Origin: a virus
Virus record (IMG/VR): IMGVR_UViG_3300017971_000201
Span: 1-64,000 of that record
Direction: 5' to 3' (one strand)
DNA: 64,000 bases
Part shown: piece after piece, positions 1-64,000 of the stretch
How the letters are laid out: each line of letters starts with the position of its first letter
Numbering within the stretch: position 1 is the first letter of the stretch
Position numbers and translations under genes: made by a program
Notes under the pieces: model-generated
The model's input: only the letters and a program-made list of their open reading frames with translations
Told to the model about the DNA's origin: nothing
Databases searched by the model: none

Positions 1-629
1 CGCAGTGGCTTGTGTTTCGGCTCGGAGCGGTTTCCCCATCGCCAGACGTTGCAGATCCTCTCGGCCGCCGCGCGCCCGTCTGAACTGCTTCGCACCAGGC
101 GCAGCTCGGGCACCAGCTGGGCGATCTCCTCGAGCATCGGCCGGATGTCCTCACCGAGCCGAGCACACGCGATCGAGACGTCCTCGCCCAGGACGAGGAA
201 CTGTAGCGCGGAGATAGCCCGCGTCCTCCTGCACGCGCGCGAGCCGGTCGCCTTCTCTCGCAGGTCTGCGCTGACCAGGTCGTTCGAACGGCGCAGGTTC
301 TCGCCCACGCCGAGCCACATGGACGCCCCCCAGAACTCGACGAAGCCGTCCTCGATCGCGTTGTGCACCAGCTTGAGCATCGGCCGATCGATCGCGTCGA
401 GCACCTTTGGATCGGATCGCGCGAGGTGGCACATCTCGTGATCGCAATCGGCGCGGAGATGCAGAAGCGCCGTGTCATCGACCTCCTCCGGCAGCGGACG
501 GACGTGCATCACGCGAGAGTGGAGATCGGCGTACGGGGTCTCGGCATCGTAGACGACCGTCACCCCTTCGCTCAGCAGCCCGGTGACGACAGACTGCTGC
601 GCGTCCATCAGCGCGCGGCGGTCTACCAC
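1..629 (-). CDS. CobT-like protein, N-terminal part (truncated by window edge)
   Basis: My own translation (not in the ORF track): MVDRRALMDAQQSVVTGLLSEGVTVVYD...DHEMCHL...VHNAIEDGFVE; HExxH plus NAIED motif; start overlaps the stop of the upstream AAA ATPase. Confidence 0.65.
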   Translation of the reverse strand, partial: MVDRRALMDAQQSVVTGLLSEGVTVVYDAETPYADLHSRVMHVRPLPEEVDDTALLHLRADCDHEMCHLARSDPKVLDAIDRPMLKLVHNAIEDGFVEFWGASMWLGVGENLRRSNDLVSADLREKATGSRACRRTRAISALQFLVLGEDVSIACARLGEDIRPMLEEIAQLVPELRLVRSSSDGRAAAERICNVWRWGNRSEPKHKPL

Positions 630-1825
630 TTCGTGCCGTAGATCCGGTTGAGCGTCTCGGGCATCTTGGCCGCGTCCTCGGGGATCGCTCGGTTGAGGAC
701 CGCGAACTCCCAGGCGCGCCTGGGCGTGTGACCGCGCGCGAGGTTGCGAGCCACCGCCAGCGTGCGCCGCAGTGTGCACGTGAACATGATCTCGTCGCCC
801 TCACGGAGCGAGGCCCGGAACGCGTTGGCCGCCGCCACGATCCGCTTCGCCTGGACCTCGCTGATCCCGGTCCGGCCGCAGAGGATGGTCACCTCGTCAT
901 CGGGCTCGGGGTAGGTCACCCGGATCGTGACCTCCCACCGGTCAAGGAACGCCTCGTCCTGGTGAGACCGGCCGTGGTAGAGCCCACGGTCGTCGCCGCG
1001 TCCCTCGGTGTTCTGCGTGCCGACGATCCGCAGCTCGGGATGACGCTGCACGATCGCGTCCTTCCCCTTGCGCACGATGTGCATCTCCTCGCCGTCGAGG
1101 AGGCGGTAGACCGAGTACATGGCCTCGGCCGGCGCGGCGTCCACTTCATCAAACAAGAGCCCGTCCCCGTGCTGACTGGCCAGCACCGGGTTAGTCGGCG
1201 AGAACTTGGTGGCCTGCTTGCCGTTCTCCACGATCAGATCGAAGTCGCCCTCCAGATCGTTCGCGTTGAGCCTGGGCGTACAGGAGACGACGCGGAGGAG
1301 CTGGCCGCGCTCCTTGAAGATCTCCTTCACCGCTCGGCTCTTGCCGGAGCCAGCCGGTCCGATCAAGAGCACGGTCGCCCCCTCGTCCACGAACGCCTTG
1401 AGATCGGCGTACCACGCGGGCTTGAGGTAGAAGTCCGGGTCAGCCTTGCCGTTCTTCTTCGGCAGCGCTGGCCGCGCCGGCCTCATCGCGAGCACCTTGT
1501 TCACCATCCCGTCCTGTCCGACGAAGAACGAGACACCACGGGAGGCGGCCTCCTTGACGAACGCCGGGTGCGCGATGATCTCGGCTCCAGATAGCGGCAG
1601 TCGCTCGGTGACCAACAACTTCTCCTCGAAGCCATCTCCTAGCCCGCTCGCCATGGTGACCAACTCGGAGGCAAGATCCGGCGCGATAACGGTTCGCGCA
1701 TTCCTGGCCAGCATGTTGTCCAGAGGACCGTTGGTGGGAGGCGGTTCTGGAGGAGGATCCAGCGGCGTGAGACCTCCCCGGCTCTTCAGCGCCCTGATCA
1801 CCTCTGAGGCTTTGGATCGCGACAT
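623..1825 (-). CDS. CobS/MoxR-family AAA+ ATPase
   Basis: Walker A GPAGSGKS, Walker B LLFDEVD, GTQNT, DEAFLDRW; start taken at MSRSKAS. Confidence 0.85.
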   Translation of the reverse strand: MSRSKASEVIRALKSRGGLTPLDPPPEPPPTNGPLDNMLARNARTVIAPDLASELVTMASGLGDGFEEKLLVTERLPLSGAEIIAHPAFVKEAASRGVSFFVGQDGMVNKVLAMRPARPALPKKNGKADPDFYLKPAWYADLKAFVDEGATVLLIGPAGSGKSRAVKEIFKERGQLLRVVSCTPRLNANDLEGDFDLIVENGKQATKFSPTNPVLASQHGDGLLFDEVDAAPAEAMYSVYRLLDGEEMHIVRKGKDAIVQRHPELRIVGTQNTEGRGDDRGLYHGRSHQDEAFLDRWEVTIRVTYPEPDDEVTILCGRTGISEVQAKRIVAAANAFRASLREGDEIMFTCTLRRTLAVARNLARGHTPRRAWEFAVLNRAIPEDAAKMPETLNRIYGTKW

Positions 1826-1835
1826 CTTGTCTCTC

Positions 1836-2936
1836 CTACCACTTGATCTCGCCCAGGATGATCTCCGCCGTCTCGAAGGCGTAGACGATCTCCTCGTCGG
1901 ACATGCTTCCCGGGTCAGAGAACTCCCTGTACTCCTCACCGGTCTCCTCGTCCTCCCAGACGCGCACCGGGCACCGCATCAGCTTTAGCATGAGCGCGTC
2001 GTCGAGCAGGTAGTGGATCTTCTCAGCCATCCGGCGCCCTGCCGAGTCGCCGTCCGCGAAGATGTAGACGACCGGCGGCCAGGCGCCGCGCACGATGCGC
2101 CGGTGGTCCGACGAGAAGCCCTCGCCCATGGTCGCGGCCACGTTGACGCCGCGATCGTGCAGGGCCATCCAGGTGCGCACCGCATCCAGCGGCCCCTCGA
2201 CCAGCACGACCGGTAGCTGCTTCACCTTCCAAGTGTGGACGCCATAGAGATAGCGGGTCTTGTTGAGGCCCAAGTAGTTGTGGTACTTGGTGACCTCGAT
2301 CCCACGGTTCGCGGCCCGGCACTGCGCCGCCGGCGTGATCCTGCCGGTCATGCCCACCAGCGCACCGTCGCTCCGCCGAACCGGGAAGACGAGCCGTCCC
2401 TGCTGCTCGTCGTAGCCAAGGTCCCAGACGGCGGCGGCCTCTGTGTCGACCCCTCGCTCGATCGCGTACCTCGGGATCCTCCTGGCGAACGGCGCGAACA
2501 CGGACTCCTCGAGCACGTCACGTTCGACCTCGCGCGGCGGCAGCGGCGTCGGATTGCGCTCCTCGCTCTGTTGGATCTCGAGCTGCTCCCTCATCCGCCG
2601 GGCACGCGCCTCCGGGTTGTCCTGCTCGGTCTTGGCGATCTCCTCCAGCAACGCGAGCAGGTGCTCGGGAGGGCTCGGTGACGAGAGGATCGCCTTCTGG
2701 AGCAGCCCGAAAAAGGTGCCGTTGTAGCCGCAGTTCCCGCTGAAGCACTTGGCGTAGCTCAAGCCGTCCGGGTCAACCGATACCGAGCAGCCCTTGTTGC
2801 GGTCGTCGGGATCGCCGTGCGTGATGGGAGCAAGTGGGCAGGCTATCGAGATGTTCGGACCGCGCTTGGTGTTGCGGACACGGCCGTGGCGCAGGCCAAG
2901 TGCGTGGCAGACGTTGGCGATACCATCAGCGTCCAC
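1836..2936 (-). CDS. DNA primase (Zn finger + TOPRIM)
   Basis: CPLAPITH...CFSGNC Zn-binding region; LVFPVR, VLVEGPLDA, FADGDSAG motifs. Confidence 0.85.
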   Translation of the reverse strand: MDADGIANVCHALGLRHGRVRNTKRGPNISIACPLAPITHGDPDDRNKGCSVSVDPDGLSYAKCFSGNCGYNGTFFGLLQKAILSSPSPPEHLLALLEEIAKTEQDNPEARARRMREQLEIQQSEERNPTPLPPREVERDVLEESVFAPFARRIPRYAIERGVDTEAAAVWDLGYDEQQGRLVFPVRRSDGALVGMTGRITPAAQCRAANRGIEVTKYHNYLGLNKTRYLYGVHTWKVKQLPVVLVEGPLDAVRTWMALHDRGVNVAATMGEGFSSDHRRIVRGAWPPVVYIFADGDSAGRRMAEKIHYLLDDALMLKLMRCPVRVWEDEETGEEYREFSDPGSMSDEEIVYAFETAEIILGEIKW

Positions 2937-5680
2937 TAGAAGGGAATCCCTCCCTCCTCTGGCGACGGCGGCGCCTCACCGCCGGGTCCAAGGGGCTCAT
3001 CGGTGTCAGCGCCCTCGTTATCTGCTTCGAGTGTTTCTGGCGCGGACGCCACTTGCGCCTCCGGCACCGAACCATCCGGCAGTCCGCTGACAATCGGCGT
3101 CGGCTCGGCATCTGGGTCAGGCGCAGCACCTACGCCGCCGCCCCCTTCCCCATTAGCACCAGCAGCCGACTTGTTGTCGTCCATGATCTTGATCTGGCTG
3201 AAGTCCATCGTGGCTAGGTTGAACGCGATCTGGATGTCCACACCACGGAACTCGCGCGACTCCATGGCCCGGAACACTCGCTTGCCGATGCGCTCGTGGT
3301 CCTCATCCATGAAGATCCCGCGCATCGCGTCGGCCCAGTCGCCGATCGCCTTCGCGTAGGCCGCATCGTCGGCGTCGGCCTCCAGCGCGTGCTTGGACTT
3401 GGTCCCACGGAACTGGGTAGTCGCCAGGACAGGCACGTTCATCTCGGAGCAGAGGTCGAGTTTGATCTCGGCGCAGTTCTGGATCGTGCGCTCCCACATT
3501 CCCATCCGGCGGTCACGGCCGAGGATATACATCCCGTCGATCGCGACGGCCTTGGGGTTCAACTCGGCGACCTTGTCGCAGATGTCGGACACATCGCGAA
3601 CGACATCGGCGCAGGCGATGTGGATGTCCTTCCGCGTCGGGTCGGGAGTCATGATCGACTTGACGTGGTCCTGGAGCCGGCGCTCCTCCTCGCTGGTGAG
3701 CTTCCCGGATCGGAACCCCTGGTAGTTCAGCAGCAGGTCGATCGCTGCCAGCCGGCGGTAGATCTGCTTCTTGGGCATCTCCATCGACACGACCAGGAGA
3801 CACTTGCCGGGCTTCAGGTCTTTCTTCGACCGTAGAATGTGCATGAACCAGACGAGCATCAGCCAGGTGTTGTGCGTGATGATGTCGCCGGCGAGGAAGC
3901 ACTCGGTTCCGGGCACGGCGATGTCGAGGCACGGGCGCGGCCCAATCTCCTCGATCTTCACGATCTCGTCCCACTGGATGTTCTCGTCCAGCACCCACAC
4001 CAGCGGCGAGTCGTAGACCTCGCAGAAGGCGGAGAACACGCGCCGGCGAATCCGCCCGCTCTTGCTGTCGAACACATGCCCCTTCTGGAACTTGAACCCG
4101 TAGCCCAGCTCCTCACCGACCTCCGGCAGCAGGTCGGGTCGGGCGTCCATCTCGGCGCAGATCTCGTCGCGCAGCTCCTCGTTGCGAATCCAGCCGATGC
4201 GCGAACGGCCCTGGAACTTGACCTGCTCCAGCGCCTCAGCCTTCGGTCCGACCAGCTGGACGTGCCGCTTGAACCGCTCGATCCGCTCACGGTGGACGAT
4301 GACCTCGTAGTAGTCGCGAGGCCCGTCCTCGGTCTCGCGCGGCATGGTGCGCAGGTGGCTGGTAACCCCAAAGCGCAGCAGAAGGTGCTGGATCTGCTCG
4401 GCCATCTTCTGCGAACCGGTCGAGTAGCTGACCTGCCCGCGCTTGCCCACGCAGCCGTCGCACGACCAGAGGCGCCCGATGAACAAGCCGAGCTGCGCGG
4501 TCGGGAGCGAGAAGATGCCAGGTGGAATCGTCTTGTCGATGTCCTTCTTACCGAGCAGGTTGTTGTTCCGCAGCAGCTCGACGATGCCGTTACGGCCGCC
4601 GTGCTCGGTCGTGACGTAGTAGTCACCATCTCCGCGCGGCGAGAGCTTGTGCCCGCTCCGCGCCAGCGTCTCCGACATCTCGGCGACGATCTCTGGCACC
4701 GAGCTGGTGAAGCTGGGCGTCGAGGGCTTCGTGCAACCGCCTTCGGCGATCATGTAGGCCAGAACGATCAGCGTCTCCGGTGCCGCCGGAGCCGCCTCTG
4801 TCGGCTCCGGGATGACGGCCGCCGCGCCAGTGTGCTGCCCGACCTCCAGCTCCACGGCCGGAACCCAGCCACGCGGCGCCAGGAACGGATGGTCCTTGGA
4901 CGTGTCGAGCGTGCGCCCGGAGCGCCAGGTCAGGCGCAGGCAGTCCTTGGTCCCGGAGTCCAGGTAGTCGGACGGCCGAGCCACCGCAATGGGACCGCGC
5001 TTCTCCCACGTCAGCACGAACGCGCGGTCTGCGACGACCTCGCGCAGCGTCGTCTCCATGCCGGTGCGCGGATCGTACATCGGCGTGTAGTCCGGGATGC
5101 TTTTCCCGACCTTGCGCTTGGCCAACAGAACCGTCAGCTCGCCGGGCTGGAGACCGAGGCTGTACTTGTCCACGTCCAGCCAGGGGGACGACAGCCCGAG
5201 CAGCTCGCCGGCGTTGTCGCGTGCCCTCTCGTAGTCGCCGAGAGTCTCTTGCGCTAGCGCCGGGTCGGCATACGACGCGACCTTGCCCAAGCTCCAGGCG
5301 GTCTCGCGAACCAGCTGAGACATCTTCTTCCTGGCCTCGAACGGGTCGGTCACGATCAGCGTGGCGATCTCCCCGAACGGATCCTTCATCGCGTTCTGGA
5401 GAGCGCGCCTCTGGATCTGGCCGGCGAAGACGTCAACGTCGAACGGCTCAATCGAAGAGTCCGGTACGATCAGCGAGACACCGGTCTTGGCCTTGATCTC
5501 GATCACGGTCGGCAGACGGCCGCTGCGGACGAACTGGCCCATGAACGCGAAGACCTTTTGGTCCTCGTCCAGTACGTGCTCCGGTTCGACACCGTGCTCG
5601 CGCGCACGAAAGTAGGCGGCGGTGTCGTTGGCCTGGAGAATGCCGTAGAGCATCGCTCGGTCGAGCGTGATCTCGTCCAT
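2936..5680 (-). CDS. dnaB: Replicative DnaB-like helicase with intein
   Basis: GLQPGELTVLLAKRKVGK|intein|TW, VSMEM, AIDGMY, PVLATTQ motifs. Confidence 0.9.
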   Translation of the reverse strand: MDEITLDRAMLYGILQANDTAAYFRAREHGVEPEHVLDEDQKVFAFMGQFVRSGRLPTVIEIKAKTGVSLIVPDSSIEPFDVDVFAGQIQRRALQNAMKDPFGEIATLIVTDPFEARKKMSQLVRETAWSLGKVASYADPALAQETLGDYERARDNAGELLGLSSPWLDVDKYSLGLQPGELTVLLAKRKVGKSIPDYTPMYDPRTGMETTLREVVADRAFVLTWEKRGPIAVARPSDYLDSGTKDCLRLTWRSGRTLDTSKDHPFLAPRGWVPAVELEVGQHTGAAAVIPEPTEAAPAAPETLIVLAYMIAEGGCTKPSTPSFTSSVPEIVAEMSETLARSGHKLSPRGDGDYYVTTEHGGRNGIVELLRNNNLLGKKDIDKTIPPGIFSLPTAQLGLFIGRLWSCDGCVGKRGQVSYSTGSQKMAEQIQHLLLRFGVTSHLRTMPRETEDGPRDYYEVIVHRERIERFKRHVQLVGPKAEALEQVKFQGRSRIGWIRNEELRDEICAEMDARPDLLPEVGEELGYGFKFQKGHVFDSKSGRIRRRVFSAFCEVYDSPLVWVLDENIQWDEIVKIEEIGPRPCLDIAVPGTECFLAGDIITHNTWLMLVWFMHILRSKKDLKPGKCLLVVSMEMPKKQIYRRLAAIDLLLNYQGFRSGKLTSEEERRLQDHVKSIMTPDPTRKDIHIACADVVRDVSDICDKVAELNPKAVAIDGMYILGRDRRMGMWERTIQNCAEIKLDLCSEMNVPVLATTQFRGTKSKHALEADADDAAYAKAIGDWADAMRGIFMDEDHERIGKRVFRAMESREFRGVDIQIAFNLATMDFSQIKIMDDNKSAAGANGEGGGGVGAAPDPDAEPTPIVSGLPDGSVPEAQVASAPETLEADNEGADTDEPLGPGGEAPPSPEEGGIPF
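3869..5101 (-). mobile_element. Intein with LAGLIDADG endonuclease in helicase P-loop
   Basis: Starts SIPDYTP after GK; TSKDHPFL block B; LAYMIAEG and GRLWSCDG motifs; ends IITHN followed by T. Confidence 0.9.
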
Positions 5681-6297
5681 CAGATCTCCACCTCTGGCCG
5701 CCAAGTGGGCTCAGACACCTCGATCGCCGTATAGTGACCTTTCATCAGCTTGGCCAGCGCCGGGACACGTACGATCAGCTCGGGCAACTCGAGATTTGCC
5801 GTGATCCAGGTGACCAGCTTCTCGTTCGACCGAGCACGCAAGATGTCTCGGAACGATCGGTCGTCCCAGAACGACGCCTTCTCACTCTCGCTCCCCAGGT
5901 CATCTATCACGACCAGCTGGGCCTGGCCGCGTAGAAGTGGAAGAATCGGCTCCCCGTCGTCAGTAGTCGGCCGGTCGATCGCGATCCTGGGAATATCGGA
6001 TGCGTCCACGAAGTAGCACCGGCACGCTCCGCGCGACATCGCCTCTTTGAGCAGTTGACCGGCGATGCAGGTCTTCCCGGTCCCGTGAGCACCATGCAGG
6101 ATCAGCCCGCGCCCGGCCGCCTCGTGCTTATGCAGGTTGACGACGTAGCGAAGGATGCGCTCCTTATACGGCGCCGAGTCCGGGATCAGCCGCAGCTCTG
6201 CCTCCCACGCTGTGAGCGGAACATTCGCCCGCTTCCTGGCGCCGGGCCAGTAGACGTTCTCGTACGGCTCGGCCTCCAGCGTGTCACGGAACGGCAT
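5680..6297 (-). CDS. DnaC/IstB-like helicase loader ATPase
   Basis: GLILHGAHGTGKT, LVVIDDLGSE, TWITANL. Confidence 0.85.
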   Translation of the reverse strand: MPFRDTLEAEPYENVYWPGARKRANVPLTAWEAELRLIPDSAPYKERILRYVVNLHKHEAAGRGLILHGAHGTGKTCIAGQLLKEAMSRGACRCYFVDASDIPRIAIDRPTTDDGEPILPLLRGQAQLVVIDDLGSESEKASFWDDRSFRDILRARSNEKLVTWITANLELPELIVRVPALAKLMKGHYTAIEVSEPTWRPEVEI

Positions 6298-7410
6298 CTA
6301 CTCGAACCTCGGGCTCAGCATGTAGCGGTTGAAGAACTCGTCGGTCGCCTCGCGAAACAGCACCGGCTCCTCCGGGCCTCCCACACCGAGGACGACGAAC
6401 TTCGCCGCCATGGCCTTGAGCGCTGGAATCATCAGACCAGGGTCGAGAGAGAGCGCGATGTCCTCCCAGGTCCAGGGGACCTCGAGCGCGGCTGTGATCT
6501 TCCCATCCACCCCGGACGCAGCGATCATCTCGAGCCGGTTCGTGGTCAACGTGAACTTGTAGCGCGTGAGCCCTACCACCTTGAGGAGCTTGCTCTGCTC
6601 GAGCATCTCGAGAAGCGGCTTGCGCTCGATGTCCATGCTCCTGGGTAGCTTCTCGGGGACGTGGTCCTCGTACTCCGGGAACTGGCCGGCCATCAGCCGA
6701 AACGACAGCTCGCCGCGCGGCCCGCGTAACCTCAGCTGGTTCACCACCAACTGGAACTCGACGACGTCTTCCTTCGCCGGAGCGATCCACTCGACGATCT
6801 TCGGCGGAACCGGCGGTAGGATCGCGCTCCGCTCGAGGCCGTCTGGGTTGCCCGCCTTGTGACGAACGACCGCGATCCCCATCCCATTCGTCGCGGCCAT
6901 CTCGATCTCGTCCTTGCGGATCTTCACGGATACGCCCGCGAGGGCTCGCGCGACGAAGTCCGACTGGACCGAAAACACCGCCCGTGACAGGAGCCCGGTC
7001 AGCGCCGACCCGGTTATCGTGACGGACGACGCCTTCTCCGAGAAGCGCGGGATGTTGGGCAGGTCTTCTGGCGGCTCGACCGGCAGGTTCACCAGGGTAT
7101 TGCCGAACCGGCAGACCGCCTTCTGGGTCTTGCCGTTCCAGGTGATGTCCAGGATGTCCTTCCCGGCCTCCCGGATCGTGCGCAGAAGGTTCACCGACGG
7201 CAGGAAGACCGCGCCGTCCTCGGTCTCGCACTCGTCGGAGAACTCCAGCCGGATCGTCTCGTTGAGGTTGGTCGCCGACAAGGTAACCACGCCGCGCTCG
7301 ACGTCGATGCGCGTGCACTCGAGCTGCGGACGCTTGTTGTTCTTCGGCACGATGCCGGCCGTCGCGTCCACGAACGGCTTGAGGTACGAAGCCTGCGTCT
7401 TGAGTCTCAC
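6298..7410 (-). CDS. dnaN: DNA polymerase III beta sliding clamp
   Basis: 370 aa; LSATNL, ATNG, RLMAGQFPEY, YMLSPR. Confidence 0.9.
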   Translation of the reverse strand: MRLKTQASYLKPFVDATAGIVPKNNKRPQLECTRIDVERGVVTLSATNLNETIRLEFSDECETEDGAVFLPSVNLLRTIREAGKDILDITWNGKTQKAVCRFGNTLVNLPVEPPEDLPNIPRFSEKASSVTITGSALTGLLSRAVFSVQSDFVARALAGVSVKIRKDEIEMAATNGMGIAVVRHKAGNPDGLERSAILPPVPPKIVEWIAPAKEDVVEFQLVVNQLRLRGPRGELSFRLMAGQFPEYEDHVPEKLPRSMDIERKPLLEMLEQSKLLKVVGLTRYKFTLTTNRLEMIAASGVDGKITAALEVPWTWEDIALSLDPGLMIPALKAMAAKFVVLGVGGPEEPVLFREATDEFFNRYMLSPRFE

Positions 7411-7490
7411 GAAGCTCGTTCTACCCGTCGCTCAGCTGGGGACGGGCTAGGAGACTCCGGTGCCACCACCATGAGGGCACCGGAGACGGT

Positions 7491-8675
7491 TCAGATCGGG
7501 ATGATCTCCTCTCCGCGCGCCACGGCAGCCTGCTGCGCCAGGGTGAGGCCGTTCTCGTCGATCGGGGCCGGCGGCAGCGGCACGACGAACTTGTCGTGGT
7601 AGGCCGATCGTGGGTACTTGCCCGTCACGTATCCGGTCTTGGTGTAGCCGGCGAGCTGCTCCGCGATCTTGTAGATCACCTCTGGAGTCGGAATCGGCTC
7701 GTCCTTCGTCTGCCACGCCTTCACGCTGCCCTGGAGCGCGCGCCAGTCCCAGATCGCGACGCGCATTACCCGCTCGAGCAGGCCGGGATCGGGAAACGCC
7801 TTCAGCAGGTTGAGCCCGGCCCCGGTCTTCTTGCCCGCGATCCCGGGGTCGATCGGCTCGAACTGGGAGTCGCGCTCCTGCATCAGCTCGTTCCACTTCA
7901 GGTAGACGTCGCGGCCGTCTTGTGGAGGCCAGACCATGGGATGGCCTCGACGCTTCGACTTCGGTGTCGCCGGCTCTGGCTCGGCCTTCTTGATGTCGGG
8001 GCGGCCATCGACCTCGCCCGGCGAGAGTCCAGCCTCCCGCTTCTTGGCGCGAGCGTTCTCCTTGGCCCTCTCGACGGAGTCATCAGGCAGCGGAGTCTTA
8101 ACTCCTTTGGTTTTCGTGTCCGATGTAACTCCTTTATTTACACCCCCAACCTCCGGCTTGGCCTCTTCCTCGGCCAAGGCCGGCTCTGCCGGCGGAAGCG
8201 CTCCCGAAGGGAGCGCCCCCTTCTCCGAAGGGGTTGTTCCTTTCTTCTGTTCCTTCTGGGGTGCCACATCTGGCCCCCCGGGGGGTGCCACATCTGGCAC
8301 CCCCTCCCCAGTGACAACTCTGTCATGCGGGGCCACTTCTGTCACCCCACGCTTGGTTCTGCGGAGCTGGAGGACGTACCTCGGGTAGGCGAACTGGCCC
8401 CCCGGCTGCTCGATCGAGCGGTCGATCCATCCGGCCTTCACCAGCCGGTTCAGCCTCCGCTTCAGCGTCCGCTTGCTGACCTTCAGCTCCTCGGCGAGTC
8501 GGGCGCGGTTCATCCAGACGCGGCCGTCCTTGCCCCCCCACAGCTGGAGCTTCCAGAAGATCCTTGCCTCGGTGTCGTTGACGTCATCGTCGAACGCTAT
8601 CGCGTTCGGCAGCCACGAGTTGGGCCACTTCTTGAGGCGCGCCTGGTAGGTGGCGGCGTCTGAGGGCTTGCTCAT
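7491..8675 (-). CDS. Phage replication initiator (N-terminal HTH)
   Basis: RARLAEELKVSKRTLKRRLNRLVKAGWI HTH, low-complexity linker with DNA repeats, upstream of clamp/loader/helicase. Confidence 0.7.
   Translation of the reverse strand: MSKPSDAATYQARLKKWPNSWLPNAIAFDDDVNDTEARIFWKLQLWGGKDGRVWMNRARLAEELKVSKRTLKRRLNRLVKAGWIDRSIEQPGGQFAYPRYVLQLRRTKRGVTEVAPHDRVVTGEGVPDVAPPGGPDVAPQKEQKKGTTPSEKGALPSGALPPAEPALAEEEAKPEVGGVNKGVTSDTKTKGVKTPLPDDSVERAKENARAKKREAGLSPGEVDGRPDIKKAEPEPATPKSKRRGHPMVWPPQDGRDVYLKWNELMQERDSQFEPIDPGIAGKKTGAGLNLLKAFPDPGLLERVMRVAIWDWRALQGSVKAWQTKDEPIPTPEVIYKIAEQLAGYTKTGYVTGKYPRSAYHDKFVVPLPPAPIDENGLTLAQQAAVARGEEIIPI
8261..8345. repeat. Four 16-bp imperfect palindromes (iteron-like, putative origin)
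   Basis: gtgccacatctggccc (8261), gtgccacatctggcac (8285), gtgacaactctgtcat (8311), gggccacttctgtcac (8330); AT-rich tract at about 8095-8140. Confidence 0.65.
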
Positions 8676-9181
8676 GCCCCTGCCTCCCCGCGCTCGTGCA
8701 GAATGAGGAGGGAGTAGCCGTTCTCGTCGTCGCCCTCGCGGACCAGCCACCCCGCCTCCTCGAGCGCGGCGATCCTCCGCTGGAGCGTGCGCTTGCTCAC
8801 GCCCCACATCTCGGCCAGTTCGCCGCGCGTCCTCGGGGGGTCGCCGACGATCGACTGGAGCAGGCAGTAAGCGACTACGTCGTTGTTACTTAGCTTCTCC
8901 GAGATCGCGTCGGCCAGCAGGCCCGCTGGCACGTGGGACCAGTCCCACTCGGGGAGCCGGATCGCGTACTCGGCGCTCTCGTCGTCATCGGCCACCGGGC
9001 ACCTCCTACTGGAGGTTCTACCGTCGTCCGGCCGATCGTCCTTGGTAGAACTGTGGCAGAGTCCTACAACATCAGCACTTGGCGTCTGATGCTCATCGTG
9101 GTACTCTGGAATAGGCACGGGGCCTCCGGGTCTTGTGCCGATCTCGGGGCGCGGCAGCTCCTCGGGTTGGTAGAGCGACAT
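8672..9181 (-). CDS. HTH DNA-binding protein
   Basis: TRGELAEMWGVSKRTLQRRIAALEEAGWL, similar to the HTH of the adjacent initiator. Confidence 0.7.
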   Translation of the reverse strand: MSLYQPEELPRPEIGTRPGGPVPIPEYHDEHQTPSADVVGLCHSSTKDDRPDDGRTSSRRCPVADDDESAEYAIRLPEWDWSHVPAGLLADAISEKLSNNDVVAYCLLQSIVGDPPRTRGELAEMWGVSKRTLQRRIAALEEAGWLVREGDDENGYSLLILHERGEAGA

Positions 9182-9352
9182 GCTAGGAGCCCGGTCGGCG
9201 GTCGGCCGGGCTTCGGCGCATCTATGGTAGCTCGCGGGTCCGTCACCCATCGAGCACGAAACCATATCTGCGATCGGCGCCACCATCGTGGTGGCACTCG
9301 CCTGGGAAACGTCAGACGCTACAGCTCTGTGCGTCCTATCAGGTTGCGGCTG

Positions 9353-10126
9353 CTACTCGTCCTGGTGCTGGACTTGTTCCTGGCGCTCGAGGTAGCGGTC
9401 GAACGCGGCCTCGGTCTTCTCCCGGACCTCGTCGTCGTCCCCGGGCCACTGCGCCTGGATCTGCTGCTGCGCCTGCTGCACGATCTTCTCGCGACGCTCG
9501 CGCAGCGATGTCAAGAGGGCGGCCTTGGTCGGCCCGCTTCTCATTCCAGAGTCGCCGGTGAACACCCGCGCCTCCTGGTAGTGGGACCTGGCCGCCTCGG
9601 AGACAGCCGTCTGCACGGCCATGACCTTCAGCGCGTCATGCAGCCTGGTGACGAGCACCCGCAGTGCGGTCAGCTCGGCGGCCCGCGCCTGGTCCATCTG
9701 CTGGATCCGCTCGTCGGCGCCCTTGAAGAGCTTGTCGAGCCGACCGACCAGCACGCCCAGCTGGTCCAGCTCCGCGACGGCCGCCTCGACCTCCTGGTTC
9801 GTCGCCTGCACCTGCCGGATGCCTTCCTCGGCCCGGTCGGTGAAGTAGTAGGTCGCGAGCGGTGTAGCGACGAGCAACGCGATCGGGATGAGGCCGCGCA
9901 TGATGATCCGATCGATCAGCGACGTGTGCGCCTTGTCGGCCTTCGTCTCTGAATCCCGCTCCTTCGCCTCCGCCTCCTTCAGCTTCGCCTGCGCGAGGAT
10001 CAGCTCGGCCTGCGCTCGGATGACGTCGGCGTTGGGCTCACCAACCGGCACAACCGGCATCTCACCCTTGTCCTTGTCTGGCTTGATGTTGACTGGCTGG
10101 TTCCCGTTTACGTCGGCATCGGACAT
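9353..10126 (-). CDS. Membrane-anchored coiled-coil protein
   Basis: One TM segment (IIMRGLIPIALLVATPLATYYF) between coiled coils. Confidence 0.6.
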   Translation of the reverse strand: MSDADVNGNQPVNIKPDKDKGEMPVVPVGEPNADVIRAQAELILAQAKLKEAEAKERDSETKADKAHTSLIDRIIMRGLIPIALLVATPLATYYFTDRAEEGIRQVQATNQEVEAAVAELDQLGVLVGRLDKLFKGADERIQQMDQARAAELTALRVLVTRLHDALKVMAVQTAVSEAARSHYQEARVFTGDSGMRSGPTKAALLTSLRERREKIVQQAQQQIQAQWPGDDDEVREKTEAAFDRYLERQEQVQHQDE

Positions 10127-10355
10127 GGTTTTCCTCGTCGTTTTTTGTCGAGATCCTGTATAACAGAAGTGTGAGCCGACTACGACCGTAGCCCCGCCAC
10201 CCACTACATCGTCGCGCGCGCCGACCTGCCGCGCGGCGTCCTCTGCGCCCAGGTCACGCACGCGGCCGGCGAGAGCGCAGATCCCCTTCCTCCCCGTGGT
10301 ACCCACGCCGTTGTTCTCGGCGTCCGCGACGAGGATGCGCTTCTCCGAGATCGAC

Positions 10356-10763
10356 ATGACGAAGCTGGACGTGAAGAAGATCAAGTCCGAGATCAACATG
10401 GTGGCCGCCGCGCTGCGCGAGTACCGTGCGCGGTTCAAGCAGTCGCAGCGCGAGAACGGCGGCGGCGCCGGCCGCATCTGCCCGAGCGAGGAGACGATCG
10501 CGAAGGACCCGGACTTCTGGAAGCACTATGACGGCGGGCGCGGCTGGTGGAGGTGGAGCTGGCTCGAGACCGACTACACCCGTTTGTGCGCGCTGCGGGC
10601 ACACATGCGAGGAAAACTCCACTTCTGTCCGCGCACGAAGGAGGAGACAGCCGGCGATCTGGGGATCCTGTGGCCCATCACACAGGAAGCCCAGGCCGAC
10701 TGGGTCGAGGAGATCGCCGAGGGCTACAAGCTGTCGGAGGAGCCGGGTAAAACGGCAGCATGA
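10356..10763 (+). CDS. Hypothetical protein
   Basis: Phage-like codon usage; TRLCALRAHMRGKLH. Confidence 0.6.
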   Translation: MTKLDVKKIKSEINMVAAALREYRARFKQSQRENGGGAGRICPSEETIAKDPDFWKHYDGGRGWWRWSWLETDYTRLCALRAHMRGKLHFCPRTKEETAGDLGILWPITQEAQADWVEEIAEGYKLSEEPGKTAA

Positions 10764-10839
10764 GGGACAAGCGGCTCCGACCCCGAGGAGAGGAGCTGCT
10801 ATACCACTGTCCCGCCCCTCGAGCGTTTCGGGGGGTCCT

Positions 10840-10912
10840 GCGCCCGTAGCTTAGTGGCCGAGCAGCACGACGGTAGACCGTGCGGACGGGGGTTCGAATC
10901 CCTCCGGGCGCG
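10840..10912 (+). tRNA. Isolated tRNA-like gene with non-canonical 9-nt anticodon loop
   Basis: Acceptor gcgcccg/cgggcgc, D arm, stem gcacg/cgtgc with loop acggtagac, T arm ggggg-ttcgaat-ccctc. Confidence 0.65.
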
Positions 10913-10913
10913 T

Positions 10914-11165
10914 ATGAGCGAGGAGCGACCTTTCGACATCTCCGAGCTGTCTTGGAGCAGGCTATCACCAATCATGCGGCGCCGGCTACGCGACGGCGAG
11001 CGCGGGCTCAACGCATCTCGGGAGAATGGGGACGTCGAGGTCATCGCTGACGGTGTTCGCGCGCTTCAGTCCACCGACTCGGTCGGTACGCCGGCCGAGA
11101 ACAAGAGCGTGATGCGCGCCCACGACGAGATGATGGACTACCTACGAGAGAGCGGGTACTGGTGA
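10914..11165 (+). CDS. Hypothetical protein
   Basis: ORF coupled to the next gene. Confidence 0.5.
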   Translation: MSEERPFDISELSWSRLSPIMRRRLRDGERGLNASRENGDVEVIADGVRALQSTDSVGTPAENKSVMRAHDEMMDYLRESGYW

Positions 11166-11869
11166 CGATCCTCTCGAGCCCATGGCCTCAGCTGGATGAT
11201 GTCTCTCTAGGATTCCACCCGGGCGAGCTGATCCTCCTGGCCGGCCAGACGAAGCGAGGCCGGACCTGGGTGCTTCTCACGATGGCGAACGCGGCAGCCC
11301 AGGCGTTGCAAGACGAGCGCGTGCTGATCTTCCCGACCACCACGCCGGCGCGAGATGTGCACATACGCCTCTACGCGCTCCGCACGAAGCAGTCCTACAA
11401 CATCGTCAGGCAGAGCGCTGTCGATCACCTGGCCGAGGTCGGGGAGAGGGATGACCGACTGCGCATCATGTCGTTCGATCCGTGCAAACACTCTCCTACG
11501 TTCGAGGAGCTGACCAAGCGGTCGGGCGACGGTTACGCGGGACTGTTCGTGGACGACATGATGTTCGCGTGCAGCCGTTACAAGGACTACAGGCGCAGGG
11601 AGATACGATACGCGGCTGAGCTGAAGGAGCTGGCGATCCGCCGCAGTATCCCGGTCATCGCGACGGTGCACTCCAGCAACAACGGCTATGCCGTCCCACA
11701 GGGCCTGTCAGATCACGCCGACGTCGTCCTTCGTCTGGATCCGTTCAACTCACTCTCGCAGAAGCCTGGGCCGCGCAAGGTCATCGTGGACGCAGCCCGT
11801 GGGTTTCGGAGCGGCTTCGACATCTCGATCAAGTTCGATCCGGCGGCCGGAGAGTACGGCGGGCCGTAG
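11162..11869 (+). CDS. Degenerate DnaB C-terminal domain paralog
   Basis: LSSPWPQLDDVSLGFHPGELILLAGQTKRGRTW aligns by eye with helicase LSSPWLDVDKYSLGLQPGELTVLLAKRKVGK/TW. Confidence 0.75.
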   Translation: MTILSSPWPQLDDVSLGFHPGELILLAGQTKRGRTWVLLTMANAAAQALQDERVLIFPTTTPARDVHIRLYALRTKQSYNIVRQSAVDHLAEVGERDDRLRIMSFDPCKHSPTFEELTKRSGDGYAGLFVDDMMFACSRYKDYRRREIRYAAELKELAIRRSIPVIATVHSSNNGYAVPQGLSDHADVVLRLDPFNSLSQKPGPRKVIVDAARGFRSGFDISIKFDPAAGEYGGP

Positions 11870-11894
11870 CGCGTCCATCTCGTAGAATCGCGGC

Positions 11895-12317
11895 ATGGAC
11901 TCGTCACGTCGAAAGGCGCTCGAAGACTACTGCCAGCGCAAGCCGTCCGTACCTCTTGAGAACAGGATGCACCTCACCATGGCGCACGCCTTGCGGTGCC
12001 GGTGCCAGAAGTGCAATCGGATCATCACCTGGGAAGACGCGGACTCGATTGGGATCATCACCGGCGAGTGCTGCAAGCTCGTCTACCGGCTATACCCGTT
12101 CTCGGTCATGGTCCGTGTCGAGGACAGCCGACCGGAGGCCCTGCTCCCGCCGACCCGGGAAGACAGTCTCTTTCCGGCGATCGACGCCGACATCATGAAG
12201 CTCGCGGAGCGCCCGCTCGATGCGGCACCGCCCCCGGCGTCGAGGGATCAGGCACCAGATCCAGCGTGTTCAGCTGGAGCGTATTCCGACGATCCCAGTC
12301 TTCCACGCGCTTCTTGA
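11895..12317 (+). CDS. Cys-rich hypothetical protein
   Basis: CRCQKC...ECC. Confidence 0.5.
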   Translation: MDSSRRKALEDYCQRKPSVPLENRMHLTMAHALRCRCQKCNRIITWEDADSIGIITGECCKLVYRLYPFSVMVRVEDSRPEALLPPTREDSLFPAIDADIMKLAERPLDAAPPPASRDQAPDPACSAGAYSDDPSLPRAS

Positions 12318-12534
12318 TCTCTGGGTCCTCGATTGCCGCGAGCCTCTCAACAGCGGACGGTTCAAGCCGCCGGCTCGCCTCGACAGCGACGCCAATCGCC
12401 GAACCTCCGCCGATCGAGTGACCAGCCACGGTCCCATCAACTCTCGCGAAGAGCATCTCGCCGGCGTCGATGCACCCGTTGGCCGGCAGCTCGACCTCGC
12501 CGCCGTCATTCAGTCGGATTCGGACGCTCTGCAT
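12193..12534 (-). CDS. Hypothetical protein with SAVDRL-type motif
   Basis: EPSAVERLAAIEDPEIKKRVEDW. Confidence 0.5.
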   Translation of the reverse strand: MQSVRIRLNDGGEVELPANGCIDAGEMLFARVDGTVAGHSIGGGSAIGVAVEASRRLEPSAVERLAAIEDPEIKKRVEDWDRRNTLQLNTLDLVPDPSTPGAVPHRAGAPRAS

Positions 12535-12832
12535 CCTTGTCCTTCCTCGGTTGAGCGAGCATCGTCTGGTGCGGGTCCTGCACCCGCGTCTGCCCGTCCC
12601 ACTCCGGGTTGTCCCGCTCCACCTTCCTGAGCAGGGCTCGGCCCATGATCGAGCGAGCGATGTCGCGAACCGCGTCGCCGGCCCCCTCGCCGAAGTGCTC
12701 CTCCATCTCCTCGATCGACTTGAGCAGCTCTTGAGCCTTCTCCGGCTTGCCGTCGGCCAGGTCACGCGCCCACTCCGGCTCGGGGAGCTGCTCGCCGAGC
12801 CTGAGCGGTCGCCGCTTCTTGGGCCTGCTCAC
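12506..12832 (-). CDS. Hypothetical protein
   Basis: Translationally coupled ORF. Confidence 0.55.
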   Translation of the reverse strand: MSRPKKRRPLRLGEQLPEPEWARDLADGKPEKAQELLKSIEEMEEHFGEGAGDAVRDIARSIMGRALLRKVERDNPEWDGQTRVQDPHQTMLAQPRKDKDAERPNPTE

Positions 12833-13104
12833 GCCTCATCATCCTTGTCTCGCACCAGGTCGGCCAGCTCTTCGACCGCGCTGGGGGGAAGAGGCTGCGG
12901 CCAGATGTGAACCGTGTTGCTCGCACCGCCGGATCCACCAGCTCCGCCGCTTCCGCCTCCTGCGGTGATGCTCGGAGTCGGCTTACCGTTACCGCCGATC
13001 CCCGTCGTGATGCTGCCGCTGAAGACGATGGCCGAACAGCCGCCTCTACCGCTCCATCCGCCGGAGCCGCCAGAGATGACCGTGTGGCTGTTAGTTCTCG
13101 TCAT
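12829..13104 (-). CDS. Gly-rich protein with SAVDRL-type motif
   Basis: PPSAVEELADLV at C-terminus. Confidence 0.55.
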   Translation of the reverse strand: MTRTNSHTVISGGSGGWSGRGGCSAIVFSGSITTGIGGNGKPTPSITAGGGSGGAGGSGGASNTVHIWPQPLPPSAVEELADLVRDKDDEA

Positions 13105-13110
13105 CGTCCG

Positions 13111-13362
13111 CTACTCCCACAGTGATCTCAGATCGGCCAGCATCTCGTCGAAACTGGCCCTCGCCTTGTCGTAGTCCTCCACCTTCTTCTTCGCGTCGGG
13201 ATCTACAACAGCCGCGAGCTTCTCGACGACGGACGGCTCGGCCGGCAGACCGGCGGTTCGGAGCTTCCTCGGCTTCGCGATCACCTCCTCAGAGCGGATG
13301 TTCAGCTCGATCGCAGGCAGATCGTCCCAGTCATCGGGCAGGCCGTCTGGTCTCATGGGCAT
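13111..13362 (-). CDS. Hypothetical protein with SAVDRL-type motif
   Basis: EPSVVEKLAAVVDPDAKKKVEDY. Confidence 0.6.
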   Translation of the reverse strand: MPMRPDGLPDDWDDLPAIELNIRSEEVIAKPRKLRTAGLPAEPSVVEKLAAVVDPDAKKKVEDYDKARASFDEMLADLRSLWE

Positions 13363-13637
13363 CCCTCGGAGAGGAAGCCCAGGCGGTCTACGGCGGACAT
13401 CTGGGCGCGCTTGATCTCCTTGTCGATCTCGGCCTTCATGAGGCCGGCCGCGCCCGCGATGATCTCTTCCTCGACCGACGACGCTGTCGGCCCCGGACCG
13501 GGATCGTCCTCGCCGCGCGAGATGGCAGCGAGCCGATCGACGGCCGAGCGCTCCATCGACGGGAAGATGCCGAAGTCTCGCAGGAAGTCTTGTTGAGCCT
13601 CGACCGAGTGCTTGGCCCGGAAGCTACGCCTGGTCAT
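13353..13637 (-). CDS. Hypothetical protein with two SAVDRL motifs
   Basis: RSAVDRLAAI and MSAVDRLGFL. Confidence 0.6.
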   Translation of the reverse strand: MTRRSFRAKHSVEAQQDFLRDFGIFPSMERSAVDRLAAISRGEDDPGPGPTASSVEEEIIAGAAGLMKAEIDKEIKRAQMSAVDRLGFLSEGCP

Positions 13638-14028
13638 GGCCCACTTGTTCGATCAGCGCTCTCAGCCTCTTCTTGTTCGTGGCTGTTGTGATGAACACCT
13701 CTGCGTGCATCCGCTCGATGCTCTCCTTGGTCTCCTCGGTCACGTACCGGAAGCAGTCGAGCAGTGTCCGCTGCTGTTCGTTCCCTTCGTCGTAGGTCTT
13801 GGAGATCTTCTCGACGTCGTCCTTCCGCTCTCCGGTGCCGCGCGAGCTGACGCCGACGCCGACTGACGTGTGCAGCCAGTGGTTGAAGCTGCGCTTCCGC
13901 CGGCGGAGGATCTGCTCCTCCGGCGTGCAGGACAGGTCGCCCAGCTCGGCGATGAGATCGCGGGCCTCTCCTTCTCCCCAGTCGTCGGCCGCGCTCATAT
14001 CGGCATCTCCCATACCGGCATCTCCCAT
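13624..14028 (-). CDS. Hypothetical protein
   Basis: ORF in coupled series. Confidence 0.5.
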   Translation of the reverse strand: MGDAGMGDADMSAADDWGEGEARDLIAELGDLSCTPEEQILRRRKRSFNHWLHTSVGVGVSSRGTGERKDDVEKISKTYDEGNEQQRTLLDCFRYVTEETKESIERMHAEVFITTATNKKRLRALIEQVGHDQA

Positions 14029-14372
14029 ACCTTGTTCAGGGATGCCTTTGTCATAGCGTGATCGTCGTACTTCTTGATCTTCTTCGCCAGTTCGCCTTCG
14101 GGCTCTGCCAGCGCGGCGAGTCGATCGACGGCCGATGGCTCCCACATACCGTAGCGCGGCCGGTAGAAGGCGACGCCACCGATCGGCGGCGTCATCGGCT
14201 GGACCGACACGATCGGCTCGTACAGCGGATCGTGTATCCGGGACCGCCGGATCATCGCCAGCCCAGCCTTCACCCACGGTGGCGGGTCACCGCCCTGGAC
14301 TCGGATCTCCTTCGCGAGCTGCCGCTCGAAGCTCTCGATGATCTCGCGTGTCGCCTCCATCACGGCGCTCAT
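13995..14372 (-). CDS. Hypothetical protein with SAVDRL motif
   Basis: IVSVQPMTPPIGGVAFYRPRY followed by EPSAVDRLAAL. Confidence 0.6.
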   Translation of the reverse strand: MSAVMEATREIIESFERQLAKEIRVQGGDPPPWVKAGLAMIRRSRIHDPLYEPIVSVQPMTPPIGGVAFYRPRYGMWEPSAVDRLAALAEPEGELAKKIKKYDDHAMTKASLNKVWEMPVWEMPI

Positions 14373-14788
14373 CGGACCACATCTCCGAGTAGATCGATGA
14401 CCGCTGGTCCGTCCGGTATCGCGCCGATGTTCAGGTCAACGGTGATGATCTCCATGCCGCGAACCAGCTGACCGTGGCGTGTTCCGAAGGCTCGAATAAC
14501 ACCGTGCACCGGGTAAGTGCGCCCAATCTCCACGAACGTCCTGGCCATCCGTCCTTGCTCGTTGTCCACGAACTCCAGGTCGGTTTCAAGCTGCCCGTCC
14601 GCCTTCACACGCAGGCCGGTGACGATATGCGAGGCGGTGGTCAGCCGCATCCGGCCCGTCGCCTCTGGGCTGCTCAGCTCGCCGATCATGCGTCGACCTT
14701 CGATCTTCTCCTGCACGCGCGCGATGGCCGCCCTCAGCTCGCTGGCCGTGGTGTGAATCGGGGCTACGGGCAGAGTGTAGATGGTCAT
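14369..14788 (-). CDS. Protein resembling a T4 gp21-type prohead protease fragment
   Basis: MIGELSSP...ASHIVTGL...DNEQGRMA...IRAFG...IITVDL pattern; expected catalytic H/S appear replaced. Confidence 0.45.
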   Translation of the reverse strand: MTIYTLPVAPIHTTASELRAAIARVQEKIEGRRMIGELSSPEATGRMRLTTASHIVTGLRVKADGQLETDLEFVDNEQGRMARTFVEIGRTYPVHGVIRAFGTRHGQLVRGMEIITVDLNIGAIPDGPAVIDLLGDVVR

Positions 14789-14824
14789 TCCTCTCCAGAC
14801 GTTCTACCCCGGCCCCGGTGTCTA

Positions 14825-15370
14825 CTACTCGATGGGCGGCGGCTCCCAGGTTCCGGCCTTCACCTCGTTCACCCACGCCAGCGCATCTTCGTAGGAGACC
14901 ATGCGGCCGAGGAGGTTCTTGTAACCCTTCAGGACGAGAGCGATCTCCTCGGACCGTCGCCACGGCATCCCGATGATCTCGTAGTACCATCCCAGCTGTT
15001 CCTCGGCCCACATGAACGACTTGTCGGTGCCATAGCGCGCGATCCACAGCAGGACGCCCATCGCGAACTGCCGCTTTGAGTGCTCCTGCTCATGGCGCAG
15101 CCTGGCGCGATAGGAGGCGCTGCCGGGCGGGTTCTTCGTGAGCCACTTCTCGATCGATTCGACGTACACGTGGTTGCCGACCGTGGTGATCTGGTTCTCG
15201 CCGCCGAGCATGTCCGGCCGCTCGGCCATCACGACGAGCGGCTTCCATTCCTCGTCGAGGTCCATGGTCTCGTAGCCCATGGCGTCAGCCGCCTTGTCCA
15301 CCATGACGCATCCGCTGGGTAGAACGAGGACCAGCGCCAGAAGCACGAGCTGGGAAATTCGAGTCATCAT
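14825..15370 (-). CDS. Lipoprotein with HExxH motif
   Basis: Signal peptide ending LPSGC; LRHEQEH. Confidence 0.6.
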   Translation of the reverse strand: MMTRISQLVLLALVLVLPSGCVMVDKAADAMGYETMDLDEEWKPLVVMAERPDMLGGENQITTVGNHVYVESIEKWLTKNPPGSASYRARLRHEQEHSKRQFAMGVLLWIARYGTDKSFMWAEEQLGWYYEIIGMPWRRSEEIALVLKGYKNLLGRMVSYEDALAWVNEVKAGTWEPPPIE

Positions 15371-15417
15371 CGTCCCTCCATTCGTGTATTCTGCCGCCCA
15401 CAAGGAGGAAACACCAG

Positions 15418-15837
15418 ATGGCAGAGCTTGAGTTGCCCCCAGGGGCGAAGGTCGAGGAGACGAAGCCCGCGCCGGCCGAGGAGAAGCAGGAGACGGACTG
15501 GACGGAGACGCCGTTCCCGATCGAGCTGTTCAGCAACAACATCGTGATCAAGCGCGACGACGTGGACGAGATGACCGAGGGCGGGATCATCCTCCCCGAG
15601 ACCGCGCGCCAGGGCCAGTACCGCACGATGGTCGGCACCGTGATCGCGGTCGGCCCGGGGTTCATGAAGGGCGACGGGTCGTGCATCCCGATGCGTGTCG
15701 CGGTCGGCGACCGGGTCGTCTTCCGCAAGTTCCAGGCGATGGTCGAGCTGACGGTCGACGGATTCGACTACCACCTCCTCGACGAGAACGGCCTGCTCGG
15801 CAAGGTTCGCGAGGGCGGCGTCACGAAGGTCCGCTGA
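15418..15837 (+). CDS. groES: Co-chaperonin GroES
   Basis: TEGGIILPE, GTVIAVGPG, VAVGDRVVF. Confidence 0.9.
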   Translation: MAELELPPGAKVEETKPAPAEEKQETDWTETPFPIELFSNNIVIKRDDVDEMTEGGIILPETARQGQYRTMVGTVIAVGPGFMKGDGSCIPMRVAVGDRVVFRKFQAMVELTVDGFDYHLLDENGLLGKVREGGVTKVR

Positions 15838-16616
15838 TGGGCCGTGTCCTATACGACTCGAGCGACCAGCATCTTTGGCCGGCCGAGGTGTCGGACGCGC
15901 TCAATGAGCCGCTCACCCTGACGTGCGAGCGGTGCGGAGACCACTGGGTACTCGAGCGCTACATCGACGAGAGCGGCTTCATGCGCGTCCGTCATCTGGC
16001 GGTTCCCGGGAAGACGTGCCACCCGACGATCGAGATCGAGCCTGTCGTCTTCCTCGACGTGGACGGTGTCTACGCCGACTTCGTGAGCGCCGGACTGCGC
16101 GCACACGGGTCAGCGCTGACCCCCAACGACATCACGCGCTACGACATGGCCGGGATCATGGGGATCAGTGGGACGGAGTTCTGGGAGCCGCTCGATGCAG
16201 CCGGCCCGGAGTTCTGGCGAGACCTCGAGCTGTTCCCGTGGTCGGTGCGGCTCTACGCCGAGCTGAAAGCGCTCCCAGCTGACGTCGTCTTCCTCACGCA
16301 GCCAAGCTGGAGTTGGACGACGCTCGCCGGGAAGAAGATGTTCTTCGACAAGCACTTCGGCCGGAGCTTCATGAACTTCATCCCGACCGGCCGGAAGGAG
16401 CTGCTCGCACATCACCCGCGTTCGGTACTGATCGACGACTCGCCGGAGAACGTCGAGAAGTTCGAGGCGGCCGGCGGCAAGGCGATCCTGTTCCCTCAGC
16501 CGTGGAACGGGACGACGGTACCGGAGGACGAGGACATCGTAGGCTTCATCGTCGATCAAGCGAGGCGGGCGCTCGGACCGTGCGGGCGGCGAGGGTTGCG
16601 CTCACCGATGCCGTGA
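15837..16616 (+). CDS. HAD-family 5'(3')-deoxyribonucleotidase-like protein
   Basis: FLDVDGVYADF, VFLT, K, LIDDSPEN, FPQPWN. Confidence 0.8.
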   Translation: MGRVLYDSSDQHLWPAEVSDALNEPLTLTCERCGDHWVLERYIDESGFMRVRHLAVPGKTCHPTIEIEPVVFLDVDGVYADFVSAGLRAHGSALTPNDITRYDMAGIMGISGTEFWEPLDAAGPEFWRDLELFPWSVRLYAELKALPADVVFLTQPSWSWTTLAGKKMFFDKHFGRSFMNFIPTGRKELLAHHPRSVLIDDSPENVEKFEAAGGKAILFPQPWNGTTVPEDEDIVGFIVDQARRALGPCGRRGLRSPMP

Positions 16617-16721
16617 CGGAGATGGGCAGGATCGCGGAACCTGGAATCGGTTGACACCGAGTCCTGGTGGCCACGTCCTGGTCACTGGATCAAAGCACCT
16701 TGAACCACGAGGAGGGGTCAC

Positions 16722-18395
16722 GTGGCGAACAAGGCCATCTTCCAGGGCGCGACCGCAGGTCGCTCCGTTCCCGCAACCGACACCGTGAACAATGCCGGAG
16801 GCCGGGCATACGAGTTCGGCCCGAAGCACGCGCTCGCACAGCTGGCGTGCACCGGCACCTTCAACGAGACCTTCTACGGCACTGCCGTCGACCAGCTCGA
16901 GGGCATCCGCAAGGCGGCCGACCAGGTCGAGCCCACCTTCCTCGCCAAGTGCGCGGTCTACGCGCGCCAGAAGGGCGGGATGAAGGACATGCCGGCGGCA
17001 CTCATCGTCATGCTGTCGAAGGCCGACCCGGCCCTGTGCTCGCTCGTCTTTCCCCTGGTCATCGACAACGGGAAGATGGTCCGCAACCTGGTCCAGATGG
17101 TCCGCTCCGGCGCGCTCGGCCGGAAGTCGATGGGGTCTGGCCTCAAGCGGCTCGTCAACAAGTGGATCCAGCAGCGGTCGGCGCGCGCGCTCTTCCGCGC
17201 GACTGTGGGGAAGAGCCCCAGCCTGGCCGATGTGATCCAGCTCACTCACCCGAAGGCGAAGGACGAGGAGCAGAAGGCCCTCATCGGCTACATCCTCGGC
17301 CGAGAGCACGACGCGTCCAAGCTGCCTGGCATCGTCCAGCACTACGAGGCGTTCAAGCGCGGCGAGTCGGACGAGGTCCCCGACGTGGACTTCCGGCAGC
17401 TCACCTCGCTGCCGCTCAAGCCGCATCACTGGGCGCAGATCGTCCGCAACGGCGGATACCAGTTCACCATCAAGAACCTCAACACGGCGGCGCGCCACGG
17501 CGTGTTCGACGCGCCTGGGCTGTCCGAGCTGATCGCGGCCCGGATCGCCAACCGTGAGGAGCTGGAGAAGGCCAGGATCTTCCCCTACCAGCTGCTCGTG
17601 GCCTATCTGAACGCGGGCAGGCACCCGGACCCGACCTACCAGCGGTACATGGCCTACTTCCGTCGCCACAATGAGACGGCACGCTCTGAGATCGACCTGC
17701 CCGACTCGGTCAGGGACTCTCTCCAGGACGCGATGGAGGCGGCGACCGAGAACGTCCCCAGCTTCGGCGTGCCCACGGCGGTGATCGTGGACGTCAGCGG
17801 CTCGATGCAGTCCCCGGTCACGGGCGAGCGGAAGGGCTCGACGACCAAGGTCCGATGCGTGGACGTGGCCGGCCTCATGGCAGCCACCGTGCTTCGCCGG
17901 AACAAGGGTTCGATCGTGATCCCCGTGGACGCCGACGTCCACAGCACGCGGATCGTCAACCCGCGCGACACGGTCGTGACGAACGCCATCAAGCTGTCCC
18001 AGATGGGTGGCGGCGGGACCAACCTCTCGCTGGCCCTTTCCCACCTGAACAAGCTGAAGAGGTCGCACGAGTTCAAGCTCGTGATCATCGTCAGCGACAA
18101 CGAGTCGTGGGTCGACTCTCGCGGGTGCGCGGGCTACTACGGCCGTGGAACCCGGCTCATGGATGAGTTCCGCCAGCTCCAGCAGAAGGCCGGCGGCGCG
18201 CGGATGGTCTGCATCGACATCACGCCGAACAGGAGCACCCAGGCGCCGAGCGCGCCGGACGAGATCATGAACATCGGTGGGTTCTCGGACTCGATCTGGA
18301 GTACCATCAACCGCTTCGCGGCCGGCGACACGCACGACGTGGACGCCTGGGTCGCAGAGATTGAGGCGATCAGCCTCGAGCAGCCGGAGGTGTAA
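16722..18395 (+). CDS. rsr: Ro60/TROVE-domain RNA-binding protein (Rsr)
   Basis: NNAGGRAY, LAQLACTGTFNETFY, ARIFPYQL, C-terminal VWA VDVSGSM...GGGTN...SDNESW...IGGFSD. Confidence 0.92.
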   Translation: MANKAIFQGATAGRSVPATDTVNNAGGRAYEFGPKHALAQLACTGTFNETFYGTAVDQLEGIRKAADQVEPTFLAKCAVYARQKGGMKDMPAALIVMLSKADPALCSLVFPLVIDNGKMVRNLVQMVRSGALGRKSMGSGLKRLVNKWIQQRSARALFRATVGKSPSLADVIQLTHPKAKDEEQKALIGYILGREHDASKLPGIVQHYEAFKRGESDEVPDVDFRQLTSLPLKPHHWAQIVRNGGYQFTIKNLNTAARHGVFDAPGLSELIAARIANREELEKARIFPYQLLVAYLNAGRHPDPTYQRYMAYFRRHNETARSEIDLPDSVRDSLQDAMEAATENVPSFGVPTAVIVDVSGSMQSPVTGERKGSTTKVRCVDVAGLMAATVLRRNKGSIVIPVDADVHSTRIVNPRDTVVTNAIKLSQMGGGGTNLSLALSHLNKLKRSHEFKLVIIVSDNESWVDSRGCAGYYGRGTRLMDEFRQLQQKAGGARMVCIDITPNRSTQAPSAPDEIMNIGGFSDSIWSTINRFAAGDTHDVDAWVAEIEAISLEQPEV

Positions 18396-18396
18396 C

Positions 18397-18651
18397 GTGG
18401 GCGATCCGTTCTACTCGGTCCACTGCGTCGCCAAGATCGATGACGAGTTCGTCACCTACCGAGAGGTCTACCTCCTCGGACCGCAGTTCTGCGGAGGCGA
18501 GAAGCACGTGATCGCCAGGGTCTACCCGGAGGCCGAGCAGAATGCGCTGGCTGACGACAGTCGGCTGATGGGACTGCCGGAGGAGGTGAGGGAATTCCTC
18601 CGGTGGGCCGAGCGGAACGTCGTCTGTCCAGTCGTACGGCGGTCGGACTAG
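18397..18651 (+). CDS. Hypothetical protein
   Basis: ORF directly after rsr. Confidence 0.5.
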   Translation: MGDPFYSVHCVAKIDDEFVTYREVYLLGPQFCGGEKHVIARVYPEAEQNALADDSRLMGLPEEVREFLRWAERNVVCPVVRRSD

Positions 18652-19109
18652 GAACGTGGAGCCGACGCCGGACAGCCGCGAGTGGCGCGAGTACTGGCGC
18701 GAACGGGAGAAGAACCCCGAACAGCGCCGGGAGACGCGGCGCGAGAAGCGCGCGGCCCGGCGTCGGTTCCACAAGCGCTCGAGAAGTGCCGCAAGACGAT
18801 CTCTTCGAGAAACGTCTGGACAAACGGAAGACTCGATCTAGGATCAGCAGCGTGATCTGCATCCGCAGCACGAACGAGAACGATGAAGCGCCGCGAGCCC
18901 AAGACCGTGTGTCTGGCCCGCGTGAACGACGCGGGCGACATCCAGTGCGTCACCTCACCGATGACGCGCTCGGATGCGGAGGCTCTCCAGGAGCAGACGC
19001 GCTTCTCCACCCGGATAATCCCGAGAATACAAGCGGCGCGTAGGCGCGCCGGCCGAGATCTTCGGTCCCGCCTGCGCGCCTGAAGCCCGCCGGGAGCGAG
19101 CTTCACCCC

Positions 19110-19177
19110 GCCCCAGTCTGCGAGGCAGATCGCGATCTTGTACGTCGCGAGGCTCGGTGCGACTCCGAGCTGGGGCT
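19110..19177 (+). tRNA. Non-canonical tRNA-Thr(TGT)-like
   Basis: gccccag/ctggggc acceptor, minimal D arm, 7-bp anticodon stem with loop cttgtac. Confidence 0.6.
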
Positions 19178-19283
19178 TTTCTCAGAAACGATGACAGGTC
19201 TCCGGGCCTCAGTCGTAAGAGGGTCAGTCAAGACGAGGGCGCACCAACCGGCCTTGCTAGCCGGACCTGGGCGTCAACGCACA

Positions 19284-19296
19284 GCTGTTTGACAAC
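19284..19296 (+). promoter_or_regulatory. boxA-like antitermination site
   Basis: gctgtttgacaac just before the first canonical tRNA; repeated at 27312. Confidence 0.55.
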
Positions 19297-19307
19297 TCGC
19301 TGTCTTT

Positions 19308-19379
19308 GGGATCTTAGCTTAGGAAGTAGAGCGCCCGGCTGAAAACCGGAAGGCCCGAGTGCAACTCTCGGAGATCCCA
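19308..19379 (+). tRNA. tRNA-Phe(GAA)
   Basis: Cloverleaf; loop ctgaaaa. Confidence 0.9.
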
Positions 19380-19382
19380 TCT

Positions 19383-19457
19383 GGTCGCGTGGTGTAGCCA
19401 AGTCAACATGCCAGCCCGTCAAGCTGGAGATCGCGGGTGCGAATCCCGTCGCGACCG
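19383..19457 (+). tRNA. tRNA-Asp(GTC), C at position 33
   Basis: ccagc-ccgtcaa-gctgg. Confidence 0.85.
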
Positions 19458-19576
19458 TCATGGGAACCTGGCTGGTACCCAGAGGAGGAGCAGAGCGCTT
19501 CGCAAGAACAGGAGGTGACCTGGTGAGAGGTACGCTCACCGCAGAGGCGAATACCTAGGGTCGGAATCAACACCGA

Positions 19577-19648
19577 TCCTGGGATGCTCGATGGTCGAGT
19601 AGCCGCCTGTTAAGCGGAATGATGTGGGTTCGAGTCCCACCCCAGGAG
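19577..19648 (+). tRNA. tRNA-Asn(GTT)
   Basis: Loop ctgttaa; canonical TTC T loop. Confidence 0.85.
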
Positions 19649-19657
19649 TACAAACTC

Positions 19658-19695
19658 ACCGTCAGGTTCTCGGTGCGAATCCGAGGGGGTGAGCC
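19658..19695 (+). pseudogene. Orphan 3' half of a tRNA (Asn-like)
   Basis: accgtc-aggtt-ctcgg tgcgaat ccgag-ggggtga-g with no D arm upstream. Confidence 0.55.
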
Positions 19696-19697
19696 GC

Positions 19698-19769
19698 GCG
19701 TCGCAGGGAGATCAGTTCATCCGTCGGTCTGCAACACCGAAGAACCCGGTGCGACTCCGGGGCGGCGCT
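19698..19769 (+). tRNA. tRNA-Cys(GCA)
   Basis: tcggt-ctgcaac-accga; U73. Confidence 0.85.
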
Positions 19770-19772
19770 TCT

Positions 19773-19844
19773 AGGTCGCGCGCAAGGTACGCGGGCGGGT
19801 CTCCAAAACCTGCCGTCTGCTGGGTGCAAGTCCCAGGCGGCCTG
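19773..19844 (+). tRNA. tRNA-Trp(CCA)
   Basis: gcgggt-ctccaaa-acctgc; short D arm. Confidence 0.85.
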
Positions 19845-19846
19845 TC

Positions 19847-19914
19847 GTCCGAATGCCGTTCGAGTCTACATCTACCAACACGCTGTGACTCGGCAACAAC
19901 AACGTCGGACACCA
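19847..19914 (+). ncRNA. Short Y-RNA-like gene 1
   Basis: gtccgaatgcc...ctacatc...ggcaac...aacgtcggac-acca terminal stem. Confidence 0.7.
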
Positions 19915-19915
19915 T

Positions 19916-19988
19916 TGCCCCCTAGCTCAACTAGTAGAGTGCTTGGCTCTGAACCAAGAGGTTGTCGGTGCGAATCCGACGGGGGCTG
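19916..19988 (+). tRNA. tRNA-Gln(CTG)
   Basis: cttgg-ctctgaa-ccaag. Confidence 0.9.
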
Positions 19989-19992
19989 TCAT

Positions 19993-20068
19993 CGCGTGGT
20001 AGAGCAGTCAGGTTGTGCTCGCTGGGCTCATAACCCGGAGGTCGTAGGTTCGAATCCTACCCACGCTA
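19993..20068 (+). tRNA. tRNA-Met(CAT), initiator type
   Basis: 1:72 mismatch, GGG/CCC anticodon stem, loop ctcataa. Confidence 0.9.
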
Positions 20069-20072
20069 ACAA

Positions 20073-20146
20073 TGCGCGGTAGTCTAGTCAGGTACGACAC
20101 TGGGCTCATAACCCAGAGATTGCAGGTTCGAATCCTGTCCGCGCGA
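20073..20146 (+). tRNA. tRNA-Met(CAT), initiator type
   Basis: ctggg-ctcataa-cccag. Confidence 0.85.
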
Positions 20147-20151
20147 TCTGT

Positions 20152-20223
20152 TGCCCCCTAGCTCAAGAGTAGAGCGTCCGGCTTTGAACCGGAAGGTTGA
20201 GGGTGCGACTCCCTCGGGGGCTG
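20152..20223 (+). tRNA. tRNA-Gln(TTG)
   Basis: tccgg-ctttgaa-ccgga. Confidence 0.9.
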
Positions 20224-20275
20224 TCGGAACGCACGACCGGACGTTCCCTTTTCCCCTTTCGTCCCGTCGTGCTCT

Positions 20276-20346
20276 GGGGCATTGGTGAAACAGGATCACG
20301 CGGGCTTTGCAAGCCTGAATTGAGAGTGCGACTCTCTCATGCTCCA
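20276..20346 (+). tRNA. tRNA-Ala(TGC)
   Basis: G3:U70; loop tttgcaa. Confidence 0.9.
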
Positions 20347-20349
20347 TGC

Positions 20350-20420
20350 GGGCCATTCGTACAACAGCAGGACATCTCTCTTACAAGGAGAAGACGGGGG
20401 TGCGACTCCCTCATGGCCCA
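20350..20420 (+). tRNA. tRNA-Val(TAC)
   Basis: Loop cttacaa. Confidence 0.9.
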
Positions 20421-20429
20421 AAGGAACAC

Positions 20430-20501
20430 GCGGCCTTAGTTCCAGCAGCAGAACACCGGCTTGCCATGCCGGAGGCACGGGTGCAAATCCCGTAGGCCGC
20501 T
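20430..20501 (+). tRNA. tRNA-Gly(GCC)
   Basis: ccggc-ttgccat-gccgg. Confidence 0.9.
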
Positions 20502-20505
20502 TCAA

Positions 20506-20586
20506 CCGTCTGGGGTCCACCTAGTGGTGGTGCCGCGCTGTAAACGCGGTCCTTCGGGCAACGTGGTGCGAATCCACGCAGGCGGA
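20506..20586 (+). tRNA. tRNA-Tyr(GTA) with C1:G72
   Basis: ccgtctg/caggcgg acceptor; ccgcg-ctgtaaa-cgcgg; variable arm. Confidence 0.85.
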
Positions 20587-20651
20587 TCGGATCGCAAGCA
20601 GCACGGCAAGGTCCGGCTGGCCCGGTGAGCCCCACTGGGTATCCGGCGCAC

Positions 20652-20722
20652 GCGGCCTTGGCGTAGTAGTAACGCGTCAGCTTCCCAAGCTGACCGCACG
20701 GGTGCAACTCCCGTAGGCCGCT
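20652..20722 (+). tRNA. tRNA-Gly(CCC)
   Basis: tcagc-ttcccaa-gctga. Confidence 0.9.
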
Positions 20723-20726
20723 TCAA

Positions 20727-20801
20727 GCTCGGTTGGTGAAAGAGAATCACGCGAGGTTGTGGACCTCGAGTTCTACGGTGCGATTCCGAGACCGGGTACC
20801 A
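20727..20801 (+). tRNA. tRNA-His(GTG)
   Basis: cgagg-ttgtgga-cctcg; irregular T stem; encoded CCA. Confidence 0.8.
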
Positions 20802-20802
20802 A

Positions 20803-20874
20803 GCCCCCATGGCCTAACAGACAAGGCGCGTGGCTACGGACCATGAGATCCGGGTGCAACTCCTGGTGGGGGTA
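20803..20874 (+). tRNA. tRNA-Arg(ACG)
   Basis: cgtgg-ctacgga-ccatg. Confidence 0.9.
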
Positions 20875-20878
20875 TCGA

Positions 20879-20953
20879 CGGGCACGAGTCTCCAGATGAG
20901 CTGTCGCGCCTTATATGCGTAACGGCCGGGTGCAACTCCCGGGTGCCCTACCA
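20879..20953 (+). tRNA. tRNA with TAT anticodon (Ile-UAU-like)
   Basis: gggcac/gtgccc acceptor, gcgc-cttatat-gcgt, encoded CCA. Confidence 0.65.
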
Positions 20954-20984
20954 GCTCCGCTAGCCCAACAGCAGAGGCGCCGGT
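20954..20984 (+). pseudogene. 5' half of split short-arm tRNA-Leu
   Basis: gctccgc-ta-gcccaacagcagaggc-gccggt; D arm identical to tRNA-Leu(CAG) at 21771; acceptor pairs with gcggagc at 21681. Confidence 0.8.
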
Positions 20985-21012
20985 AGACAAAGCAGTAACG
21001 ACGCTGTAAAAC
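20984..21012 (+). promoter_or_regulatory. Sigma70-like promoter at left junction of HNH cassette
   Basis: TAGACA-17 nt-TAAAAC (preceded by TG), 6 nt before ATG. Confidence 0.5.
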
Positions 21013-21018
21013 AGAGGT

Positions 21019-21585
21019 ATGCGCAAAGAAATCTACCGTAGTCCCCCGCAGCAGATGCATGGTTATGTGGCCTACATCGTTCGCTACGACGACGGATTCA
21101 AGACCACGTTGTTCGAGCACCGGCTTGTGATGGAGCAACATCTAGGGAGGGCGCTACGGTCCGACGAAGTCGTTCATCACATAGATGGCGACAAGACAAA
21201 CAACGCGGCCGAGAACCTGGAACTTACTACTCCGTCGAAGCACGCGTCGAAGCACGCACGTCCGGCGCCGATAGTCGACCTGACCTGTCTGGTATGTGAG
21301 CGCTCGTTTGTCCGGCTAGCTCGGAAGGAACAGGAAAGGATCAGGCGTAGGAAGCGCGGCCCGTACTGCGGCAAGAAGTGCGCGGGGGTAGGTAGTCGCA
21401 AGCATCGTGGCAGGAAACGGGACAGCAAAGGCCGTATTCGATGTAGCGACTGCAAGCTCTTCCTACCAGAAGCAGAGTTTTGCAGGGAGCGCGGCAGGCC
21501 GGGTGGTCTGAGTTACAGGTGCAGATCCTGTAAGGCGGCCCAATTTCAATACAGGAAGAACAAGCAAGCCTCGGTGGCGGAATAG
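21019..21585 (+). CDS. HNH homing endonuclease with Zn fingers
   Basis: EHRLVMEQHLGRAL..EVVHHIDGDKTNNAAENLEL; CxxC pairs. Confidence 0.9.
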   Translation: MRKEIYRSPPQQMHGYVAYIVRYDDGFKTTLFEHRLVMEQHLGRALRSDEVVHHIDGDKTNNAAENLELTTPSKHASKHARPAPIVDLTCLVCERSFVRLARKEQERIRRRKRGPYCGKKCAGVGSRKHRGRKRDSKGRIRCSDCKLFLPEAEFCRERGRPGGLSYRCRSCKAAQFQYRKNKQASVAE

Positions 21586-21650
21586 CAGACGCGCTGGTCT
21601 CAAGAACCAGTGTCCGAAAGGACGTGTGGGTGCGAATCCCACCCGAGGCA
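21568..21650 (+). tRNA. tRNA-Leu(CAA), long variable arm, nested in split tRNA-Leu
   Basis: ctggt-ctcaaga-accag; overlaps the HNH stop codon. Confidence 0.9.
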
Positions 21651-21688
21651 AACACAGGAGGTTCCCAGTGCAAATCTGGGGCGGAGCA
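21651..21688 (+). pseudogene. 3' half of split tRNA-Leu
   Basis: acagg-aggtt-cccag tgcaaat ctggg-gcggagc-a. Confidence 0.8.
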
Positions 21689-21690
21689 AC

Positions 21691-21764
21691 GGTCCCGTAG
21701 CCCAATCAGCAGAGGTCCCGGCCTAAACCCAGGAACGGTCTCGGTGCAAATCCGAGGCGGAGCA
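21691..21764 (+). pseudogene. Chimeric/degenerate tRNA-Leu
   Basis: 5' ggtcccg does not pair with 3' gcggagc; D and T arms intact. Confidence 0.6.
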
Positions 21765-21770
21765 TCACAC

Positions 21771-21843
21771 GATCCTGTAGCCCAACAGCAGAGGCGCCGC
21801 ACTCAGGATGCGGAGGTTGTCGGTGCAAATCCGACCAGGATCA
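21771..21843 (+). tRNA. tRNA-Leu(CAG), short variable loop
   Basis: ccgca-ctcagga-tgcgg; 5-nt variable region. Confidence 0.9.
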
Positions 21844-21845
21844 TC

Positions 21846-21913
21846 GCTCGAATGCCGTCGTGGACTACATCCTGAACACATGACGTCTGCGGCAACACCA
21901 ACGTCGAGCACCA
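21846..21913 (+). ncRNA. Short Y-RNA-like gene 2
   Basis: gctcgaatgcc...gactacatc...ggcaac...aacgtcgagc-acca; co-varying stem relative to 19847. Confidence 0.7.
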
Positions 21914-21914
21914 C

Positions 21915-21997
21915 GCTGCCGTGGCGGAACAGCAGACGCGCCTGGTTGAGGGCCAGGTTCCCGAAAGGGAGTGGAGGTGCAACTCCTCTCGGCAGCA
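21915..21997 (+). tRNA. tRNA-Leu(GAG)
   Basis: cctgg-ttgaggg-ccagg; long variable arm. Confidence 0.9.
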
Positions 21998-22001
21998 TCT
22001 T

Positions 22002-22074
22002 GGGGTCGTGGCCAAGCAGTAAGGCGCCGCTCTGATAAGGCGGAGACTCGTGAGTGCAAATCTCACCGGCCCCA
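22002..22074 (+). tRNA. tRNA-Ile(GAT)
   Basis: ccgct-ctgataa-ggcgg. Confidence 0.9.
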
Positions 22075-22092
22075 TGCGACGATGAAGATCGA

Positions 22093-22656
22093 GTGAACGT
22101 CTCGCACAAGCATCGGTTCGTCTTCCTCGCGAACATGCGCACGGGCACGCGCTGCGTGTTCCACGCGCTTCGCCGCTACTTCGCTTGCATCGGCGGTAGC
22201 CACGATGCCAGGACGCTGACACACAAGATCGGCATCCCGGCCGGCTGCGAGCGCTACCTCGTGATCGCCACGGTGCGAAACCCGTTCAGCAGGATGGTCT
22301 CCTGCTGGAACTGGGTGCGCGAGGTTCCCGGCTGGCCGAGCGGGATCGACAAGTTCGTGCGAGCGAATCCGCACGACTTCGCCGGCTTCGTCGAGCGCGC
22401 GATGTCGACCGGCTTCGACTCCCAGTCGAGGCGCCTGGGCGAGATCGAGCCGGACCAGCTGATCCGCTACGAGCGGCTCCAGGCGAGCTTCAGCGAGCTG
22501 CCGTTCGTCACCGACGAGCAGCTCCACATCGTTCCGCAGAGCCCGATCACGGCCAACTGGCAGAGCTGGTACAGGCCGGAGATCGAGAAGATGGTGGCCG
22601 AGAAGTGGGCCGATGACTTCGATCGCTTCGGCTACCCGAAGGTCATTGGAAGGTGA
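22093..22656 (+). CDS. Sulfotransferase family 2 protein
   Basis: SHKHRFVFLANMRTGT, VRNPFSRMVS, IRYERL, WADDFDRFGY. Confidence 0.8.
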   Translation: MNVSHKHRFVFLANMRTGTRCVFHALRRYFACIGGSHDARTLTHKIGIPAGCERYLVIATVRNPFSRMVSCWNWVREVPGWPSGIDKFVRANPHDFAGFVERAMSTGFDSQSRRLGEIEPDQLIRYERLQASFSELPFVTDEQLHIVPQSPITANWQSWYRPEIEKMVAEKWADDFDRFGYPKVIGR

Positions 22657-22734
22657 ACCGGACAAGCGAACCGGAGCGGCCTGCTAAGTCGTCTGTCCCC
22701 TTCGGGGGATGTGGTGCAAGTCCACCTCCTTCCG
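22648..22734 (+). tRNA. tRNA-Ser(GCT), 8/4 fold
   Basis: cggc-ctgctaa-gtcg; ggaaggtg/ctccttcc acceptor; 4-bp T stem. Confidence 0.85.
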
Positions 22735-22887
22735 TTCGAGCAAGCACTGCCCTCTGTGGCCCGGTGCTCGTCGCGTCGAGCTGTTCGCTAGATCGGTCGT
22801 TCCCGGATGGTGCTGCTACGGCAGCGAGATCGGATCAATGATAGTTCCTCGTGGCGTCAGGAAGATCAGCTAAGAGAGGAGGAGGCT

Positions 22888-23463
22888 ATGGGCCTTCTAG
22901 TGGACGACCCTTGCCTCGTCCTCAACAGATCCTGGCAGGTAGTGGGGTTTCTCCCGATCGGGACCTGCATCGCCACTGTCATGCGCGATATGGCCTCGAT
23001 CATGTGCCCGACGTCGTACTTCCTCATGGACCTGGACGAGTGGATCGACAGAGCTGAGACTGACAGGTTCATCAAGACAGCCAGCACTCCGATCCCGGCG
23101 CCCGAGGTGATCGTACTGAAGAAGTACGGCGAGAGGCCCCCGCGCAAGGTGAGCTTCAACCGCCCGAACCTCTACAGACGGGACGAGCACACCTGCCAGT
23201 ACTGTGGCGAGGAACTCCCGCCCAAGAACCTCACGATCGATCACGTGCTACCGAGATCGAAGGGAGGTCCCACGACCTGGGAGAACACGGTGGCAGCCTG
23301 CCGCTCGTGCAACCAGAGGAAGGCCGACAAGACCACTGACGAGGCGCGTATGAAGCCTCGGAAGAAGCCCGCCGCCCCACGCTGGACACCTGGAGTCAGG
23401 ATCCCGCGAGGCGAGGTCAGGGCTAGCTGGGAGCCATTCCTGGCGAAGGAGCGGGTCGCCTAG
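22888..23463 (+). CDS. HNH endonuclease (McrA-like, tRNA-array associated)
   Basis: LVLNRSW, RDEHTCQYCG, TIDHVLPRSKGG, WENTVAACRSCNQRK; ggagg RBS. Confidence 0.9.
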   Translation: MGLLVDDPCLVLNRSWQVVGFLPIGTCIATVMRDMASIMCPTSYFLMDLDEWIDRAETDRFIKTASTPIPAPEVIVLKKYGERPPRKVSFNRPNLYRRDEHTCQYCGEELPPKNLTIDHVLPRSKGGPTTWENTVAACRSCNQRKADKTTDEARMKPRKKPAAPRWTPGVRIPRGEVRASWEPFLAKERVA

Positions 23464-23481
23464 GAGGCCCGTCTCCGCCCC

Positions 23482-23565
23482 GGAGCCGAGAACCTGGGGT
23501 AGTCCTGGGGCTCGCTTGGAAAGCGATGCGTTCTTCGGATTGGAGTGCGACTCTCCCCGGCTCCG
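23482..23565 (+). tRNA. tRNA-Ser(GGA)
   Basis: tcgc-ttggaaa-gcga; 4-bp T stem. Confidence 0.8.
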
Positions 23566-23573
23566 TGCTTGCT

Positions 23574-23783
23574 ATGATCGGCGCTGTGAAAAGCAAGATC
23601 GAAGTAGGCGAAACGGTACTTAGAGCGACGCTTGGATCCAGCGGTGATCTAGTTGTCGTCTCGGGTATCGAATCAGACAACGGCGTGGTCACCCGCTACC
23701 TGGTTAAGCCTGTAGCTCAACCAGACAGCGAGCCTGAACTAGTTCCTGCTGATCTGATTCACAGCCTACGCAAACGCCCCTGA
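23574..23783 (+). CDS. Small hypothetical protein
   Basis: Lower-GC ORF between tRNAs. Confidence 0.45.
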   Translation: MIGAVKSKIEVGETVLRATLGSSGDLVVVSGIESDNGVVTRYLVKPVAQPDSEPELVPADLIHSLRKRP

Positions 23784-23811
23784 AGCAGAAGCAGTGCTGC
23801 GCCTGCCTCGT
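23776..23811 (+). pseudogene. 5' half of split tRNA-Thr(CGT)
   Basis: gcccctg-aa-gcag..ctgc-g-cctgc-ct-cgt. Confidence 0.75.
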
Positions 23812-23892
23812 CGCTCTGGGTGGGCGCAGAGACGAGAATTGTCAGACGTCTTTATCGCACCATGTTCTGTGCTCAGGTAAAGCCCGGAACAA

Positions 23893-23963
23893 GCTCCTGT
23901 AGTTCAACAGCAGAATGCCTCTCTCGTAAGGAGGAGACGCGGGTGCAATTCCCGCCGGGAGCT
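23893..23963 (+). tRNA. tRNA-Thr(CGT), nested in split tRNA-Thr(CGT)
   Basis: cctct-ctcgtaa-ggagg. Confidence 0.9.
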
Positions 23964-23976
23964 TCAGCCTCAGATC

Positions 23977-24015
23977 CGTAAGCAGGAGAACCCGGTGCGA
24001 CTCCGGGCGGGAGTA
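23977..24015 (+). pseudogene. 3' half of split tRNA-Thr(CGT)
   Basis: cgt-aa-gcagg-agaa-cccgg tgcgact ccggg-cgggagt-a. Confidence 0.75.
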
Positions 24016-24019
24016 TCAA

Positions 24020-24091
24020 GCTCGCGTCGTCCAACAGATAGGATACGAGCCTCCGAAGCTCGAGATCTGGGTGCGACTCCCAGCGCGGGTA
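24020..24091 (+). tRNA. tRNA-Arg(CCG)
   Basis: cgagc-ctccgaa-gctcg. Confidence 0.9.
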
Positions 24092-24166
24092 TACAGGATG
24101 GACCCAGCTCCGGCTGGGGTAAATAGCGGCTGGCTGCACACCATCCTCATCAGTCAGTCGCGCCAA

Positions 24167-24240
24167 CAGGGCGTGGCGCAGTCTAGCAGCGCGTTGGTCT
24201 GGGGGACCAAAGGTCGTGGGTGCGAATCCCACCGCCCTGA
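24167..24240 (+). tRNA. tRNA-Pro(GGG)
   Basis: ttggt-ctggggg-accaa. Confidence 0.9.
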
Positions 24241-24267
24241 TCAGGAACGGGCAGACCCGTTCCGCTT

Positions 24268-24338
24268 GCCCTGATAGCTTAGTAGCAGAGCACTCGCTTG
24301 GTACGCGAGAGATCCCGGTGCGACTCCGGGTCAGGGCT
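24268..24338 (+). tRNA. tRNA-Thr(GGT)
   Basis: ctcgc-ttggtac-gcgag. Confidence 0.9.
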
Positions 24339-24343
24339 TAGAC

Positions 24344-24631
24344 ATGGCGAAGCTACGACGAGAGAAGCTGCCGGACGGAACCGACGCCGGCCTGCTGTCG
24401 TTCCAGTGTCCAGGCTGTGGCGCGCGCCACGCCTTCCGCATCATGTTCGACCCGGACCTGCCCGAAGAGCAGGTATGGTCGTGGAACGGCGACATGGACG
24501 GGCCGACGTTCGACCCAGCGCTGAAGGCCCCAGGCTGCCACCTCCGGTGCGTCGAGGGCAAGCTGCACTTCTTCGTCGACTCGGGGCACAAGCTCGCCGG
24601 CCGGCTCGTGGACCTGCCCGACGAGCTGTGA
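24344..24631 (+). CDS. DUF6527-like Zn-binding protein
   Basis: FQCPGCGARH, WSWNGDMDGPTFDP, CH, DSGHKLAG. Confidence 0.7.
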   Translation: MAKLRREKLPDGTDAGLLSFQCPGCGARHAFRIMFDPDLPEEQVWSWNGDMDGPTFDPALKAPGCHLRCVEGKLHFFVDSGHKLAGRLVDLPDEL

Positions 24632-24632
24632 C

Positions 24633-24818
24633 GTGGCCGATTGCGATCACGAGTGGGAGGAGATCCACCACTACGGCGAGGATCTCGAGGGCCGGCTGAT
24701 CCACTACTGCCCGACCGGCTTCAAGTGGTGCAGGCTCTGCCGCAGGGTCGAAGACGAAGACAACCCCCAGTGCCATCTCTGGGGCGAACCAGATCCGATA
24801 CAACCCGCAGACACGTAG
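24633..24818 (+). CDS. Small Cys/His protein
   Basis: CDHEW...WCRLC. Confidence 0.45.
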   Translation: MADCDHEWEEIHHYGEDLEGRLIHYCPTGFKWCRLCRRVEDEDNPQCHLWGEPDPIQPADT

Positions 24819-24872
24819 AGTGGGCTCGCTCTCATAAGGCGATGCAAGACGGTGCAAGCCCGTCCTGCGGGA
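24804..24872 (+). tRNA. tRNA-Met/Ile2(CAT), elongator type with reduced D arm
   Basis: cccgcag/ctgcggg; tcgct-ctcataa-ggcga. Confidence 0.7.
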
Positions 24873-24876
24873 TCAT

Positions 24877-24913
24877 GGAACGTGAACCGGACAAGCGTGC
24901 CGGGCCGGTCTCG
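24877..24913 (+). pseudogene. 5' half of split tRNA-Ser(CGA)
   Basis: ggaacgtg-aa-ccggacaagcgtgccgg-gc-cggt-ct-cg; near-identical to the 5' end of Ser(GCT) at 22648. Confidence 0.85.
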
Positions 24914-24944
24914 CGCTACGATCCCGTCAATTACGGGGTGCATC

Positions 24945-25559
24945 ATGCCGGGCAAACGGCGACCGGACCTGAGAGAACGGGCCATCAACCTGCGGTGCAA
25001 GCAGAAGCTCGGCAGGAACGAGATTGCGCGTTGCCTTGGAGGGCTGGTGAGCCCTGTAACTGTTGGCCGGTGGTTGCGGAACCACCCGCTCCGTAAGAAC
25101 GAGGAGCGGCGGGTTCGCGAGACTGCCATCAAGAAAAGGCGCCCACGGCAACCGAAGCAGCCGAGAGTTCACTGCGAGGTCTGCGGAAAGAAGTGCAGTC
25201 GCGGGGCGAAGCGTTTTTGCTCTGATTGCGCGGTCGGACGAGTACGAAGTCCCAGACGAGAACCGACACAGCGTTACCTCGTCGAAGACAGGCTGGTCAA
25301 CTCGACGCGCCTCAAGACAAGACTCATCGAGGAGGGTTATCTAGAGGATCGTTGCGGCAAGTGCGGTTCGTTGCCGGAGTGGAACGGTGAGCCGCTCAAC
25401 CTCCAGCTGGATCACATCGACGGAAACCGTAGGAACAATCTTCTCAGCAACCTTCGGATTGTTTGTCCCAATTGCCACTCGCAGACGCCGACCTACGCTG
25501 CCAGGAATCGCAGGAATCCGAAGAGGTCGAGAAGGAAGCCGCGTTACGCGCACGAATGA
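24945..25559 (+). CDS. HNH homing endonuclease with N-terminal HTH
   Basis: CGKCG..EWNGEPLNLQLDHIDGNRRNNLLSNLRIVCPNCHSQT. Confidence 0.9.
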   Translation: MPGKRRPDLRERAINLRCKQKLGRNEIARCLGGLVSPVTVGRWLRNHPLRKNEERRVRETAIKKRRPRQPKQPRVHCEVCGKKCSRGAKRFCSDCAVGRVRSPRREPTQRYLVEDRLVNSTRLKTRLIEEGYLEDRCGKCGSLPEWNGEPLNLQLDHIDGNRRNNLLSNLRIVCPNCHSQTPTYAARNRRNPKRSRRKPRYAHE

Positions 25560-25563
25560 AATT

Positions 25564-25653
25564 GGAGAGCGTCCGGCTAGACGAGGAGCACGTCTCGAAA
25601 ACGTGTAGGGCGTACGTAAGTGCGTCTTCAGGGTGCGAGTCCCTGGCTCTCCG
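25564..25653 (+). tRNA. tRNA-Ser(CGA), canonical 7/5 fold, nested
   Basis: cacgt-ctcgaaa-acgtg; ggagagc/gctctcc. Confidence 0.9.
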
Positions 25654-25667
25654 TAGGAGCGGGAAGA

Positions 25668-25715
25668 CGAAAACCGTGCGTCCTTCGGGTTGGGGTGCAA
25701 CTCCTCCGCGTTCCG
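25668..25715 (+). pseudogene. 3' half of split tRNA-Ser(CGA)
   Basis: cga-aa-accg-variable arm-gggg tgcaact cctc-cgcgttcc-g. Confidence 0.85.
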
Positions 25716-25718
25716 TCA

Positions 25719-25791
25719 CAGGGTGTAGCTTAGGAGCAAAAGCGCCGCGTTCGGGACGCGGAGAGCGTGGGTGCGAGTCCCACCACCCTGA
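25719..25791 (+). tRNA. tRNA-Pro(CGG)
   Basis: ccgcg-ttcggga-cgcgg. Confidence 0.9.
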
Positions 25792-25815
25792 TCAACCATG
25801 AGGTAGAACATCTGC

Positions 25816-26262
25816 ATGAACGAACCCGAATGGTGCGCTCTCTGCGCGGACGCTCCGGCCGTCGGCCGGCTCTTTCCAGTGGTCTACCTCACGCAGGATG
25901 AGGTGAAGTCGGAGCGCCCGCTGCCGAGACACGAGACTCGCTGCTGCGCGCGGTGCGGGAACCAGGCGTCCGACAGCTTCGTTGACGAGAACTTCGAGAC
26001 CGGCCGGATGGCTGTACTCCAGTTCGAGCACGACGACTTCGCGAAGGTCTCCGAGAAGCGGATCCTCGAGCTGGTCGGTCAGCTCGAGAACGCGCAGTGC
26101 TCGCTGTGCGGTAAGAAGATGGAGAACGACCCGGATGCCATGCCGGCGCGTCCGCTGGCCGAGAAGCTGCTCCGGGAGCATCCGAACATGAAGTACGTGA
26201 CAGCAGTGTGCGCCGACTGCGCGCCGAGCTGCCCGTGCTGCGACGAAGAAGAGAACAACTAG
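25816..26262 (+). CDS. Multi-CxxC Zn-finger protein
   Basis: Four CxxC pairs plus CPCC. Confidence 0.65.
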   Translation: MNEPEWCALCADAPAVGRLFPVVYLTQDEVKSERPLPRHETRCCARCGNQASDSFVDENFETGRMAVLQFEHDDFAKVSEKRILELVGQLENAQCSLCGKKMENDPDAMPARPLAEKLLREHPNMKYVTAVCADCAPSCPCCDEEENN

Positions 26263-26333
26263 GGGCAGTAGCTCAATAGGAGAGCGCCTCGTTCGCAACG
26301 AGGAGGTTGTCGGTGCGACTCCGATCTGCTCCA
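26262..26333 (+). tRNA. tRNA-Ala(CGC)
   Basis: cctcg-ttcgcaa-cgagg. Confidence 0.9.
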
Positions 26334-26334
26334 T

Positions 26335-26422
26335 GAAGGCGTGACGAATCAGCGTCGTGGCTCGCGAGTGCGTTACGGAACTTGGGATCGTCGGGCTCCG
26401 GGTGCAACTCCCGGCGTCTTCA
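26335..26422 (+). ncRNA. tRNA-like RNA without a canonical anticodon arm
   Basis: gaaggcg/cgtcttc acceptor, D hairpin gacg/cgtc, T arm ccggg-tgcaact-cccgg. Confidence 0.55.
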
Positions 26423-26426
26423 TCAA

Positions 26427-26499
26427 GGGGCCTTAGCTCAGTTAGGAGAGCGCCGATCTGGCAGGTCGGAGGTCACGAGTGCGAATCTCGTAGGCTCCA
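26427..26499 (+). tRNA. tRNA-Ala(GGC)
   Basis: ccgat-ctggcag-gtcgg. Confidence 0.9.
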
Positions 26500-26500
26500 T

Positions 26501-26583
26501 GGAAGGTGATCTCGGCCAGCTGCCGAGCGCGGTTTTGAAAACCGATGGAGCTTCGGCTTGGGGTGCAACTCCTCCGCCTTCCG
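26501..26583 (+). tRNA. tRNA-Ser(TGA), 8/4 fold
   Basis: cggt-tttgaaa-accg; ggaaggtg/cgccttcc. Confidence 0.85.
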
Positions 26584-26584
26584 T

Positions 26585-26668
26585 GGGCTTCTACCGGAGA
26601 CCCAGTTCATGAGCGTGGTGGCCGGGCTCGCTAGCAGGGCGGGGTTCGATTCCCTCTGGAGGCTCCCA
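26585..26668 (+). ncRNA. tRNA-like element (T arm plus terminal stem)
   Basis: gggcttcta/tggaggctc stem, gggg-ttcgatt-ccct, ends cca. Confidence 0.4.
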
Positions 26669-26670
26669 AA

Positions 26671-26744
26671 GGGCGCGTAGCTCAGTTAGTCAGAGTGCCT
26701 CGGTGACATCGAGGAAGTCCTGGGTGCGAATCCCAGCGTGCCCA
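26671..26744 (+). tRNA. tRNA-Val(GAC)
   Basis: cctcg-gtgacat-cgagg. Confidence 0.9.
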
Positions 26745-26832
26745 TCGCAACTCGCGCGAGCGAGTCTGTGATGGTGGAGTGCGTCCGGTCTTCCGGTCGC
26801 CCCCGGCCGAGCCCCTCCCGGCTCGGCCACCT

Positions 26833-26903
26833 GGCCCCACGGTCTAGTAGCAAGATGCGAGTCTTTCACGCTCGAGAGGAGGGTGCGATTCCCTCTGGGG
26901 TCA
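26833..26903 (+). tRNA. tRNA-Glu(TTC)
   Basis: cgagt-ctttcac-gctcg. Confidence 0.9.
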
Positions 26904-26964
26904 TCGGCGATCCGCGCGACCGGCGGATGTAAGCGAGGCCACGCGCGGCCCCGCCCCAGCTCAC

Positions 26965-27035
26965 GCGGACGTACGTCAACAGCAGACTGTCGGGCTTCCA
27001 ACCCGTCGATGCCGGTGCAAATCCGGTCGTCCGCT
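26965..27035 (+). tRNA. tRNA-Gly(TCC)
   Basis: cggg-cttccaa-cccg. Confidence 0.85.
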
Positions 27036-27039
27036 TCCT

Positions 27040-27109
27040 GCCCCCGGCAGAGAGGCAGCCGGCTCTTCTAAAGCTGGCCTTCCCGGTGCGACTCCGGGCG
27101 GGGGTACCA
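27040..27109 (+). tRNA. Non-canonical tRNA-Arg(TCT)-like
   Basis: gcccccg/cgggggt, no clear D stem, 7-bp stem gccggct-cttctaa-agctggc, encoded CCA. Confidence 0.65.
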
Positions 27110-27110
27110 C

Positions 27111-27182
27111 GGGTCTGTGGTGTAACAGGAGCACACTCGGCTTTTACCCGAGGCGGTCAGGGTGCGAATCCCTGCGGACCCA
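27111..27182 (+). tRNA. tRNA-Lys(TTT)
   Basis: ctcgg-cttttac-ccgag. Confidence 0.9.
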
Positions 27183-27241
27183 TGAAACTTCCTTGCGGTT
27201 GTCGGCCGCAGGGTATAACCAAGACAGCGAGTGAAGGAGTC

Positions 27242-27306
27242 GTGCCGGTCCGAAGCCGATCCGTTTTCCCCACTTTCCCCCTTTAGGAAAAGCAACTGGC
27301 CGGCGC
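27242..27306 (+). ncRNA. Y-RNA-like gene, animal-Y-like architecture
   Basis: gtgccggtc-cgaag ... polypyrimidine loop ... ctggccggcgc. Confidence 0.7.
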
Positions 27307-27311
27307 GCTCC

Positions 27312-27324
27312 GCTCTTTGACAAC
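27312..27324 (+). promoter_or_regulatory. boxA-like antitermination site
   Basis: gctctttgacaac upstream of tmRNA. Confidence 0.6.
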
Positions 27325-27340
27325 TCGGGCACGAACACAC

Positions 27341-27689
27341 GGGGCTGACATGGCATCGACCGGGTCAGTGAATCTCGTGCTGCGTGTAGAGGTCCCCGGT
27401 TGGCCTCTCTAAACAACCGGGAAACTGAACAATTGCCAACGCACCTGTTCGCCTGGCAGCCTAAAAAGGCCGCCCCCAGCTGGATCCCCCGCCCATGGGG
27501 TGAAAGATCTGGGCCATAAGATGGGCTGGTCCCGCGCTGGAGTCTCAGCGGCAACGGACGAGAAACTACTGCGACGCCCCACGACCAGCATCCTGCTCTC
27601 GGTCTGGTCGCGGGTAAGCTCGAGAGCTACGCACGTAGACGCACGAAGGGATCGACTACGGGACCGGGGTTCGATTCCCCGCAGCTCCA
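27341..27689 (+). ncRNA. ssrA: tmRNA
   Basis: 5' ggggctga..gg.atcgac; tag ORF 27435-27464 = ANAPVRLAA*; 3' gaccggggttcgattccccgcagctcca. Confidence 0.95.
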
Positions 27690-27699
27690 GGTATCTCCA

Positions 27700-27728
27700 T
27701 TGAGCATCTCTCCTCCGCTCCATACAAT
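27700..27728 (+). promoter_or_regulatory. Sigma70-like promoter
   Basis: TTGAGC-17 nt-TACAAT followed by ggagg RBS. Confidence 0.6.
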
Positions 27729-27746
27729 CGGATCGGAGGTGCCGAG

Positions 27747-28352
27747 ATGCCCACAATGGAGACGATCGAGTGCGCCAGCTGCGGCCAGTCGGTTGAGAAG
27801 CCGCTCGGCGAGGTCACTCGATCGAAGAAGCTCGGCAGACCGATGTTCTGCGGTCTGTCGTGCTCGGCAACGCACAGGAACGCGACCAGAAAGGCGCGCG
27901 AGTTCGAGATGACCTGCGAGTGCGGTGAGGTGTTCACCACCACGACGCGCAACAAGGCCAAGCGTCACTGTTCGCGCTCATGTGCGAGCAGATTCTCGAT
28001 GACCAGAAGACGCCGGTCAGCGCAGCGCGCGGCCGGCAAGAAGCACAAGCAGAACCTCGACACAGCCAAGGCTATGAGGTCGCGAGAGGCTTGGAAGTAC
28101 TCGCTGCTGCGAGAAGAGTTGGGAGACCGGCCACATGAGTTCGAGTTCGAGCTTGGCGGTCGCATTTTCGACCTAGCCCTTCTCGACACCAAGATGCTGG
28201 TCGAGTTCGACGGTCCTAGTCATCGTGAAGGCCGACAACGGATGGAAGACGGAGCGAAAGACAAGCTCGCCGCCAAACTAGGATGGCGAGTCGTTCGACG
28301 GGAGGTGAAGCGGGCGACCGTGATCCACCCCTCGACGATCGAGGACTTGTAG
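27747..28352 (+). CDS. Zn-finger + DUF559/Vsr-like endonuclease
   Basis: Two CxxC..FC/HC.xxC repeats; FDLAL..LVEFDGPSH..D..KD..GWRVVR. Confidence 0.8.
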   Translation: MPTMETIECASCGQSVEKPLGEVTRSKKLGRPMFCGLSCSATHRNATRKAREFEMTCECGEVFTTTTRNKAKRHCSRSCASRFSMTRRRRSAQRAAGKKHKQNLDTAKAMRSREAWKYSLLREELGDRPHEFEFELGGRIFDLALLDTKMLVEFDGPSHREGRQRMEDGAKDKLAAKLGWRVVRREVKRATVIHPSTIEDL

Positions 28353-28375
28353 GGGTTCGATTCCCGCCAGCTCCA
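28352..28375 (+). repeat. Displaced duplicate of tmRNA 3' end
   Basis: ggggttcgattcccgccagctcca vs ggggttcgattccccgcagctcca at 27666-27689. Confidence 0.85.
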
Positions 28376-28379
28376 TCGA

Positions 28380-28453
28380 CGCGCGGTGGGCTAATCCGGT
28401 ACGCCGCCGGGCTCATAACCCGGAGACTGGGGGTTCGAATCCCTCCCGCGCTA
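28380..28453 (+). tRNA. tRNA-Met(CAT), initiator type
   Basis: ccggg-ctcataa-cccgg; 1:72 mismatch. Confidence 0.85.
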
Positions 28454-28480
28454 TCCCCTCTCGTCGATCACGATGTCGGC

Positions 28481-28603
28481 CGGCGGCCGAATGAACTGAC
28501 GGGAGTACATCAGTGAGCGCAGGCTCCTCTAGGTAACCTGGACTCGGCAGGGCTAGGAGGAGCCGACAACCCGGCGGCGTGACCGCAAGCTCTCACGTCG
28601 CCG
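28481..28603 (+). ncRNA. Y-RNA-like gene (longer, non-tRNA effector domain)
   Basis: cggcggccgaatg..ggagtacatc ... cacgtcgccg. Confidence 0.55.
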
Positions 28604-28641
28604 ACCAGGCGGTCGTGGGTGAGATCCCCGCGACCGTCATA

Positions 28642-28715
28642 GGACCGAATGCTCCGGCGGGACTACATCTTGAGGAGACGTTTCGTCTCGCTGACCCCAC
28701 AACGTCGGTCCACTA
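28642..28715 (+). ncRNA. Short Y-RNA-like gene 3
   Basis: ggaccgaatgc..gggactacatc ... caacgtcggtcc. Confidence 0.7.
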
Positions 28716-28721
28716 GAACAA

Positions 28722-28876
28722 CCCACGAATGCCTTGGGAGACTACATCCTGCAAGCCGGTGTCCGAATGGACGTGCGGGTTCGAGTCCCGCCCGGCCGCC
28801 TCGACGGCCGGTGGCGGAATGGTAGACGCGCCGGAGGTGGAGACACCATGAAGTCCCCCGCCCCTTACGTCGTGGG
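28722..28876 (+). ncRNA. yrlA: YrlA-type Y RNA (permuted tRNA mimic)
   Basis: cccacgaatgcc..gactacatc; then variable arm, T arm gcggg-ttcgagt-cccgc, loop-closed acceptor ccggccg/cggccgg, D arm tggcggaatggtagacgc; 3' acgtcgtggg closes the terminal stem. Confidence 0.85.
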
Positions 28877-28898
28877 CTCCACACAACACGTGCTAGGG

Positions 28899-29375
28899 AT
28901 GTACCTGTTCGGCTTCATCGTCGAAGACGACAAGACGCTGACCCCTGGTCTGATGGAGCGGATCGTGTCCGAGGAGAATCGCAGCGTGGTGGACATCCTC
29001 GCGGACATCGGCAAGACGCCGAAGGAGATCCGCCAGCTGATGCGCGAGACCGCCGAAGACATGGCGAGATGGTGCCTGCGCACGCACGTGCGTCCGGTCG
29101 ATGCCCGACACCGGATCCACGCCGCTGCGATGTCCGTCTTGAAGGGCCGGCGCTTCTCGGGAGCCTCCCCGAAGAGGTCGGCCGACAAGATGGTCTCGAG
29201 GATCATGTGCGACTACGAGCGCGACTACGGTAACTGGCTCGCCAGGGTGCGGCGCGAGCGAGCCCGGCAGGAGCGCGACGGCGAAGCCTACGTCCCCTGG
29301 CAGCAGCGTCATGCCAAGCAGCGTGCCGACGAACTCAAGAAGCGGTGGAAGGGCCGGCGGCGCGGGAAGCGATGA
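28899..29375 (+). CDS. Hypothetical protein
   Basis: ORF starting MYLFGFIV. Confidence 0.55.
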   Translation: MYLFGFIVEDDKTLTPGLMERIVSEENRSVVDILADIGKTPKEIRQLMRETAEDMARWCLRTHVRPVDARHRIHAAAMSVLKGRRFSGASPKRSADKMVSRIMCDYERDYGNWLARVRRERARQERDGEAYVPWQQRHAKQRADELKKRWKGRRRGKR

Positions 29376-29656
29376 GGAACCGCATCCAGAAGAACGATCG
29401 CGTCATCCTGGTGGACAACAGGATCCACCCGGAGATTCCGAACGGCACGCGCGGATGGGCCTACCACATCGCTACGATGATGGGCGGTGACGTATACGTG
29501 CGGTGGACCGATCGCTCGCCAGATGGCAGTTGCATCGATGACTGCTACTTCCCGCAGAGCTGCCTGGACCATCTGAGTGCTGTCGATCGGCTGGCAGAGC
29601 TGGTCAGCGCTGACCTGGGGTCGGGGAACACAGGTCCCCCAAGTGTTCTCCCATAA
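29372..29656 (+). CDS. Small SH3-like protein with SAVDRL motif
   Basis: DRVILV..GTRG..VYVRW..LDHLSAVDRLAELV. Confidence 0.6.
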   Translation: MRNRIQKNDRVILVDNRIHPEIPNGTRGWAYHIATMMGGDVYVRWTDRSPDGSCIDDCYFPQSCLDHLSAVDRLAELVSADLGSGNTGPPSVLP

Positions 29657-29706
29657 ACCTAGATTTTTCCGACAGGAGGAGCTAGGCTCTCGGTAGAGCT
29701 TGACCC

Positions 29707-29925
29707 ATGAGCCGCTCCGATGTAGTTGCTGCGAGCCTCGCTGCCACGTGCTCCGTCTGTGGGGAGACCCACCCGGAGGAATTCGAGGAGCGGTTCCGCG
29801 CGATTCTGGCCCAGGACCCGGCGCTCGCGTCTGATCCTGATGTCCAGTGGATCTTCACGTGCGGATCCTGCTCCGCCAAGGGTTTATGCCCGTGCTGCCA
29901 GGGCTCCCAGCAGGGAGCCGCCTAA
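29707..29925 (+). CDS. Small Zn-finger protein
   Basis: CSVC..CGSC..CPCC, like the C-terminus of 25816-26262. Confidence 0.55.
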   Translation: MSRSDVVAASLAATCSVCGETHPEEFEERFRAILAQDPALASDPDVQWIFTCGSCSAKGLCPCCQGSQQGAA

Positions 29926-29929
29926 GCAC

Positions 29930-30004
29930 GGACGCGTGGCCCAACGGCAGGAGGCTAACCACTTAAAATGGTTGAAGTTGTGGGTTCGACTCCCACCGCG
30001 TCCA
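29930..30004 (+). tRNA. tRNA-Leu(TAA), short variable region
   Basis: aacca-cttaaaa-tggtt; canonical GG/TTC elbow. Confidence 0.85.
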
Positions 30005-30332
30005 TTCCGGCCCTCTGAGGCCCTCTACGACGGGCAGGTATCAGGAGCCACGACCCCTACCGATCGTCCCGCCACGGGCCTCCACGGGCCGTACGATGGC
30101 GATCTGCTCCGCCTCGAGCATCATGCTCACTGCGTCACGGTGCTGTGGGGCAAGGCCGTCGGTCAGGTGGCGCCAGCGCTCCACGACCCTGGCGGTCCAG
30201 CCATCCGGGTCATCGTACCTGAGCACTCGATCGGCCGCCGGACCGTCCGGGTCGGCTATGGCCGCCAGACGATTGCCGACGCGGTTTGACCGAAGCGCAG
30301 GCCGAAGCCGGCGATCTTGGCGGTCGCGTAGT

Positions 30333-30680
30333 TCATTCTCCGCCGGCCAGGGCCGCCGCCTCCATGACGGCCGCTATGGCCATGACCGAGAGTGCCGCCG
30401 TCTCTTCTGTCTCTTCCTCCTCGATGATGCCGTCGGCGGCGGCGAGCCTGTCGGCCACCTCGCGCGCCGAGTGTAGATCGCCGGACACGACAGCCGATTC
30501 GAGGAGCAGACGCAGCCGATCCATCCCGCGATTGGCGATCTTGCGCTCGGTCAGCACGGTCGGATGATCATCGCTGAGCCCGGCGGCCAGCTGTGTCTCG
30601 AGCCGCAGACGAGACCGGGCGATCCTCTTGGCGAAGTAGGCGATGTCGTCGATGGCGCTGGCGCTGGGGATCTCGCTCAT
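30333..30680 (-). CDS. Hypothetical protein
   Basis: ORF with ggagg RBS. Confidence 0.55.
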   Translation of the reverse strand: MSEIPSASAIDDIAYFAKRIARSRLRLETQLAAGLSDDHPTVLTERKIANRGMDRLRLLLESAVVSGDLHSAREVADRLAAADGIIEEEETEETAALSVMAIAAVMEAAALAGGE

Positions 30681-30706
30681 GGAAGACCTCCAAGAGGGAT
30701 CCTACC

Positions 30707-31135
30707 TTAGCTCGACCAGACCCGCGTCTTCTTCTCCTCGACCGCCGCCATGAAGGCTTCGCGCTCCTCCTGGCCGACGGTGTTGATGTTCGACTTGAGC
30801 GCGACGAGGAACTCGCTGACCTGCTCATCGTCCCTCGAGTTTGTAGCGACATCCACCAGCGCGGCGACGAACCCCTCGACCTGGTTCTCGCTCTGGAGGT
30901 AGTTGATCAGTGAGCACGAGAGATGCAGGTCGTGCTTCGCGAGGGCCGCAGACGCGCGCAGCAGGGAGAGGATGTGCTCGCCCCGCTGGTCCCCGGTCGG
31001 GTTCTCCAGCTCGAGCTTACAGATGCGGCGCGCGAGGCCGACCGCGAGGTTGTGAAGCTGGTCAGCGCTGGCGCCTTCCAGATCAGCGGGATCGGGCTTC
31101 TTCATGAACTTGGCCGGGGTGGGTACGTCGGTCAC
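30707..31135 (-). CDS. Hypothetical protein
   Basis: Helical ORF. Confidence 0.55.
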   Translation of the reverse strand: MTDVPTPAKFMKKPDPADLEGASADQLHNLAVGLARRICKLELENPTGDQRGEHILSLLRASAALAKHDLHLSCSLINYLQSENQVEGFVAALVDVATNSRDDEQVSEFLVALKSNINTVGQEEREAFMAAVEEKKTRVWSS

Positions 31136-31907
31136 GGCTTCTCTGCCTCCTCGATGACGAGCTTGATTGAGTCCGAACCTTCTTGCTGTCGATCAGCGGA
31201 TTCGCCTCGAACCGGTCGACCATCGCGAGGATCTTCTCGTCGGTGATCTCGGCCTCGAGCGCGGTCACGGTCGCGTCGTCCACGTCGGGGCAGCGCATCC
31301 TGATGTGATTCATCTTGCCGATCCAGATGGTCTCGGTGACCCACTGCTGGACAGCGAGCACCAGAACGTCGATGTTCTTCGGATCGAGCATCGGCTCGAT
31401 CGAGACGCTGGTGGCCCAGCGACGAGTGCGGGCAAACGCGAGGCTGTCCATGCGTTCCTCGAACGTCGGCGCATTCGGCTCCCAGAACGAGAGCACCTCG
31501 TCGTCGGTGGCGCCGATCGTGAAGCGGAAGAGCACCTGGTCCTGCCACTCCTCCAGATCTGCGCAGAGCCGCTGGACGCACTCCAGATGCGGCTTGGTGA
31601 CGATGAGCACCTGGTTGCCGGCCGCGAGCACCTTCTTCAGGACGGTAACGCAGTCGTCGAGGATCGCGGGCGTGATGTCGTGCGCGGTGGGGAACATGAT
31701 CGTCTTCCCCTCGCGCAGGCCGTAGCGCTTGGTCACCCGAGCCTGGTCCACCACCTCGGTTGGCCAGCTGTCAGCCTCGACGCGCTTGAACCGGGTGACC
31801 GCGTTGTGCCGGGCGTAGCAGTACCGGCAGCCGTGTGAGCAGCCCTGGGCGATGTTGAGGTTCACCTCGGCCCATTCGGCGGTACCGGTCTTGCGCTTCT
31901 CGGTCAC
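31083..31907 (-). CDS. Radical SAM protein (SplB/DUF5131-like)
   Basis: GCSHGCRYCYA, FWEPNAP, SVSIEPML. Confidence 0.8.
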   Translation of the reverse strand: MTEKRKTGTAEWAEVNLNIAQGCSHGCRYCYARHNAVTRFKRVEADSWPTEVVDQARVTKRYGLREGKTIMFPTAHDITPAILDDCVTVLKKVLAAGNQVLIVTKPHLECVQRLCADLEEWQDQVLFRFTIGATDDEVLSFWEPNAPTFEERMDSLAFARTRRWATSVSIEPMLDPKNIDVLVLAVQQWVTETIWIGKMNHIRMRCPDVDDATVTALEAEITDEKILAMVDRFEANPLIDSKKVRTQSSSSSRRQRSRDRRTHPGQVHEEARSR

Positions 31908-32101
31908 ATCGTCTCCTGCGGGACCAACTCGGCGAGCTTCGCGGTCGCCGCCTCGCCTACCTCGCGAGCATCGCTCCTGAGCCAGTGCTCGTCCTGTCCT
32001 GTGGTGTGACAGTCGGCTGCGCCCTCGCGCCACGCGCTGTACAACTCCTCGATGAGGTGCTTCACCAGAGCCACAAGTTGCCTCTCGCGCTCGGCGGTCA
32101 C
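31904..32101 (-). CDS. Hypothetical protein
   Basis: Coupled ORF. Confidence 0.45.
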   Translation of the reverse strand: MTAERERQLVALVKHLIEELYSAWREGAADCHTTGQDEHWLRSDAREVGEAATAKLAELVPQETM

Positions 32102-32709
32102 GCCTCCTCCTCCTCCTCCTCCTCGCGCTCCCGAGACCGAACACGCAGCTTCGCGAGGAACGGGCCGATGATCGGATCGGTCTTGTTCTCGGCGGCGGCC
32201 CTCAAGAGCAGCTCGACCATGCCGCCGGCGTCCTGAAAGGCGCGGACCGACGCCTCGGCCTCTTCGATCGATGCTCGCTGCGCGCACGAGGTGAGGAAGC
32301 CGGACAGCCCGTTGCGGTATCGCTCGAAGGCCGCCTTGATAGCGTCTTCGCGGTCCTGGTCGGCGGCCTCAACATCGGTCCTGTTGACCATGCTGGTCTC
32401 CAGGATCGACAGGAACTCGCGGATGAGGTTCATCCGCTCCTCCCCCGGAGGAACCGTCCACTCCTTCGGGAGGGTCTCCGCCTCCGGGTGGGGTTCCTTC
32501 CAGATGAGACGGCCCTCGCGCATCGTGGCGTCGGCATCGGCGTTGAGCTTCTCGCACACCGACGAGATACCGGCCCGAGCCTCGTCGTCGAACTCGTAGA
32601 TCGGCATCGGGCCGACCGCCAGATCGATGTTGGCAACCGAGTCGGCGACCAGCTGACCAGCCGCGTCGGGTGGGAGTGCGAGCAACTGTTCAGTCGTGTA
32701 TGCGGCCAT
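32098..32709 (-). CDS. Hypothetical protein
   Basis: Coupled ORF with acidic tail. Confidence 0.55.
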   Translation of the reverse strand: MAAYTTEQLLALPPDAAGQLVADSVANIDLAVGPMPIYEFDDEARAGISSVCEKLNADADATMREGRLIWKEPHPEAETLPKEWTVPPGEERMNLIREFLSILETSMVNRTDVEAADQDREDAIKAAFERYRNGLSGFLTSCAQRASIEEAEASVRAFQDAGGMVELLLRAAAENKTDPIIGPFLAKLRVRSREREEEEEEEA

Positions 32710-32710
32710 C

Positions 32711-33982
32711 CTAGTACTCCTCATCCTCGTCGCCCTTGTCGTCGGGAATCGAGATGTGGTCACCCCAGGTCGTGGTCGGCGGCTTGTAGTCGCCCGTGGT
32801 GACCCAGAGGCACCCCTGCATGTTGACGGGCATCCCGTTGGGCACGTCGATCATGCCGTCGGTGAACGCGATCACCGCACCGTCGAACCCGTCTTCGTCG
32901 AGCAGCTCGAAGGCCGGGCAGAAGTTCGACCCGCCGCCGCCCTTCACCTCGATCTCGCACGCCTCCTCGACGGTCATGTCCGTGTGGACCGCCGCGTCGC
33001 AGACGATCGCGCGTATCTCGCAGCCCATCTCGTCCATGATCCCCTGGGCCTCGGACATCCCGCGCCGGATCTCGCGCTGGCTCATGGAGCCGGAGCTGTC
33101 GAGCAGGAAGACCACGTCGGCGTAGCCGCCCGCGCACTGCGAGGGGAGGATCGTCCCCAGGGAGTAGGACCGGCGGTTCGGCCGCAGGAACGAGTAGTCT
33201 TCGCGACGCCCGTTCTCGCCGCACCACTTCCTGAGCAGCTCGGTCCAGTCGAGCTTCGGGTGAAGCAGCTCGTCGATGTAGCGGCGCAGGCCGGCCGGAA
33301 GCGTGCCCTTGCTCTTCGAGCGCTGCTCGTGGTGAGCCGCCGCCTCGGCGAGCGTCATCTTCCACTCGTTCTCGAGCTTCTTCTGCGCCGAGCGGTCGCC
33401 GCGCGCCGCCTTCTTGCCGTTGGGCGTGCCGGCCAGGTCGTCTCGGCAGTCGCCCCAGCCCTCTCCACCCGCGCCGTTCGTGTCGACGGTGATGGAGCCG
33501 CCACCCTTGCACTTGATCTCCGTCTTCCCGGAGCCGTTGTCGCCCTTCATGAGGTAGGCGTAGATCTCCTCCATCGACATCCCGTGGAACTTGGGGTCGA
33601 GGAGCGCCCCCTTGGGCAGCTCGATCTCGCCGCACGCCATCTCCTCGATCCAGAAGTTGAAGGAGAGGTCGTGGGCGATGTTGGCGAGCAGGTGGTGCCG
33701 AGTGCCCTTCCGCGCCCAGAACAGGAGGGCCGGGTGGAGCGCCTCGTGGGCGACCACGCCGGCGATCTCCTTGTCGGAGAGCGTGGCAAGGTACTCGACG
33801 CTGAAGATGGCCGTGCCGTCCCGGGAGATCCCGGCCGTCTTGATCCCGTCTTCGGGCCGCGCGGCGCGGGGAGCCATGTTCATGGCGATCCGACCCAGGA
33901 AGGGGAGGCGCGCGACGAGCCTCGTGCGCGCCTTCCCGATCACGTAGGTGACATCGATCGCTGGGGCTTCGGAGCCGCTCAC
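32711..33982 (-). CDS. DUF2201-type metallopeptidase + VWA protein
   Basis: VAHEALH, ANIAHDL, RPNRR, LDSSGSM, GGGGSNF, FTDG. Confidence 0.85.
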   Translation of the reverse strand: MSGSEAPAIDVTYVIGKARTRLVARLPFLGRIAMNMAPRAARPEDGIKTAGISRDGTAIFSVEYLATLSDKEIAGVVAHEALHPALLFWARKGTRHHLLANIAHDLSFNFWIEEMACGEIELPKGALLDPKFHGMSMEEIYAYLMKGDNGSGKTEIKCKGGGSITVDTNGAGGEGWGDCRDDLAGTPNGKKAARGDRSAQKKLENEWKMTLAEAAAHHEQRSKSKGTLPAGLRRYIDELLHPKLDWTELLRKWCGENGRREDYSFLRPNRRSYSLGTILPSQCAGGYADVVFLLDSSGSMSQREIRRGMSEAQGIMDEMGCEIRAIVCDAAVHTDMTVEEACEIEVKGGGGSNFCPAFELLDEDGFDGAVIAFTDGMIDVPNGMPVNMQGCLWVTTGDYKPPTTTWGDHISIPDDKGDEDEEY

Positions 33983-35121
33983 TTGGTCGACTCCGCGAAG
34001 AACTTGAGGACCGCGAGAACCCTCGGATCCTTCTTGTTCTTGTCGGCGGCGTCCACCAGCTTCGAGACGTCGCCACCGTTGGCCTGGAAGACCGAAACAC
34101 CAGCCGCCACGCACTCACGGCTCTTCTGGGAGACGTGCGCCAGGGCGAGGAGGAGCTTGATGTAGATCTTCTTGTCCTTGTCCTGGTTCATGGCGGCGAA
34201 CTCGCCGAGCGCCGTGACGAGCGCGGCCAGCCGGTCGGGCTCCTCGGGCGGGTGAGGCATCGCCTTCTCGGGATCGTCGAGCACTGCCTTCGGGTTCGGC
34301 AGCTCCTTCTGGAGCTTCACGAAAGAGACGAACTCGGTCCCGACGCCGGACCCGACCAGCCCCTCGGCCACGGCGCGGAGCGGACCGAAGTCGCCCTTCC
34401 CGAACTTGAGCGCATCCTCGTAGAGGAGACCGAGGTTGTGCCAGCTCCGGGGGGTGGCGAACTGACCGTTCTCCTTGTCCGCCTGGTTCGGGAGCTGGGA
34501 GAAGAACGCGGGCTTCCACGTGAGGAAGCCGCCGACCACCGGGGGGAGGCTCTGGCTCGCGGCCCAGTACATCCACTCCTCCAGCTCGGGCTCCAGGCTG
34601 ACCAGGCAGACCCGGTTGCGGAGCGGGGAGGGCAGCTCGCGGGCGCCCGCCTTGTCGCTGGCCCGGTTGCCGGTGAGGATGATCCGCACGTTGGGGCTCA
34701 GCTCGAGGTCACCCATGCTGCGCTCCTGGACGAGCTGGAAGCAGGCCGTCTGGACGGCGCGCTGCGCCTGGGTGATGTCCTCGAGCACGAGGACCCCGTA
34801 GGGATCGGAGCCGTCCGGCCCAGCCCCTTTGGCGAGCTGGCCGAGGAACTTGGGCGGGCAGAAGTCGGTGAACCGCTGCTCGGTCTTGTCGAACGTGACC
34901 GTGACCATGAACGGGACACCGCTCATGTCTTCCGGGAGGTGGCCCGTCAGCTCCCGTCTGACGGTCAGACCAGTCGTGCCCACCTTGGCGGCGCGCGCCT
35001 GCTCGGCCGCCCCGATCGCCTGGGCGAGCGCCGACTTTCCGATGCCGGGCCGGCCCAGGAAGAACAGCGGCACGCTGGGTGGTAGAACGGCCGCTAAGTT
35101 GAGGATCTCGTTGAAGTTCAT
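33979..35121 (-). CDS. MoxR-family AAA ATPase
   Basis: GRPGIGKS, GNRASDKAG, PLRNR, FATPRSW. Confidence 0.85.
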   Translation of the reverse strand: MNFNEILNLAAVLPPSVPLFFLGRPGIGKSALAQAIGAAEQARAAKVGTTGLTVRRELTGHLPEDMSGVPFMVTVTFDKTEQRFTDFCPPKFLGQLAKGAGPDGSDPYGVLVLEDITQAQRAVQTACFQLVQERSMGDLELSPNVRIILTGNRASDKAGARELPSPLRNRVCLVSLEPELEEWMYWAASQSLPPVVGGFLTWKPAFFSQLPNQADKENGQFATPRSWHNLGLLYEDALKFGKGDFGPLRAVAEGLVGSGVGTEFVSFVKLQKELPNPKAVLDDPEKAMPHPPEEPDRLAALVTALGEFAAMNQDKDKKIYIKLLLALAHVSQKSRECVAAGVSVFQANGGDVSKLVDAADKNKKDPRVLAVLKFFAESTK

Positions 35122-35216
35122 ATCGCTGGTTGTCTCTCCTCTGCACTGGTTCTACCCGGGTCTCGGGCGCGCCTGTGCCAGATTCCGAAAGAGCTGAGGA
35201 GGCGATCCGTTTCGTC

Positions 35217-35254
35217 TCCTCACCCCTCCCAACAACTCAGCGATTCATTCTCAC
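35217..35254 (-). promoter_or_regulatory. Repeated motif GTGAGAA-N11-GTTGTTGRGAG (copy 1 of 4)
   Basis: Same motif and spacing at 44415, 46011 and 46131. Confidence 0.7.
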
Positions 35255-35268
35255 GAGATTTCTGGAAA

Positions 35269-35886
35269 TCAGGTTCCGGCGCCCACCGTAGGGGCCTCCC
35301 GGGCCTCCCGGGTCCAGCAGACCGGGCAGCCGGCCGCGTACTCCGAGACCCCGCCCACCTTGATCTGGCCGACCTTGGGCTCCTTGCCGATGTAGACCGA
35401 CCGGGTGGCGGTGTTGAAGGATGCGCAGAACTGGCAGTCGGCCTTGCAGTCGATCCGATGGTCGGCGCAGGCCACGATCTTGGGCATCGAGTCGCCGAAC
35501 GGCTCGCCCTCGGAGGTGGCGGGACACCCGGAAACGACTACGTCCGCCCACTGGCGGATGCGCTGGATCGACGGCCAGAGCAGATCTTCGTCGTCCCAGA
35601 GAGATGGCTCGTCGATCCAGACGACGTCCGCGCCACAGCTGGAGGCGATGCTCTCGACATCGTCGGCCGACTCGGTATCGAGGCTGGGGAACTCGTCACC
35701 GTGCTTCGTGACGAGCGTCCCCAGGCGGTCGCCCTTCTCGGGGTTCTCGGGATCTGGCCGGATGGACCGCACCGGACGGATGAGGATGACCGTCTTTCCG
35801 AGACCCTGTAGACGCTGGCAGGTCAGGAGCGCCTTGGTGCTTTTCTCGGCGTGGGTCGGGCCGACGTAGGCGATGAGCAGCTTCAT
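35269..35886 (-). CDS. tdk: Thymidine kinase
   Basis: YVGPTHAEKST, VVWIDEP, GEPF, CQFC, VGG..Y..CPVC. Confidence 0.85.
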   Translation of the reverse strand: MKLLIAYVGPTHAEKSTKALLTCQRLQGLGKTVILIRPVRSIRPDPENPEKGDRLGTLVTKHGDEFPSLDTESADDVESIASSCGADVVWIDEPSLWDDEDLLWPSIQRIRQWADVVVSGCPATSEGEPFGDSMPKIVACADHRIDCKADCQFCASFNTATRSVYIGKEPKVGQIKVGGVSEYAAGCPVCWTREAREAPTVGAGT

Positions 35887-36110
35887 TCCTCGATCCTCAC
35901 GTCAATGCCCCACACGCCCTTCTCCTCGTAGGGCTCGGAGAGGGCCTCGAACACCTGCCGTGACCCGTACAGGTGGTCCTCGGGGTCGTCCGTCTCGACC
36001 CGGAAGAGGTCGCCCATCGCCAGGTCGCGCATCCGCATCCGGCGCTCTTCCCGCTGGCCGTGCTCGTCATCGGCCACGAGGATGATCTGCCGCTTGGTCC
36101 GCGTCATCAC
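35883..36110 (-). CDS. Hypothetical protein
   Basis: Coupled ORF. Confidence 0.5.
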   Translation of the reverse strand: MMTRTKRQIILVADDEHGQREERRMRMRDLAMGDLFRVETDDPEDHLYGSRQVFEALSEPYEEKGVWGIDVRIEE

Positions 36111-36589
36111 GCGGCTTCCTCCTCAGTCTGCTCCTCTTCCTCGAGCCGGGCCTCTCGGGCGAGCATCTCGCGCATCCGGCGCCTGGCCGCCGCGTGGTTG
36201 ATCGGCCTGGAAGCGATCTTCTCCTCCGTCCCGTTGCCGTGGTCAGCTGGACGGCCCATGTTCTCGTCGATCGTGATGATCTCGAAGTTTGCTCCGCAGG
36301 CCGGCTTGTCCGGCACTCGCGTCACGACCAGCTCGCCCTCGTTGTCGTTGCTCCAGGGATCGGCGACCTGCAAGGCCCAGTGGACGACCTCGGTCTTGCC
36401 GCACTCGAGCACCTCATGATCGGTCTCGTAGGCGATCTCCTGCACGAAGTCGATGGCCTTCTCGGCCAAGTTGCGAGCGACCTGGCGGAAACCGACGAAG
36501 CGCTTGATCCGGCGCAGCTTCGGCCTCCTCGAAACACGGCGGTACGACAGCACGATGGGCACTGTCCCGCCTTGCACGACGTTCTCCAT
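36107..36589 (-). CDS. Hypothetical protein
   Basis: ORF with ggagg RBS. Confidence 0.55.
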   Translation of the reverse strand: MENVVQGGTVPIVLSYRRVSRRPKLRRIKRFVGFRQVARNLAEKAIDFVQEIAYETDHEVLECGKTEVVHWALQVADPWSNDNEGELVVTRVPDKPACGANFEIITIDENMGRPADHGNGTEEKIASRPINHAAARRRMREMLAREARLEEEEQTEEEAA

Positions 36590-36597
36590 GTCGCCTC

Positions 36598-38376
36598 CTA
36601 CAGGCCGTTCCAGTCCTTGAGAAAGAGCCGCTCTTCGGCGGCGATCTTGTTGATCTCCTCGTTGAGGTTCTCCACGTCGCCGAACTCATTCCAGTCTACG
36701 CGGAGGACGCGAGTGTAGCGCGACATCACGTCGGCGAGCATCTCGTGCTTGTCATGGATGCGGCGGAGGTAGTCGAGGGGCACGCCGGCCTCCTCGGTGC
36801 GGGCGCGGCGTTTCATGCGGTCGTGGCAGGTCTTGGGGTCAGTCCGCAGGTAGACGATCACGTCAGGGTAGCGGACAAAGCGCTTCAGCGTCCCGAACGT
36901 ATCCTCGTAGATTCCCCACTCGGCCGACGTCATGTTGCCGTCCTCGAAGACGGTCCGGCCGAAGCAGCCATCGGCGAAGATCGTGCGGTCCTGCACGACA
37001 TCGACGCCGTTGTTCGTCAGCTCAGCCGCCAGGGTGTGCTGACGGAACCGAGCCTGGAGCGCGTGCATCTGGAACGTGAACCCCCAGCGCTTGGGGTCGG
37101 CGTAGTAGAGGCCGAGCAGCTCCTTGAAGCGTCCCTTGAGCGGCTCGAACAGGACGTGGGTCGGGCCATCGTAGCCGGTACGGAGTCGCGCGAGCATGTT
37201 GGCACACTCGGTGTTGTGCGTCACCTGGAAGTTCCCGAGCAGGAACCGGCCGTCCCCGTCGAGTGTGAAGCCGGCGTAATCGCCTCGACCCAACGGCTCG
37301 ACCGTGAAGCCGAATCGCAGCGGATTCTTCTTCTGCTTGCGTGGTTGGGGCTTCTTACGCTCGACGCGCATAGGCAGGAACGTCATGTCGCCAGAGATGG
37401 ACATTCGGTAGTAGGAGCGGTCGTAGCCCGGTACGGTCTTGATCGAACGCACAACCCGCAGTCCCAGAGAGCGCGCGACGAAGGTGATGTCGTCGGCGAG
37501 ATGCTCACCCCGCTGGATGATCTCGAAGGAGCCCTTGCACAGGTGCCCGTCCGTGTCGAGAAGCCCGGCCAGCAGCCTTGCTCTGATCTCGCGCGAACCG
37601 TACTTGCAGCGCGCGGGAATGCTGTAGCCGTAGTCCCGCTGCTCCGGCGCCATCAGATGCCGCAGCTTCTCCAGCAGCGGGTTGCCTTTCCCGTCGCGCA
37701 CGAGCCCGAACGTCGGGCAGCGGTCGGGATAGTCGTAGCGGCTCAGGCGGCACCCCTCGGTTGGAGCGAAGTCGCGCAGGTAGTCAATCAGCTCCTCGTC
37801 CGGGAACGTCAGCTGGACACCCTGGCTGAGATCCTTGCGACCATCCCCCAGCCAGAGGCCGATGAAGTAGGGGTCGATCTCCGGCTCGATCACCGGCGGG
37901 AAATCGACCGGAACGGTGAACAGCTTTTGTCTCTCACGCCACGTCTTGTCACGTGTCAGGAACTCGTTGAGTGGAATGTCGATGACCTCGTCCGTCAGCG
38001 TATCCACGACGGTCAGCACGTGTACGTCGTTGCAGATCCACGACGGCGCGCGTTTCGGCTTGATCTCGAACATGGGGCCGGTGCCGCGAGTCGTCGAGCG
38101 CACCTCGCGCGGCTGGCTGTCCGGCCCCATGAGCCGCTGGCCAACCTCGAGTCCACCGGCCTTGACGGTGTGACCATCGTAGAGCAGCACCGGCGTTTCC
38201 GGGTCCAGGCACTTCCCTGTACCGATGTTGGCCTCGATCCCAACGAAGAGACCGCGCCGCTCGCGAAGGTGGGGAAGGGCCTGCATGATCGCGTTCGTGT
38301 CGATCTCCTGAATCGCCTGCATCTGGGCCTGCACGTCGGCCTCCTCGTGTTCGTCGTCTTTGGGTTGGTTGGACAT
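36598..38376 (-). CDS. Deoxynucleoside kinase with intein
   Basis: IEANIGTGK|intein|T; YYADPKRWGFTFQ, QDRTIFAD, PDVIVYL, RARTEE. Confidence 0.9.
   Translation of the reverse strand: MSNQPKDDEHEEADVQAQMQAIQEIDTNAIMQALPHLRERRGLFVGIEANIGTGKCLDPETPVLLYDGHTVKAGGLEVGQRLMGPDSQPREVRSTTRGTGPMFEIKPKRAPSWICNDVHVLTVVDTLTDEVIDIPLNEFLTRDKTWRERQKLFTVPVDFPPVIEPEIDPYFIGLWLGDGRKDLSQGVQLTFPDEELIDYLRDFAPTEGCRLSRYDYPDRCPTFGLVRDGKGNPLLEKLRHLMAPEQRDYGYSIPARCKYGSREIRARLLAGLLDTDGHLCKGSFEIIQRGEHLADDITFVARSLGLRVVRSIKTVPGYDRSYYRMSISGDMTFLPMRVERKKPQPRKQKKNPLRFGFTVEPLGRGDYAGFTLDGDGRFLLGNFQVTHNTECANMLARLRTGYDGPTHVLFEPLKGRFKELLGLYYADPKRWGFTFQMHALQARFRQHTLAAELTNNGVDVVQDRTIFADGCFGRTVFEDGNMTSAEWGIYEDTFGTLKRFVRYPDVIVYLRTDPKTCHDRMKRRARTEEAGVPLDYLRRIHDKHEMLADVMSRYTRVLRVDWNEFGDVENLNEEINKIAAEERLFLKDWNGL
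37213..38211 (-). mobile_element. Intein with LAGLIDADG endonuclease
   Basis: CLDPETP ... IGLWLGDG, LAGLLDTDG ... VTHN followed by T. Confidence 0.92.
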
Positions 38377-38418
38377 GCTGTTTCCGTCCGATCCGCCGGT
38401 CATATACCATCCGCGTCT

Positions 38419-41004
38419 TTAGGCGTTGTCACCCCCGAGTAGCTCCGCAGCTGTGAAGCGCCGCAGGCACTTCATGCAGGTGGTCTTCTTGCCGCTCTCC
38501 TTCATCCGATCGACCACCTTGCGCGAGATGAGCTTGATCTCGCCCTTCTCCTTGCAGCCTGGACAGAAGTAGGCGCCCGAGGTCAGCGCTGACGGCTCTC
38601 GCGCGTCCAGGCGGGCGAGCCTCGCGCGCGCGATCTGGGCGTAGTCCTCATCCTTGTCGCAGGTCACGAACTGGAAGCCGAGCCTCTTCGCGGCCACTGG
38701 CGTCGAGCCCGTCCCGCAGAACGGATCAAGCACGACTCCGCCCTCCTGCGTGACGAGCCGGATGAGGTACTCCATTAACGCAAGCGGCTTCTGGGTCGGG
38801 TGGCTGATCACCTCGTCCTTGTGCTCGTCGTGCTCCTCGAAGCTGTCACCCTCATGGTTGAAGACCAGCTGACAGCGGCGGCAGTAGGACCAACGCTCCT
38901 TCGTCGCTGCCTTGGGCGTATAGAAGAAGCGGCAGCTAGCAGCGAGCTTTTCTTCTACGGTAAGCCCGCATGTAGGCGTTGTGTTCGGATGACGCGGATG
39001 GATCGTCAGAAAGAAGCGGCTTGCGCCTCCTGCGTCATCGAATCCGGTTCTTGGCTGTAAGGATCCCACGCGACCTTTACCGCTATCCGCGATAGCCGGA
39101 CTGGCCGAACGCCGGATGGCAATAGGATTGGTGGGTACGGTGCTCTGGCTGCGCCCACTCTGCCGATCAAGCTCGGCGACCGGACAGCCAGGCGCGCACT
39201 CGTACTCCTGGACCTCTTCCTTGCCATCGTCGTCGGCGTAGGTCTGATCTTCGCCGCGCTGAGTGCGAGCCTTCAGGTTGATCCGCTGGTCTGCACCATC
39301 CTCCGGCAGGTTGCGCTTCACCGCCGTTCCGGTGCGTACCCGCTTCGATCCGACCAGCTGGCACTCGTCAGTAGCACAATGAACGAACCATTTGCGCCAT
39401 CCAGCCGGAATCAGTTCACGGATAACTTCAAGGCGCGCACTTGGGCGCGTAGCCGTTTGTTCTCCGCCCGAATTCTTACAAGTTCTCGTTCCACCTTCCG
39501 GTGGTCCTTGCTGTGGTCTCTCCGATCCGTGACTTCCAGGTTCCTCGGCCGGTTGTCGTCCTTGATCCCGTTCCGGTGGTGAACGATCTCCGTACGCGCC
39601 AGCGGTCTGCCCAGCGTCATCGCGGCAACCGCCCTGTGCTCCAACACGTACTTGCCCTTCACCATCTTCCGAGCGAACGGTCGCAGCGGTTCTGGGAGCA
39701 CTTCGATCATCACGTGCAGGTAGCCGTTGCGGTCCTTGTATCTGCCGCCCTTCCACTGCGACGAATTCTCCCGCAGGAACTTGCCCGTCGCCGCGTCCGC
39801 CATCTTCTTGCGAGACGCTTTCGTGTGGCGTTTCCCTAGTCGGCTGAGGTTGGCCTTCGCATGGCACGCCCGCGAGCAGTACTTCCTTCGCCCGTTCCTC
39901 GCCCATGCCGGTGTGACCTCGAAACTCCGCCGGCAGTGCTTGCAGGTGATCTTCACCCACTGCACCTTGCGCTTCTTGCGGCGCGCTTGTCCAGCGCACG
40001 CCTGAGTACAGAAGCGTCGTTTCGCGAGCCGCGCCGGCATCCCGCGCATCAGCTCTCCGCAGTGCTCGCACGGCTTCGTCAACGCGGTAGTAGGCATAGA
40101 TCGTGGCACGCTGCTCCTCCGTCGCATCGGGTACGAGCGTGTACCAATCATACTCGATATGTGAGAGGATCACGTTCGATGGCCACCGTCCGTCCTTCGA
40201 CTCGCACGCGATGTTCTTGAAGCCGCCTTTGTGGCAGGGAGAGCCTCCCTTGCCCTTCGGGTAGCTCCAGCCTGGGTTCGGGCCGACGCGTGCCGCGTCG
40301 ATGTTCAGCGCGCCTGTTCCGTGTTCCAGAACGTGGTCGGCGTACCGGCCGTTGAACGGCTTGCGGGCCAGCACGATCGGCTCGTGCGCCGGCTTGAGAG
40401 CTGTTCCCCAGCCCTTCCATGCCGCACCTTCCTCGGTCGCCGGCTCATCCCGGATCGTCCGGCCGCCGCGCCTGTCCTTGCTCGAGATCCCCCTGTTGGT
40501 CGTGTGCTCACGCCGCCGGCCCTCGCCAGTGCGGACCTCGTCGTTCGCGAACTTGATCGCGTGCGAGTCCGAGCGGCCGGTCGTCAGCAGCGCGTCGATG
40601 CCCTTCGAGATGTTGTGCGACTTCGGGAAGCCGGTGCCTGTGAGCCAGTCGATCTGGTCGTAGACCTCGAAGCCGGCGAACCGGATCGCCATCACGCCCC
40701 AGTCGAATGTGCGCGTCCCGAAGAATGACATCAGCCAGGCGCCGGGCTTCAGGACACGGTAGACCTCGCGCCAGAGCGTCGGGCCGGGGACGAACCTGTC
40801 CCACTCGTTCTCCATGAAGCCGCCGCCGGCCGGCGCGAAATCCTCACCGGCGAGCCAGGCGCGCATGACCTCAGCTGGATCAGGCTGGTGGACGCCCAGG
40901 CCGTACGGGCTGTCGGTCACACAGGAGTCGATGCACTCGTCGGGGAGCTGCCGCAGGTACTCCGCAGCATCGCCAACCCCGACTGCATTCAGGTAAGACA
41001 CCAA
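38419..41004 (-). CDS. DNA N6-adenine/N4-cytosine methyltransferase (beta class) with large insertion
   Basis: VTDSPYG, GFPKS, GWGTALKPAHEPI, HPTQKP, LDPFCGTGST. Confidence 0.88.
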   Translation of the reverse strand: MVSYLNAVGVGDAAEYLRQLPDECIDSCVTDSPYGLGVHQPDPAEVMRAWLAGEDFAPAGGGFMENEWDRFVPGPTLWREVYRVLKPGAWLMSFFGTRTFDWGVMAIRFAGFEVYDQIDWLTGTGFPKSHNISKGIDALLTTGRSDSHAIKFANDEVRTGEGRRREHTTNRGISSKDRRGGRTIRDEPATEEGAAWKGWGTALKPAHEPIVLARKPFNGRYADHVLEHGTGALNIDAARVGPNPGWSYPKGKGGSPCHKGGFKNIACESKDGRWPSNVILSHIEYDWYTLVPDATEEQRATIYAYYRVDEAVRALRRADARDAGAARETTLLYSGVRWTSAPQEAQGAVGEDHLQALPAEFRGHTGMGEERAKEVLLAGVPCEGQPQPTRETPHESVSQEDGGRGDGQVPAGEFVAVEGRQIQGPQRLPARDDRSAPRTAATVRSEDGEGQVRVGAQGGCRDDAGQTAGAYGDRSPPERDQGRQPAEEPGSHGSERPQQGPPEGGTRTCKNSGGEQTATRPSARLEVIRELIPAGWRKWFVHCATDECQLVGSKRVRTGTAVKRNLPEDGADQRINLKARTQRGEDQTYADDDGKEEVQEYECAPGCPVAELDRQSGRSQSTVPTNPIAIRRSASPAIADSGKGRVGSLQPRTGFDDAGGASRFFLTIHPRHPNTTPTCGLTVEEKLAASCRFFYTPKAATKERWSYCRRCQLVFNHEGDSFEEHDEHKDEVISHPTQKPLALMEYLIRLVTQEGGVVLDPFCGTGSTPVAAKRLGFQFVTCDKDEDYAQIARARLARLDAREPSALTSGAYFCPGCKEKGEIKLISRKVVDRMKESGKKTTCMKCLRRFTAAELLGGDNA
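39411..40097 (-). CDS. HNH endonuclease nested out of frame within the methyltransferase
   Basis: Zn fingers, WKGG, YVLEHRAV..LGRPL..EIVHHRNGIKDDNRPRNLE. Confidence 0.88.
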   Translation of the reverse strand: MPTTALTKPCEHCGELMRGMPARLAKRRFCTQACAGQARRKKRKVQWVKITCKHCRRSFEVTPAWARNGRRKYCSRACHAKANLSRLGKRHTKASRKKMADAATGKFLRENSSQWKGGRYKDRNGYLHVMIEVLPEPLRPFARKMVKGKYVLEHRAVAAMTLGRPLARTEIVHHRNGIKDDNRPRNLEVTDRRDHSKDHRKVERELVRIRAENKRLRAQVRALKLSVN

Positions 41005-41021
41005 TGCCCCCGGCCCGTCGC

Positions 41022-41759
41022 TTACTCGCCGTCATCCCCCGGGCCAGAGTCTACCTCGTCCTTCAGACGTTGGGCGATTTCTTCGAGCTTCTCGCGCATC
41101 GAAGCGCAAGCCGCGTCAAACTCGTCGATTACACCATCGACGATCTCAGCCGCCTCGCCGATGACCGGAGCGCGCATCTCGCGGCGCAGCTCGGCCGCTC
41201 GCTGTCGGATCTCCTGGAGGACGCGCTCCTGAGCGCCGGACCGCAGCCGGTTGTAGGCTTCCTCGACCTTGTTGAGCTTCGTCTCGAGTTTCGCCATGCG
41301 CTTGATGGCGGCATCGGCCTTCTCGCGCTCGCCCTCGGCTAACGCCTTCCAGGCGTTGTCAACCGTCTCGAGAGCCTCCTGGGCGCGCGGAGGGTTCTTC
41401 GCCACCAGGGCCTCGCCCGACATCTGTACGGCGTCCACGAACCAGTCGGCCCTGACCCGGGCCGCGTCCTGGACGGCCGATGACCATCCATCACGCGCCT
41501 TGAGCACTGGAACGCCCCACACACGGCCCATCTCGTGCGCCTGCTTCGAGAAGTTGTGGGAGACGGCTATCGTACAGACGACGATCGCGTCGGCCGGCTG
41601 TGTGTCGAGCCGGCCCTTGCCTCCCTGTGTCTGCTGGTCGATCAGCTCGATGTCGAACGCGTTGCGTGCCCAGACGGGGATGTTCTTCTCCTTACCACCG
41701 ATCACGAGCACGCGGCGGCGTAACGGACCAGACGGCTGATCGCCGTTCCTGTTGGACAT
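41022..41759 (-). CDS. DUF2325-like domain + coiled-coil protein
   Basis: VLVIGG, ADAIVV..VSH. Confidence 0.55.
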   Translation of the reverse strand: MSNRNGDQPSGPLRRRVLVIGGKEKNIPVWARNAFDIELIDQQTQGGKGRLDTQPADAIVVCTIAVSHNFSKQAHEMGRVWGVPVLKARDGWSSAVQDAARVRADWFVDAVQMSGEALVAKNPPRAQEALETVDNAWKALAEGEREKADAAIKRMAKLETKLNKVEEAYNRLRSGAQERVLQEIRQRAAELRREMRAPVIGEAAEIVDGVIDEFDAACASMREKLEEIAQRLKDEVDSGPGDDGE

Positions 41760-41779
41760 GGTGTCCTCCAAGGACCGTT

Positions 41780-42169
41780 CTACCCGGCGTCGGCCACATC
41801 TCGGCCAAGATCGGCCAGGGCCTCGACAGCATCAGCTGGCCAGCGCGGCTTGGTCTCGCGCGTCTTGAGCGTCGTATCGGTGACCTCGACGACCTCGGCT
41901 TCCCAGCCGTCCGAGACCAGGTGCTTGAACCTGTTGACGATCTTGGAGAACCGCCGCGCCCAGGGAACGCTGTCGAACTCCCACGCGTCGTCGATGTTGC
42001 ACGTCGTGTACCACGACCTGTCGGGCGTTATCCGACCATTCTTCCAAGAGCGCCCCGTCTCGGTGGCCGCAGCCCATACGCAGTTCAGGTCCCCGTCGTC
42101 GTCCATGCGCTGGAAGCGCAGGAGAATCCTGGTCGTTGCGCTGTCCTGGATGGTCTCGCGCTCGATCAT
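41780..42169 (-). CDS. Hypothetical protein with terminal motif
   Basis: WPADAVEALADLGR. Confidence 0.55.
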   Translation of the reverse strand: MIERETIQDSATTRILLRFQRMDDDGDLNCVWAAATETGRSWKNGRITPDRSWYTTCNIDDAWEFDSVPWARRFSKIVNRFKHLVSDGWEAEVVEVTDTTLKTRETKPRWPADAVEALADLGRDVADAG

Positions 42170-42663
42170 GCGACCTCCGCTTCCTCCGCCTCCTTCATCT
42201 CCTCGGTCAGCACTGACAGGCCGACCTCGGCGAGAGCTGAGATCACGTCGAGCGGGTAGACGCGCCGGGCCGTGCGCCTGATCGTGCAGACGACCTCCAG
42301 CACCTCCAGCTTGTAGCACCACTTGAGGAGCTGCTTGGACCGGCCGACGATCTTCGAGTACTTGAGCGCTTCGCCAACGCTCTCGAACCGATGGGCAAGC
42401 AGGATGTTCTTCGTGTCGCCCCACTTCCGTCGCGGCCGATACTCGCCGCTGCGGGCGTCCCACCGCTCACCGTCGCTCTCGCTTTCCAGATAGACCATCT
42501 TGTTGATCCACTTGTAGAGAGGCTGGCCGGTCGTCTTCGACTTCAGGCGAACTCTGACGGTCCTGCCGTTCTTCTGCTTCTTCCGCGTCCTGCTGATTCT
42601 CGCCCGCTTGGTGTAACGCAGCACGAAGTACGACTCTCGCGCGTCGGTGATGACCTCAGCCAC
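42166..42663 (-). CDS. Basic hypothetical protein with terminal motif
   Basis: YPLDVISALAEVG. Confidence 0.55.
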   Translation of the reverse strand: MAEVITDARESYFVLRYTKRARISRTRKKQKNGRTVRVRLKSKTTGQPLYKWINKMVYLESESDGERWDARSGEYRPRRKWGDTKNILLAHRFESVGEALKYSKIVGRSKQLLKWCYKLEVLEVVCTIRRTARRVYPLDVISALAEVGLSVLTEEMKEAEEAEVA

Positions 42664-43045
42664 GCTTCTTCCCCTTCTCCGTTTCCGCGAGACGCTTGAC
42701 GATCCACTGGCAGACGTCACCGTTGTGGCGGTAGCAGTCGCCCGACTCGTGACGAAGGAGCAGATCGGCATCGCGCACGATCCCACCGTTCAGGTGCTCG
42801 CGCTTCGGATCGCGGATCTCTAGCAGCTTGCCCTTCCGGCCCTTGCCGGGCCATCGGAGCCGCGACCCCTGGACCTTTCGATCCGTGCTCGTAGTCCAGT
42901 TGCGCAGAGTCACGCGCAGGTCAGGCCGGGTCTTTCGGATGAACTTGACGAGCGTGGTGAGACGGGGCGGGATCGGTTTCTCATTGAACCCCGGCATCCA
43001 CTTGGCGCCGGCCTCGATCCGCTTGCGCAGATCCTCGTCGCTCAT
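42656..43045 (-). CDS. Hypothetical protein
   Basis: Coupled ORF. Confidence 0.5.
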   Translation of the reverse strand: MSDEDLRKRIEAGAKWMPGFNEKPIPPRLTTLVKFIRKTRPDLRVTLRNWTTSTDRKVQGSRLRWPGKGRKGKLLEIRDPKREHLNGGIVRDADLLLRHESGDCYRHNGDVCQWIVKRLAETEKGKKRG

Positions 43046-43320
43046 GACGCCCTCCCTACGGTCGTCTCGAACAGGAACGGGAGCCCGTCGCAGCCAGCAT
43101 CCCAGACGTCCTGGGCAGTGAACGTCGCGGCCCACGCGTCCACGTAGACCGACCACGGGCCGAGGTGGTTGCCATCATCGGCCGCCACGTGCTCGGGCAC
43201 GAAGCGGACCGTCTGATCCTCCTCGACGAACACCAGGAATCCGTCGCCCCACTGCGGGTGCGTCGCGGTCATCAGGCCCCAGTCTTCGACGTGTCCCAGC
43301 TTCACGAGTAGCGCTCCCAC
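43042..43320 (-). CDS. Hypothetical protein
   Basis: Coupled ORF. Confidence 0.45.
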   Translation of the reverse strand: MGALLVKLGHVEDWGLMTATHPQWGDGFLVFVEEDQTVRFVPEHVAADDGNHLGPWSVYVDAWAATFTAQDVWDAGCDGLPFLFETTVGRAS

Positions 43321-44132
43321 GGCTCGAGCTGCCTGGCGTAGCGCCCGCGATTCCGCCCTCGACGCTCGCGCCGGAACAGCCGGCCCAGCTCGTCGTGGAA
43401 GCGGCGCGGATCGAAGGTCGTGTCCGAGTCGCGGGCCTGGTCGCCGTACGGGACCGTGATCGGCTCGAGCTGCTCGTCATCCTTCTCGTTGCTCACGATG
43501 ACCGCGTGGATCCGGCGGAAGCCTTCGCCGTCGATCCCGATCGCGTGCTCGTAGCGTGCGATCTCCCGGTGGCTCTCGTGCCCGAACACGATCGTGCCCC
43601 AGCGACCGTCGTAGACCTCGGCCCAGAACACGTCGCTCATCATGGTGCCAGGCAGCTCGTAGTAGCGGTCGTCGAGATAGCGCGTGCGGAGCATGTAGTC
43701 GCCGCCGATCTCGGGCGTCGCCATGTGCGGCGTGACCCCACCGTGGACGCAGAACAGGTCCAGCTCGTGGACCACGATGTATCGCGGGAGCGTCTCCATC
43801 CAGTCCAGCTCGGCTCGGGTGAGCTGCTGGTAGAGGCGGCGATCCTCGGGTGTCGGGATACGGTCGCGGCCCGGCTTGGGCACCCGCCGGCGGATCCGCA
43901 CGTAGGCATCCTCGTGGTTGCCGCTGATCACCTCGAGCGAGTGAAGCTCGCCGGACCTGGCTCGGAACTGCCAGGTCATCGCAATGCGGAGGCACGCCTT
44001 GGATTCAGGACCACGGTCGACCAGGTCGCCGAGCAGGATGATGCGGTCGACGCCTCGCTCTTCCAGCTCGCCGATCATCTCGGCCAGCTCGCGGGCGTGT
44101 CCGTGAACATCTCCTATGATCCCTACTCGCAC
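43302..44132 (-). CDS. Metallophosphoesterase (PPP/ApaH-like)
   Basis: GDVHG, GDLVDRG, GNHE, VHGG, FGH. Confidence 0.9.
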   Translation of the reverse strand: MRVGIIGDVHGHARELAEMIGELEERGVDRIILLGDLVDRGPESKACLRIAMTWQFRARSGELHSLEVISGNHEDAYVRIRRRVPKPGRDRIPTPEDRRLYQQLTRAELDWMETLPRYIVVHELDLFCVHGGVTPHMATPEIGGDYMLRTRYLDDRYYELPGTMMSDVFWAEVYDGRWGTIVFGHESHREIARYEHAIGIDGEGFRRIHAVIVSNEKDDEQLEPITVPYGDQARDSDTTFDPRRFHDELGRLFRRERRGRNRGRYARQLEPWERYS

Positions 44133-44410
44133 TAGTCAGCCTCCTTCGCCATTGCGGCCAGCTCCTCGTCGGTCTTCCGCCGCCACGTCCGCTTCTCACG
44201 GATGTCGAGTCCCAGGTGCCGCCTCATGATGTAGAGGGCGCGCGTGGTGAGCTGGCTGGGGGTGTTGAGCACCGCGCTCCGGTCGGCCGGGAAGTACACG
44301 ATCGACCGCTCGCTGTTCGTGACGTAGACCTTGCGCTCGTCGATCTGGACGGTGTAGCCGGCCAGCTCGGCATCGCGCAGTAGCCGTTGGAACGGCTTGG
44401 TTAAGGTCAT
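44132..44410 (-). CDS. Hypothetical protein
   Basis: ggagg RBS; follows the repeated motif. Confidence 0.55.
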   Translation of the reverse strand: MTLTKPFQRLLRDAELAGYTVQIDERKVYVTNSERSIVYFPADRSAVLNTPSQLTTRALYIMRRHLGLDIREKRTWRRKTDEELAAMAKEAD

Positions 44411-44414
44411 CTGT

Positions 44415-44454
44415 CCTCCTCATCTCTCTCAACAACCTCGCCGGCTGTTCTCAC
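44415..44454 (-). promoter_or_regulatory. Repeated motif copy 2
   Basis: gtgagaa-N11-gttgttgagagagatgaggagg. Confidence 0.7.
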
Positions 44455-44714
44455 ACGCCAATCCTCGCTCCTCCGGCAAGTGCGGCGAGTCGCTCGATGG
44501 CGCTCACCTCGGTGATCTCGTCGGGCTGCGCCCAGTCGCGGAAGCCGTACTCGCCGCGCCAGCGCACGAGCACCGCCTCGCCCGGCCACGACGTGCGCAG
44601 CACCTTACCCCGCATCTTCCGCTGATCGTCGCTGAGGCTGTTGCCGAGGTCGTTCTCGAGCCACCGGACGATCGTGCCCTTCTCGAAGACGATCTCGTCC
44701 ATCGGGTCGCTCAC
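44451..44714 (-). CDS. Small SH3-like protein with SAVDRL-type motif
   Basis: GTIVRW..RGKVL..VLVRW..EVSAIERLAALAG. Confidence 0.6.
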   Translation of the reverse strand: MSDPMDEIVFEKGTIVRWLENDLGNSLSDDQRKMRGKVLRTSWPGEAVLVRWRGEYGFRDWAQPDEITEVSAIERLAALAGGARIGV

Positions 44715-45739
44715 GCGCTCACCTCGTGAAGCCGCTCGGCCAGGTTGGCGAGGTAGGAGCTGTCTTCGACCCGCTCGATCCAGTCGGCCGGCACGCCGCG
44801 CTCCTCGTCGAGACCCCACCAGGCCCCTGCGAGAGCGCCGGCGATGCAGCCGATCGAGTCGGAGTCGCCGACCGTGTTGGCGCCGTAGCGCACGGTCTCG
44901 ACGTACCCCTCGCCGCGCTCGTGGGCGAGCAGGAAGCAGTAGAGCGAGCTGGCCAGGGCCTCGTCGCCGTGCCAGCTCTCGCCGAGGCCGCCCTCGAACG
45001 TCTGGACATCCCAGGGCTCGACCTCGCCGTTCACCGTCGCCTCGACGGCCGCCGGCACGCGGTCGAGGAGCTGCCGCAGGTTCTCGTCCAGGTCGTCGCC
45101 CGCGAAGTGCGCCAGCGTGATCATGAGGTTCTCGGGCTCGACCTGGCCAGTCGCCAGAAGGTGGACGGCGAGCGCACCCAGCTGCGCGGCCTGCCACGCC
45201 GACGGGTGCCCGTGCGTGCAGATCGCCTGGGCCTTCGCGATCTCGAGGATCGTCTCGGGCTTGTCGTAGACCAGGCCGACCGGCGCGGTTCGCATCACGC
45301 CGCCGCAGCCCTTCGAGCGCTTGATGCCGCTCTCGAGCCAGTGAGCACCGCTCTCGAGGTTCCGGCAGCCGCCCATGCACGTGCTCCCGGGCGCGCGGCC
45401 AGACTGGTCGGAGCGCAGCCACATGATGAGGTGCCTCACCACGACCGGCATCACGAAGTGAGGATCGGACATGTCGGCCGTGCAGACCGGGTGCCCCAGC
45501 AGGCGCGCCTCAGCTCGCGCGCGCTTGACCTCGCCCGCCGCGTCGATCAGCCCCTCGGCGATGGCGATCGTCATGCACGTGTCGTCCGTGAAGTGGCCAT
45601 CAGTCTGGACCAGGTTGCGGATCCCCGCCTGACCGAACCGACGGCGGATCCCCTCCATCCCCATGAACTCGGTCGGCGCGCCGAGGGCGTCGCCGCACGC
45701 GAGTCCGTAGAGCACGGCCTTGATGGTGTTGAGGTGCAT
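44711..45739 (-). CDS. ADP-ribosylglycohydrolase
   Basis: GDALGAPTEF, FTDDT, GCGGVMR, THGHP, GDSDSIGCIAGAL. Confidence 0.92.
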   Translation of the reverse strand: MHLNTIKAVLYGLACGDALGAPTEFMGMEGIRRRFGQAGIRNLVQTDGHFTDDTCMTIAIAEGLIDAAGEVKRARAEARLLGHPVCTADMSDPHFVMPVVVRHLIMWLRSDQSGRAPGSTCMGGCRNLESGAHWLESGIKRSKGCGGVMRTAPVGLVYDKPETILEIAKAQAICTHGHPSAWQAAQLGALAVHLLATGQVEPENLMITLAHFAGDDLDENLRQLLDRVPAAVEATVNGEVEPWDVQTFEGGLGESWHGDEALASSLYCFLLAHERGEGYVETVRYGANTVGDSDSIGCIAGALAGAWWGLDEERGVPADWIERVEDSSYLANLAERLHEVSA

Positions 45740-46005
45740 CAGATCTCTCCGTTCCAGGCGAGGCAGTTCTCGCTGCCATCGCACGCTTCGAGTCCTTCGT
45801 TCATGCGCTCTCGCAGGTCCCGCCAGACCTCGACTGAGCACTCATCAGGGGCCTGTGAGGAGACCAGCTCGTGCACGCCGCTGTAGGCGAAGTGGAAGCC
45901 GTCGGGGGCGGTGACCGTGACCTCGATACCGTCCAGGTGACGGCCCTGATCGACCACGGCCCCGAGATCGGCGGCCATCTTCAGCACTCGCTGCTTGGGT
46001 GTCAC
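45739..46005 (-). CDS. Hypothetical protein
   Basis: Follows motif copy 3. Confidence 0.55.
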   Translation of the reverse strand: MTPKQRVLKMAADLGAVVDQGRHLDGIEVTVTAPDGFHFAYSGVHELVSSQAPDECSVEVWRDLRERMNEGLEACDGSENCLAWNGEI

Positions 46006-46010
46006 GCGAT

Positions 46011-46170
46011 CCTCCTTCATCCCTCTCAACAACCTCACCTCCTGTTCTCACGGTTCTACCCAGGACCGGTCCGGCGCGGCCCGGAAGCCTGGGTATAACC
46101 CCTGATAGCCCAGCAACATCGGATTTCCGTGTGAGAACCGAGAGCGGAGTTGTTGGGAGGGGTGAAGGAG
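46011..46170. promoter_or_regulatory. Divergent regulatory region with motif copies 3 (-) and 4 (+)
   Basis: 46011-46051 on minus and 46131-46170 on plus, plus GGGTAGAAC (46053) and GGGTATAAC (46091). Confidence 0.7.
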
Positions 46171-46177
46171 GAGTCAA

Positions 46178-47026
46178 GTGGGACTCAAGAAGGTCAGCAA
46201 GAAGACGCTCGCGAAGAAGACGCTCACGGACGGGATCCAGGTCCCCTGGAACCTGTGCCTCGACTACCTGCTCGCCGGGCGGGCGGTCGTCACGCTCGTT
46301 GACGTTGCCACCACCAAGCGGCACACCTACTTCGTCTCCCGCGCCGTGGACGAGGTGAAACAGGACGACGGGACGACCAAGGAGATCGAGAAGGACCGCT
46401 GGTTCGTCCACGTGCTCCACGGCTCCGGCGTCAGCCGGCGCTACTCCTACATCGGCGTGATCGACGACGTGCACGGCGTCCGCCGGTTCCGCACCACGAA
46501 TGGGACCAAGACGGCCGCGACCGCCGAGAACATCAACCTGATCGGCGACACGACCAAGTGGCTCGTGGACGGCACCGACGCGTCCCACAAGATCAAGTTC
46601 TGGCACCGTGGCTTCTGCGCTCGCTGCTGCGCGGAGCTGACCGTGCCCGAGTCGATCGCGACCGGCTTCGGCCCGGTCTGCGCCGCCACGATGGGGATCG
46701 AGATGAAGAAGGTCGCGCCGAGCGCGATCGAGAAGCTCGCCGCGCTCTCGCCGGTCGAGGGCGAGGGCGAGCCGGCGCCGGTCGAGGAGGCGCCCAAGCC
46801 GATGGCCCAGGTGGTCAAGGACGCCTTCGACGCACTCGAGGTCGAGACGGACTGCGGACACGAGCCCGAGGCGCCCAAGGAGAAGGCCGCCAAGGTCGTC
46901 GAGCTGCCGGCCGCCGATCCGCTGCGGCCCGTGGCCGAGGCACTGGCCAGCATGAGCGTGGACGAGATCCACGCGTGGCTGAAGCAGCTCATGCCCGCCG
47001 CGCCGGCCAAGAAGGAGACGGCGTGA
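46178..47026 (+). CDS. DUF6011 Zn-finger protein
   Basis: CARCCAELTVPESIATGFGPVCA; APSAIEKLAAL. Confidence 0.75.
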   Translation: MGLKKVSKKTLAKKTLTDGIQVPWNLCLDYLLAGRAVVTLVDVATTKRHTYFVSRAVDEVKQDDGTTKEIEKDRWFVHVLHGSGVSRRYSYIGVIDDVHGVRRFRTTNGTKTAATAENINLIGDTTKWLVDGTDASHKIKFWHRGFCARCCAELTVPESIATGFGPVCAATMGIEMKKVAPSAIEKLAALSPVEGEGEPAPVEEAPKPMAQVVKDAFDALEVETDCGHEPEAPKEKAAKVVELPAADPLRPVAEALASMSVDEIHAWLKQLMPAAPAKKETA

Positions 47027-47143
47027 GCGCCGCTACAGGAACCACGCTGGGGCTCGTCCGCAAGGGAGGCGAGTCCCGGCCCGGAAGTCACCGCTACCAA
47101 CCTGAGAAGGCGGGGTAGAACCTACCCCAGGAGAGGATGTCCA

Positions 47144-47857
47144 GTGCCCAAGCTGCTCTTGACCAGCTACAAGTTCTACGACGCGATCGTGGGGCGGGTC
47201 AGCGCCGACCTGGCCGAATGGCTGCACGATCATGAGAAGAAGTGGAAGACCCAGGTTCGCTGGGATCTCCCCGACGACGACGCGAGCCGCGCCGAGGAAC
47301 TCGTGAGCGTCCTGTCGTCGCTCGCGGCCGATCCGAAGACGACCGGCAAGCGCGGGAAGGCCATCGACCGCCTGATCAGCGAGATCCGGGACGTGTACCC
47401 GGAGCCTGCGCCCGCTGCGGCGGCTGAGCCCGAGCTGGGCGAGGTGATCGAGGAGATCCTGAGCGGCAAGCGGGACGCCGGGATCCTGAGCGGCGATGGG
47501 GTCGACCCTGTCGCGCTCGATCCCGAGTCTCAGGCCCTCCTCGACGCCTCGATCGAGAACCTCCAGGCGGCCGGAATCGGCGTCGACTCGATCGAGATCC
47601 AGGCCGAGGATGGGACGACCATCCTCAAGGCCGAGGTTCCGAGCACGGCCGGCGACCAGGCGGCCTCCCAGGAGCCCGTGGAGGCGCCCCAGGCGCCCGA
47701 AGAGGTCGCGCAGGACTCGAAGGTCGAGCCGGCCGAGAAGGTCGCTCAGAAGGCCCCGCAGGCCGCTCCCGAGCCGGTCGCCCCCGCCGCGCCCCCGCCC
47801 CAGAAGCGGGCCGGCTACCTCCTCGCCGAGCTGTTCAACTCGCTCAACGGGGGTTAG
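47144..47857 (+). CDS. Acidic hypothetical protein
   Basis: ORF with RBS. Confidence 0.6.
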   Translation: MPKLLLTSYKFYDAIVGRVSADLAEWLHDHEKKWKTQVRWDLPDDDASRAEELVSVLSSLAADPKTTGKRGKAIDRLISEIRDVYPEPAPAAAAEPELGEVIEEILSGKRDAGILSGDGVDPVALDPESQALLDASIENLQAAGIGVDSIEIQAEDGTTILKAEVPSTAGDQAASQEPVEAPQAPEEVAQDSKVEPAEKVAQKAPQAAPEPVAPAAPPPQKRAGYLLAELFNSLNGG

Positions 47858-47867
47858 GCGTAAACCA

Positions 47868-48443
47868 TTGATCTTCGAGAACTTGACGAGCTGGAACACC
47901 GAGGATCTGCGCCAGGTCTTGGACCTGGCGCTCTCCGTTGCCAACGACCGGGGCAAGAAGATCGTCCTCCGGGTGGACACCCCGATCGTGGCCCGCCACT
48001 ACACGGCCCGGAAGGGGCTGGTCGCGGCTACCTTCCACCGCGAGACCCGGTCGTGCATCCTCCGGCTCCGCCGGCCCGGCCGGGTGGAGGTCGAGGCCGT
48101 AGACGCGCTCGCGAGCATCGCGGACGGAGGGATCGGCCGGATGCCCCGCGCCATGGTCGAGTACATCTTCCTGGCCGGGGTTGCGCTGGCGACGGGCCGG
48201 TCCTACCGAGACGGCTGGCTCCAGTTCGCCGACCGGATCGGGCCGCCGCCTCCCGAGCTGGCCCACCTCCGGGTCCGCGCCTCGCGCACCAGACACCGGC
48301 GAGCGCCCGCGTGGCTCGGTCGCCAGCTGGAAGCGGCCGAGCGCGAGATGGCCCGCATCCACGATCGCTGGAAGAGCGAGGTCGGGTTCCAGCAGCAGAA
48401 GATCGACGCGATCAAGAAGAAGCTCGCCAGCGCCCAGGACTAA
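47868..48443 (+). CDS. Hypothetical protein
   Basis: FENLTSWNTEDLR; EAVDALASIAD. Confidence 0.55.
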   Translation: MIFENLTSWNTEDLRQVLDLALSVANDRGKKIVLRVDTPIVARHYTARKGLVAATFHRETRSCILRLRRPGRVEVEAVDALASIADGGIGRMPRAMVEYIFLAGVALATGRSYRDGWLQFADRIGPPPPELAHLRVRASRTRHRRAPAWLGRQLEAAEREMARIHDRWKSEVGFQQQKIDAIKKKLASAQD

Positions 48444-48581
48444 GAGAGAACGCGAGCGCCCTCTCGAGCGCCCGCGTCCTCTGTGGGGTAAAGGTAGGTC
48501 AGTAGCCAAACGAGGGCGCCCCGCATACACGGGAACGCCCTCGTGAAAGGAGGTTCATAAAGCCGACTAGGAGGGCCGCCC

Positions 48582-49040
48582 CTAGTAGATGCCCTGGACC
48601 TTGGCGTTGGCGTTGGCTGCCGACGTGGCCGGGTGGCTGTGACGCCGGGCGGTGAGCCAGCCGTTCCAGGTCGCGCCCTCGACGGTGATGTTGCCCGCCG
48701 GGGACTTCATGTGGAGCTGGATCTGGTGCTCGCCCTGGATGAGGCGGACGGTACGCTCGAGGACGAGCGCGTCCTCCTGGTCGGCGACCGAGGGCATCGA
48801 CTTCCGCACCAGCCCATCGGTGAGCGGGGCCATGTCGATTCCGTCCACGAAGAAGGTGGCGTCGACCATGCCGTCTCCCGCGCTGTGGGACAGCGTGAGG
48901 AACGCCTTGAGGTCGATGAGCATCTCCTCTTCCTCGACGGTGAACTTGAGCGACGAGATGAGGCTCGCGCCCGTGGTGTAGTTGAACGCGGTGATGCCGG
49001 TAAGGACGACATCGGCAGTGATCGGAGCTTCGCCGAGCAT
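48582..49040 (-). CDS. Putative virion protein
   Basis: Beta-rich; end of structural operon. Confidence 0.5.
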   Translation of the reverse strand: MLGEAPITADVVLTGITAFNYTTGASLISSLKFTVEEEEMLIDLKAFLTLSHSAGDGMVDATFFVDGIDMAPLTDGLVRKSMPSVADQEDALVLERTVRLIQGEHQIQLHMKSPAGNITVEGATWNGWLTARRHSHPATSAANANAKVQGIY

Positions 49041-49111
49041 GATTCTCTCCCTGTCTTCCTGTGTGCTTCTACGCTGTCGCGCGGAGGTTCAGTTCAGCTG
49101 GCCGGCCAGCC

Positions 49112-49684
49112 TTACGGCTTGCCGGTGTCGCCCTGGTTGAGGCCGAGCTTGTAGTTGGCCGTGATGACCTGGTCGTTGAGCGCGCCGCCGGAGTTGTTGT
49201 AGAGGGTCATGCGGATGAACTCGCCCTCGCGGAGTGTGATTCCGGGGAAGCTCCGCACGGAGGTCGCGACCACCGCGTGCGGCTCGCCCATCAGGTCGAG
49301 GAACGCGTCGCTCGCGGTCGGAAGCACGTCGGTGTCGAAGTTGACGATGTAGCGGATGTGCGCGATGTTCGTCGGTGCTCCCGTGGGGAACAGCGCGGTC
49401 TCCGCGCTTGCCACGGCCTTCTGGGCCGGCGGCAGCATCTTCATGATCTCGATCGTCCGGCAGTAGACGTTCGCGAGCTTCAGCGTGGCGGGCAGCTCGA
49501 CGGTGCAGTGCCCAGCGCTGTACTCGTCGCGAGCCGGCGGCGCGATCACGTGATCCGCGTTCTCCGCGTAGGGAACCGGCGCCGGATCGGTGGTCTGCGG
49601 ACGGGGAATGTCGAAGGTCGTCGCGGCAGTGTTCGGGAAGCTCGCCGTGACGGCCGTAGTCGCCTGAATCCTGGTAACGGTCAT
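49112..49684 (-). CDS. Putative virion protein
   Basis: Thr/Ala-rich; ggag RBS. Confidence 0.5.
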   Translation of the reverse strand: MTVTRIQATTAVTASFPNTAATTFDIPRPQTTDPAPVPYAENADHVIAPPARDEYSAGHCTVELPATLKLANVYCRTIEIMKMLPPAQKAVASAETALFPTGAPTNIAHIRYIVNFDTDVLPTASDAFLDLMGEPHAVVATSVRSFPGITLREGEFIRMTLYNNSGGALNDQVITANYKLGLNQGDTGKP

Positions 49685-49802
49685 CTCTTGCTCCTTGCGA
49701 GACGGAACCTCTACGTCAGGGTGACATTCTAGGCCCGTCGAGTTGGGGGGTCAAGCCGATTAGAACGTGTCCTTCTGTGCCTTCTGCGGGTTCTCTGCTG
49801 GT

Positions 49803-50915
49803 CTACACGGTGTACTCGAAAGCCGCAACCAGCTGACCGGCGAAGATGCTCGAGTAGGCTGCGGTCGCCCCGGAGGTACCTCCGGTAAGCGTCTCAGCAG
49901 CAGTGAACTGGCCGGATACGTCGACCACTCTCAAGAAACCGTCCTTCACAGCAGCAACAACAGCTGTCGCACCCGAGGTTTCTCCTGTGATCGTCTCCTG
50001 CTCTTGGAACGGGCCGTCGGTCACCTCACCATGATTGATCCTGGTACCGCGCCGGCCGTTGCTGTTCTCCACCGTCACAGCTACTGCGCCGTCCATGCCC
50101 GGAGTACCTAGAGTCGCCCTTGCCGCAGACGTACCGCCGAGGATTTCCTCCCCGTCCGACATATCACCTGAGAACGTGTCGCACCTGAGCGGGGCCGTCT
50201 CCTTCACGACAGCGGTCGACGACGAGGTCTGCCCGGTGACCGTCTCGTACTCCGAGAACGCTGGGATGGTCGGGTCGGCGTCGAGGTCGGCCGAAGCGCT
50301 CGACGTGCCGCCTGTGATTGTCTCCCCATCCTCGAAAGCGCCAGAGACGGCCTTCACCATGAGATAGCCCGACTCAACCTGCGTCACCTCGCCGGTGGCT
50401 GCGCTGGTGCCGCCCGTGATGTCCTCGCCGACCTGGAAGGGGCCGTCGGTGACGGTACCGTGAGACAGCTTCGTATGCTGGTCGACCACGTCCAGCTTGA
50501 TCTTCCCTGCTGGCGTGTCGACGGTGAGCTGGGTACCGCTGTCGACGCCCACGCCGGTCCCTGGAACGCCGTCGAACTTCACCACAGGGTCTTCTACGTC
50601 GAAGGCGTGCCCGTGGACGGTCACCTCGGTACCGCCAGCAGTACCGCCGCTCACGCTACCGCTGATCGAGTCGATCCTCGGCTTGGACTTGTTCTCGAAC
50701 TCGACGTTGCCGTCCTCCGAAGCCGGCATCCCGTCATCGCTCACGACGACCTCTCCGCCGCACACGTCGCACGGGAGCTTGATCGGGCTCGAGCTATTCG
50801 CGTTGTTCTTCCAGCTCTGGCAGAACCTCTCGCTGGTCAGATGCGGAGGCCGGGTCGCAGTGAGGAGCACCTTGCACCCGTAGAGACACGACAACTGGAT
50901 CTGGTCGACCGACAT
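49803..50915 (-). CDS. IPT/TIG-domain virion protein with internal repeats
   Basis: PRIDSI..GGTAGGTEVTVHG..F; repeated F..GE.ITGGTS.ATA. Confidence 0.7.
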   Translation of the reverse strand: MSVDQIQLSCLYGCKVLLTATRPPHLTSERFCQSWKNNANSSSPIKLPCDVCGGEVVVSDDGMPASEDGNVEFENKSKPRIDSISGSVSGGTAGGTEVTVHGHAFDVEDPVVKFDGVPGTGVGVDSGTQLTVDTPAGKIKLDVVDQHTKLSHGTVTDGPFQVGEDITGGTSAATGEVTQVESGYLMVKAVSGAFEDGETITGGTSSASADLDADPTIPAFSEYETVTGQTSSSTAVVKETAPLRCDTFSGDMSDGEEILGGTSAARATLGTPGMDGAVAVTVENSNGRRGTRINHGEVTDGPFQEQETITGETSGATAVVAAVKDGFLRVVDVSGQFTAAETLTGGTSGATAAYSSIFAGQLVAAFEYTV

Positions 50916-50924
50916 CGCTACCTC

Positions 50925-52121
50925 CTAGACAGCCCGCCAAGTAGCGAGGCCGTTGACCCCAACTCTACCGGCCGCGCCAGCAGCGCCCGGGACCGCAGTC
51001 CCGCCAGACGTCCAAGCTGTGCCTCCGGCTCCACCGGTCCCGGCTGATCCTCCATTGGCGTGAACAAAGGATCCGTTCACATTCGTCGGCGTGCCCCTGT
51101 AGTAGACGTCCACCTTGCCGCCGCTCCCGCCGTTTCCACCGCCACCGCCACCGCCACCGACAGCATTGGCCGAGTCTGGACGTTGACCGGAGCCTCCTTG
51201 CGCGCCACCACCGGCGGCACCGCCGTCTGCCGAGACCCTGCCCGACCCCCCGATCGTAAGATCGCCGCCAACCCAGAGTTCAAGGAGTCCCCCGCCGGCT
51301 CCGCCAGAGCCTCCGCCTCCGCCCGAACCTGCGTTGAGCGAGGTGGGCGGCGTCGTACCGTTCGCGCCATTGCCGACGTTTGTTCCCGTCTGTTCGCTCG
51401 GGTTGAAAGTCCCGCCTGCCCCGCCGACGTAGTACCCGGCCGAGGGAAAGCCGCCTCCACCTCCACCACCTCCGGGACCGCCGGGACCGCCCTCCAAAAA
51501 CACGGCCGCCAACTTAGCAGACGCGAGATCGTCCAGCATATTGGCAAGGGCAGTGGGCAGCGTCGTGCCGACAGTGCCCTGCGAGCCCGGATTTGAGCCA
51601 TTCGATGTTGGCGGCTCAACGCCACCAGCACCGCCTGTCCCGGCGCCGGCCCCGTCCAACATGGAAGACCGACTAGAGCCATTTCCACCGGCACCGCCGT
51701 CACCGATATTCGTTACCGGCGTGCCGAAGTAGATGCTGCCACCACTACCGCCACCACTGCCGCCACTAGAGGCCGTTATTCTGTGGTAAGCGCCGCTTGA
51801 GTTCGCGCCGGGGAGGCCGTTATTACCGGGATGCGCCTGCGTGGCATCGCCACCAGTACCGCCATTGGCTCCCGGCCCGCCTCTCCCGTCAGCGTGGATC
51901 GCGCCGTTGATGGTGCAGTTCTCGCGGACACGCACCACCAGACGACGTCCAACCGCTGCGGTAATGGCGTAGGAGCCGGTCGACAGCGAATTGAAGTTCA
52001 GCTCGCCGTACTGGTCGACCATGTCCGTAACAAGCGTGACGTCCCCCAGCGAGCCGTCGCCAAAGTCGATCGGCGGGCTGATGTCAGCCTGGGTCGCAAG
52101 ATCGCCAATCCTAACTACCAT
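50925..52121 (-). CDS. Glycine-rich tail/virion protein
   Basis: FGDGSLGD and GGGGG repeats. Confidence 0.7.
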   Translation of the reverse strand: MVVRIGDLATQADISPPIDFGDGSLGDVTLVTDMVDQYGELNFNSLSTGSYAITAAVGRRLVVRVRENCTINGAIHADGRGGPGANGGTGGDATQAHPGNNGLPGANSSGAYHRITASSGGSGGGSGGSIYFGTPVTNIGDGGAGGNGSSRSSMLDGAGAGTGGAGGVEPPTSNGSNPGSQGTVGTTLPTALANMLDDLASAKLAAVFLEGGPGGPGGGGGGGGFPSAGYYVGGAGGTFNPSEQTGTNVGNGANGTTPPTSLNAGSGGGGGSGGAGGGLLELWVGGDLTIGGSGRVSADGGAAGGGAQGGSGQRPDSANAVGGGGGGGGNGGSGGKVDVYYRGTPTNVNGSFVHANGGSAGTGGAGGTAWTSGGTAVPGAAGAAGRVGVNGLATWRAV

Positions 52122-52142
52122 CTACCGCCCTCCAAGGGCTCG

Positions 52143-52733
52143 CTAGGCGTTGTACTCGTAACCGAAGTGCAGGACGTCCAGGTATTGACCGAGCAGATCA
52201 TTCACATGCCCGCCGAGCCTCTGGAATCCGAACTGGATGCGATCCCCCGCGCCGAAGGTGCCGGCAGTCAACTGCCTGATCGTCACCTTGGCGGGGCCAG
52301 TCGTGTTGTCGGCCACTGAGATGTCTGCGTCCGTCTGCGAGATCGCATTGACGGTCTTCGCCGAGACGTCGAAGACCTCGCCATCTGTTCGCAGCCTGAC
52401 CACGTTGTTCGGAGACGCAACCGCAGCTCCCGTGCGACAGAGCATGTAGATCGTGAGGTTGCCACCAACGTAGTTCCCTGGAACATCGAATTCGAAGAAC
52501 TGGCCGCTAGTAGAACCGTCTGGATAGCGCTGGGATCTGGTCCGGGTGCCCGACGTCACGGTCTGAGGCGCAGCGATTCCGCCGATGTCGTCGGTGAACT
52601 CGATCAGCCTGGAGTCCGTCGCCGTCCCACCGGACACAGAGTTCCCGGACTCGTCGGTCAGTACGTCAGCGTTCGTCAAGGGGACGGGTTCTCCGGTAAC
52701 CCGGTTCTTTCCGTAAGCAACAACGTCTGCCAT
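52143..52733 (-). CDS. Putative virion protein
   Basis: Beta-sandwich-like; structural context. Confidence 0.55.
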   Translation of the reverse strand: MADVVAYGKNRVTGEPVPLTNADVLTDESGNSVSGGTATDSRLIEFTDDIGGIAAPQTVTSGTRTRSQRYPDGSTSGQFFEFDVPGNYVGGNLTIYMLCRTGAAVASPNNVVRLRTDGEVFDVSAKTVNAISQTDADISVADNTTGPAKVTIRQLTAGTFGAGDRIQFGFQRLGGHVNDLLGQYLDVLHFGYEYNA

Positions 52734-52735
52734 GG

Positions 52736-54202
52736 CTAGAACACCAATCCGATGACGTGAGCGTCGAGCGTCAGGGTCGTTCCTGTCGCTCCTGTGTCGA
52801 TGCCGAGCTTGACGATCTGGCCGGCGGTGGCGATCTGGAACTTGCCTCCCGACGGGAATCGCCAAGCGTTCCCGACAGCCAGAAGGCCGGTGAGGATCTG
52901 CGAGGCGAAGATGTCATCCTCACCCGCAGCGATGCCAACGCCGGCCGTGGGCGGCGCAGTGATCGCGGTTGCTGTGGTCGGAACGAGAACGACATCGAAG
53001 ATGATCGCGGTCTTCCCTGCGGGAACGGTATACAGGCTCGTGACCGCCACTGCCTTGCCGTCGACCCCAGACACCAGCGCCAGGCGGCCGACCTGGTGAA
53101 GCGTGGCCAGGTTCCCGCTGGGATCGTGGGTCATCGTGACCCCGTCCACCTTGGTAGCGTGGCCGGTCGCGTTGACGGCCATGCCCTTGGTGCCGTCGAC
53201 CCTGGTCTTGATCCCGGCAGCCGCCACATCGATGCCGTTCGCGGTGTCCGGCTTGACCTTGAGGCCGCTCGCGTCGACATCCATGCCGAGGCTGGTGTTG
53301 ACCTTGACCTCGCCTACGCCCGCCGCGATGGCGAGGCCCTTGTCGGAGTCGGCGGTCCACTTGCCGATGGTGCCACCGCCCGAGGCTGAAGTGGCGATCG
53401 GGACCACGATGCCGATCTGGTTCCACTGGGTCGCGTCCGCGTCCCAGGCGTACTGCTCGTCCTCTGCCAGGACAAGATGCTGCTCGCCTGGCTCGAGGGT
53501 CGCGGTCGCCCGGCTGATCCCGAAGTTCCGGCTCCCAGGATCGCTCGAGGGAAGCGCGACCAGGGTCGTATTGCGGTAGTCCAGGTCGTTGGGAACCGTC
53601 CCGAAGTCGACGATCTGGCCGGCCGTCGTCGTTCCGTAGAGCCTGTCGTTGTCGCCGTCATCGGGAATGAGCTTGCGGATCAGCACCACGTCAGTGGCGA
53701 TGGCAGCCAGGTCCGTGTGAACGGCTGCCGCCCAGTACGAGGAGTCGGTCGTGATCTGCGAGGCGAGGTTCGCCAGAGAGGCGGCGGCGGAGCCGCCGAT
53801 CTGGACCTCGAACGGGAGCGTGGCCGTGGTCTTCCAGGTGAACGTCTCGGCCCCGTCTGTGTCGTTCTCGATGACGACCGTCTCGTTGTTGATCGGCAGG
53901 CCGGTGAGATAGAAGATGACGGCCGACTGGATCCCATCGTTGGCGCTGTCCAGCTGGCTCGAGCTGAGCAGGGCCTCCTTCCAGATACCGGTCGCGACAT
54001 CGTGCTTGTAGGCGACCTCCGCATCGCGGCCCGGATCGGGGAACTTGACGATCCTGTCCGCAGTGGCCGGCTCGTCCCAGTCCATGATGATCTTGCGAAC
54101 CGCCGCTGCATCTTGCAGATCGACGCTGGTCTGGAGCCTGGCGTTAGTGAGAGTCCGGTCGCTCTGGATGTCGAGGACTTGCTCAGTGGGGAAGGGCGGC
54201 AT
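52736..54202 (-). CDS. Fiber-like virion protein
   Basis: Shaft-like repeats G(L/M/I)xV...G.KVK. Confidence 0.65.
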   Translation of the reverse strand: MPPFPTEQVLDIQSDRTLTNARLQTSVDLQDAAAVRKIIMDWDEPATADRIVKFPDPGRDAEVAYKHDVATGIWKEALLSSSQLDSANDGIQSAVIFYLTGLPINNETVVIENDTDGAETFTWKTTATLPFEVQIGGSAAASLANLASQITTDSSYWAAAVHTDLAAIATDVVLIRKLIPDDGDNDRLYGTTTAGQIVDFGTVPNDLDYRNTTLVALPSSDPGSRNFGISRATATLEPGEQHLVLAEDEQYAWDADATQWNQIGIVVPIATSASGGGTIGKWTADSDKGLAIAAGVGEVKVNTSLGMDVDASGLKVKPDTANGIDVAAAGIKTRVDGTKGMAVNATGHATKVDGVTMTHDPSGNLATLHQVGRLALVSGVDGKAVAVTSLYTVPAGKTAIIFDVVLVPTTATAITAPPTAGVGIAAGEDDIFASQILTGLLAVGNAWRFPSGGKFQIATAGQIVKLGIDTGATGTTLTLDAHVIGLVF

Positions 54203-54273
54203 CGCGTCTCCTCTTCCTACGAACCGGCATTATACAAAGCCGTCTGCCGAGCGCCTTTCCGTCAACCGAAGAG

Positions 54274-55158
54274 CTACAGCCAGTGCTCGTCCACCCAGTC
54301 GAGCGTCGGCCTCAGATCGAGATCATCGGCCTCCGCCAGCAGCTCGTCGATCTTCCCGGTCTCGTCCAGGTCCACCGGCTTCTGGAGCTGGGGTTGGATC
54401 CGGCGGAACCTGTCCCCCAGGATCCGCTCGGCCGACGTCGTGGCGGCCATGACCGGCGCGTCGAACACAGCCGGCATCAGGAGCCCAGGATCGAGCGCCC
54501 ACTGGTAGATCCCCCAGTCCATCCCGTCGGCTGCTTGGATCGCCGGCCTGAAGGCCCCGGTGCCCAGCGAGAGCATCACGACACTGTCGAGCCGGAGGCC
54601 CTTGATCTGGGTCTCCGTGATCGCGAACGGGGCTGGGTTGTTCGCGAACAGACCCCCATCGGCGTAGCAGCAGCCGTCGGGGCCGGTGAAGCCTGGGAGG
54701 TAGGTCGGGGCCGCCGCCGAAGCGAGCCCGACCTCCCATAGGGTCCAGCTGTCGTCATCCTTGTTGAAGAACTTGGGCCGCCACCTGGAGATGTTCAGCG
54801 CCGGAACGAGGATGTCCGCGCCGAGATCGCCGACGAGGGTGTCCCCGTATGAGCCCTTGAGCGCCCTCTTCAGCGGCTCAGCGGCGTAGTCGGCCCGCCG
54901 CAGCTCGTCGAGCGCGAACCGGTCCCAGAAGTCACGGTGCGAGAAGATGTGAGGCCCAGTGTCCTCGTACAGCTCGACGATGTCGTGAGCCGACAGGCCC
55001 TTTGCGAGCGCGAGCGCGAGGATCGAGCCTGTGGACGTGCCCGCGAACATGTCGGTCTTGGCAGCGAAGCCGGGACGAGCTTCGCCCAACCGCTCCACGA
55101 TCCGAGCGGAGAGGATGCCGCGAATGCCGCCACCATCGAAGCTGAGGATCCTATACAT
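54274..55158 (-). CDS. Patatin-like phospholipase
   Basis: SFDGGGIRG, GTSTG, ASAAAPTY, DGGLFANNP, LSLGTG. Confidence 0.92.
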   Translation of the reverse strand: MYRILSFDGGGIRGILSARIVERLGEARPGFAAKTDMFAGTSTGSILALALAKGLSAHDIVELYEDTGPHIFSHRDFWDRFALDELRRADYAAEPLKRALKGSYGDTLVGDLGADILVPALNISRWRPKFFNKDDDSWTLWEVGLASAAAPTYLPGFTGPDGCCYADGGLFANNPAPFAITETQIKGLRLDSVVMLSLGTGAFRPAIQAADGMDWGIYQWALDPGLLMPAVFDAPVMAATTSAERILGDRFRRIQPQLQKPVDLDETGKIDELLAEADDLDLRPTLDWVDEHWL

Positions 55159-55165
55159 CTGACTC

Positions 55166-56509
55166 CTACAAGGTGATGTTGTGGGCGACATCGTTGCCTG
55201 TACCGACGCTAATCTCAGTCGTGTGACCGGAGACTACGTTACCGACGCACGTGCAGTTGGTGGCCCCGGAGAGATCGATCCCCTTACCCGCTGCGCTGTT
55301 GTTCTTCACCTTGTTGTTGCTCACGACAGACCGATCGTCGGCAACGATCCCGTGCCCTCCGTTGTTCTCGACGCGATTGCCCTCGATCACGCAGTCGGGG
55401 TCATTGCCACACTGGATCCCAACACCCGTGTTCCCGATCACCTGGTTGTTCGCGAGCACGCCATCGTCGCCGCCCTGGATCCCGACACCTCCGTTCTCGC
55501 CGATCAGGCAGCCCTCGACGAGGTTGTACTGGCCGTCGTAGTCGATGCCGTCGCCACCGTTACGGCAGATCATCCCGGAAGCGATCAGGGTGGCCTTCGT
55601 GCCCGGCTCTGTGTTCGCCCCCTTGCCGTTGTTGTCACAGAACTGGCTGTCGGTGACGTTCGTCGCCTCGGTGGCCCCGTCGACCATCAGGCCGTCGCCA
55701 CCGTTCTGGACCGCGACACACTCGGCGAAGATGCACTTCTCACAGCCCGTGAGCTGGAACCCGTGGGACACACTGTTCTGCGCGTATCCCGCCTGAAGCT
55801 CGATCATCGTGCACGAGGTCAGCTTGACGCCGACACCGCCGACGTCCTCAGCACCACCGCCCAGCAGGAACGCGGCAGTGCAGTCGACCAGCTCTAACCC
55901 GTGCGACCCGTGCTTCTTGCTGACGATCTTCTCCAGCACAGCGTGCTGAATACCCCGCAGGTAGATGCCGACGCCGAGACCACCGACGACGATCAGGCTG
56001 CTGATCGTGAGACCGGCAAACATACCGCGAGCCTCGTAGGCGATCCCAGAGATTGCCCTGCCTCTGAAGGTCGACTGGAGTTCGAGGTGCGTGTCGTCGG
56101 TGATCGAGGCCACCAGATGGTACGCGGCGTGTAGCCGGATGAAGACGTAGTTCGTGCTGGGATCCGGGAGACTGGTGAAGCTCGTCCCGACACCGGTCAC
56201 CGTGGTCGATCCATTCGGGACCGAGACAGTGCCCGCCGTCTCCTTCGCCGCTCCGGCGTCGGCCTTGATCTGCGACGCGGTGCCGGCGAAGTAGATCAGC
56301 GTCTCGCCAGCCGTCTCCCCCTGGAGCACACCGCCTGAAGGCATGACGATGTCCGACGTCTCGACGTACGTGCCATTCTTGACGAAGACCGTTCGATTCC
56401 CCTCGGCGAACGCCTCGGCGATGCTCTCGTAGTCTCCCCTTCCATCCTTGGCAACAGTTGCATCGAACTGCCTGGTGGCCGGATGGTCCTTAACTGCTAC
56501 GCCGGTCAT
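55166..56509 (-). CDS. Right-handed beta-helix protein (tailspike/depolymerase-like)
   Basis: GRGDYESIAEA, VFVKNGTY, repeated N.G.GI units. Confidence 0.8.
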   Translation of the reverse strand: MTGVAVKDHPATRQFDATVAKDGRGDYESIAEAFAEGNRTVFVKNGTYVETSDIVMPSGGVLQGETAGETLIYFAGTASQIKADAGAAKETAGTVSVPNGSTTVTGVGTSFTSLPDPSTNYVFIRLHAAYHLVASITDDTHLELQSTFRGRAISGIAYEARGMFAGLTISSLIVVGGLGVGIYLRGIQHAVLEKIVSKKHGSHGLELVDCTAAFLLGGGAEDVGGVGVKLTSCTMIELQAGYAQNSVSHGFQLTGCEKCIFAECVAVQNGGDGLMVDGATEATNVTDSQFCDNNGKGANTEPGTKATLIASGMICRNGGDGIDYDGQYNLVEGCLIGENGGVGIQGGDDGVLANNQVIGNTGVGIQCGNDPDCVIEGNRVENNGGHGIVADDRSVVSNNKVKNNSAAGKGIDLSGATNCTCVGNVVSGHTTEISVGTGNDVAHNITL

Positions 56510-56513
56510 GAAA

Positions 56514-57686
56514 CTACTCCACAGCCGCCGCCCAGATAGCGGCGCTTGTCGGCTGGGTCAGGGTACCAGCCGTCGCTGGCAGTGTCGTCCCAGCGGACGC
56601 CTCAAAGTAAAGCGGCCAGAACCCGCCAGAGCCGCTGCCGGTCGCCCTGAACGACGGCTGACTCGCATCGCAGATGAACGCGACCCAGTAGTAGCCACTC
56701 GTTGGCACGAGATAGGACGCAGTCAGCGGAACCGTGTTGGTCCCCGGCGTGTTCGTGTTCACCTGCGCCGTCTCAGCGACCTTCGTGTTCGGCGTCCCGG
56801 TTGGGCTCGTCGGGGTCGCCTGAGAGTAGAGACCAAGCCTGATGTACCTGGTCGTCGACCCGCCACCGACGACGTTGCACTTCATGTTGTTGATCGTGAT
56901 CCCGGCTGGGAGCCACACCCTGGCGTACTGGACAGTCGAGGTCGAGATCGAGCCGGCGGTCTGCACCACGCCACGACTGAACGTCGCCCATTCACCAGGC
57001 TGATCGACTGGGGACGGATTGAGCCAGTACCGGGAGAGTCTGGCGTCAGCCCGCGCCTTGGGAATCGCATTGGCTGCTGGAGTGGCAGTCGCAACTTCGT
57101 CAACGCCGTTGTGCTGGTGCGATGTCGCGTGCCCCGTCGGGGTCCTCGCGTCGCTCAGACGACTGTCGTTGCCAGCACACGATTGCTGCGCCCCAGTACC
57201 GAGGGTTCTGAGCGATCCCGTGGCGGCAGCAGCATCCACTGCCATAGCGTCTGTTCCACCAGGCTGATGGCGAGCTGCGTGCAGGGCGGCCGGAAACGTC
57301 CCTGTATTTGGCGCGAGATCGACATTCTGATCAGGCATAGCCAGCACACGCGTTGCGCCAGCGGCTACCGATCCAGCGTCCAGCCGGACGCGCTTTGTGG
57401 TAGTAACCGGATCCCGGACCAACTCGGTCGTGTCATCGACCGGGAAGGTCACGGGGGACTGAGCCGCTAGGCTCTGCTCCTTTGTCTGATCGTCCCCGTC
57501 GATGTTGAGGAGCAGGTCGTCGGCCGCTATGTACGACGCCACCTCCCGGTCGTTCTGTATTTCGGACACGCTCGCGTAGTCAGTGAGTGTGACCTGCCCA
57601 CTGGCCGGGATCTCCTGGTTCGGAACCGGGAGCTGTGTCAGCGCGAGCGCCCCAGCTGTCTGGTTCTTGCCGATGATCACACTCAT
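56514..57686 (-). CDS. Tail fiber-like protein
   Basis: HAARHQPGGTD, GNDSRLSDAR, HATSH motifs. Confidence 0.7.
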   Translation of the reverse strand: MSVIIGKNQTAGALALTQLPVPNQEIPASGQVTLTDYASVSEIQNDREVASYIAADDLLLNIDGDDQTKEQSLAAQSPVTFPVDDTTELVRDPVTTTKRVRLDAGSVAAGATRVLAMPDQNVDLAPNTGTFPAALHAARHQPGGTDAMAVDAAAATGSLRTLGTGAQQSCAGNDSRLSDARTPTGHATSHQHNGVDEVATATPAANAIPKARADARLSRYWLNPSPVDQPGEWATFSRGVVQTAGSISTSTVQYARVWLPAGITINNMKCNVVGGGSTTRYIRLGLYSQATPTSPTGTPNTKVAETAQVNTNTPGTNTVPLTASYLVPTSGYYWVAFICDASQPSFRATGSGSGGFWPLYFEASAGTTLPATAGTLTQPTSAAIWAAAVE

Positions 57687-58525
57687 GCGCGCCACCTCAC
57701 CCGGACCCAGCCGTGTCCGTTAGTGGTCGTGTTGCCTCCGGCCTTGTTCCGCACGGCCAGAACTACGCCTTGATTGAAGTTCGAGTTCAGATTGCTGACA
57801 TGACCCGATAAGGCAGTCGAAATCAGCTCCGCACCCGTTGCCGCACCTCCGGCGACGACTTCGAAAGTCGCGCTGTCGGTATCCGCCCTGGTATAGCCCA
57901 GCGCGACGACGGTCCCGTTGAAGTAGGCCGGAAAGCCGTCTGTAGCGGAGAACGCCAATCCGTCGATTCCACGGTAGTAAGCGCCTGGCCCGACGTTGCC
58001 GTTTCTTCCGAAGTAGATGAGCCCTTCGACAGCGGACAGCCACTTCGCGCGAGTCGCGTCGTAGCGCATCTCCATGTCGAGAACCGTGTTGTAGTACTTC
58101 GCTCCGTTCGGCGGAGTACCGATACCGGTCGGGTCGGCCGTGAGCGCGCCGTAGTCTGGACGCGTGTCGTTGTCGGCCTTCTGCCAGACTGTTCCGTTGA
58201 AGATGGCCCAATCCCCGACGGTCCAGTTGTTGATCCCGTCTAGGTTCGTGGACCCGGCTACCGAGACGATGTAGTAGTCGCCCTGCGTGCCGACACCCGA
58301 CGCCAGAGCCGGCATGTTCGTGGCCGCATCCCATGTACCCTTGAAGACGATGCCGGACCATGAGGGCTGACCGACGGTCCATCCGCCGAGTCCGTTGCCC
58401 TTGATCACGTCGTCCAGGTTCGGGGCGTATCCGATCTCGGTGAACGGGTCGATCAGGATACCTGACGGGCTGGCCGGATCGACCGGCGTCCCGAAGACGC
58501 CTCCGGGCTTGTTGAGGGCGCTCAT
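57683..58525 (-). CDS. Tail fiber-like protein
   Basis: FKGTWDA.TN.P.L.SG.G..GDYY.V...GDW..FNG..WQK. Confidence 0.7.
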   Translation of the reverse strand: MSALNKPGGVFGTPVDPASPSGILIDPFTEIGYAPNLDDVIKGNGLGGWTVGQPSWSGIVFKGTWDAATNMPALASGVGTQGDYYIVSVAGSTNLDGINNWTVGDWAIFNGTVWQKADNDTRPDYGALTADPTGIGTPPNGAKYYNTVLDMEMRYDATRAKWLSAVEGLIYFGRNGNVGPGAYYRGIDGLAFSATDGFPAYFNGTVVALGYTRADTDSATFEVVAGGAATGAELISTALSGHVSNLNSNFNQGVVLAVRNKAGGNTTTNGHGWVRVRWRA

Positions 58526-59058
58526 GCGAAGTTGACTCCCAGCTCGTACAGAAACCAGCGCCCAACCAAGGTATCCGAGGCCGAGGCCGGGTTTCTGCTC
58601 AGGAGGAACTGAGCAGAATCGCCGGGGCTCAGGCTGAGCGCGGCCAGCGTTGTCGAGAACGACCAGCTCTGGGCCAGGTCGTTTGGAACATCGAGAAGAC
58701 CGAGGGCGCTCGGCCCGGCCCACGCGCCGGCTCCGACCCTCGCGTGCAGGCGCAGGACCACCTGGCCGCCGACCGCCGGGCTGTCCCCAGCTCGTCCCGG
58801 CATACGGAACACCGCTGTCGTCACTCCGGCCGGAATCTTGAGGCTCAGGCCGACACCGGACTCCCCGGAATCCGCGTAGGCGCGACCCAGCCCGGTGACC
58901 GAGTACGTGTCCGACACCACCGGAGCGGTGGCCGTGATCGGCCAGCTCCCCTCCGGTACCTGGAGCATGTCGGCGACGAAGATGCGCTCATTGCCCCATA
59001 CGCCCTGAAGGGGTCCGACCGTGAAACCACCGGGTCCTCGTTTTCCGAAGCCGCTCAC
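58522..59058 (-). CDS. Putative virion protein
   Basis: Resembles 52143-52733 fold pattern. Confidence 0.5.
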   Translation of the reverse strand: MSGFGKRGPGGFTVGPLQGVWGNERIFVADMLQVPEGSWPITATAPVVSDTYSVTGLGRAYADSGESGVGLSLKIPAGVTTAVFRMPGRAGDSPAVGGQVVLRLHARVGAGAWAGPSALGLLDVPNDLAQSWSFSTTLAALSLSPGDSAQFLLSRNPASASDTLVGRWFLYELGVNFA

Positions 59059-59067
59059 TGGCTACCT

Positions 59068-59388
59068 CTACCAGGCCCAGAAACGGAAGGCCGCCCCGGG
59101 AGTGCCCTTCAGCCAGATCGCCTTGAGGCGCCTGAAGTCCTGGGTCAAGACCTCGCCGGTCTTGATGCGACCGTGGTCTGCGCCGCCGCCAGGATCGGCG
59201 GCGATTCGGAAGTAGATGTCGGATCCGGCGTCGTTCGCCAGCATGATCGAGTGGCTCGTGAACGGGTTGGACGTGTCGAGATCCTCGAACACCAGCTCGT
59301 TGTCGGCGTAGGCGCCAGCGCCCTGGATCGTGGTGTCCACGAAGTAGTTGTAGGAGCGAATGCTCGTCTCGCCTGTGCCTGCCATCAC
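59068..59388 (-). CDS. Putative virion protein
   Basis: Structural context. Confidence 0.5.
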   Translation of the reverse strand: MMAGTGETSIRSYNYFVDTTIQGAGAYADNELVFEDLDTSNPFTSHSIMLANDAGSDIYFRIAADPGGGADHGRIKTGEVLTQDFRRLKAIWLKGTPGAAFRFWAW

Positions 59389-59400
59389 GCCCCCCGGGAG

Positions 59401-60147
59401 CTATTGCCCCAGCACCCTGTCGACGGTGCCTCTGTACCTGTAGTTGCGGCCGTCCTGCTCGAACGGCGTCCGGCCAATGTACTTGATCGACGACTGGCCC
59501 TTCCCCGCCGAGGAGTGCTGCACGATCTCATCGAAGGTGCATGAGACCTGGACCATGCGCGGATGGCCGTTCGGGAACCAGGACTCGTAGGTGATCGGCG
59601 CGCTCCGCAGGACCACCAGGATCGCGTCGTCGGTGCCGCCCAGCAGAGAGCCCTCGAGCACGAGCCAGAGCTTCTTGGGCGGGCTGGCTAACGAGTTGAG
59701 CCCGCTCGCCTGTGTGCCGTAGTCCGCCATCATGAACGAGCGCAGCCGCGAGAGCGCAGCTCGGATGTCCACCGTGTAGCGGTCCGATGGCATTAGCCCG
59801 ACGGCGGCCAAGTTCTGATTGATGTTGGCCTGACGGCTCAGGCCACCGCGCTCCTCTCCCATGTCCAGCTCAGCTGTGAACTGCGCCGTGAAAGTGATCT
59901 GCCGGCCGCTGCCGCCGATCCACTGAAGCAGCGGATGGCTCGCGCCCGGAACCTGCTTCTGCGCGTACTCGACGTTGTAGCTGTCGTCCAGAGACTCGGG
60001 CCAGTACTGGAAGACGAAGATCTCGTCGCCCGCACCGGCCGCGCCTGCCTTCTTGCTGCTCACCATCTCCGGGAACATGTAGGCCGCGCGCGGTGTCCGG
60101 TCACGGAAGATGCTCTGCGACTGGCTCAGACCCAGGTTGATCGACAT
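59401..60147 (-). CDS. Contractile-tail tube-like/initiator protein
   Basis: FQYWPESL..YAQKQVPG.SHPLLQW.GG.GR.I.F; NGHPR..V.CTF.E. Confidence 0.7.
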   Translation of the reverse strand: MSINLGLSQSQSIFRDRTPRAAYMFPEMVSSKKAGAAGAGDEIFVFQYWPESLDDSYNVEYAQKQVPGASHPLLQWIGGSGRQITFTAQFTAELDMGEERGGLSRQANINQNLAAVGLMPSDRYTVDIRAALSRLRSFMMADYGTQASGLNSLASPPKKLWLVLEGSLLGGTDDAILVVLRSAPITYESWFPNGHPRMVQVSCTFDEIVQHSSAGKGQSSIKYIGRTPFEQDGRNYRYRGTVDRVLGQ

Positions 60148-60269
60148 AAGCCGAAGCTCCGTGTCCCATTATGCGGCCAGGGGCGGGAGAGCACCAGGAC
60201 GCACCCAAACAGCGAGGGACGACCCGGTACCCTGCGAGCCGCCCCAAGCTGTCCCAGATGGGATGTGTG

Positions 60270-60638
60270 CTACTCGGCCGCGCCGCCGGTCTCGGGGTCT
60301 CGAGCCAGGTCACCCAGCTTCGTGACCGCGTTGTTGATCTTGTACTCGCCCTTCGTGGCCTTCACGATCATCGGGATCATGAAGCGGACGCCCTTCTTGA
60401 GGATCGGGTCGACGAGGCTGTCCGGCAGCCACGGGATGTCGGTCTCGTCGATGACGTGGTCGAGGATCTTCTCGGCCGCCGCCGACTTCTCGGGGCCGGT
60501 CATGCCCCGCACTTCTTCGACGATCTCCATGACCTTCGGGACGATCTCGAAGATGTCCGTCCACTGCCAGCCGTCCTCGAACAGCTCGAGGACGTCCGCC
60601 GCGTGCTTCTGCACCTGCTCGATGGTGAACTCTGCCAT
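60270..60638 (-). CDS. Hypothetical protein
   Basis: TGPEK, DIPWLPD. Confidence 0.55.
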   Translation of the reverse strand: MAEFTIEQVQKHAADVLELFEDGWQWTDIFEIVPKVMEIVEEVRGMTGPEKSAAAEKILDHVIDETDIPWLPDSLVDPILKKGVRFMIPMIVKATKGEYKINNAVTKLGDLARDPETGGAAE

Positions 60639-60657
60639 GATCCTGTCCTTGAGCCCG

Positions 60658-61182
60658 TCAGCTCTCAGAGGGTCCGTCGTCGTCGTCTCCGACGGCGCTG
60701 TCGAGAAAGGAGCCAGCTGCGCTGGCAAGACTCCCTCCTATGGCGCCCGCCGCGCCACCTGTGAGGGCATTGATCGCACCGGACACGAGCCCGGCCGTGA
60801 CGCCCTTGATGATGCTCATCGCGATGTCGCCGAGCGTGTCGAGGACGAGGTGCACGGTCTCCATCAGGAAGCTCGCGGCCTTCGCGTCCGCGACGACCTT
60901 CGATCCCAGGCCCAGCGTCTCCATCGCGCGGACCTTGGACTCGTAGACCTGTGCCCACTGACGGGCCAGGTTGGTGTCTGTCTGCATGAGGCACTTGATC
61001 TTGGCGTCGGCCGCGTCCTTGAACAGCTCCTCGAGCTTGTCCTTGTGGGACGACTCGACGAACTCACCGAACTTCGTCATGAAGTTCCCGCGAATCCGCT
61101 CGGCCGCCTCGACGAGCTTCGGCTCGGCGATGGCGATGATCTGCTCGTTCAGATCAGGGGTCGGCGCTGACTCGCCGCTCAC
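60658..61182 (-). CDS. Hypothetical protein with hydrophobic Gly/Ala-rich C-terminal region
   Basis: GLVSGAINALTGGAAGAIGG. Confidence 0.55.
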   Translation of the reverse strand: MSGESAPTPDLNEQIIAIAEPKLVEAAERIRGNFMTKFGEFVESSHKDKLEELFKDAADAKIKCLMQTDTNLARQWAQVYESKVRAMETLGLGSKVVADAKAASFLMETVHLVLDTLGDIAMSIIKGVTAGLVSGAINALTGGAAGAIGGSLASAAGSFLDSAVGDDDDGPSES

Positions 61183-61496
61183 TGGTCACCTCCGCCGTCG
61201 TCCGTCTTCTTCTCCTCGACGGCTCCCGTCAGGCAGTCGTCGCAGAGGGAGATCGTGGCGTCCACGACGTCCAGCCGGCCCTCCTTCAGCTCGGGGATGA
61301 TCGCCTCGGCTTCGACGGCCGCATCGAGCGCCTCCTCGTAGCCCGGCCGGATGTCCTTCTCCAGGTTGTCCTTGATCTTCTCGATCGACGCCACGTAGCT
61401 GTCGATGCTCACCTTCGTCACGGGGTGACGGTTGCACGCGCAGGCGCTCAGGAACAGAACGCCCACCATCACCGTCGCAGCGAGAACGCGTCTCAC
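61179..61496 (-). CDS. Lipoprotein
   Basis: MRRVLAATVMVGVLFLSAC lipobox. Confidence 0.65.
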   Translation of the reverse strand: MRRVLAATVMVGVLFLSACACNRHPVTKVSIDSYVASIEKIKDNLEKDIRPGYEEALDAAVEAEAIIPELKEGRLDVVDATISLCDDCLTGAVEEKKTDDGGGDQ

Positions 61497-61539
61497 GTCT
61501 TCCTCCTCCCACAGCGGGCCGATTGTTGGGCCACGCGGC

Positions 61540-62142
61540 TTACGACACCGCCCAGCCGAGAACCTTGAAACGGATACCACGCGCCAGAGAGCCGGCGGCC
61601 GTGACGATTCCCAGAGCGCCTTGAGCTGGCACGATCAGAGTCTTCGTCGGGGTCTGGCCGTCTGTGAAGACCATCTCCCACTCGGGCTCTGGCGCGACCC
61701 ACGTAGCTGTACCCTGAAAGCAGATGACCTTGGTGCCATCCGGGATACCAGGCGCCGCGATCATGTACTCCAACTCCGTGCCCGGCGGTCTCGAGAGCAC
61801 CTGGTCGGCCTCGATCGGCTCGCCGTTGATGTAGTGCGTCGTCATCGGCTTGTCGACCAGCTCGCCGTCCACCACCATGCTCGCGCCGTAGACCACGCTA
61901 ACGTGGCTGTCGCACTGTCCCATCTCCGGCGGGCACGGACAGTCGTAGAGAACGTAGCCGACGATGTCTGGCCGACTAACGGCACGGCTCTTCCGCAGCG
62001 ACGTGGAGAGGCTGTTCTTGCAGTCTGGGTTGGAGAGACCGGGGCAACCTGGCGAGCAGTCACAGATCGGCCAGCCGCCAGGATTGTAAGTCTCCATGGA
62101 AGTCAGAGCACCGTCCGACAGGTATCCGAAGAAGTGCCTCAT
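61540..62142 (-). CDS. Cys-rich putative virion protein
   Basis: Coupled to the fiber gene. Confidence 0.5.
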   Translation of the reverse strand: MRHFFGYLSDGALTSMETYNPGGWPICDCSPGCPGLSNPDCKNSLSTSLRKSRAVSRPDIVGYVLYDCPCPPEMGQCDSHVSVVYGASMVVDGELVDKPMTTHYINGEPIEADQVLSRPPGTELEYMIAAPGIPDGTKVICFQGTATWVAPEPEWEMVFTDGQTPTKTLIVPAQGALGIVTAAGSLARGIRFKVLGWAVS

Positions 62143-63983
62143 TCGCAGGCCCCCAACCACAGTTTGAAGTAGAGATTGCTGGCGGAGCCGATCAGCTGCC
62201 CGTCGATCCTGCCAGTACTAGATCCGACGCCGCTGAGATGGTCGATCCTGATCTCCCTACCGGGCTGCATTCCGCGTAGCCCCGCCAAACCGCCCCATAC
62301 GTGACGGATGGTGGAGATCGCCGGGGACACGAGACTGAAGTCGACCGTGTAGGACTTGGAGATCGTAGGCCCGGGGCCGACCCAGACGGAGTCCTTCTCG
62401 AATTCGTTGCAGGCTGTGAACCCGAGCCCGGCGTCCCCCTTCGGCCCGGTCGGGCCTGGGTTCGAGTCGGCGCCGCTCGGCCCCTTGGCGCCGAGCACAG
62501 AGACCTCGGCCACGCCCAGACCAGAGTCCGACGCCCCTCCGTAGACGAAGTTGAGCGTATGGAAGTCGTTACCGATCGATGTCCCATTGTTCTCCACCGA
62601 ACGGAGGGACCCGACCTTGCCGCCTGGAGCTGCGAGCAGCGCCTTGCCGGGGGTAGTCTCGGTCGCATCAGGGACAGGTGGCAGCTCGCCATTTCGCTTG
62701 AGGAACAGCCACCCATCGAAGATCGACTTGTCGGCGCGATAGAAGGCCGGAAAGAGGAACCTGATCGTACTATCGGCTGGCATCGAGTAGGCGCCGCCGG
62801 CGACCGTGAAGAAGGCCAGATTGAACCGGCGGTAGGGCGGATTGAGGACCGGAACAGCCGGCCCGCCCGGCGTGCCCCCCTGAAAGGCGGCCCCCAGGGT
62901 AGCGTTGTTCGCGTCGGCGATCTCAGCGACCTCGTACCATCTGTCGTCACCAGGCGGGCTCGTCGCCTTCACCAGGTCGCCCTCCTGGATGGAGGCGAAT
63001 GGGCTCCCAGTACCATCGACGGTCGTCGTGCCGTTGTAGAAGTTGATCGTGCCGGAGACGGCCCCAGAGGAGAACGAGAGCTTTCCGTACACCGGCTCTT
63101 GGGTAGTCGGGCTAACGACCCGCTGTCCGGTCGCGCCGTCCACGACGAAGCACAGGTTCCGTAGTGTGTCGGTGGGATCGGTGAGCGCCCCCTCGACCGA
63201 CTCCGTCCCTCCGGGCTCGATGTCGAGCAGCGGCGCCAGCTCGCGATTCGTGGCTGCGAACGAGCCGGACACGTTCGTCGAGGTCCCGACCACGCCGGCC
63301 ACGAGATTCCCGACAATGAGACTGAGCCGGTAGCCGAGCCGGTCGGCCATCGACGAGCCGATCAGGTCAGCCTCGATACGATCGGCCAGGCTCGCGTGGG
63401 GCGCGGGCGTCGTGTGTGTCGACAGCCGCGCATCCGTCACCTCGGCCCTCGTCGAGTTGCCGATCTCCAGGTCGGTGATCGCATCATCAGGCATGAACCC
63501 GGCCACCTGGCCTTCGAAGGCGATCGGAGGTTGGCGCGTGTCCGGGAAGTCGTAGGTGACCACGAGGTCGTCGCCGACCTTGTCCACCTTGCAGATCAGA
63601 ACCTCTTGCGGGCCGGAGGCGGTTGTAGATCTCGTCAGGATCTTGGCCTGAGTCGCGATCTTGTCCCGATAATCCGCTCGGGCGATCACGTAGACCGGGA
63701 ACGCGGTGTGGCCGTTGAAGTTCAGGTCCACGTCAGCTGCCGTGAACAGGTCGACGTTCATCTTCCTGGTTTGAGAGCCGACCGACAGCTTGGAGAAGTT
63801 GTGATTCGGGTCGACCGCCAGCACCAGGATGTCGGACCCGGGCGTCGTCTGGGGGATGAATCCCAGGTACACGCCGCGCGGCAGGGCGAGAGCGCGAGCA
63901 TTGACTGCCTCGCCGACGAGCGGCTCCTGGAAGCGAGCCTTCACGAACTCTTCGGTAAAGGCGTATGTCGGGAAGCTCGTCAT
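62139..63983 (-). CDS. Tail fiber/baseplate protein with short collagen-like segment
   Basis: GAKGPSGAD..PGPTGPKGD; TTTVDGTG. Confidence 0.65.
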   Translation of the reverse strand: MTSFPTYAFTEEFVKARFQEPLVGEAVNARALALPRGVYLGFIPQTTPGSDILVLAVDPNHNFSKLSVGSQTRKMNVDLFTAADVDLNFNGHTAFPVYVIARADYRDKIATQAKILTRSTTASGPQEVLICKVDKVGDDLVVTYDFPDTRQPPIAFEGQVAGFMPDDAITDLEIGNSTRAEVTDARLSTHTTPAPHASLADRIEADLIGSSMADRLGYRLSLIVGNLVAGVVGTSTNVSGSFAATNRELAPLLDIEPGGTESVEGALTDPTDTLRNLCFVVDGATGQRVVSPTTQEPVYGKLSFSSGAVSGTINFYNGTTTVDGTGSPFASIQEGDLVKATSPPGDDRWYEVAEIADANNATLGAAFQGGTPGGPAVPVLNPPYRRFNLAFFTVAGGAYSMPADSTIRFLFPAFYRADKSIFDGWLFLKRNGELPPVPDATETTPGKALLAAPGGKVGSLRSVENNGTSIGNDFHTLNFVYGGASDSGLGVAEVSVLGAKGPSGADSNPGPTGPKGDAGLGFTACNEFEKDSVWVGPGPTISKSYTVDFSLVSPAISTIRHVWGGLAGLRGMQPGREIRIDHLSGVGSSTGRIDGQLIGSASNLYFKLWLGACE

Positions 63984-64000
63984 TACGCACCAGCCGAGGA

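Follow-up and report, generated by a model that had tools for sequence, protein, structure and literature searches.

Many proteins of an uncultured T4-like giant phage carry one and the same nine-residue helix, (P)-S-A-[VI]-[DE]-x-L-[AG]-x-[LIV], usually at their C-terminal end. The tag was found on roughly one in four proteins of this phage and one in three of a complete 275-kb relative (G001), fractions that are approximate because the genes were called by our own simple codon-usage caller. Most carriers were small and otherwise unrelated, and no description of the tag itself was found in print. A single reader or hub would be the most economical explanation of such a shared, portable tag. 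The explanation we prefer, with slightly better than even confidence, is that the tag is a portable short linear motif that docks a large cohort of proteins in trans onto one common reader. Because the reader or hub was not found in this analysis, we infer the docking function.

The window, i.e. the whole stretch of DNA analysed here, comprises 64,000 nucleotides (positions 1 to 64,000 of IMG/VR record IMGVR_UViG_3300017971_000201). A six-frame regex search recovered all 15 peptides listed by an earlier sequence-only reading, all in coding frames, as well as a sixteenth that was absent from its list (SVVDILADI). All 16 matches were located in called gene frames and none in the other frames of the window. 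The positions given in that reading were ORF ends or starts and not motif positions; motif coordinates, strands and profile scores are as follows.

11414..11440, plus strand: SAVDHLAEV, at aa 85 of 235 in ORF 11162-11869, a DnaB_C/AAA_25-like ATPase; 20.6 bits; this copy may be an intrinsic helix instead of an appended tag
12331..12357, minus strand: SAVERLAAI, in ORF 12193-12534 (113 aa), within the extended module EP-tag-EDPE..RVEDWD; 28.3 bits
12856..12882, minus strand: SAVEELADL, in ORF 12829-13104 (91 aa), after PP, 8 aa to the end; 30.3 bits
13207..13233, minus strand: SVVEKLAAV, in ORF 13111-13356 (81 aa), with the extended module; 28.1 bits
13371..13397, minus strand: SAVDRLGFL, second tag of ORF 13353-13637 (94 aa), 5 aa to the end; 26.1 bits
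13521..13547, minus strand: SAVDRLAAI, the first of two tags in ORF 13353-13637; 29.6 bits
14109..14135, minus strand: SAVDRLAAL, in the mini-protein of ORF 13995-14372 (125 aa); 34.4 bits
14378..14404, minus strand: AVIDLLGDV, in ORF 14369-14788 (139 aa), after GP, 2 aa to the end; 18.9 bits
28983..29009, plus strand: SVVDILADI, internal, at aa 46 of 175 in ORF 28848-29375; 20.2 bits
29576..29602, plus strand: SAVDRLAEL, in ORF 29372-29656 (94 aa), a small beta-barrel-like carrier, 17 aa to the end; 28.0 bits
41807..41833, minus strand: DAVEALADL, in ORF 41780-42169 (129 aa), whose TAG stop codon is part of a GGTAGAAC promoter-like box, 8 aa to the end; 26.1 bits
42223..42249, minus strand: DVISALAEV, in ORF 42166-42663 (165 aa), a paralogue of ORF 41780-42169, 18 aa to the end; 15.0 bits
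44478..44504, minus strand: SAIERLAAL, in ORF 44451-44714 (87 aa), a modelled KOW/SH3-like barrel carrier, 8 aa to the end; 27.8 bits
46721..46747, plus strand: SAIEKLAAL, at aa 182 in ORF 46178-47026 (282 aa), directly after a DUF6011 zinc-ribbon-like domain and followed by an acidic tail; 24.0 bits
48093..48119, plus strand: EAVDALASI, internal, at aa 76 of 191 in ORF 47868-48443, weaker and atypical; 22.5 bits
60306..60332, minus strand: NAVTKLGDL, in ORF 60270-60728 (152 aa) of the tail-gene region, 11 aa to the end; 20.8 bits

NAVTKLGDL, previously offered only as a possible member, passed the profile. Two further profile matches in the window are probably no tags, namely DRIILLGDL in a metallophosphatase, which is that family's own motif, and EEPDRLAAL inside a MoxR ATPase. 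The peptide had been described as lying mostly near the C-terminus, often after Pro, which held only partly in the window (8 of 16 copies at most 20 aa from the end, 6 of 16 preceded by Pro); the C-terminal position held strongly in the relatives, where the median distance to the end was 5 aa and 149 of 288 copies were at most 5 aa from it. Other copies were internal or located 30-140 aa from the end. The tag was typically flanked by E-P before and by a polar tail after, the tails being rich in A, D, E, R, P and G and poor in aromatic and large hydrophobic residues.

Enrichment over controls had been proposed as a check on the motif; the observed frequency was far above that in shuffles, other frames and an unrelated GC-rich phage, and chance was rejected. 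A loose regex yielded 45 matches in the 159.7-kb contig, whereas 200 rounds of shuffling within each protein gave 0.33 on average and 2 at most, and the strict motif form yielded 21 in the whole contig compared to 0.03. With its threshold set at roughly one false hit per proteome, a profile (PSSM) identified 61 sites in 59 of the 225 called proteins of the contig. Its density was 1.09-1.26 hits per 1000 aa in gene frames versus 0.05 in the remaining frames of this DNA, and likewise 0.05 in an unrelated phage of 61.5% GC. PSSM scores were bimodal, and 105 of 298 small proteins of the complete relative scored above 4 bits in the C-terminal region where 3 were expected. This relative carried the tag on 128-141 of its 433 proteins, and among those of 60-125 aa on roughly every second one.

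We also confirmed that codons differ among copies, as had been stated: Ser was encoded by TCN 18 times and by AGY 14 times, and third positions were free. Over 42 orthologue pairs, the tag was 68% identical versus 39% for the rest of the protein, with 136 synonymous and 121 non-synonymous codon differences. Judged by these sequence comparisons, the tag is selected at the amino-acid level. The amphipathic helix proposed earlier was borne out in AlphaFold2 models, in which the tag was helical in two contexts (pLDDT ~88-91).

The carriers had been called unrelated proteins, and with the tag masked 58 BLAST singletons were found among 59 carriers; this description did not extend to the small carriers as a whole, since iterated profile searches placed 71 of 341 (at least ~21%) in one KOW/SH3-like beta-barrel family. 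After three rounds of profile merging, 186 carrier clusters were left. Only ~6 of 118 carriers had a Pfam domain, ~95% being without a recognisable one, and those of known function comprised PolA (two tags), RNase H, an N6/N4 DNA methylase, an SNase-like nuclease and a zinc-finger DNA binder. In the exonuclease-domain loops of G001 PolA, the tag sits on insertions of 8 and 22 aa that are absent from G005 PolA; a G003 kinase has an exact 8-aa tag insertion found neither in the G001 kinase nor in that of the window genome, and in RNase H and the N6/N4 methylase the tag is a C-terminal extension absent from orthologues. Such precise insertions and extensions in enzymes whose orthologues lack the tag show it to be portable. 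Both members were tagged in 31 orthologue pairs and only one in 8. PolA, ORF 13353-13637 and ORF 150792-151310 each carry a pair of tags, which would be expected of a docking unit. The motif also differed by lineage: it was [DS]-[VA]-V-[ED]-x-L-A-E-L in G008 and x-[VP]-L-D-x-L-[AS]-x-I in the more distant G005, where 18 of 32 copies were at the very C-terminus. Carriers were arranged in long tandem arrays.

In the docking explanation, a Pro/Ser N-cap and the Asp/Glu at position 4 (a helix capping box) would start an amphipathic helix of two and a half turns, with A2, V/I3, L6, A/G7 and L/I/V9 forming the hydrophobic face and, in most cases, a short polar, disordered tail following. The phage places this helix on non-structural, mostly small orphan proteins and a few DNA enzymes, and the common reader, on which the tag would act in trans, could be a hub protein or a site such as a replication factory. 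The dialects of the individual lineages would then be accounted for by co-evolution of reader and tag. Against this explanation, no reader was found, one reader for 130-odd different proteins would be subject to heavy competition, and in the barrel family, with its share of at least 21% of the small carriers, the helix may belong to the fold. A more far-reaching version, in which the helix is a proteome-wide address system routing a third of the proteins to a dedicated, co-evolving reader or an undescribed replication compartment built by the phage, is put forward tentatively, as we consider it possible and on balance improbable. If true, host-takeover mini-proteins would be routed together with polymerase, RNase H, methylase and nuclease.

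A rather unlikely alternative is that the helix serves chiefly as part of the fold in a few hugely expanded paralogous families, above all a barrel with a C-terminal helix, that diverged beyond recognition and have no common reader, recombination between tandem small genes having occasionally copied 3' ends elsewhere. Profile iteration kept enlarging the barrel family (35, then 50, then 71 of 341), and the tandem arrays would suit such an expansion. The family, a putative five-stranded small barrel with a G-D-x-V KOW-like turn, had no Pfam match; the model of a barrel carrier (pLDDT 84) resembled YorP, Spt5/NusG KOW, eL21 and Tudor with Z of 6.3-7.3, in the "middling" range (Foldseek, VIA). 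The helix was confidently modelled directly after or beside the barrel, and the best structural match, YorP, covers it; going by these models, the helix may belong to the fold and bury its hydrophobic face. Nearly all members, including "untagged" ones, end in a degenerate version of it. However, an element of some other family's fold cannot account for tags that occur as 8-22 aa insertions in loops or tails of well-known enzyme folds, and the 186 clusters remaining after iteration, the far better conservation of the tag than of the rest of each protein, and dialects that shift in step across unrelated carriers within one genome also argue against it.

As a more specific form of docking, we regard as unlikely a "tool-belt" role in which the tag would bind the phage's DnaN-type sliding clamp (window 6298-7410) or some other hub of the replisome and hold DNA enzymes and numerous small factors on phage DNA under replication. 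A three-domain DnaN homologue is encoded in the window, adjoining helicase loader, DnaB and primase, and the few carriers with an assigned function are DNA enzymes or typical clients of a clamp. However, the motif is unlike the bacterial clamp-binding consensus QL[SD]LF, and more than 95% of carriers are orphan mini-proteins. Like the T4 epitope (PMC2988020), the tag combines acidic with hydrophobic residues and is mostly at the C-terminus. A DnaN-type clamp was present in the window genome, G001 and G003 and was not detected in G005 (89% complete), whose PolA and RNase H are without the tag; this correlation comes from two lineages only, and G005 nevertheless has 32 tagged proteins. A gp45-type clamp (PF09116) gave no match in complete G001 or four other relatives.

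A stability signal for a host machine, i.e. a degron timing the clearance of early proteins or a cap against C-terminal quality control, seems quite improbable. It would fit the C-terminal position, strictly terminal in most G005 copies, and the GGGTAGAAC promoter-like boxes that non-structural carriers and replication genes have in common. Its reader would be host-encoded, because complete G001 has neither ClpP (no match to PF00574) nor a classic AAA unfoldase, PF00004 matching only its helicase loader and CobS-like proteins, and these weakly. Against it, a C-terminal degron could not sit inside PolA loops or 30-140 aa from the end, where copies occur, a phage destabilising its own polymerase, RNase H and methylase seems unlikely, and a specific helix-groove contact is suggested by the conservation of the capping box and by the small residue at position 7.

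Capsid loading, one of the roles suggested by the sequence-only reading, was disfavoured, and we give very little credence to a tag that sends cargo into the prohead for injection like the T4 capsid targeting sequence (CTS) or encapsulin cargo-loading peptides. In its favour, the head is large, with a capsid of gp23-type HK97 fold, and a gp21-like protease is encoded; other phages are known to inject methylases and anti-defence proteins, examples being the P1 Dar proteins and the T4 internal proteins and Alt. Some tagged mini-proteins are also built of capsid or portal pieces, as in ORF 13995-14372, where the tag module lies between two pieces (VQPM..RPRY and AMT..LNKVW) that resemble the major capsid protein of the same phage. 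However, the structural block is nearly tag-free: in G001 (186-262 kb), 3 of its 80 proteins were tagged compared to 125 of 353 elsewhere, and 2 of its 24 small proteins compared to 44% elsewhere. The motif is absent from scaffold-like and head proteins, and ~130 different cargo species seem implausible. The T4 CTS (IPI-III, Alt) is likewise a short amphipathic address peptide common to unrelated proteins of a T4-type phage, but it is N-terminal, is removed by the head protease at L/I-x-E and is carried by head components, whereas the tag is C-terminal or internal, has no flanking L/I-x-E site and is almost excluded from the structural module.

There is next to no probability that the tag is an element of the DNA (promoter, -35 box or recombination site) translated by coincidence, or an artefact of composition in a GC-rich proteome with much Ala and Leu. 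In some carriers the tag does immediately precede, on the 5' side, a GGGTAGAAC promoter-like box that supplies the TAG stop codon of the gene. Both readings were nevertheless refuted by the use of TCN and AGY for Ser with free third positions, by a box at most 75 nt from only 16 of 130 tags at variable spacing (27-69 nt), and by hits 24-fold rarer in the remaining frames of this DNA, in shuffles and in an unrelated GC-rich phage.

As a reader for the docking helix, the MoxR AAA+/vWA (DUF2201) pair was not supported: it does not accompany the tag everywhere, with no orthologue found in G005 (89% complete). The window pair (33979-35121 and 32711-33982) has orthologues in G001, G003 and G008. Separately, a CobS/CobT-like pair was present in all these genomes.

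Several known systems resemble the proposed docking. Bacterial microcompartment (BMC) encapsulation peptides, which are amphipathic helices, and encapsulin cargo-loading peptides are short, terminal and set off by linkers, and route unrelated enzymes to one shell protein. The tag is similarly a predicted, mostly terminal helix often preceded by Pro, but it has a different motif and far more carriers, and shell genes (BMC PF00936, encapsulin PF04454) gave no match in five relatives including complete G001, although the host may encode such a shell. In cellulosomes, a single C-terminal docking unit, the dockerin, is common to dozens or even hundreds of unrelated proteins and is read by cohesins of a scaffold with a specificity that varies by species, much like the dialects described here; however, dockerins are calcium-binding domains of ~70 aa compared to a helix of 9 aa, and no repeat-rich scaffold was found in these phages. 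The eukaryotic LD motifs of paxillin type (LDxLLxxL) bind four-helix bundles of focal-adhesion proteins and are also amphipathic docking helices of ~8-10 residues in which an acidic residue precedes Leu. The V-L-D-x-L-A-x-I of G005 looks similar, but the resemblance is one of form only, with no sign of homology and no such reader here. Chimalliviruses, giant phages that sort DNA-handling proteins from the rest of the proteome by selective import into a phage nucleus, offer another parallel, although the part of that account considered here names no linear import signal and the phage described here is T4-like (PMC11087766). In T4 itself, gp43, gp33 and gp55 dock on gp45 through interchangeable acidic-hydrophobic C-termini (PMC2988020). 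That epitope is borne by three to a few carriers compared to 59-141 here and has another sequence, the tag being modelled as a capped helix whose docking would be by analogy. Both are short hydrophobic and acidic peptides on unrelated proteins of a T4-type phage; the T4 epitope has a variable linker, is interchangeable and serves one hub, and the tag, with PolA and RNase H among its carriers, is likewise found at the extreme C-terminus, some copies being internal.

All peptides listed by the sequence-only reading were found in the window, each in a coding frame, and their frequency was not that of a GC-rich background: a loose pattern of the nine-residue tag (core S-A-[VI]-[DE]-x-L-[AG]-x-[LIV]) gave 45 matches genome-wide compared to 0.33 in shuffles. 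An iterated 15-column profile (a PSSM of the tag) gave 61 sites in 59 of the 225 proteins of the whole contig, with roughly one false match expected; this and all further tagged fractions are approximate because the genes were called with our own codon-usage caller. When this DNA was read in its other frames, matches per residue were 24 times rarer, as they were in an unrelated phage (61.5% GC), and these controls, together with the shuffles, rule out chance or composition as the source of the motif. Profile scores were bimodal, so that a protein is clearly either tagged (a carrier) or untagged.

The window covers the opening 64 kb of a contig of 159,664 bp (65% GC), whose structural genes are of the T4 type and lie beyond it (gp23-like capsid protein, portal, sheath, baseplate wedge and gp21-like protease). 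No cultured phage is close, the top capsid match in a phage collection being 32% identical. Myxococcus phage Mx1, the top match for the Ro60 gene of the window, was rejected as a relative, as the two genomes have only this gene and one HNH gene in common and the tag is absent from Mx1. Between 18.6 and 30 kb, the window has a lower GC content (61-63%) and few confident protein genes according to our own caller.

16722-18395: Ro60 gene

Relatives were found by an IMG/VR scan for a DNA pattern covering one spelling class of SAVDRLAAL, and five were taken.

IMG/VR relatives of the window genome, with capsid protein identity
G001: 275,101 bp, complete, terminal repeats; 95% identical
G002 and G003: one genome in two halves; 81% identical
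G008: 81% identical
G005: 203.5 kb, 89% complete, GC 58%; 69% identical

The contig profile gave 130 sites in 128 of the 433 G001 proteins. Trained on G001, the profile gave 145 sites (141 proteins) in that genome, 120 sites (119 of 282 proteins) in G002 and 38 sites (37 of 168) in G003. By size, 52% of the G001 proteins of 60-90 aa and 44% of those of 90-125 aa were tagged.

The profile consensus reads [E]-[P]-[P] / S-A-[VI]-[DE]-[RQ]-L-[AG]-x-[LIV]-[AV]. A preceding Pro, a starting Ser and an Asp or Glu three residues on constitute a classic helix N-capping box, and the other conserved positions (2, 3, 6, 7, 9 and 10) share one helix face, with position 7 needing a small residue. AlphaFold2 predicted the tag to be helical in one carrier of the barrel type (residues 72-80, pLDDT ~88), and an extended module seen in some window carriers, in which EP and the tag precede an acidic-Pro stretch and RV..[WY]D, to form a hairpin of tag helix, DP(E) turn and long second helix. 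This module (EP-tag-xDP..RVxx[WY]D) matched 153 among 1.84 billion proteins, all of 51-229 aa; since all were small proteins, no parent domain was found, and the PDB held no sequence match to it. Tails beyond the tag are polar and short (median 5 aa). Two relatives use variants, or dialects: G008 prefers [DS]-[VA]-V-[ED]-x-L-A-E-L, and 32 of the 255 G005 proteins have x-[VP]-L-D-x-L-[AS]-x-I, which in 18 is the exact C-terminal end. The core common to the dialects is hydrophobic-[DE]-x-L-[AGS]-x-hydrophobic.

Conservation acts on the peptide. The earlier remark that codons differ was borne out, with Ser1 spelled TCN 18 times and AGY 14 times and third positions free. Across 42 orthologue pairs (G001 versus G002/G003), identity was 68% over the nine tag residues and 39% elsewhere, and the tag codons comprised 136 synonymous differences, 121 non-synonymous differences and 121 unchanged codons. 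A DNA-level element is ruled out by the use of both Ser codon families and by the finding that only 16 of 130 tags lie near a strong promoter-like box, GGGTAGAAC, at variable spacing. The box is common to carriers and replication genes (DnaN, RNase H) and rare in the structural block. It lies upstream of 54 genes in G001; in 23 of them the distance to ATG/GTG is 7 nt, a spacing suggestive of a phage-specific -10-like promoter for leaderless mRNAs. We infer that it marks early or middle genes. Genes upstream of the box, carriers among them, often use its TAG as stop codon, and divergent box pairs occur between divergent genes. In the window, GGTAGAAC occurs 11 times compared to 0.75 expected.

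GGTAGAAC, minus strand: 7418-7425, 9015-9022, 14801-14808, 35149-35156, 41777-41784, 46053-46060
GGTAGAAC, plus strand: 9044-9051, 15318-15325, 25802-25809, 35081-35088, 47114-47121

The carriers had been described as unrelated. This stands for the contig, where 59 carriers gave 58 BLAST singletons once the tag was masked, and has to be qualified for the small carriers pooled from the relatives, of which 71 of 341 form one family with a predicted barrel fold. The 341 proteins fell into 233 phmmer clusters, or 186 after three profile-merging rounds. In the barrel family (21%), a predicted beta-barrel of 55-65 aa that includes a G-D-R-V turn stands ahead of the tag; the modelled fold resembles those of YorP, Spt5/NusG KOW domains, eL21 and Tudor (Z ~7), and judging from the models the tag helix may here be part of the fold. 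A Pfam domain was found in only about 6 of 118 G001 carriers (RNase H, SNase, phage zinc finger, DUF6011, DnaB_C-like ATPase and metallophosphatase), and in the metallophosphatase the 'tag' is the family's own GD motif. One profile match in the window is of the same kind and should be left out of any count of tags.

43302-44132, minus strand: DRIILLGDL at aa 29, a metallophosphatase GD motif; false positive, no tag

Orthologue comparison displayed the tag as a movable piece. The PolA exonuclease domain of G001 has insertions of 8 and 22 aa with one tag each, neither of which is present in G005 PolA. In G003, SAVDKLGA is an exact 8-aa insertion within the basic tail of a zeta-toxin-like kinase and is missing from the orthologues of G001 and the window genome. 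In G003 an N6/N4 methylase, and in G001 RNase H, is extended at the C-terminus by the tag, the G005 orthologues being without it. Overall, both orthologues were tagged in 31 pairs and only one in 8. We conclude that the tag is a real, strongly selected and portable helix. One window carrier is itself composite: its outer pieces resemble the phage's own capsid protein, and in a protein atlas it neighbours short 'Gp23 domain' proteins from other viruses.

13995-14372, minus strand: mini-protein with the tag module between two capsid-like pieces, VQPM..RPRY and AMT..LNKVW

Tagged proteins of G001 number 3 of 80 within the structural block (186-262 kb; 2 of 24 small proteins) and 125 of 353 outside it (102 of 234 small proteins). 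The tag is absent from capsid, portal, protease and scaffold-like proteins, and scaffold-like head proteins were thus rejected as carriers of the same motif. Most likely, and with moderate confidence on our part, the tag labels non-structural proteins for docking in trans.

Candidates for the partner that would dock the tagged proteins (the reader) were sought among the proteins of the window genome and its relatives. The replication operon of the window encodes a sliding clamp; together with the family A polymerase of G001, this makes an unusual combination in a T4-type phage.

6298-7410, minus strand: DnaN-type clamp with all three beta-clamp domains
5680-6297, minus strand: IstB/DnaC-like loader
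2936-5680, minus strand: DnaB helicase, interrupted by an intein with LAGLIDADG endonuclease
1836-2936, minus strand: Toprim primase

The window, G001 and G003 have DnaN, which was not detected in G005. That only the DnaN lineages tag PolA and RNase H agrees with this distribution, which leaves the 32 tagged G005 proteins unaccounted for. In place of the helix tag, replication proteins of G005 end in acidic-aromatic tails (DWDFWGDEDTW, DDDPPFDEE.., DDDPF..); these hint at a different, SSB-tail-like docking code in that replisome.

G005 120114-120668: RNase H with acidic-aromatic tail
G005 138905-141532: DnaB with acidic-aromatic tail
G005 142197-143783: ORF with acidic-aromatic tail

Inteins recur in these genomes: Hint or intein segments occur in PolA (several inteins in G005), a ResIII helicase, the portal and the head protease of relatives, and a further window gene is split.

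36598-38403, minus strand: deoxynucleoside kinase split by an intein with homing endonuclease

Alternatively, the reader may be host-encoded. A search of the complete G001 genome detected no ClpP, ParA/CbiA, GroEL, gp45, BMC shell or encapsulin. Classic AAA+ (PF00004) gave only weak matches there, in the helicase loader and a CobS-like protein, and in G005 also one match above the family cut-off (54689-55078). The window has two separate MoxR-type AAA+/vWA pairs, of which the MoxR/DUF2201 pair was rejected as reader for want of a G005 orthologue. The CobS/CobT-like pair, found in every lineage, is a candidate reader.

623-1714, minus strand: CobS/CbbQ-like ATPase, conserved in all relatives
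3-629, minus strand: CobT-like vWA protein, conserved in all relatives
33979-35121, minus strand: AAA_5 ATPase, absent from G005
32711-33982, minus strand: DUF2201 metallopeptidase-vWA protein, absent from G005

A conserved 261-aa replication-operon protein (G001 39023-39808; L024:19023-19808) was likewise set aside: it has no Pfam match, and the Cys/His zinc pattern and C-terminal D..AI.F tail of its consensus make it look like a gp32-type SSB. No untagged barrel protein is conserved that could act as receptor, the 'untagged' barrel matches mostly having degenerate tags. The conserved 181-aa gene heading an array of eight tagged genes encodes a lipoprotein (lipobox LPSGC, HExxH metallopeptidase motif) and hence no cytoplasmic hub. 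A GroES-like gene diverges from it, and no GroEL was detected in G001.

14825-15370, minus strand: lipoprotein gene
15418-15837, plus strand: GroES-like co-chaperonin

In-frame neighbours gave no meaningful pair for a read-through fusion of tag and candidate reader. The N-terminal 'LGRGLxALL' of ParB is a ParA-binding peptide; a likeness of the tag to it was dropped because no ParA-like ATPase was detected in G001.

Giant phages have hundreds of small orphan genes, and one selected label on a third of them offers a handle on a cohort, which it separates from the rest in metagenomic data. A single bait (tag-GFP) could expose the reader, and one class of mutation could probe what many genes do in a single step. 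The tag is also a natural example of a short linear motif spreading through a viral proteome, by insertion in polymerase loops and a kinase tail and at enzyme C-termini; should there be a compact reader, it and the tag could serve as a portable docking pair.

Full-text searches of the literature and a 2026 jumbo-phage review yielded no account of a tag spread like this across a proteome. Other known peptides and docking units, namely the T4 capsid targeting sequence, microcompartment and encapsulin peptides, and dockerins, offer no more than a functional analogy, each failing a defining feature here. The nearest precedent in a T4-type phage is the interchangeable acidic-hydrophobic C-terminal peptide by which gp43, gp33 and gp55 of T4 bind gp45 (PMC2988020). 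The tag is like this peptide in form and position. Its sequence is different, its carriers are far more numerous (tens to >100), and the type of clamp that the T4 peptide binds is missing here.

What the first reader, a model, noticed from the sequence alone, without database searches (positions are those of the whole stretch)
16722..28876. Phage Ro60 with a family of six Y-RNA-like genes of different architectures
Seen: rsr lies directly upstream of the array. Five elements share CGAATG...TACATC...ACGTCG with co-varying terminal stems (19847, 21846, 28481, 28642, 28722), and a sixth (27242) has GGTCCGAAG. Established: Ro60 binds a conserved terminal helix of Y RNAs (bacterial 5'-strand motif close to GNCGAAN(0-1)G), Y RNAs tether Ro60 to effectors such as PNPase, and usually one or two are found per locus. 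Inference: one Ro60 with a set of exchangeable RNA adaptors, co-transcribed with tRNAs and perhaps acting in tRNA repair or counter-defence.
Basis: partly seen in the sequence, partly recalled or inferred. Interest (0 to 1): 0.85.

Follow-up and report, generated by a model that had tools for sequence, protein, structure and literature searches.

The report
Phage Ro60 with several Y RNAs
An uncultured large phage encodes the RNA-binding ring protein Ro60 and, scattered through its tRNA gene array, at least four small RNAs that share the known Ro60-binding "handle" but carry different bodies; the same many-RNA arrangement turns up beside related Ro60 genes in other phages and in many bacteria, which is more than the one or two partner RNAs described so far.

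Summary
The composite motif CGAATG..TACATC..ACGTCG occurs five times in the 160-kb phage record. All five are on the Ro60 strand and inside the tRNA array, against about 0.01 expected by chance.

The motif is the Ro60-binding handle of the known bacterial Y RNA family YrlA: helix P1, AUGC, helix P2, CUACAU.
- **Solid, four elements.** E5 (28722-28876) is a full YrlA with a tRNA-like domain. E1, E2 and E4 are 64-70-nt "mini-Y" RNAs made of the handle plus a hairpin.
- **Partial, E3.** It is a structured RNA but keeps only the 5' half of the handle.
- **Not supported, the sixth element (27242).** It is a real covarying hairpin with a conserved pyrimidine loop. Its GGUCCGAAG is at chance level and absent in the sister phage.

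A covariance model built from one mini-Y finds mini-Ys next to Ro60 genes in five other viral contigs, and in about 50 of 80 bacterial rsr loci, mostly Planctomycetota, at E up to 1. Arrays of 2-8 handle RNAs are common there. In three phage records the Y RNAs fill tRNA-tRNA spacers exactly, which suggests release by tRNA-processing enzymes.

No RNA-repair genes were found. Expression and binding are untested. Other agents in this scan reported similar arrays beside Ro60-like genes in other phages.

The parts
16722..18395 (+). Ro60 (Rsr) gene: TROVE ring domain plus Ro60-type vWA domain with the MIDAS motif VDVSGSM
   Evidence: Pfam TROVE 2.4e-10 and vWA_Ro60 2e-9, both above their cut-offs. 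PHROG 850 RNA-binding protein, 7e-33. 43% identity to Myxococcus phage Mx1 Ro60 and 85% to the sister phage. Matches the solved Thermus phage phiLo Ro60 at 1.5e-12.
19847..19914 (+). E1, a mini-Y RNA: P1 GUCCGA/UCGGAC, AUGCC, a 7-bp P2, a loop starting UACAUC, a CA-rich 3' strand, then ACCA. It fills the spacer between tRNA-Trp (ends 19846) and tRNA-Gln (starts 19915).
   Evidence: Handle model R3 63.4 bits, E 1.6e-15. Unconstrained fold gives P1 and P2. The sister-phage ortholog keeps P2 through an A-U to U-A swap.
21846..21913 (+). E2, a mini-Y RNA: P1 GCUCGA/UCGAGC and a 9-bp P2. It fills the spacer between tRNA-Leu(cag) (ends 21843) and tRNA-Leu(gag) (starts 21915).
   Evidence: R3 69.8 bits and fold. 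It was the seed of model R2, which finds relatives beside other Ro60 genes.
28475..28637 (+). E3, a structured RNA with only the 5' half of the handle (CGAAUGAAC..GGGAGUACAUC), a long covarying hairpin, an 11-bp hairpin that contains ACGUCG, and a further covarying hairpin at 28610-28637.
   Evidence: The hairpins keep pairing through double changes against the sister phage. No consistent P1: enforcing P1 costs 4.5 kcal/mol (-54.1 to -49.6) and enforcing P1 plus P2 costs 10 (to -44.1), and the sister phage closes differently. R3 9.2 bits, E 1.1.
28642..28711 (+). E4, a mini-Y RNA: P1 GGACCGA/UCGGUCC, a 9-bp P2 and a small apical hairpin.
   Evidence: R3 68.1 bits. Fold z-score -2.15. Nearly identical in the sister phage.
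28722..28876 (+). E5, a full YrlA-type Y RNA: handle (P1 CCCACGA/UCGUGGG) plus a tRNA-like body with a V hairpin, T arm GCGGGUUCGAGUCCCGC, a 7-bp acceptor-like stem and D arm GCGGAAUGGUAGACGC.
   Evidence: R3 30.9 bits, E 1.3e-6, with a 99-nt insert. Rfam YrlA gives a partial hit of 22.4 bits on the tRNA-like part. Matches the YrlA consensus by eye. The V hairpin and closing stem covary with the sister phage. Similarity to the sister phage stops right after 28880, so the ATG at 28849 is probably not a gene start.
27225..27315 (+). E6, a long hairpin with the conserved loop UCCCCACUUUCCCCCUU, between tRNA-Lys and tmRNA. It is not a handle-bearing Y RNA and may be the leader of the tmRNA precursor.
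   Evidence: The middle stem differs but stays paired in the sister phage, and the loop and flanks are conserved. GGUCCGAAG is not conserved and is at chance level. No R3 or Rfam Y_RNA hit.
20231..20272 (+). A second hairpin with a pure pyrimidine loop (UUCCCUUUUCCCCUUU), between tRNA-Gln and tRNA-Ala. Its relation to Ro60 is unknown.
   Evidence: 12-bp hairpin, z-score -4.76, none of 200 shuffles as stable. No counterpart was seen at the same place in the sister phage.
19110..30004 (+). tRNA array (34 ARAGORN tRNAs, none with an encoded CCA) and a tmRNA (27341-27690), interrupted by HNH and DUF559 endonuclease ORFs. It is the host site of the Y RNA genes.

Best explanation
The phage makes its own Ro60 ribonucleoprotein set. 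It has one Ro60 protein and at least four Y RNAs that share one Ro60-binding handle: a terminal helix P1 that includes CGA/UCG, an internal loop with AUGC, a helix P2, and CUACAU. The RNAs differ in what sits on top of P2. E5 carries a complete tRNA-like body, as in classical YrlA. E1, E2 and E4 carry only a 19-21-nt loop or a tiny hairpin (mini-Y).

The genes sit inside the tRNA array on the same strand. E1 and E2 occupy whole tRNA-tRNA spacers. The most likely route to mature RNAs is therefore a polycistronic tRNA transcript. The 3'-end cleavage of the upstream tRNA would define the Y 5' end; none of these tRNAs has an encoded CCA. RNase P cleavage of the downstream tRNA would define the Y 3' end.

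By analogy with Deinococcus, Salmonella and Thermus phage phiLo, the handle would dock on Ro60 and the body would decide the partner. The tRNA-like E5 could tether Ro60 to host PNPase or to tRNA-binding enzymes. The body-less mini-Ys could occupy Ro60 without bringing a partner, acting as gates or competitors.

Shown here: the handle homology, the covariation, the linkage to Ro60 genes and the tRNA-flanked layout. Inferred: expression, the processing route, Ro60 binding and the partners.
For: - **Motif statistics.** Five copies against about 0.01-0.06 expected, all on one strand within the array.
- **Handle identity.** The Rfam YrlA consensus cggCGAAUGCuuggGgaaCUAc...AaAcUuGucGccg equals the shared motif.
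- **Structure.** In 11 mini-Ys from 7 viral contigs, 97.5% of cells are paired against 70.9% in shuffles and 28-44% when partners are slid. Eleven of 15 pairs show changes on both sides.
- **Folding.** Unconstrained folds of 24 elements from 7 phage contigs give P1, an internal loop and P2 in all but two, E3 and L105:12754.
- **Linkage in viruses.** Model R2, built only from E2 and its ortholog, hits next to Ro60 genes in L105, L107, L108 and L109, and also hits L011, a short contig where no Ro60 gene is in view.
- **Linkage in bacteria.** R2 gives 77 hits at E up to 1 in 80 bacterial rsr loci, 75 of them on the rsr strand. A descriptor finds 242 modules on the rsr strand, 5 on the other strand and 20 in reversed controls.
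- **Orthologs.** All the elements are present in the sister phage, whose Ro60 is 85% identical, with compensatory changes in the E1 P2 and in the E5 body.
- **tRNA-flanked layout.** It holds in the window, L007 and L106.
- **Processing context.** No tRNA has an encoded CCA, and there is no excess of terminators in the array.
- **Precedent.** YrlA was reported in 22 phages (PMC4201824). The phiLo Ro60 binds two phage Y-like RNAs and host PNPase (PMC12135203).
Against: - There are no expression data, and no RNA run holds this DNA.
- The Rfam YrlA model does not reach its cut-off for any element. E5 scores 22.4 bits against 69.
- Only E3 has the full published GNCGAAN0-1G. The others have a non-G first base.
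- E3 to E5 lie 10 kb from rsr, outside the 4-kb rule used in the literature.
- Alignment A8 was fitted to the model, so its pair counts lean towards the structure.
- The ACCA tails of E1 and E2 are not kept in the sister phage.
- Neither phage encodes PNPase or RNA-repair enzymes, so any effector must come from the unknown host.
Confidence: 0.78

Rival explanations
1. The mini elements are decayed YrlA copies that lost their tRNA-like body. They persist as neutral spacer DNA in the tRNA array and have no function with Ro60.
For: They lack any obvious partner-binding body. E3 looks like a partly decayed copy. The array is full of homing-endonuclease insertions and tRNA remnants.
Against: Mini forms make up about a quarter of the modules in 80 bacterial loci, and occur beside Ro60 in six independent viral contigs. 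P1 and P2 keep pairing through double changes. E4 is almost unchanged between phages whose neighbouring sequence has diverged.
Confidence: 0.08
2. The elements serve tRNA-array processing or act as decoys for host enzymes or toxins that recognise tRNA ends or the UACAU loop. They would work independently of the phage Ro60.
For: They fit exactly between tRNAs. E1 and E2 end in ACCA after a helix, like an acceptor end. UACAU is the reported cleavage motif of Bacillus and Staphylococcus MazF; this is from my own knowledge and was not tested.
Against: The same handle lies beside Ro60 genes in contigs and bacterial loci with no tRNA array at all: L105, L108, L109 and the Planctomycetota loci. ACCA is absent in the sister phage. 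The handle is that of YrlA, which is immunoprecipitated with Rsr in Salmonella and M. smegmatis (PMC4201824).
Confidence: 0.07
3. The RNAs are aimed at a host Ro60 (Rsr) or at host Y RNA partners. They would titrate the host's RNA-surveillance machinery rather than serve as adaptors for the phage protein.
For: The handle is shared with bacterial rsr loci, including Comamonas and Planctomycetota, so cross-binding is conceivable. Several cargo-less copies would suit titration.
Against: The phage keeps its own intact Ro60 with a MIDAS motif on the same strand just upstream. Every related viral locus pairs the RNAs with a viral Ro60 gene. The host is unknown.
Confidence: 0.07

Closest known systems
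YrlA Y RNAs with Rsr (Ro60) in bacteria and 22 phages (Chen et al. 2014, PMC4201824; Rfam RF02553)
   Same: Same handle: CGAAUGC, P2, CUAC, and a 3' strand ending in UCG plus the P1 complement. E5 has the T arm, acceptor-like stem and D arm. The RNAs are on the same strand as rsr, and a phage origin has precedent.
   Different: All elements score below the Rfam cut-off. Three copies have no tRNA-like body at all. There are at least four copies rather than the roughly 1.3 per genome reported (355 in 276 genomes). The copies are spread over 10 kb inside a tRNA array instead of lying within 4 kb of rsr.
[quoted passage not shown]
   Same: The mini-Ys are, like these, short Ro60 partners without a full tRNA-like domain. 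E6 and the hairpin at 20231 match the description 'long hairpin with pyrimidine-rich loop'.
   Different: The mini-Ys have loops rich in C and A, not pyrimidine loops. E6 and the 20231 hairpin lack a conserved Ro-binding motif and were not shown to accompany Ro60 elsewhere.
Thermus phage phiLo Ro60 with Yrl1 and Yrl2, which forms a complex with host PNPase (PMC12135203)
   Same: A phage Ro60 with more than one phage-encoded Y-like RNA carrying a CGAA motif. It gives a working model for hijacking host PNPase.
   Different: phiLo Ro60 is only about 23% identical. It has two RNAs directly upstream of the gene and no embedding in a tRNA array. The handle model does not hit distant Ro60 clades.
Metazoan Y RNAs (hY1 etc., Rfam RF00019)
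   Same: The general logic of a terminal helix bound by Ro60 and a variable loop that recruits partners, with several paralogs per genome.
   Different: No sequence or model match. The GGUCCGAAG resemblance in E6 is at chance level and is not conserved.

Membership tests
Ro60 / Rsr protein | TROVE (HEAT-repeat ring) domain above the Pfam cut-off | tested here: met
   PF05731 40.6 bits against a cut-off of 23
Ro60 / Rsr protein | C-terminal Ro60-type vWA domain with a MIDAS motif (DxSxS) | tested here: met
   PF25045 38 bits against a cut-off of 27.7. D357, S359 and S361 are invariant in the 25-sequence alignment A5.
Ro60 / Rsr protein | Closed ring fold | not tested
   No structure prediction was run. 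There is only a sequence match to the solved phiLo Ro60 (9KOP/9L5Y, E 1.5e-12).
YrlA (Rfam RF02553) | Score at or above the family's gathering cut-off (69 bits) | tested here: not met
   The best hit is E5 at 22.4 bits, on model positions 30-81 only. The YrlA hits in Streptomyces phage TunaTartare (34.8 bits) and Myxococcus phage Mx1 (32 bits) also fall short.
YrlA (Rfam RF02553) | Handle: terminal helix containing CGA/UCG, AUGC loop, second helix, CUAC | tested here: met
   Consensus comparison. R3 scores 63-70 bits for E1, E2 and E4, and 30.9 bits for E5. Covariation. Not met for E3 (9.2 bits) or E6.
YrlA (Rfam RF02553) | 5' motif GNCGAAN0-1G (Chen et al. 2014) | tested here: inconclusive
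   All five have CGAAUG. Only E3 has G two bases upstream. In E1, E2, E4 and E5 that base is U, C, A and C and pairs within P1.
YrlA (Rfam RF02553) | tRNA-like domain (T arm, acceptor-like stem, D arm) | tested here: met
   Met for E5 only. Tested and not met for E1, E2, E4 and E3, which should therefore not be filed as YrlA proper.
YrlA (Rfam RF02553) | Encoded within 4 kb of rsr on the same strand | tested here: inconclusive
   All are on the same strand. E1 is 1.45 kb and E2 3.45 kb downstream. E3 to E5 are 10 kb downstream.
Y RNA in general | Physically bound and stabilised by Ro60 | not testable with these tools
   Needs immunoprecipitation or a gel shift.
YrlB / Yrn2-type hairpin Y RNA | [quoted passage not shown] | tested here: inconclusive
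   E6 and 20231-20272 have the hairpin and the pyrimidine loop. The candidate Ro motif of E6 is not conserved. No linkage to Ro60 in other genomes was shown.
Metazoan Y RNA (RF00019) | Match to the family model, with a conserved GGUCCGA bulged helix | tested here: not met
   No Y_RNA hit at E up to 10 in 16-31 kb. GGTCCGAAG is expected 1.2 times per window.

The most novel reading that the evidence does not exclude
Ro60 of this clade, in Planctomycetota, some Proteobacteria and several large phages, may work with a library of up to eight Y RNAs built as one constant handle plus exchangeable bodies: a full tRNA mimic, a T arm only, GC-rich hairpins, or nothing. In phages the library has been moved into tRNA arrays, so that each Y RNA is cut out by the host's tRNA-processing enzymes. 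The body-less mini-Ys would be a distinct functional class, acting as caps or competitors that set how much Ro60 is free, gated or tethered, rather than decayed copies.
Probability: 0.3. Interest if true: 0.72.

Novelty: new variant of a known kind. Interest (0 to 1): 0.56.

Why it matters
Ro60 and Y RNAs are conserved from bacteria to humans, where Ro60 is a lupus and Sjogren autoantigen. How Y RNAs direct Ro60 to different tasks is still largely open.

A natural system with one Ro60 and a graded series of Y RNAs makes the adaptor model directly testable. The series runs from a minimal handle, through handle plus T arm, to handle plus a full tRNA mimic. The minimal 64-nt forms define the smallest natural Ro60 ligand.

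The exact placement between tRNA genes suggests a simple way for phages to mature non-tRNA RNAs. It would also explain why model searches limited to full YrlA within 4 kb of rsr have undercounted Y RNAs. The arrays of up to eight in bacterial rsr loci suggest the published figure of one or two is an underestimate for a whole clade.

Tried and rejected
- **Rfam.** At gathering thresholds it finds only tRNAs and the tmRNA.
- **MAFFT alignments of paralogs.** They put the 3' strand of P2 out of register. I therefore built models from P1 only (R1), from one ortholog pair (R2) and from the model-fitted alignment (R3).
- **Exact-pattern scan of viral contigs.** It gave 69 loci. All but the sister phage and L011 lack flanking complementarity and look like chance. 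L011 is a 4.5-kb fragment with a portal gene and no Ro60 in view.
- **Expression.** No RNA holder is listed for this DNA, and read laying was not used.
- **Promoter and terminator scan.** Not above shuffles.
- **Enzyme families.** RtcB, PolyA_pol/CCA-type nucleotidyltransferase, PF09414 RNA ligase and RNase PH (PNPase) are absent from both phage records. T4-type Rnl1/Pnk families were not searched.
- **E6 leads.** The idea that the E6 pyrimidine loop is a conserved tmRNA-upstream feature shared with Mx1 was dropped, because the Mx1 tract is part of a terminator-like hairpin. A pairing between AUG of the handle and CAU of UACAU was considered and dropped, because the Planctomycetota variant CUG does not covary.
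- **Literature not held.** Two reviews (PMC10870794, PMC6047535) and the supplementary tables of Chen et al. 2014 are not in the library. I could not check whether multiple YrlA copies per planctomycete locus were already tabulated.

Full report
**What the window is.** The window is the first 64 kb of a 159,664-bp IMG/VR virus record with 64.6% G+C. CheckV estimates the record as 58% complete. ORF 16722-18395(+) is a genuine Ro60/Rsr. It matches TROVE and the Ro60-type vWA domain above the Pfam cut-offs and PHROG 850, and it matches the solved Thermus phage phiLo Ro60 by sequence. The closest named relative is Ro60 of Myxococcus phage Mx1, at 43% identity. A complete 275-kb sister phage, IMGVR_UViG_3300029258_002750 (G001, locus L007), has an 85% identical Ro60 and a syntenic tRNA and tmRNA array. 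Downstream of rsr lie 34 tRNA genes and a tmRNA on the same strand, interrupted by HNH and DUF559 endonuclease ORFs.

**The observation.** It occurs nowhere else in 160 kb on either strand. First-order Markov simulations give 0.057 two-part and 0.007 three-part matches per window. The sixth element's GGTCCGAAG is present once, but 1.2 copies are expected by chance.

**What the motif is.** The Rfam YrlA consensus reads cggCGAAUGCuuggGgaaCUAc, then the T arm, acceptor-like stem and D arm, then uucCccaaAaAcUuGucGccg.
- CGA and UCG close the terminal helix P1.
- AUGC is the 5' side of an internal loop.
- CUAC(AU) follows the second helix P2.

E5 (28722-28876) matches the whole consensus. It has T arm GCGGGUUCGAGUCCCGC, a 7-bp acceptor-like stem and D arm GCGGAAUGGUAGACGC. 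An extra hairpin explains why Rfam scores only the tRNA-like part, at 22.4 bits. E1, E2 and E4 have the handle, but a 19-21-nt loop or a tiny hairpin sits where the tRNA-like body should be. I call these mini-Y RNAs.

**Structure and covariation.** The P1 helices differ between paralogs while staying paired. The sister phage has orthologs of all five elements, plus one more YrlA at L007:13784-13912. P2 of E1 changes from GAGUC/GACUC to GUGUC/GACAC, and the V hairpin and closing stem of E5 show double changes.

I built a covariance model from E2 and its ortholog alone (R2). It finds mini-Ys in five further viral contigs. On the resulting 11-sequence alignment, 97.5% of cells pair, against 70.9% in shuffles and 28-44% with slid partners. 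Eleven of 15 pairs show changes on both sides. That alignment is fitted to the model and so leans towards the structure. As an independent check, unconstrained minimum-energy folds of 24 elements from seven phage contigs give P1, an internal loop and P2 in all but two, E3 and L105:12754.

A broader model was run without filters over 16-31 kb (R3). It scores E2 at 69.8 bits, E4 at 68.1, E1 at 63.4 and E5 at 30.9. E3 scores only 9.2 bits, which is not significant. It gives nothing for E6 and only 6.3 bits (not significant) for the 20231 hairpin.

**E3 and E6.** E3 is a real structured RNA. A long hairpin, an 11-bp hairpin and a further hairpin at 28610-28637 all keep pairing through compensatory changes in the sister phage. 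However, its ACGUCG lies inside the 11-bp hairpin. The sister phage has CGGAUG and GCGUCG. No common terminal helix can be drawn for both phages. I read E3 as a divergent or partly decayed paralog.

E6 is a long hairpin. Its middle stem differs but stays paired in the sister phage, and its loop UCCCCACUUUCCCCCUU and its flanks are conserved. The GGUCCGAAG is replaced by GGACCGGGUAG, so the resemblance to vertebrate Y RNA is coincidental. Nothing ties them to Ro60, and E6 may simply be the leader of the tmRNA precursor.

**Linkage to Ro60 elsewhere.** I retrieved loci by Ro60 similarity. Handle RNAs were found in L105 (3), L106 (8), L107 (5), L108 (3), L109 (2), Mx1 (2) and the sister phage (5 plus E3').

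In 80 bacterial rsr loci, mostly Planctomycetota with some Comamonas and others, a descriptor finds 242 modules on the rsr strand. It finds 5 on the opposite strand and 20 in reversed-sequence controls. The median is 3 per locus and the maximum is 8. R2 alone gives 77 hits at E up to 1 there, 75 of them on the rsr strand. The bodies fall into four kinds: 64 mini, 51 with a T arm only, 61 with T and D arms, and 66 long without a T arm.

Several Y RNAs of different architecture per Ro60 is thus the rule in this clade, not a peculiarity of this phage. I found no paper describing it in the held library. Chen et al. report 355 YrlAs in 276 genomes, and their tables are not held. Other agents of this scan have reported analogous arrays beside more distant Ro60-like genes in other phages.

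**Layout and likely maturation.**
- E1 begins at the base after tRNA-Trp and ends 4 nt before tRNA-Gln.
- E2 begins 2 nt after one tRNA-Leu and ends 5 nt before the next.
- The same holds for three elements in the sister phage.
- It also holds for all eight in L106, with spacers of 0-5 nt.

None of the tRNAs has an encoded CCA. Their 3' ends must therefore be cut at the discriminator, which would create the Y 5' end. RNase P at the next tRNA would create the Y 3' end. This is inference. The promoter and terminator scan was uninformative and no RNA data exist. The 7-bp acceptor-like stem of E5 resembles that of M. smegmatis YrlA, which RNase P cleaves (PMC4201824).

**Function.** By homology, the handle docks on Ro60. 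In Deinococcus and Salmonella, and in vitro for phiLo, the rest of the Y RNA tethers PNPase (PMC4201824, PMC12135203). Neither this record nor the complete sister phage encodes PNPase-type domains, RtcB, a CCA-type nucleotidyltransferase or a PF09414 ligase. Any partner must therefore come from the host, and the tRNA-repair idea has no support from gene content. The mini-Ys have no obvious partner-binding body. The most economical reading is that they occupy Ro60 as gates or competitors, but that is speculation.

**Verdict.** This is a real phage Ro60 with at least four real Y RNAs of the YrlA handle family, one divergent relative and one unrelated hairpin. The kind is known. The variant is, as far as I could search, undescribed: body-less mini-Y RNAs, many paralogs, and genes slotted into tRNA arrays.

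Noticed in passing
window 19110-30004: 29 of 35 tRNAs have a T loop reading UGCRA, with G where the universal U55 stands. The three tRNA-Met, Asn, Tyr(10839), Leu(29930), the tmRNA and the T arm of the Y RNA E5 keep UUCGA. No tRNA has an encoded CCA.
   Followed up: partly
window 19288-19299 and 27316-27327: TTTGACAACTCG occurs exactly twice in the 160-kb record: 7 nt before tRNA-Phe and 12 nt before the tmRNA. It is conserved before the tmRNA in the sister phage. It lies too close to the mature 5' ends to be an ordinary -35 box.
   Followed up: partly
L106 (IMGVR_UViG_3300027917_000034) 7666-11884: Eight handle-bearing Y RNAs flank a Ro60 gene. Each lies between two tRNA genes with 0-5 nt spacers, and their bodies are all different.
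   Followed up: yes
L128-L207 (80 bacterial rsr loci, mostly Planctomycetota): Tandem arrays of up to 8 Y RNA modules (core CRACUGCC..GAGUACAU..CUUCGUYG) lie directly upstream of rsr on the same strand. The median is 3 per locus, more than the one or two described in the literature I could read.
   Followed up: partly
window 28610-28637: A 9-bp hairpin between E3 and E4 keeps pairing through two compensatory changes in the sister phage. It may be part of E3 or a processing signal.
   Followed up: no
window 21019-21585, 22807-23463, 24852-25559, 27747-28352: Three HNH endonuclease ORFs and one DUF559 endonuclease ORF sit inside the tRNA and tmRNA array. A second copy of the tmRNA 3' end follows the DUF559 gene (28353-28375).
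   Followed up: no
window 19911-19914 and 21910-21913: E1 and E2 both end in ACCA after the terminal helix, like a tRNA acceptor end. The sister phage has GCGCC and GCGUC there, so the tail is not conserved.
   Followed up: yes
window 28849-28880: The ATG at 28849 with a GGAGG upstream lies inside the 3' part of E5. Similarity to the sister phage ends at about 28880, so the downstream gene probably starts later, for example at ATG 28899.
   Followed up: partly
L001 (Myxococcus phage Mx1) 4255-4383 and 4607-4710: Mx1 has two unannotated YrlA-type RNAs among its tRNA genes, 11 kb upstream of its Ro60 gene. One overlaps the annotated small ORF at 4610-4732.
   Followed up: partly

Follow-up and report, generated by a model that had tools for sequence, protein, structure and literature searches.

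The tRNA fold is held at its corner by a near-universal contact between G18 of the D-loop and U55 of the T-loop, and U55 is also the target of TruB. In yeast SUP4, single changes at either G18 or U55 abolish function (PMC4117946). T-loops of the FMN and cobalamin riboswitches read YGNRA, mostly UGNAA, and the donated intercalating nucleotide strongly prefers adenosine (bioRxiv 10.1101/2022.12.26.521914). Cultured phages that combine a Ro60 gene with a tRNA array have the canonical elbow; in three of them this is true of 94 of 95 Ro60-near tRNAs. The counts within ~20 kb of the Ro60 gene are, for Mx1, 36/37, for Daubenski, 34/34, and for TunaTartare, 23/23.

The stretch analysed here (the window, 64,000 nucleotides) is the start of a 159.7-kb T4-like phage with 65% GC, in which most tRNAs of such an array have G55, and A18 in place of G18. 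The A18/G55 elbow is therefore not general to Ro60-linked phage arrays. Combining ARAGORN, Rfam and a stem scan of our own (T-arm, acceptor and anticodon) gave 45 tRNA or tRNA-like genes between 10840 and 30004, with Rfam tRNA scores of up to 65 bits. Seven G55 genes were missed by both ARAGORN and Rfam and recovered by the stem scan. An eighth, Ser-UGA at 26501, has only a sub-threshold match to the Rfam tRNA-Sec model. The phage Ro60-like protein shares 42.9% identity with the Ro-like protein of Myxococcus phage Mx1. A scan of ~80 larger predicted phage ORFs found no tRNA nuclease, pseudouridine synthase, CCA enzyme or RNA ligase. Gene fragments and a minihelix also occur in the array (19649, 21655, 23966); some T-arms are repeated, one 17-nt arm being present four times. 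The features are as follows (A, ARAGORN; R, Rfam; S, own stem scan; P, positional rule described below).

10840..10912, +, isolated tRNA-Tyr(GUA), canonical elbow (A, R, S)
16722..18395, +, Ro60-like protein (TROVE + vWA), directly 5' of the array (Pfam TROVE 2.4e-10, vWA_Ro60 2e-9)
19110..19177, +, tRNA-Thr(UGU), G55, short atypical D-arm, no position-18 call (A, S; partly conserved in G001)
19308..19379, +, tRNA-Phe(GAA), A18/G55 (A, R, S, P)
19383..19457, +, tRNA-Asp(GUC), A18/G55 (A, R, S, P)
19577..19648, +, tRNA-Asn(GUU), canonical G18G19/U55 (A, R, S)
19649..19697, +, 49-nt minihelix-like element, acceptor-like stem and G55 T-arm only (partly conserved in G001)
19698..19769, +, tRNA-Cys(GCA), A18/G55, U73 (A, S, P; missed by Rfam)
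19773..19844, +, tRNA-Trp(CCA), G55, short D-arm, no position-18 call (A, S; G001 96% identical)
19847..19914, +, Y-RNA-like hairpin Y1, CACCA end (fold; paralogue of 21844-21914)
19916..19988, +, tRNA-Gln(CUG), A18/G55 (A, R, S, P)
19993..20068, +, initiator-like tRNA-Met, 1:72 mismatch, GGG/CCC anticodon stem, canonical elbow (A, R, S)
20073..20146, +, initiator-like tRNA-Met, canonical elbow (A, R, S)
20152..20223, +, tRNA-Gln(UUG), A18/G55 (A, R, S, P)
20276..20346, +, tRNA-Ala(UGC), G3:U70, A18/G55 (A, R, S, P)
20350..20420, +, tRNA-Val(UAC), A18/G55 (R 51 bits, S; missed by ARAGORN)
20430..20501, +, tRNA-Gly(GCC), A18/G55 (A, R, S, P)
20506..20586, +, tRNA-Tyr(GUA), G55, D-loop with TAG and TGG, A18 by the offset rule (A, S)
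20652..20722, +, tRNA-Gly(CCC), A18/G55 (A, R, S, P)
20727..20798, +, tRNA-His(GUG), A18/G55, CCA encoded (A, R, S)
20803..20874, +, tRNA-Arg(ACG), A18/G55 (A, R, S, P)
20879..20950, +, tRNA-Ile(UAU)-like, G55, CCA encoded, no position-18 call (S)
21019..21585, +, HNH endonuclease ORF within the array (Pfam HNH_3 8.6e-13)
21568..21650, +, tRNA-Leu(CAA), long variable arm, A18/G55 (A, R, S)
21692..21764, +, G55 element resembling Leu(UAA), acceptor stem poor, perhaps a pseudogene (S)
21771..21843, +, tRNA-Leu(CAG), short variable arm, A18/G55 (A, R, S; G001 100% identical)
21844..21914, +, Y-RNA-like hairpin Y2, CACCA end (fold; G001 95% identical)
21915..21997, +, tRNA-Leu(GAG), A18/G55 (A, R, S)
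22002..22074, +, tRNA-Ile(GAU), A18/G55 (A, R, S, P)
22648..22734, +, tRNA-Ser(GCU)-like, G55 (S; 5' half conserved in G001)
22807..23463, +, HNH endonuclease ORF within the array (Pfam HNH_5 1.8e-17)
23482..23565, +, tRNA-Ser(GGA)-like, G55 (S)
23893..23963, +, tRNA-Thr(CGU), A18/G55 (A, R, S, P)
24020..24091, +, tRNA-Arg(CCG), A18/G55 (A, R, S, P)
24167..24240, +, tRNA-Pro(GGG), C1:G72, A18/G55 (A, R, S, P)
24268..24338, +, tRNA-Thr(GGU), A18/G55 (A, R, S, P)
24804..24872, +, elongator Met or Ile2 (CAU) tRNA-like, G55 (S; G001 87% identical, full length)
24852..25559, +, HNH-like ORF within the array (Pfam HNH_3 3e-5)
25564..25653, +, tRNA-Ser(CGA), A18/G55 (A, S)
25719..25791, +, tRNA-Pro(CGG), A18/G55 (A, R, S, P)
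26262..26333, +, tRNA-Ala(CGC), G3:U70, A18/G55 (A, R, S, P)
26335..26422, +, 88-nt G55 tRNA-like element, acceptor pairing 7/7, no clear anticodon (S)
26427..26499, +, tRNA-Ala(GGC), A18 G19 G20/G55 (A, R, S, P)
26501..26583, +, tRNA-Ser(UGA), G55 (Rfam tRNA-Sec model 36.8 bits, S; G001 84% identical)
26587..26664, +, odd element with U55 T-arm, no clear tRNA (S)
26671..26744, +, tRNA-Val(GAC), A18/G55 (A, R, S, P)
26833..26903, +, tRNA-Glu(UUC), A18/G55 (A, R, S, P)
26965..27035, +, tRNA-Gly(UCC), A18/G55 (A, R, S, P)
27040..27106, +, tRNA-Arg(UCU)-like, reduced D-arm, G55, CCA encoded (S, fold; G001 88.6% identical)
27111..27182, +, tRNA-Lys(UUU), A18/G55 (A, R, S, P)
27341..27689, +, tmRNA, tag ANAPVRLAA, canonical U55 T-loop (R 126 bits, A)
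28380..28453, +, initiator-like tRNA-Met, canonical elbow (A, R, S)
28720..28870, +, YrlA-like RNA, canonical GG/UUC (fold; weak Rfam YrlA match; G001 91% identical)
29930..30004, +, tRNA-Leu(UAA), short variable arm, canonical elbow (A, R, S)

The T-loop reads T-G-C-R-A-n-n (UGCRA, hence G55) in 38 of the 45 genes, 36 of them within 19110-27182, and T54, C56 and A58 are retained in all 38. These are not copies of one arm, as at least 25 distinct T-arm sequences are found among more than 30 G55 genes of differing identity. Position 18 was assigned by a positional rule: the dinucleotide has to start no earlier than D-loop position 4, with 2-4 nt of loop behind it. This gives A18-G19 in 31 G55 genes and G18-G19 in none, with seven atypical D-arms left without a call. 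All six U55 tRNAs have GG (Tyr 10840, Asn 19577, Met 19993, 20073 and 28380, and Leu-UAA 29930). The tmRNA T-loop (27665) has the canonical U55. The YrlA-like RNA, which folds into a long stem enclosing a T-arm, a closed acceptor hairpin and a D-arm, is canonical both in the T-loop (28775) and in the D-loop (GAATGGTAGA). Under the strict rule the 18:55 association has a Fisher p of 8.5e-5. Leu-UAA, with its long D-loop, is scored wrongly by this rule, and correction by eye makes the ratio of A18 to G18 31:0 with G55 and 0:6 with U55.

An earlier note had described a near-array-wide TGC(G/A)A T-loop, AG replacing the D-loop GG in most genes and a correlation of 18 with 55 that tabulation would reveal; these observations are confirmed. 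The exceptions that it listed (Asn, three Met, Leu-UAA and the YrlA-like RNA) are indeed canonical, but three of them (the third Met, Leu-UAA, the YrlA-like RNA) fall a little beyond 19110-27182, and Tyr 10840 and the tmRNA T-loop have to be added.

Are these genes working tRNAs? One clue comes from a complete 275-kb relative, G001, which has an orthologous, syntenic array with G55 in 32 of 35 genes and with exceptions of the same kinds (Leu-UAA, Met). Asn is also G55 there, unlike in the window phage, and no Ser tRNA was called by ARAGORN. Of the stem pairs that differ between the two arrays, 101 have both partners replaced and still pair, 29 have one partner replaced and 26 are broken, 10 of the latter stemming from two non-orthologous comparisons. 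The G55 state was held across ~20-25% sequence divergence while the stems turned over. Another clue is that U54-A58, G19-C56 and the aminoacylation identity elements are preserved: all three Ala tRNAs have G3:U70, Pro has C1:G72, Cys and Gly have U73, and Gln, Asp, Trp and Ser have G73. The array has intact anticodon loops and a nearly full set of anticodons, and its G55 genes alone cover 19 amino acids. Given the identity elements, the amino acids covered, the G001 array and the compensatory pairs, the G55 genes look like functional tRNAs. An observation that does not fit a simple functional reading is that seven D-arms are atypical and at least one gene (21692) is pseudogene-like. Nevertheless, the array is probably a near-complete set of functional elongator tRNAs in which the inner layer of the elbow has been rebuilt as A18 + G55.

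The pair is not confined to this lineage. In independent viral contigs the ratio of A18 to G18 is 131:2 with G55 and 3:436 with U55 (p = 1.8e-123), and in bacterial and archaeal genomes it is 208:5 and 1:181 (p = 3.8e-106). AG lies at the same loop offsets in these G55 tRNAs as GG does in the U55 tRNAs. Positions 18 and 55 thus covary strictly in this array and in hundreds of unconnected tRNAs, which, with the preserved identity elements and the compensatory stem changes, bears out the proposal of a coordinated alternative 18:55 tertiary pair, and in tRNAs that are intact in other respects. The suspicion that similar arrays exist in bacteria also proved correct, since A18/G55 arrays are found in Verrucomicrobiaceae, Kofleriaceae and Gemmatimonadaceae MAGs, and the pair occurs in single housekeeping tRNAs of SAR11, CPR and DPANN organisms. 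In a complete Pelagibacter genome the sole tRNA-Phe is A18/G55 and 28 tRNAs are canonical, so the pair is compatible with an ordinary translation apparatus. G55 tRNAs from different arrays are no nearer to each other than to U55 tRNAs. The frequency of G55 among arrays is bimodal: near-complete in some (38/45 here, 32/35 in G001, 8/8 to 14/15 in several Verrucomicrobia arrays) and only 1 of 20-38 tRNAs in many other contigs. The claim that initiators stay canonical holds here and in G001, but a few other arrays have Met tRNAs that combine G55 with an anticodon stem of three G:C pairs.

How might such an elbow be built? A18 of the D-loop would stand in for G18, and G55 for U55 or pseudouridine-55, leaving the reverse-Hoogsteen U54-A58 and the outer G19-C56 layers unaltered. 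The UGCRA T-loop matches UGNRA, the T-loop consensus of RNAs other than tRNA, in which the chain turns at the G of position 2 and the partner supplies an adenine that intercalates between positions 4 and 5. From this match and the published precedent we infer that the two changes compensate each other and convert the elbow to an RNA geometry already known to be stable. The loss of function of single mutants in yeast SUP4 fits a requirement for a double change.

Why the array switched is a separate matter. That A18:G55 is simply an equivalent solution, compensated but of no adaptive benefit, which drift, partial gene conversion or descent established in this array lineage, is somewhat unlikely. 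The pair works in housekeeping tRNAs beside canonical ones, the recurrent T-arms (notably the 17-nt arm) are compatible with some conversion and no associated enzyme was found in the ORFs scanned. However, more than 30 genes of differing identities, with their many T-arm sequences, are all doubly changed, G55 outlasted the stem turnover relative to G001 and arrays are bimodal. Moreover, if the single-mutant loss of the yeast suppressor holds here, every switch needs a double change.

Selection on the whole set, for independence from modification and chaperoning or for insensitivity to a tRNA inactivator that reads the canonical T-loop, is a serious possibility falling a little short of probable, although Ro60 is also found beside fully canonical arrays. 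Taken singly, modification-independent folding is fairly unlikely. The A18/G55 elbow would be stable without pseudouridine-55 or TruB chaperoning, a gain when tRNAs have to be produced by the dozen within minutes and modification capacity is limiting. G55 is chemically excluded as a TruB substrate, riboswitch UGNRA T-loops fold unmodified (bioRxiv 10.1101/2022.12.26.521914) and the variant recurs in the genome-reduced SAR11, CPR and DPANN lineages. Yet most large phage arrays are canonical, including the Ro60-linked ones of Mx1 and Streptomyces phages, and the canonical initiators are left unexplained. Since truB is dispensable in E. coli, the benefit may also be small.

What if canonical tRNAs are inactivated by way of U54-U55 in the T-loop or of the contact made by G18, by a host defence or by a weapon of the element itself? 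In this hypothetical scenario, which is quite unlikely, the phage must supply resistant tRNAs for almost all amino acids if translation is to continue. The 19 amino acids served by G55 genes alone and the all-or-rare distribution of G55 are in keeping with that, as is the G55 state of Asn in G001, though no Ser tRNA was called there. There is precedent too: the CdiA-CT E479 toxin cleaves tRNA in the T-loop, between its conserved T and the pseudouridine (PMC9086364), and phage tRNAs evade anticodon nucleases by sequence changes (PMC10264068, PMC11555353, PMC11464382). However, no such nuclease was found among the ~80 ORFs scanned. The initiators, Asn, Leu-UAA, tmRNA and YrlA-like RNA retain U55 and would be hit in the same cell, which is awkward for a nuclease attacking every U55 T-loop. 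The outer G19-C56 face, on which most elbow readers stack, is unaltered, and single SAR11 and CPR housekeeping tRNAs have the pair with no context of conflict.

It is very improbable that the genes do not serve as adaptors but are pseudogenes, decoys or ligands of Ro60: the fragments and minihelix, the poor acceptor stem at 21692, several odd D-arms and the neighbouring Ro60 and Y-like RNAs might suggest it, but the identity elements, anticodon set and compensatory changes, together with the Pelagibacter tRNA-Phe, argue against it. Least probable of all, and poorly supported, is that avoidance of restriction sites (TCGA/TTCGAA) drove U55 to G55 with A18 then compensating, because although TTCGAA falls somewhat short of expectation in the genome (24 sites, 47 expected, both strands), TCGA does not (observed/expected 1.06), six canonical tRNAs and the tmRNA retain TTCGA, TTCAA would abolish the site with position 55 untouched, and the pair occurs in unrelated cells and phages of differing GC content.

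The interpretation given in the earlier note is thus partly supported: the alternative pair is borne out, and escape from modification dependence or from elbow-recognising nucleases, the reasons that it proposed, are candidates. A literature search found no paper describing an A18/G55 tRNA elbow, and a working elongator set with this elbow would make A18:G55 a second, apparently undescribed way to lock the tRNA fold. Such tRNAs can be given neither pseudouridine-55 by TruB nor Gm18 by TrmH, and they show a different base wherever a U55-recognising factor reads or cuts.

The window is the start of a single 159,664-bp contig (GC 65%) that is classed as a virus record. Genes for tail sheath, baseplate wedge, tape measure, a T4 gp23-like major head protein, portal and tail fibres are present, and the phage is therefore a T4-like myovirus. 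No GenBank phage has a major capsid protein more than about 32% identical to its own. In the window ARAGORN predicts 35 tRNAs and a tmRNA, and Rfam confirms most of these tRNAs and adds two more. Many T-arm hairpins of the type GG-TGCRA-nn-CC lie beyond the gene-finder calls. When cloverleaves are rebuilt outwards from the T-arm (7-bp acceptor stem, 5-bp anticodon stem and D-arm) the total rises to 45 tRNA or tRNA-like genes. With about 40 tRNA genes in 8 kb, this is an array unit in the sense of at least 20 genes clustered on a mobile genome. Position 55 is G in 38 of the 45 (the G55 genes), and T54, C56 and A58 are kept in every one of the 38. There is a practical side to this, in that gene finders overlook such tRNAs: seven of the 38 are missed by ARAGORN and Rfam together and an eighth is seen only below threshold. 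Against the Rfam tRNA model RF00005, 26 G55 genes score 38.6-64.8 bits (gathering score 29); five ARAGORN calls and seven of our own are below the reporting limit.

Position 18 was assigned by a rule calibrated on about 700 tRNAs with a canonical T-loop (U55) from unrelated contigs, in which the GG begins at D-loop position 4-6 with 2-4 nt after it. In G55 tRNAs without GG, an AG occupies the same offsets. By this rule A18-G19 is present in 31/38 G55 genes of the window and G18-G19 in 0/38; the other seven have short or long atypical D-arms in which position 18 is not assignable. G18-G19 is present in each of the six clear U55 genes, in two of them as read by eye. The association has p = 8.5e-5 under the strict rule, or about 4e-7 (our own estimate, not a tool result) when the long Leu D-loop is read properly. 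A crude test for GG anywhere in the D-loop gave p = 0.03 in the window alone and was dropped for the positional rule; its weakness comes from further GG dinucleotides at positions 15-16 and 19-20. The proposal of an earlier note that A18 co-varies with G55 across the array is thus borne out, and tabulating positions 18, 19 and 55 reveals the correlation in independent loci as well as in the window. The canonical G18-U55 contact of RF00005 is absent from the G55 genes (31 are A18/G55, seven G55 with an unassignable position 18, none G18/G55). The partners of the other tertiary pairs, U54-A58 and G19-C56, are there, with T-G-C-R-A in all 38 T-loops and AG at 18/19 in the 31.

The genes that keep U55 are few.

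U55 elements of the window (position, element)
10840, tRNA-Tyr, isolated
19577, tRNA-Asn
19993, tRNA-Met
20073, tRNA-Met
28380, tRNA-Met
29930, tRNA-Leu(UAA)
26587, a seventh U55 T-arm element, not a clear tRNA

The three Met genes are initiator-like: their 1:72 pair is a mismatch or a wobble, and their anticodon stem has three G:C pairs. The T-loops of the tmRNA and of a YrlA-like RNA are canonical too. The suggestion that initiators stay canonical holds in this array but fails as a general rule across other arrays.

Several considerations indicate that the G55 genes are real tRNAs. Identity elements fit the anticodons, with G3:U70 in all three Ala genes, C1:G72 plus A73 in both Pro genes, and discriminators U73 in Cys and Gly, G73 in Gln, Asp, Trp and Ser, and A73 in Leu and Tyr. 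The G55 genes alone cover 19 amino acids (all except Asn) with about 35 distinct anticodons. Finally, there is an orthologous array in a relative. By megablast, neither the phages nor the plasmids of GenBank gave a useful close DNA match to the tRNA region. A pattern search of viral contigs found a fragment 80% identical to part of the array, and its source is a complete 275-kb phage with terminal repeats. The array of this relative has the same tRNA order and G55 in 32/35 genes; its U55 exceptions are again Leu-UAA and Met genes, and both its Asn genes are G55. When same-anticodon tRNAs of the two phages are compared, 469 stem pairs are unchanged, 101 differ on both sides yet remain paired, and 29 differ on one side and likewise remain paired. 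Pairing is lost in only 26, and two non-orthologous comparisons account for 10 of these. Therefore, the cloverleaves are under purifying selection. A18/G55 has been kept across the roughly 20-25% sequence divergence of the two phages, and three genes missed by the gene finders (Met-CAU 24804, Ser-UGA 26501 and Arg-UCU 27040) are conserved in full length, as are the Y-like RNAs. The structural part of the earlier proposal, an alternative 18:55 pair in intact tRNAs, is well supported. One further gene, tRNA-Leu(CAG) at 21771-21843 (73 nt, short variable arm), is 100% identical in the relative; other tRNAs are 60-95% identical. Short-arm Leu tRNAs are also found in the arrays of Myxococcus phage Mx1, Streptomyces phages and Verrucomicrobia.

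Other features of the array concern how its genes end and how they are interrupted. A 3' CCA is encoded in only 3/45 genes (His 20727-20801, Ile-UAU-like 20879-20953 and Arg-UCU-like 27040-27109). The remaining genes must depend on a CCA-adding enzyme, and none was found in a scan of about 80 larger phage ORFs. One tRNA gene appears to be in two pieces. The 5' part (20955-20990), with acceptor strand GCTCCGC and a D-arm containing CAACAGCAG, precedes an HNH ORF at 21019-21585, and the matching 3' piece (21655-21690), a G55 T-arm plus GCGGAGC, follows tRNA-Leu(CAA). Because the 3' strand of the anticodon stem is absent, this looks like disruption by homing endonuclease insertion and not like an intron. 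Partial pieces consisting of a G55 T-arm and a 3' acceptor strand also lie between full genes at 19649-19697, 23966-24019 and 25654-25718. One of them folds as a 49-nt minihelix, and 19649-19697 is partly conserved in the 275-kb relative. Beyond the window and far from the array, ARAGORN calls a 97-nt tRNA-Arg(UCG)-like element on the same contig (G000:C1:126478-126574).

How could an elbow be built from A18 and G55? The G18-pseudouridine-55 pair is taught as an invariant of tRNA architecture, with U55 the universal target of TruB; both a U (pseudouridine) at the second T-loop position and the intercalation of G18 count as universal. In the canonical fold G18 is inserted between T-loop residues 57 and 58 and bonds pseudouridine-55, and G19-C56 caps the elbow (PMC4810234). 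Outside tRNA the second position of the T-loop fold is usually G, as in the FMN and cobalamin riboswitches (YGNRA, mostly UGNAA), and the intercalating nucleotide donated by the partner, which lies opposite this G, strongly prefers to be adenosine (bioRxiv 10.1101/2022.12.26.521914). At the sequence level the array tRNAs have this very combination, U-G-N-R-A with a partner-loop adenine. They carry U54-G55-C56-R57-A58 together with A18, and the remaining two elbow layers are untouched. We infer that A18:G55 is probably a compensated switch from 'tRNA type' to 'riboswitch type' T-loop docking. In the riboswitches the motif stands outside tRNA, whereas here it would be within one, the likeness in geometry being read from the sequence. 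Single changes at G18 or U55 abolish the function of a yeast suppressor tRNA (PMC4117946), which fits the strict coupling of the two changes. What is certain is that TruB cannot isomerise G55 and that Gm18 cannot be made from A18. The outer face, on which RNase P, the ribosome and T-boxes stack, is unchanged.

The A18/G55 pair is not confined to this phage. A survey pattern with a common D-stem and a G55 T-arm, leaving the D-loop free, matches at least 119 contigs of viruses and at least 120 of bacteria or archaea. The counts below cover all tRNAs on loci among the matches listed.

Position 18 (A18:G18) in G55 and U55 tRNAs, loci among the matches listed
Viral loci: G55 131:2; U55 3:436; Fisher p 1.8e-123
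Genome loci: G55 208:5; U55 1:181; Fisher p 3.8e-106

Among these matches the 18/55 covariation is almost perfect in both collections. The earlier note had also anticipated similar arrays in bacteria, and they do exist. Among the matches listed, the arrays of several Verrucomicrobiaceae/Prosthecobacter MAGs are 8/8 to 14/15 G55, with D-loops as in the phage array (Leu CAACAGCAGA, Arg AACAGACA), and Kofleriaceae and Gemmatimonadaceae MAGs have mixed arrays. No DNA match to the phage tmRNA is present in five array-bearing genomes (two Kofleriaceae, two Verrucomicrobiaceae, one of them Prosthecobacter, and one Gemmatimonadaceae). Single chromosomal A18/G55 tRNAs occur as well, namely tRNA-Phe(GAA) in at least 28 Pelagibacterales genomes, tRNA-Met and tRNA-Arg(CCU) in CPR bacteria, tRNA-Ile in Endomicrobium, and tRNA-Ala or tRNA-Thr in DPANN archaea. 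In one complete Pelagibacter genome (L170 / G007) 28 of 30 distinct tRNAs are canonical. Its tRNA-Val(GAC) (D-loop AATAGTA, T-loop AGCGTAA) is A18/G55 with a swapped A54-U58, and its sole tRNA-Phe(GAA) (D-loop AGGAGTA, T-loop TGCGAAT) is A18/G55. Since no other tRNA-Phe is there, the pair appears to work in ordinary translation without a phage factor. Best identities are alike for G55 and U55 tRNAs of the same anticodon in different arrays, which gives no signal of a common origin either way. Because G55-G55 likeness is no greater than G55-U55 likeness, the comparison supports a claim of neither a single origin nor convergence.

Phages that carry Ro60 and Y RNAs are already known, as is tRNA-based counter-defence. 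Large tRNA arrays on phages, plasmids and islands have also been described, including the 'tRNA array units' of Mycobacterium (PMC5966550; PMC12803027). The present array resembles those of Mycobacterium, cluster C mycobacteriophages, Streptomyces phages and Mx1 in having dozens of dense tRNA genes for most or all amino acids, interspersed HNH endonuclease genes, and a tmRNA and a Ro60-like gene alongside. However, its 38/45 G55 genes set it apart from three cultured Ro60-linked arrays. Within about 20 kb of Ro60, canonical tRNAs number 36/37 in Mx1, 34/34 in Streptomyces phage Daubenski and 23/23 in TunaTartare. The sole exception in Mx1 is a tRNA-Met(CAU) (L006:15347-15423, in the Mx1 locus) with D-loop TTAGACA and T-loop TGCGATT, that is, A18/G55. 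With 94/95 tRNAs near Ro60 canonical in the three phages, the idea that A18/G55 is a general property of Ro60-linked arrays was rejected. Natural tRNAs without G18 and U55 have a precedent in the staphylococcal non-proteinogenic tRNA-Gly, which has U18U19 or C18U19, also lacks C56 and serves cell-wall synthesis (PMC4574755). That tRNA loses elbow contacts and has Gly identity only, whereas the array keeps G19 and C56, swaps 18:55 and spans 19 identities. No description of A18 with G55 in tRNA was found in the literature searched, which lay largely outside subscription journals, and two reviews on the elbow and T-loop are silent. Provisionally, then, the combination is undescribed.

The genes around the array include the following.

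Selected ORFs and RNA elements (window position, strand where assigned)
16722-18395, Ro60-like protein with TROVE and vWA domains, just upstream of the array; closest is that of Mx1, 42.9% identity
19847-19914, Y-RNA-like hairpin Y1
21844-21914, Y-RNA-like hairpin Y2
28720-28870, YrlA-like RNA
31083-32144, minus strand, radical SAM protein
43302-44132, minus strand, calcineurin-like phosphoesterase
44711-45841, minus strand, ADP-ribosylglycohydrolase (Pfam 6.8e-64)
2936-5704 and 36598-38403, both minus strand, a DnaB-like helicase and a deoxynucleoside kinase, each interrupted by an intein

The inteins have LAGLIDADG or Hint homing-endonuclease domains. A phosphoesterase similar to the calcineurin-like ORF is found within the Mx1 tRNA array. 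Y1 and Y2 are paralogous hairpins with CACCA 3' ends. As in bacterial Ro60/YrlA loci, Y-like RNAs follow the Ro60 gene. The third element near this gene combines a T-arm and D-arm with a closed acceptor hairpin, which would fit a YrlA RNA. However, it scores only 22.4 bits against the Rfam YrlA family RF02553 (gathering score 69), and its canonical elbow contrasts with the surrounding tRNAs. The 275-kb relative has Y2 and the YrlA-like RNA with 91-95% conservation, the latter 91%.

Why have whole arrays switched? Some arrays are almost wholly G55 and others have few such genes, and the G55 genes here form an almost complete decoding set; both facts suggest selection on the tRNA set as a whole. 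The functional reasons put forward in the earlier note, independence from modification and avoidance of nucleases, seem plausible. The array tRNAs may, for one, evade a factor that recognises the canonical T-loop. The CdiA-CT E479 toxin cuts between the conserved T and pseudouridine (PMC9086364), and there are phage tRNAs that escape anticodon nucleases (PMC10264068; PMC11555353; PMC11464382). The array tRNAs would resemble those escape tRNAs, which differ from host tRNAs where nucleases read them and thereby sustain translation; the described changes are in the anticodon loop or stem of single tRNAs, whereas here the change is in the elbow and array-wide. However, some observations do not fit. 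The phage initiators, Asn, Leu-UAA, tmRNA and YrlA-like RNA are still canonical, and Ro60 is also found alongside canonical arrays. In addition, Pfam and PHROG scans of the roughly 80 larger predicted ORFs, half of which have no match at all, revealed no tRNA enzyme or tRNA nuclease. They gave Ro60, HNH and LAGLIDADG endonucleases, inteins, nucleotide kinases, a radical SAM protein, an ADP-ribosylglycohydrolase, a metallophosphoesterase and a NUDIX protein.

What if some factor, from the host or carried by the phage, uses the T-loop to inactivate or sequester canonical tRNAs? In this hypothetical scenario elongator tRNAs without U55 and G18 would form a 'stealth' set invisible to that factor, and the canonical YrlA-like RNA beside Ro60 could be its decoy. 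We consider this improbable. If true, the phage-host conflict over tRNA would gain a further layer at the elbow, and the joint switching of whole arrays would be accounted for. Another possible explanation for the switch is that such tRNAs fold robustly without pseudouridine-55 and TruB while tRNA is made in a burst, and a neutral, compensated variant is a further one. Avoidance of restriction sites, a driver at the DNA level, is unlikely, since TCGA is about as frequent as expected (observed/expected 1.06).

Whatever its cause, the A18/G55 observation is real. SAR11 is among the most abundant bacteria, and A18-G55 is in its sole tRNA-Phe. A second, strictly co-varying solution to the elbow is in use by whole phage tRNA sets, where it is conserved under purifying selection. 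This provides a natural system for asking what pseudouridine-55 and TruB are for, and how much the readers of the elbow (RNase P, the CCA enzyme, ribosomal L1/L5, T-boxes and IF3) will tolerate. It also opens the question of whether phages use the elbow, beyond the anticodon loop, to shield their tRNAs from host factors.
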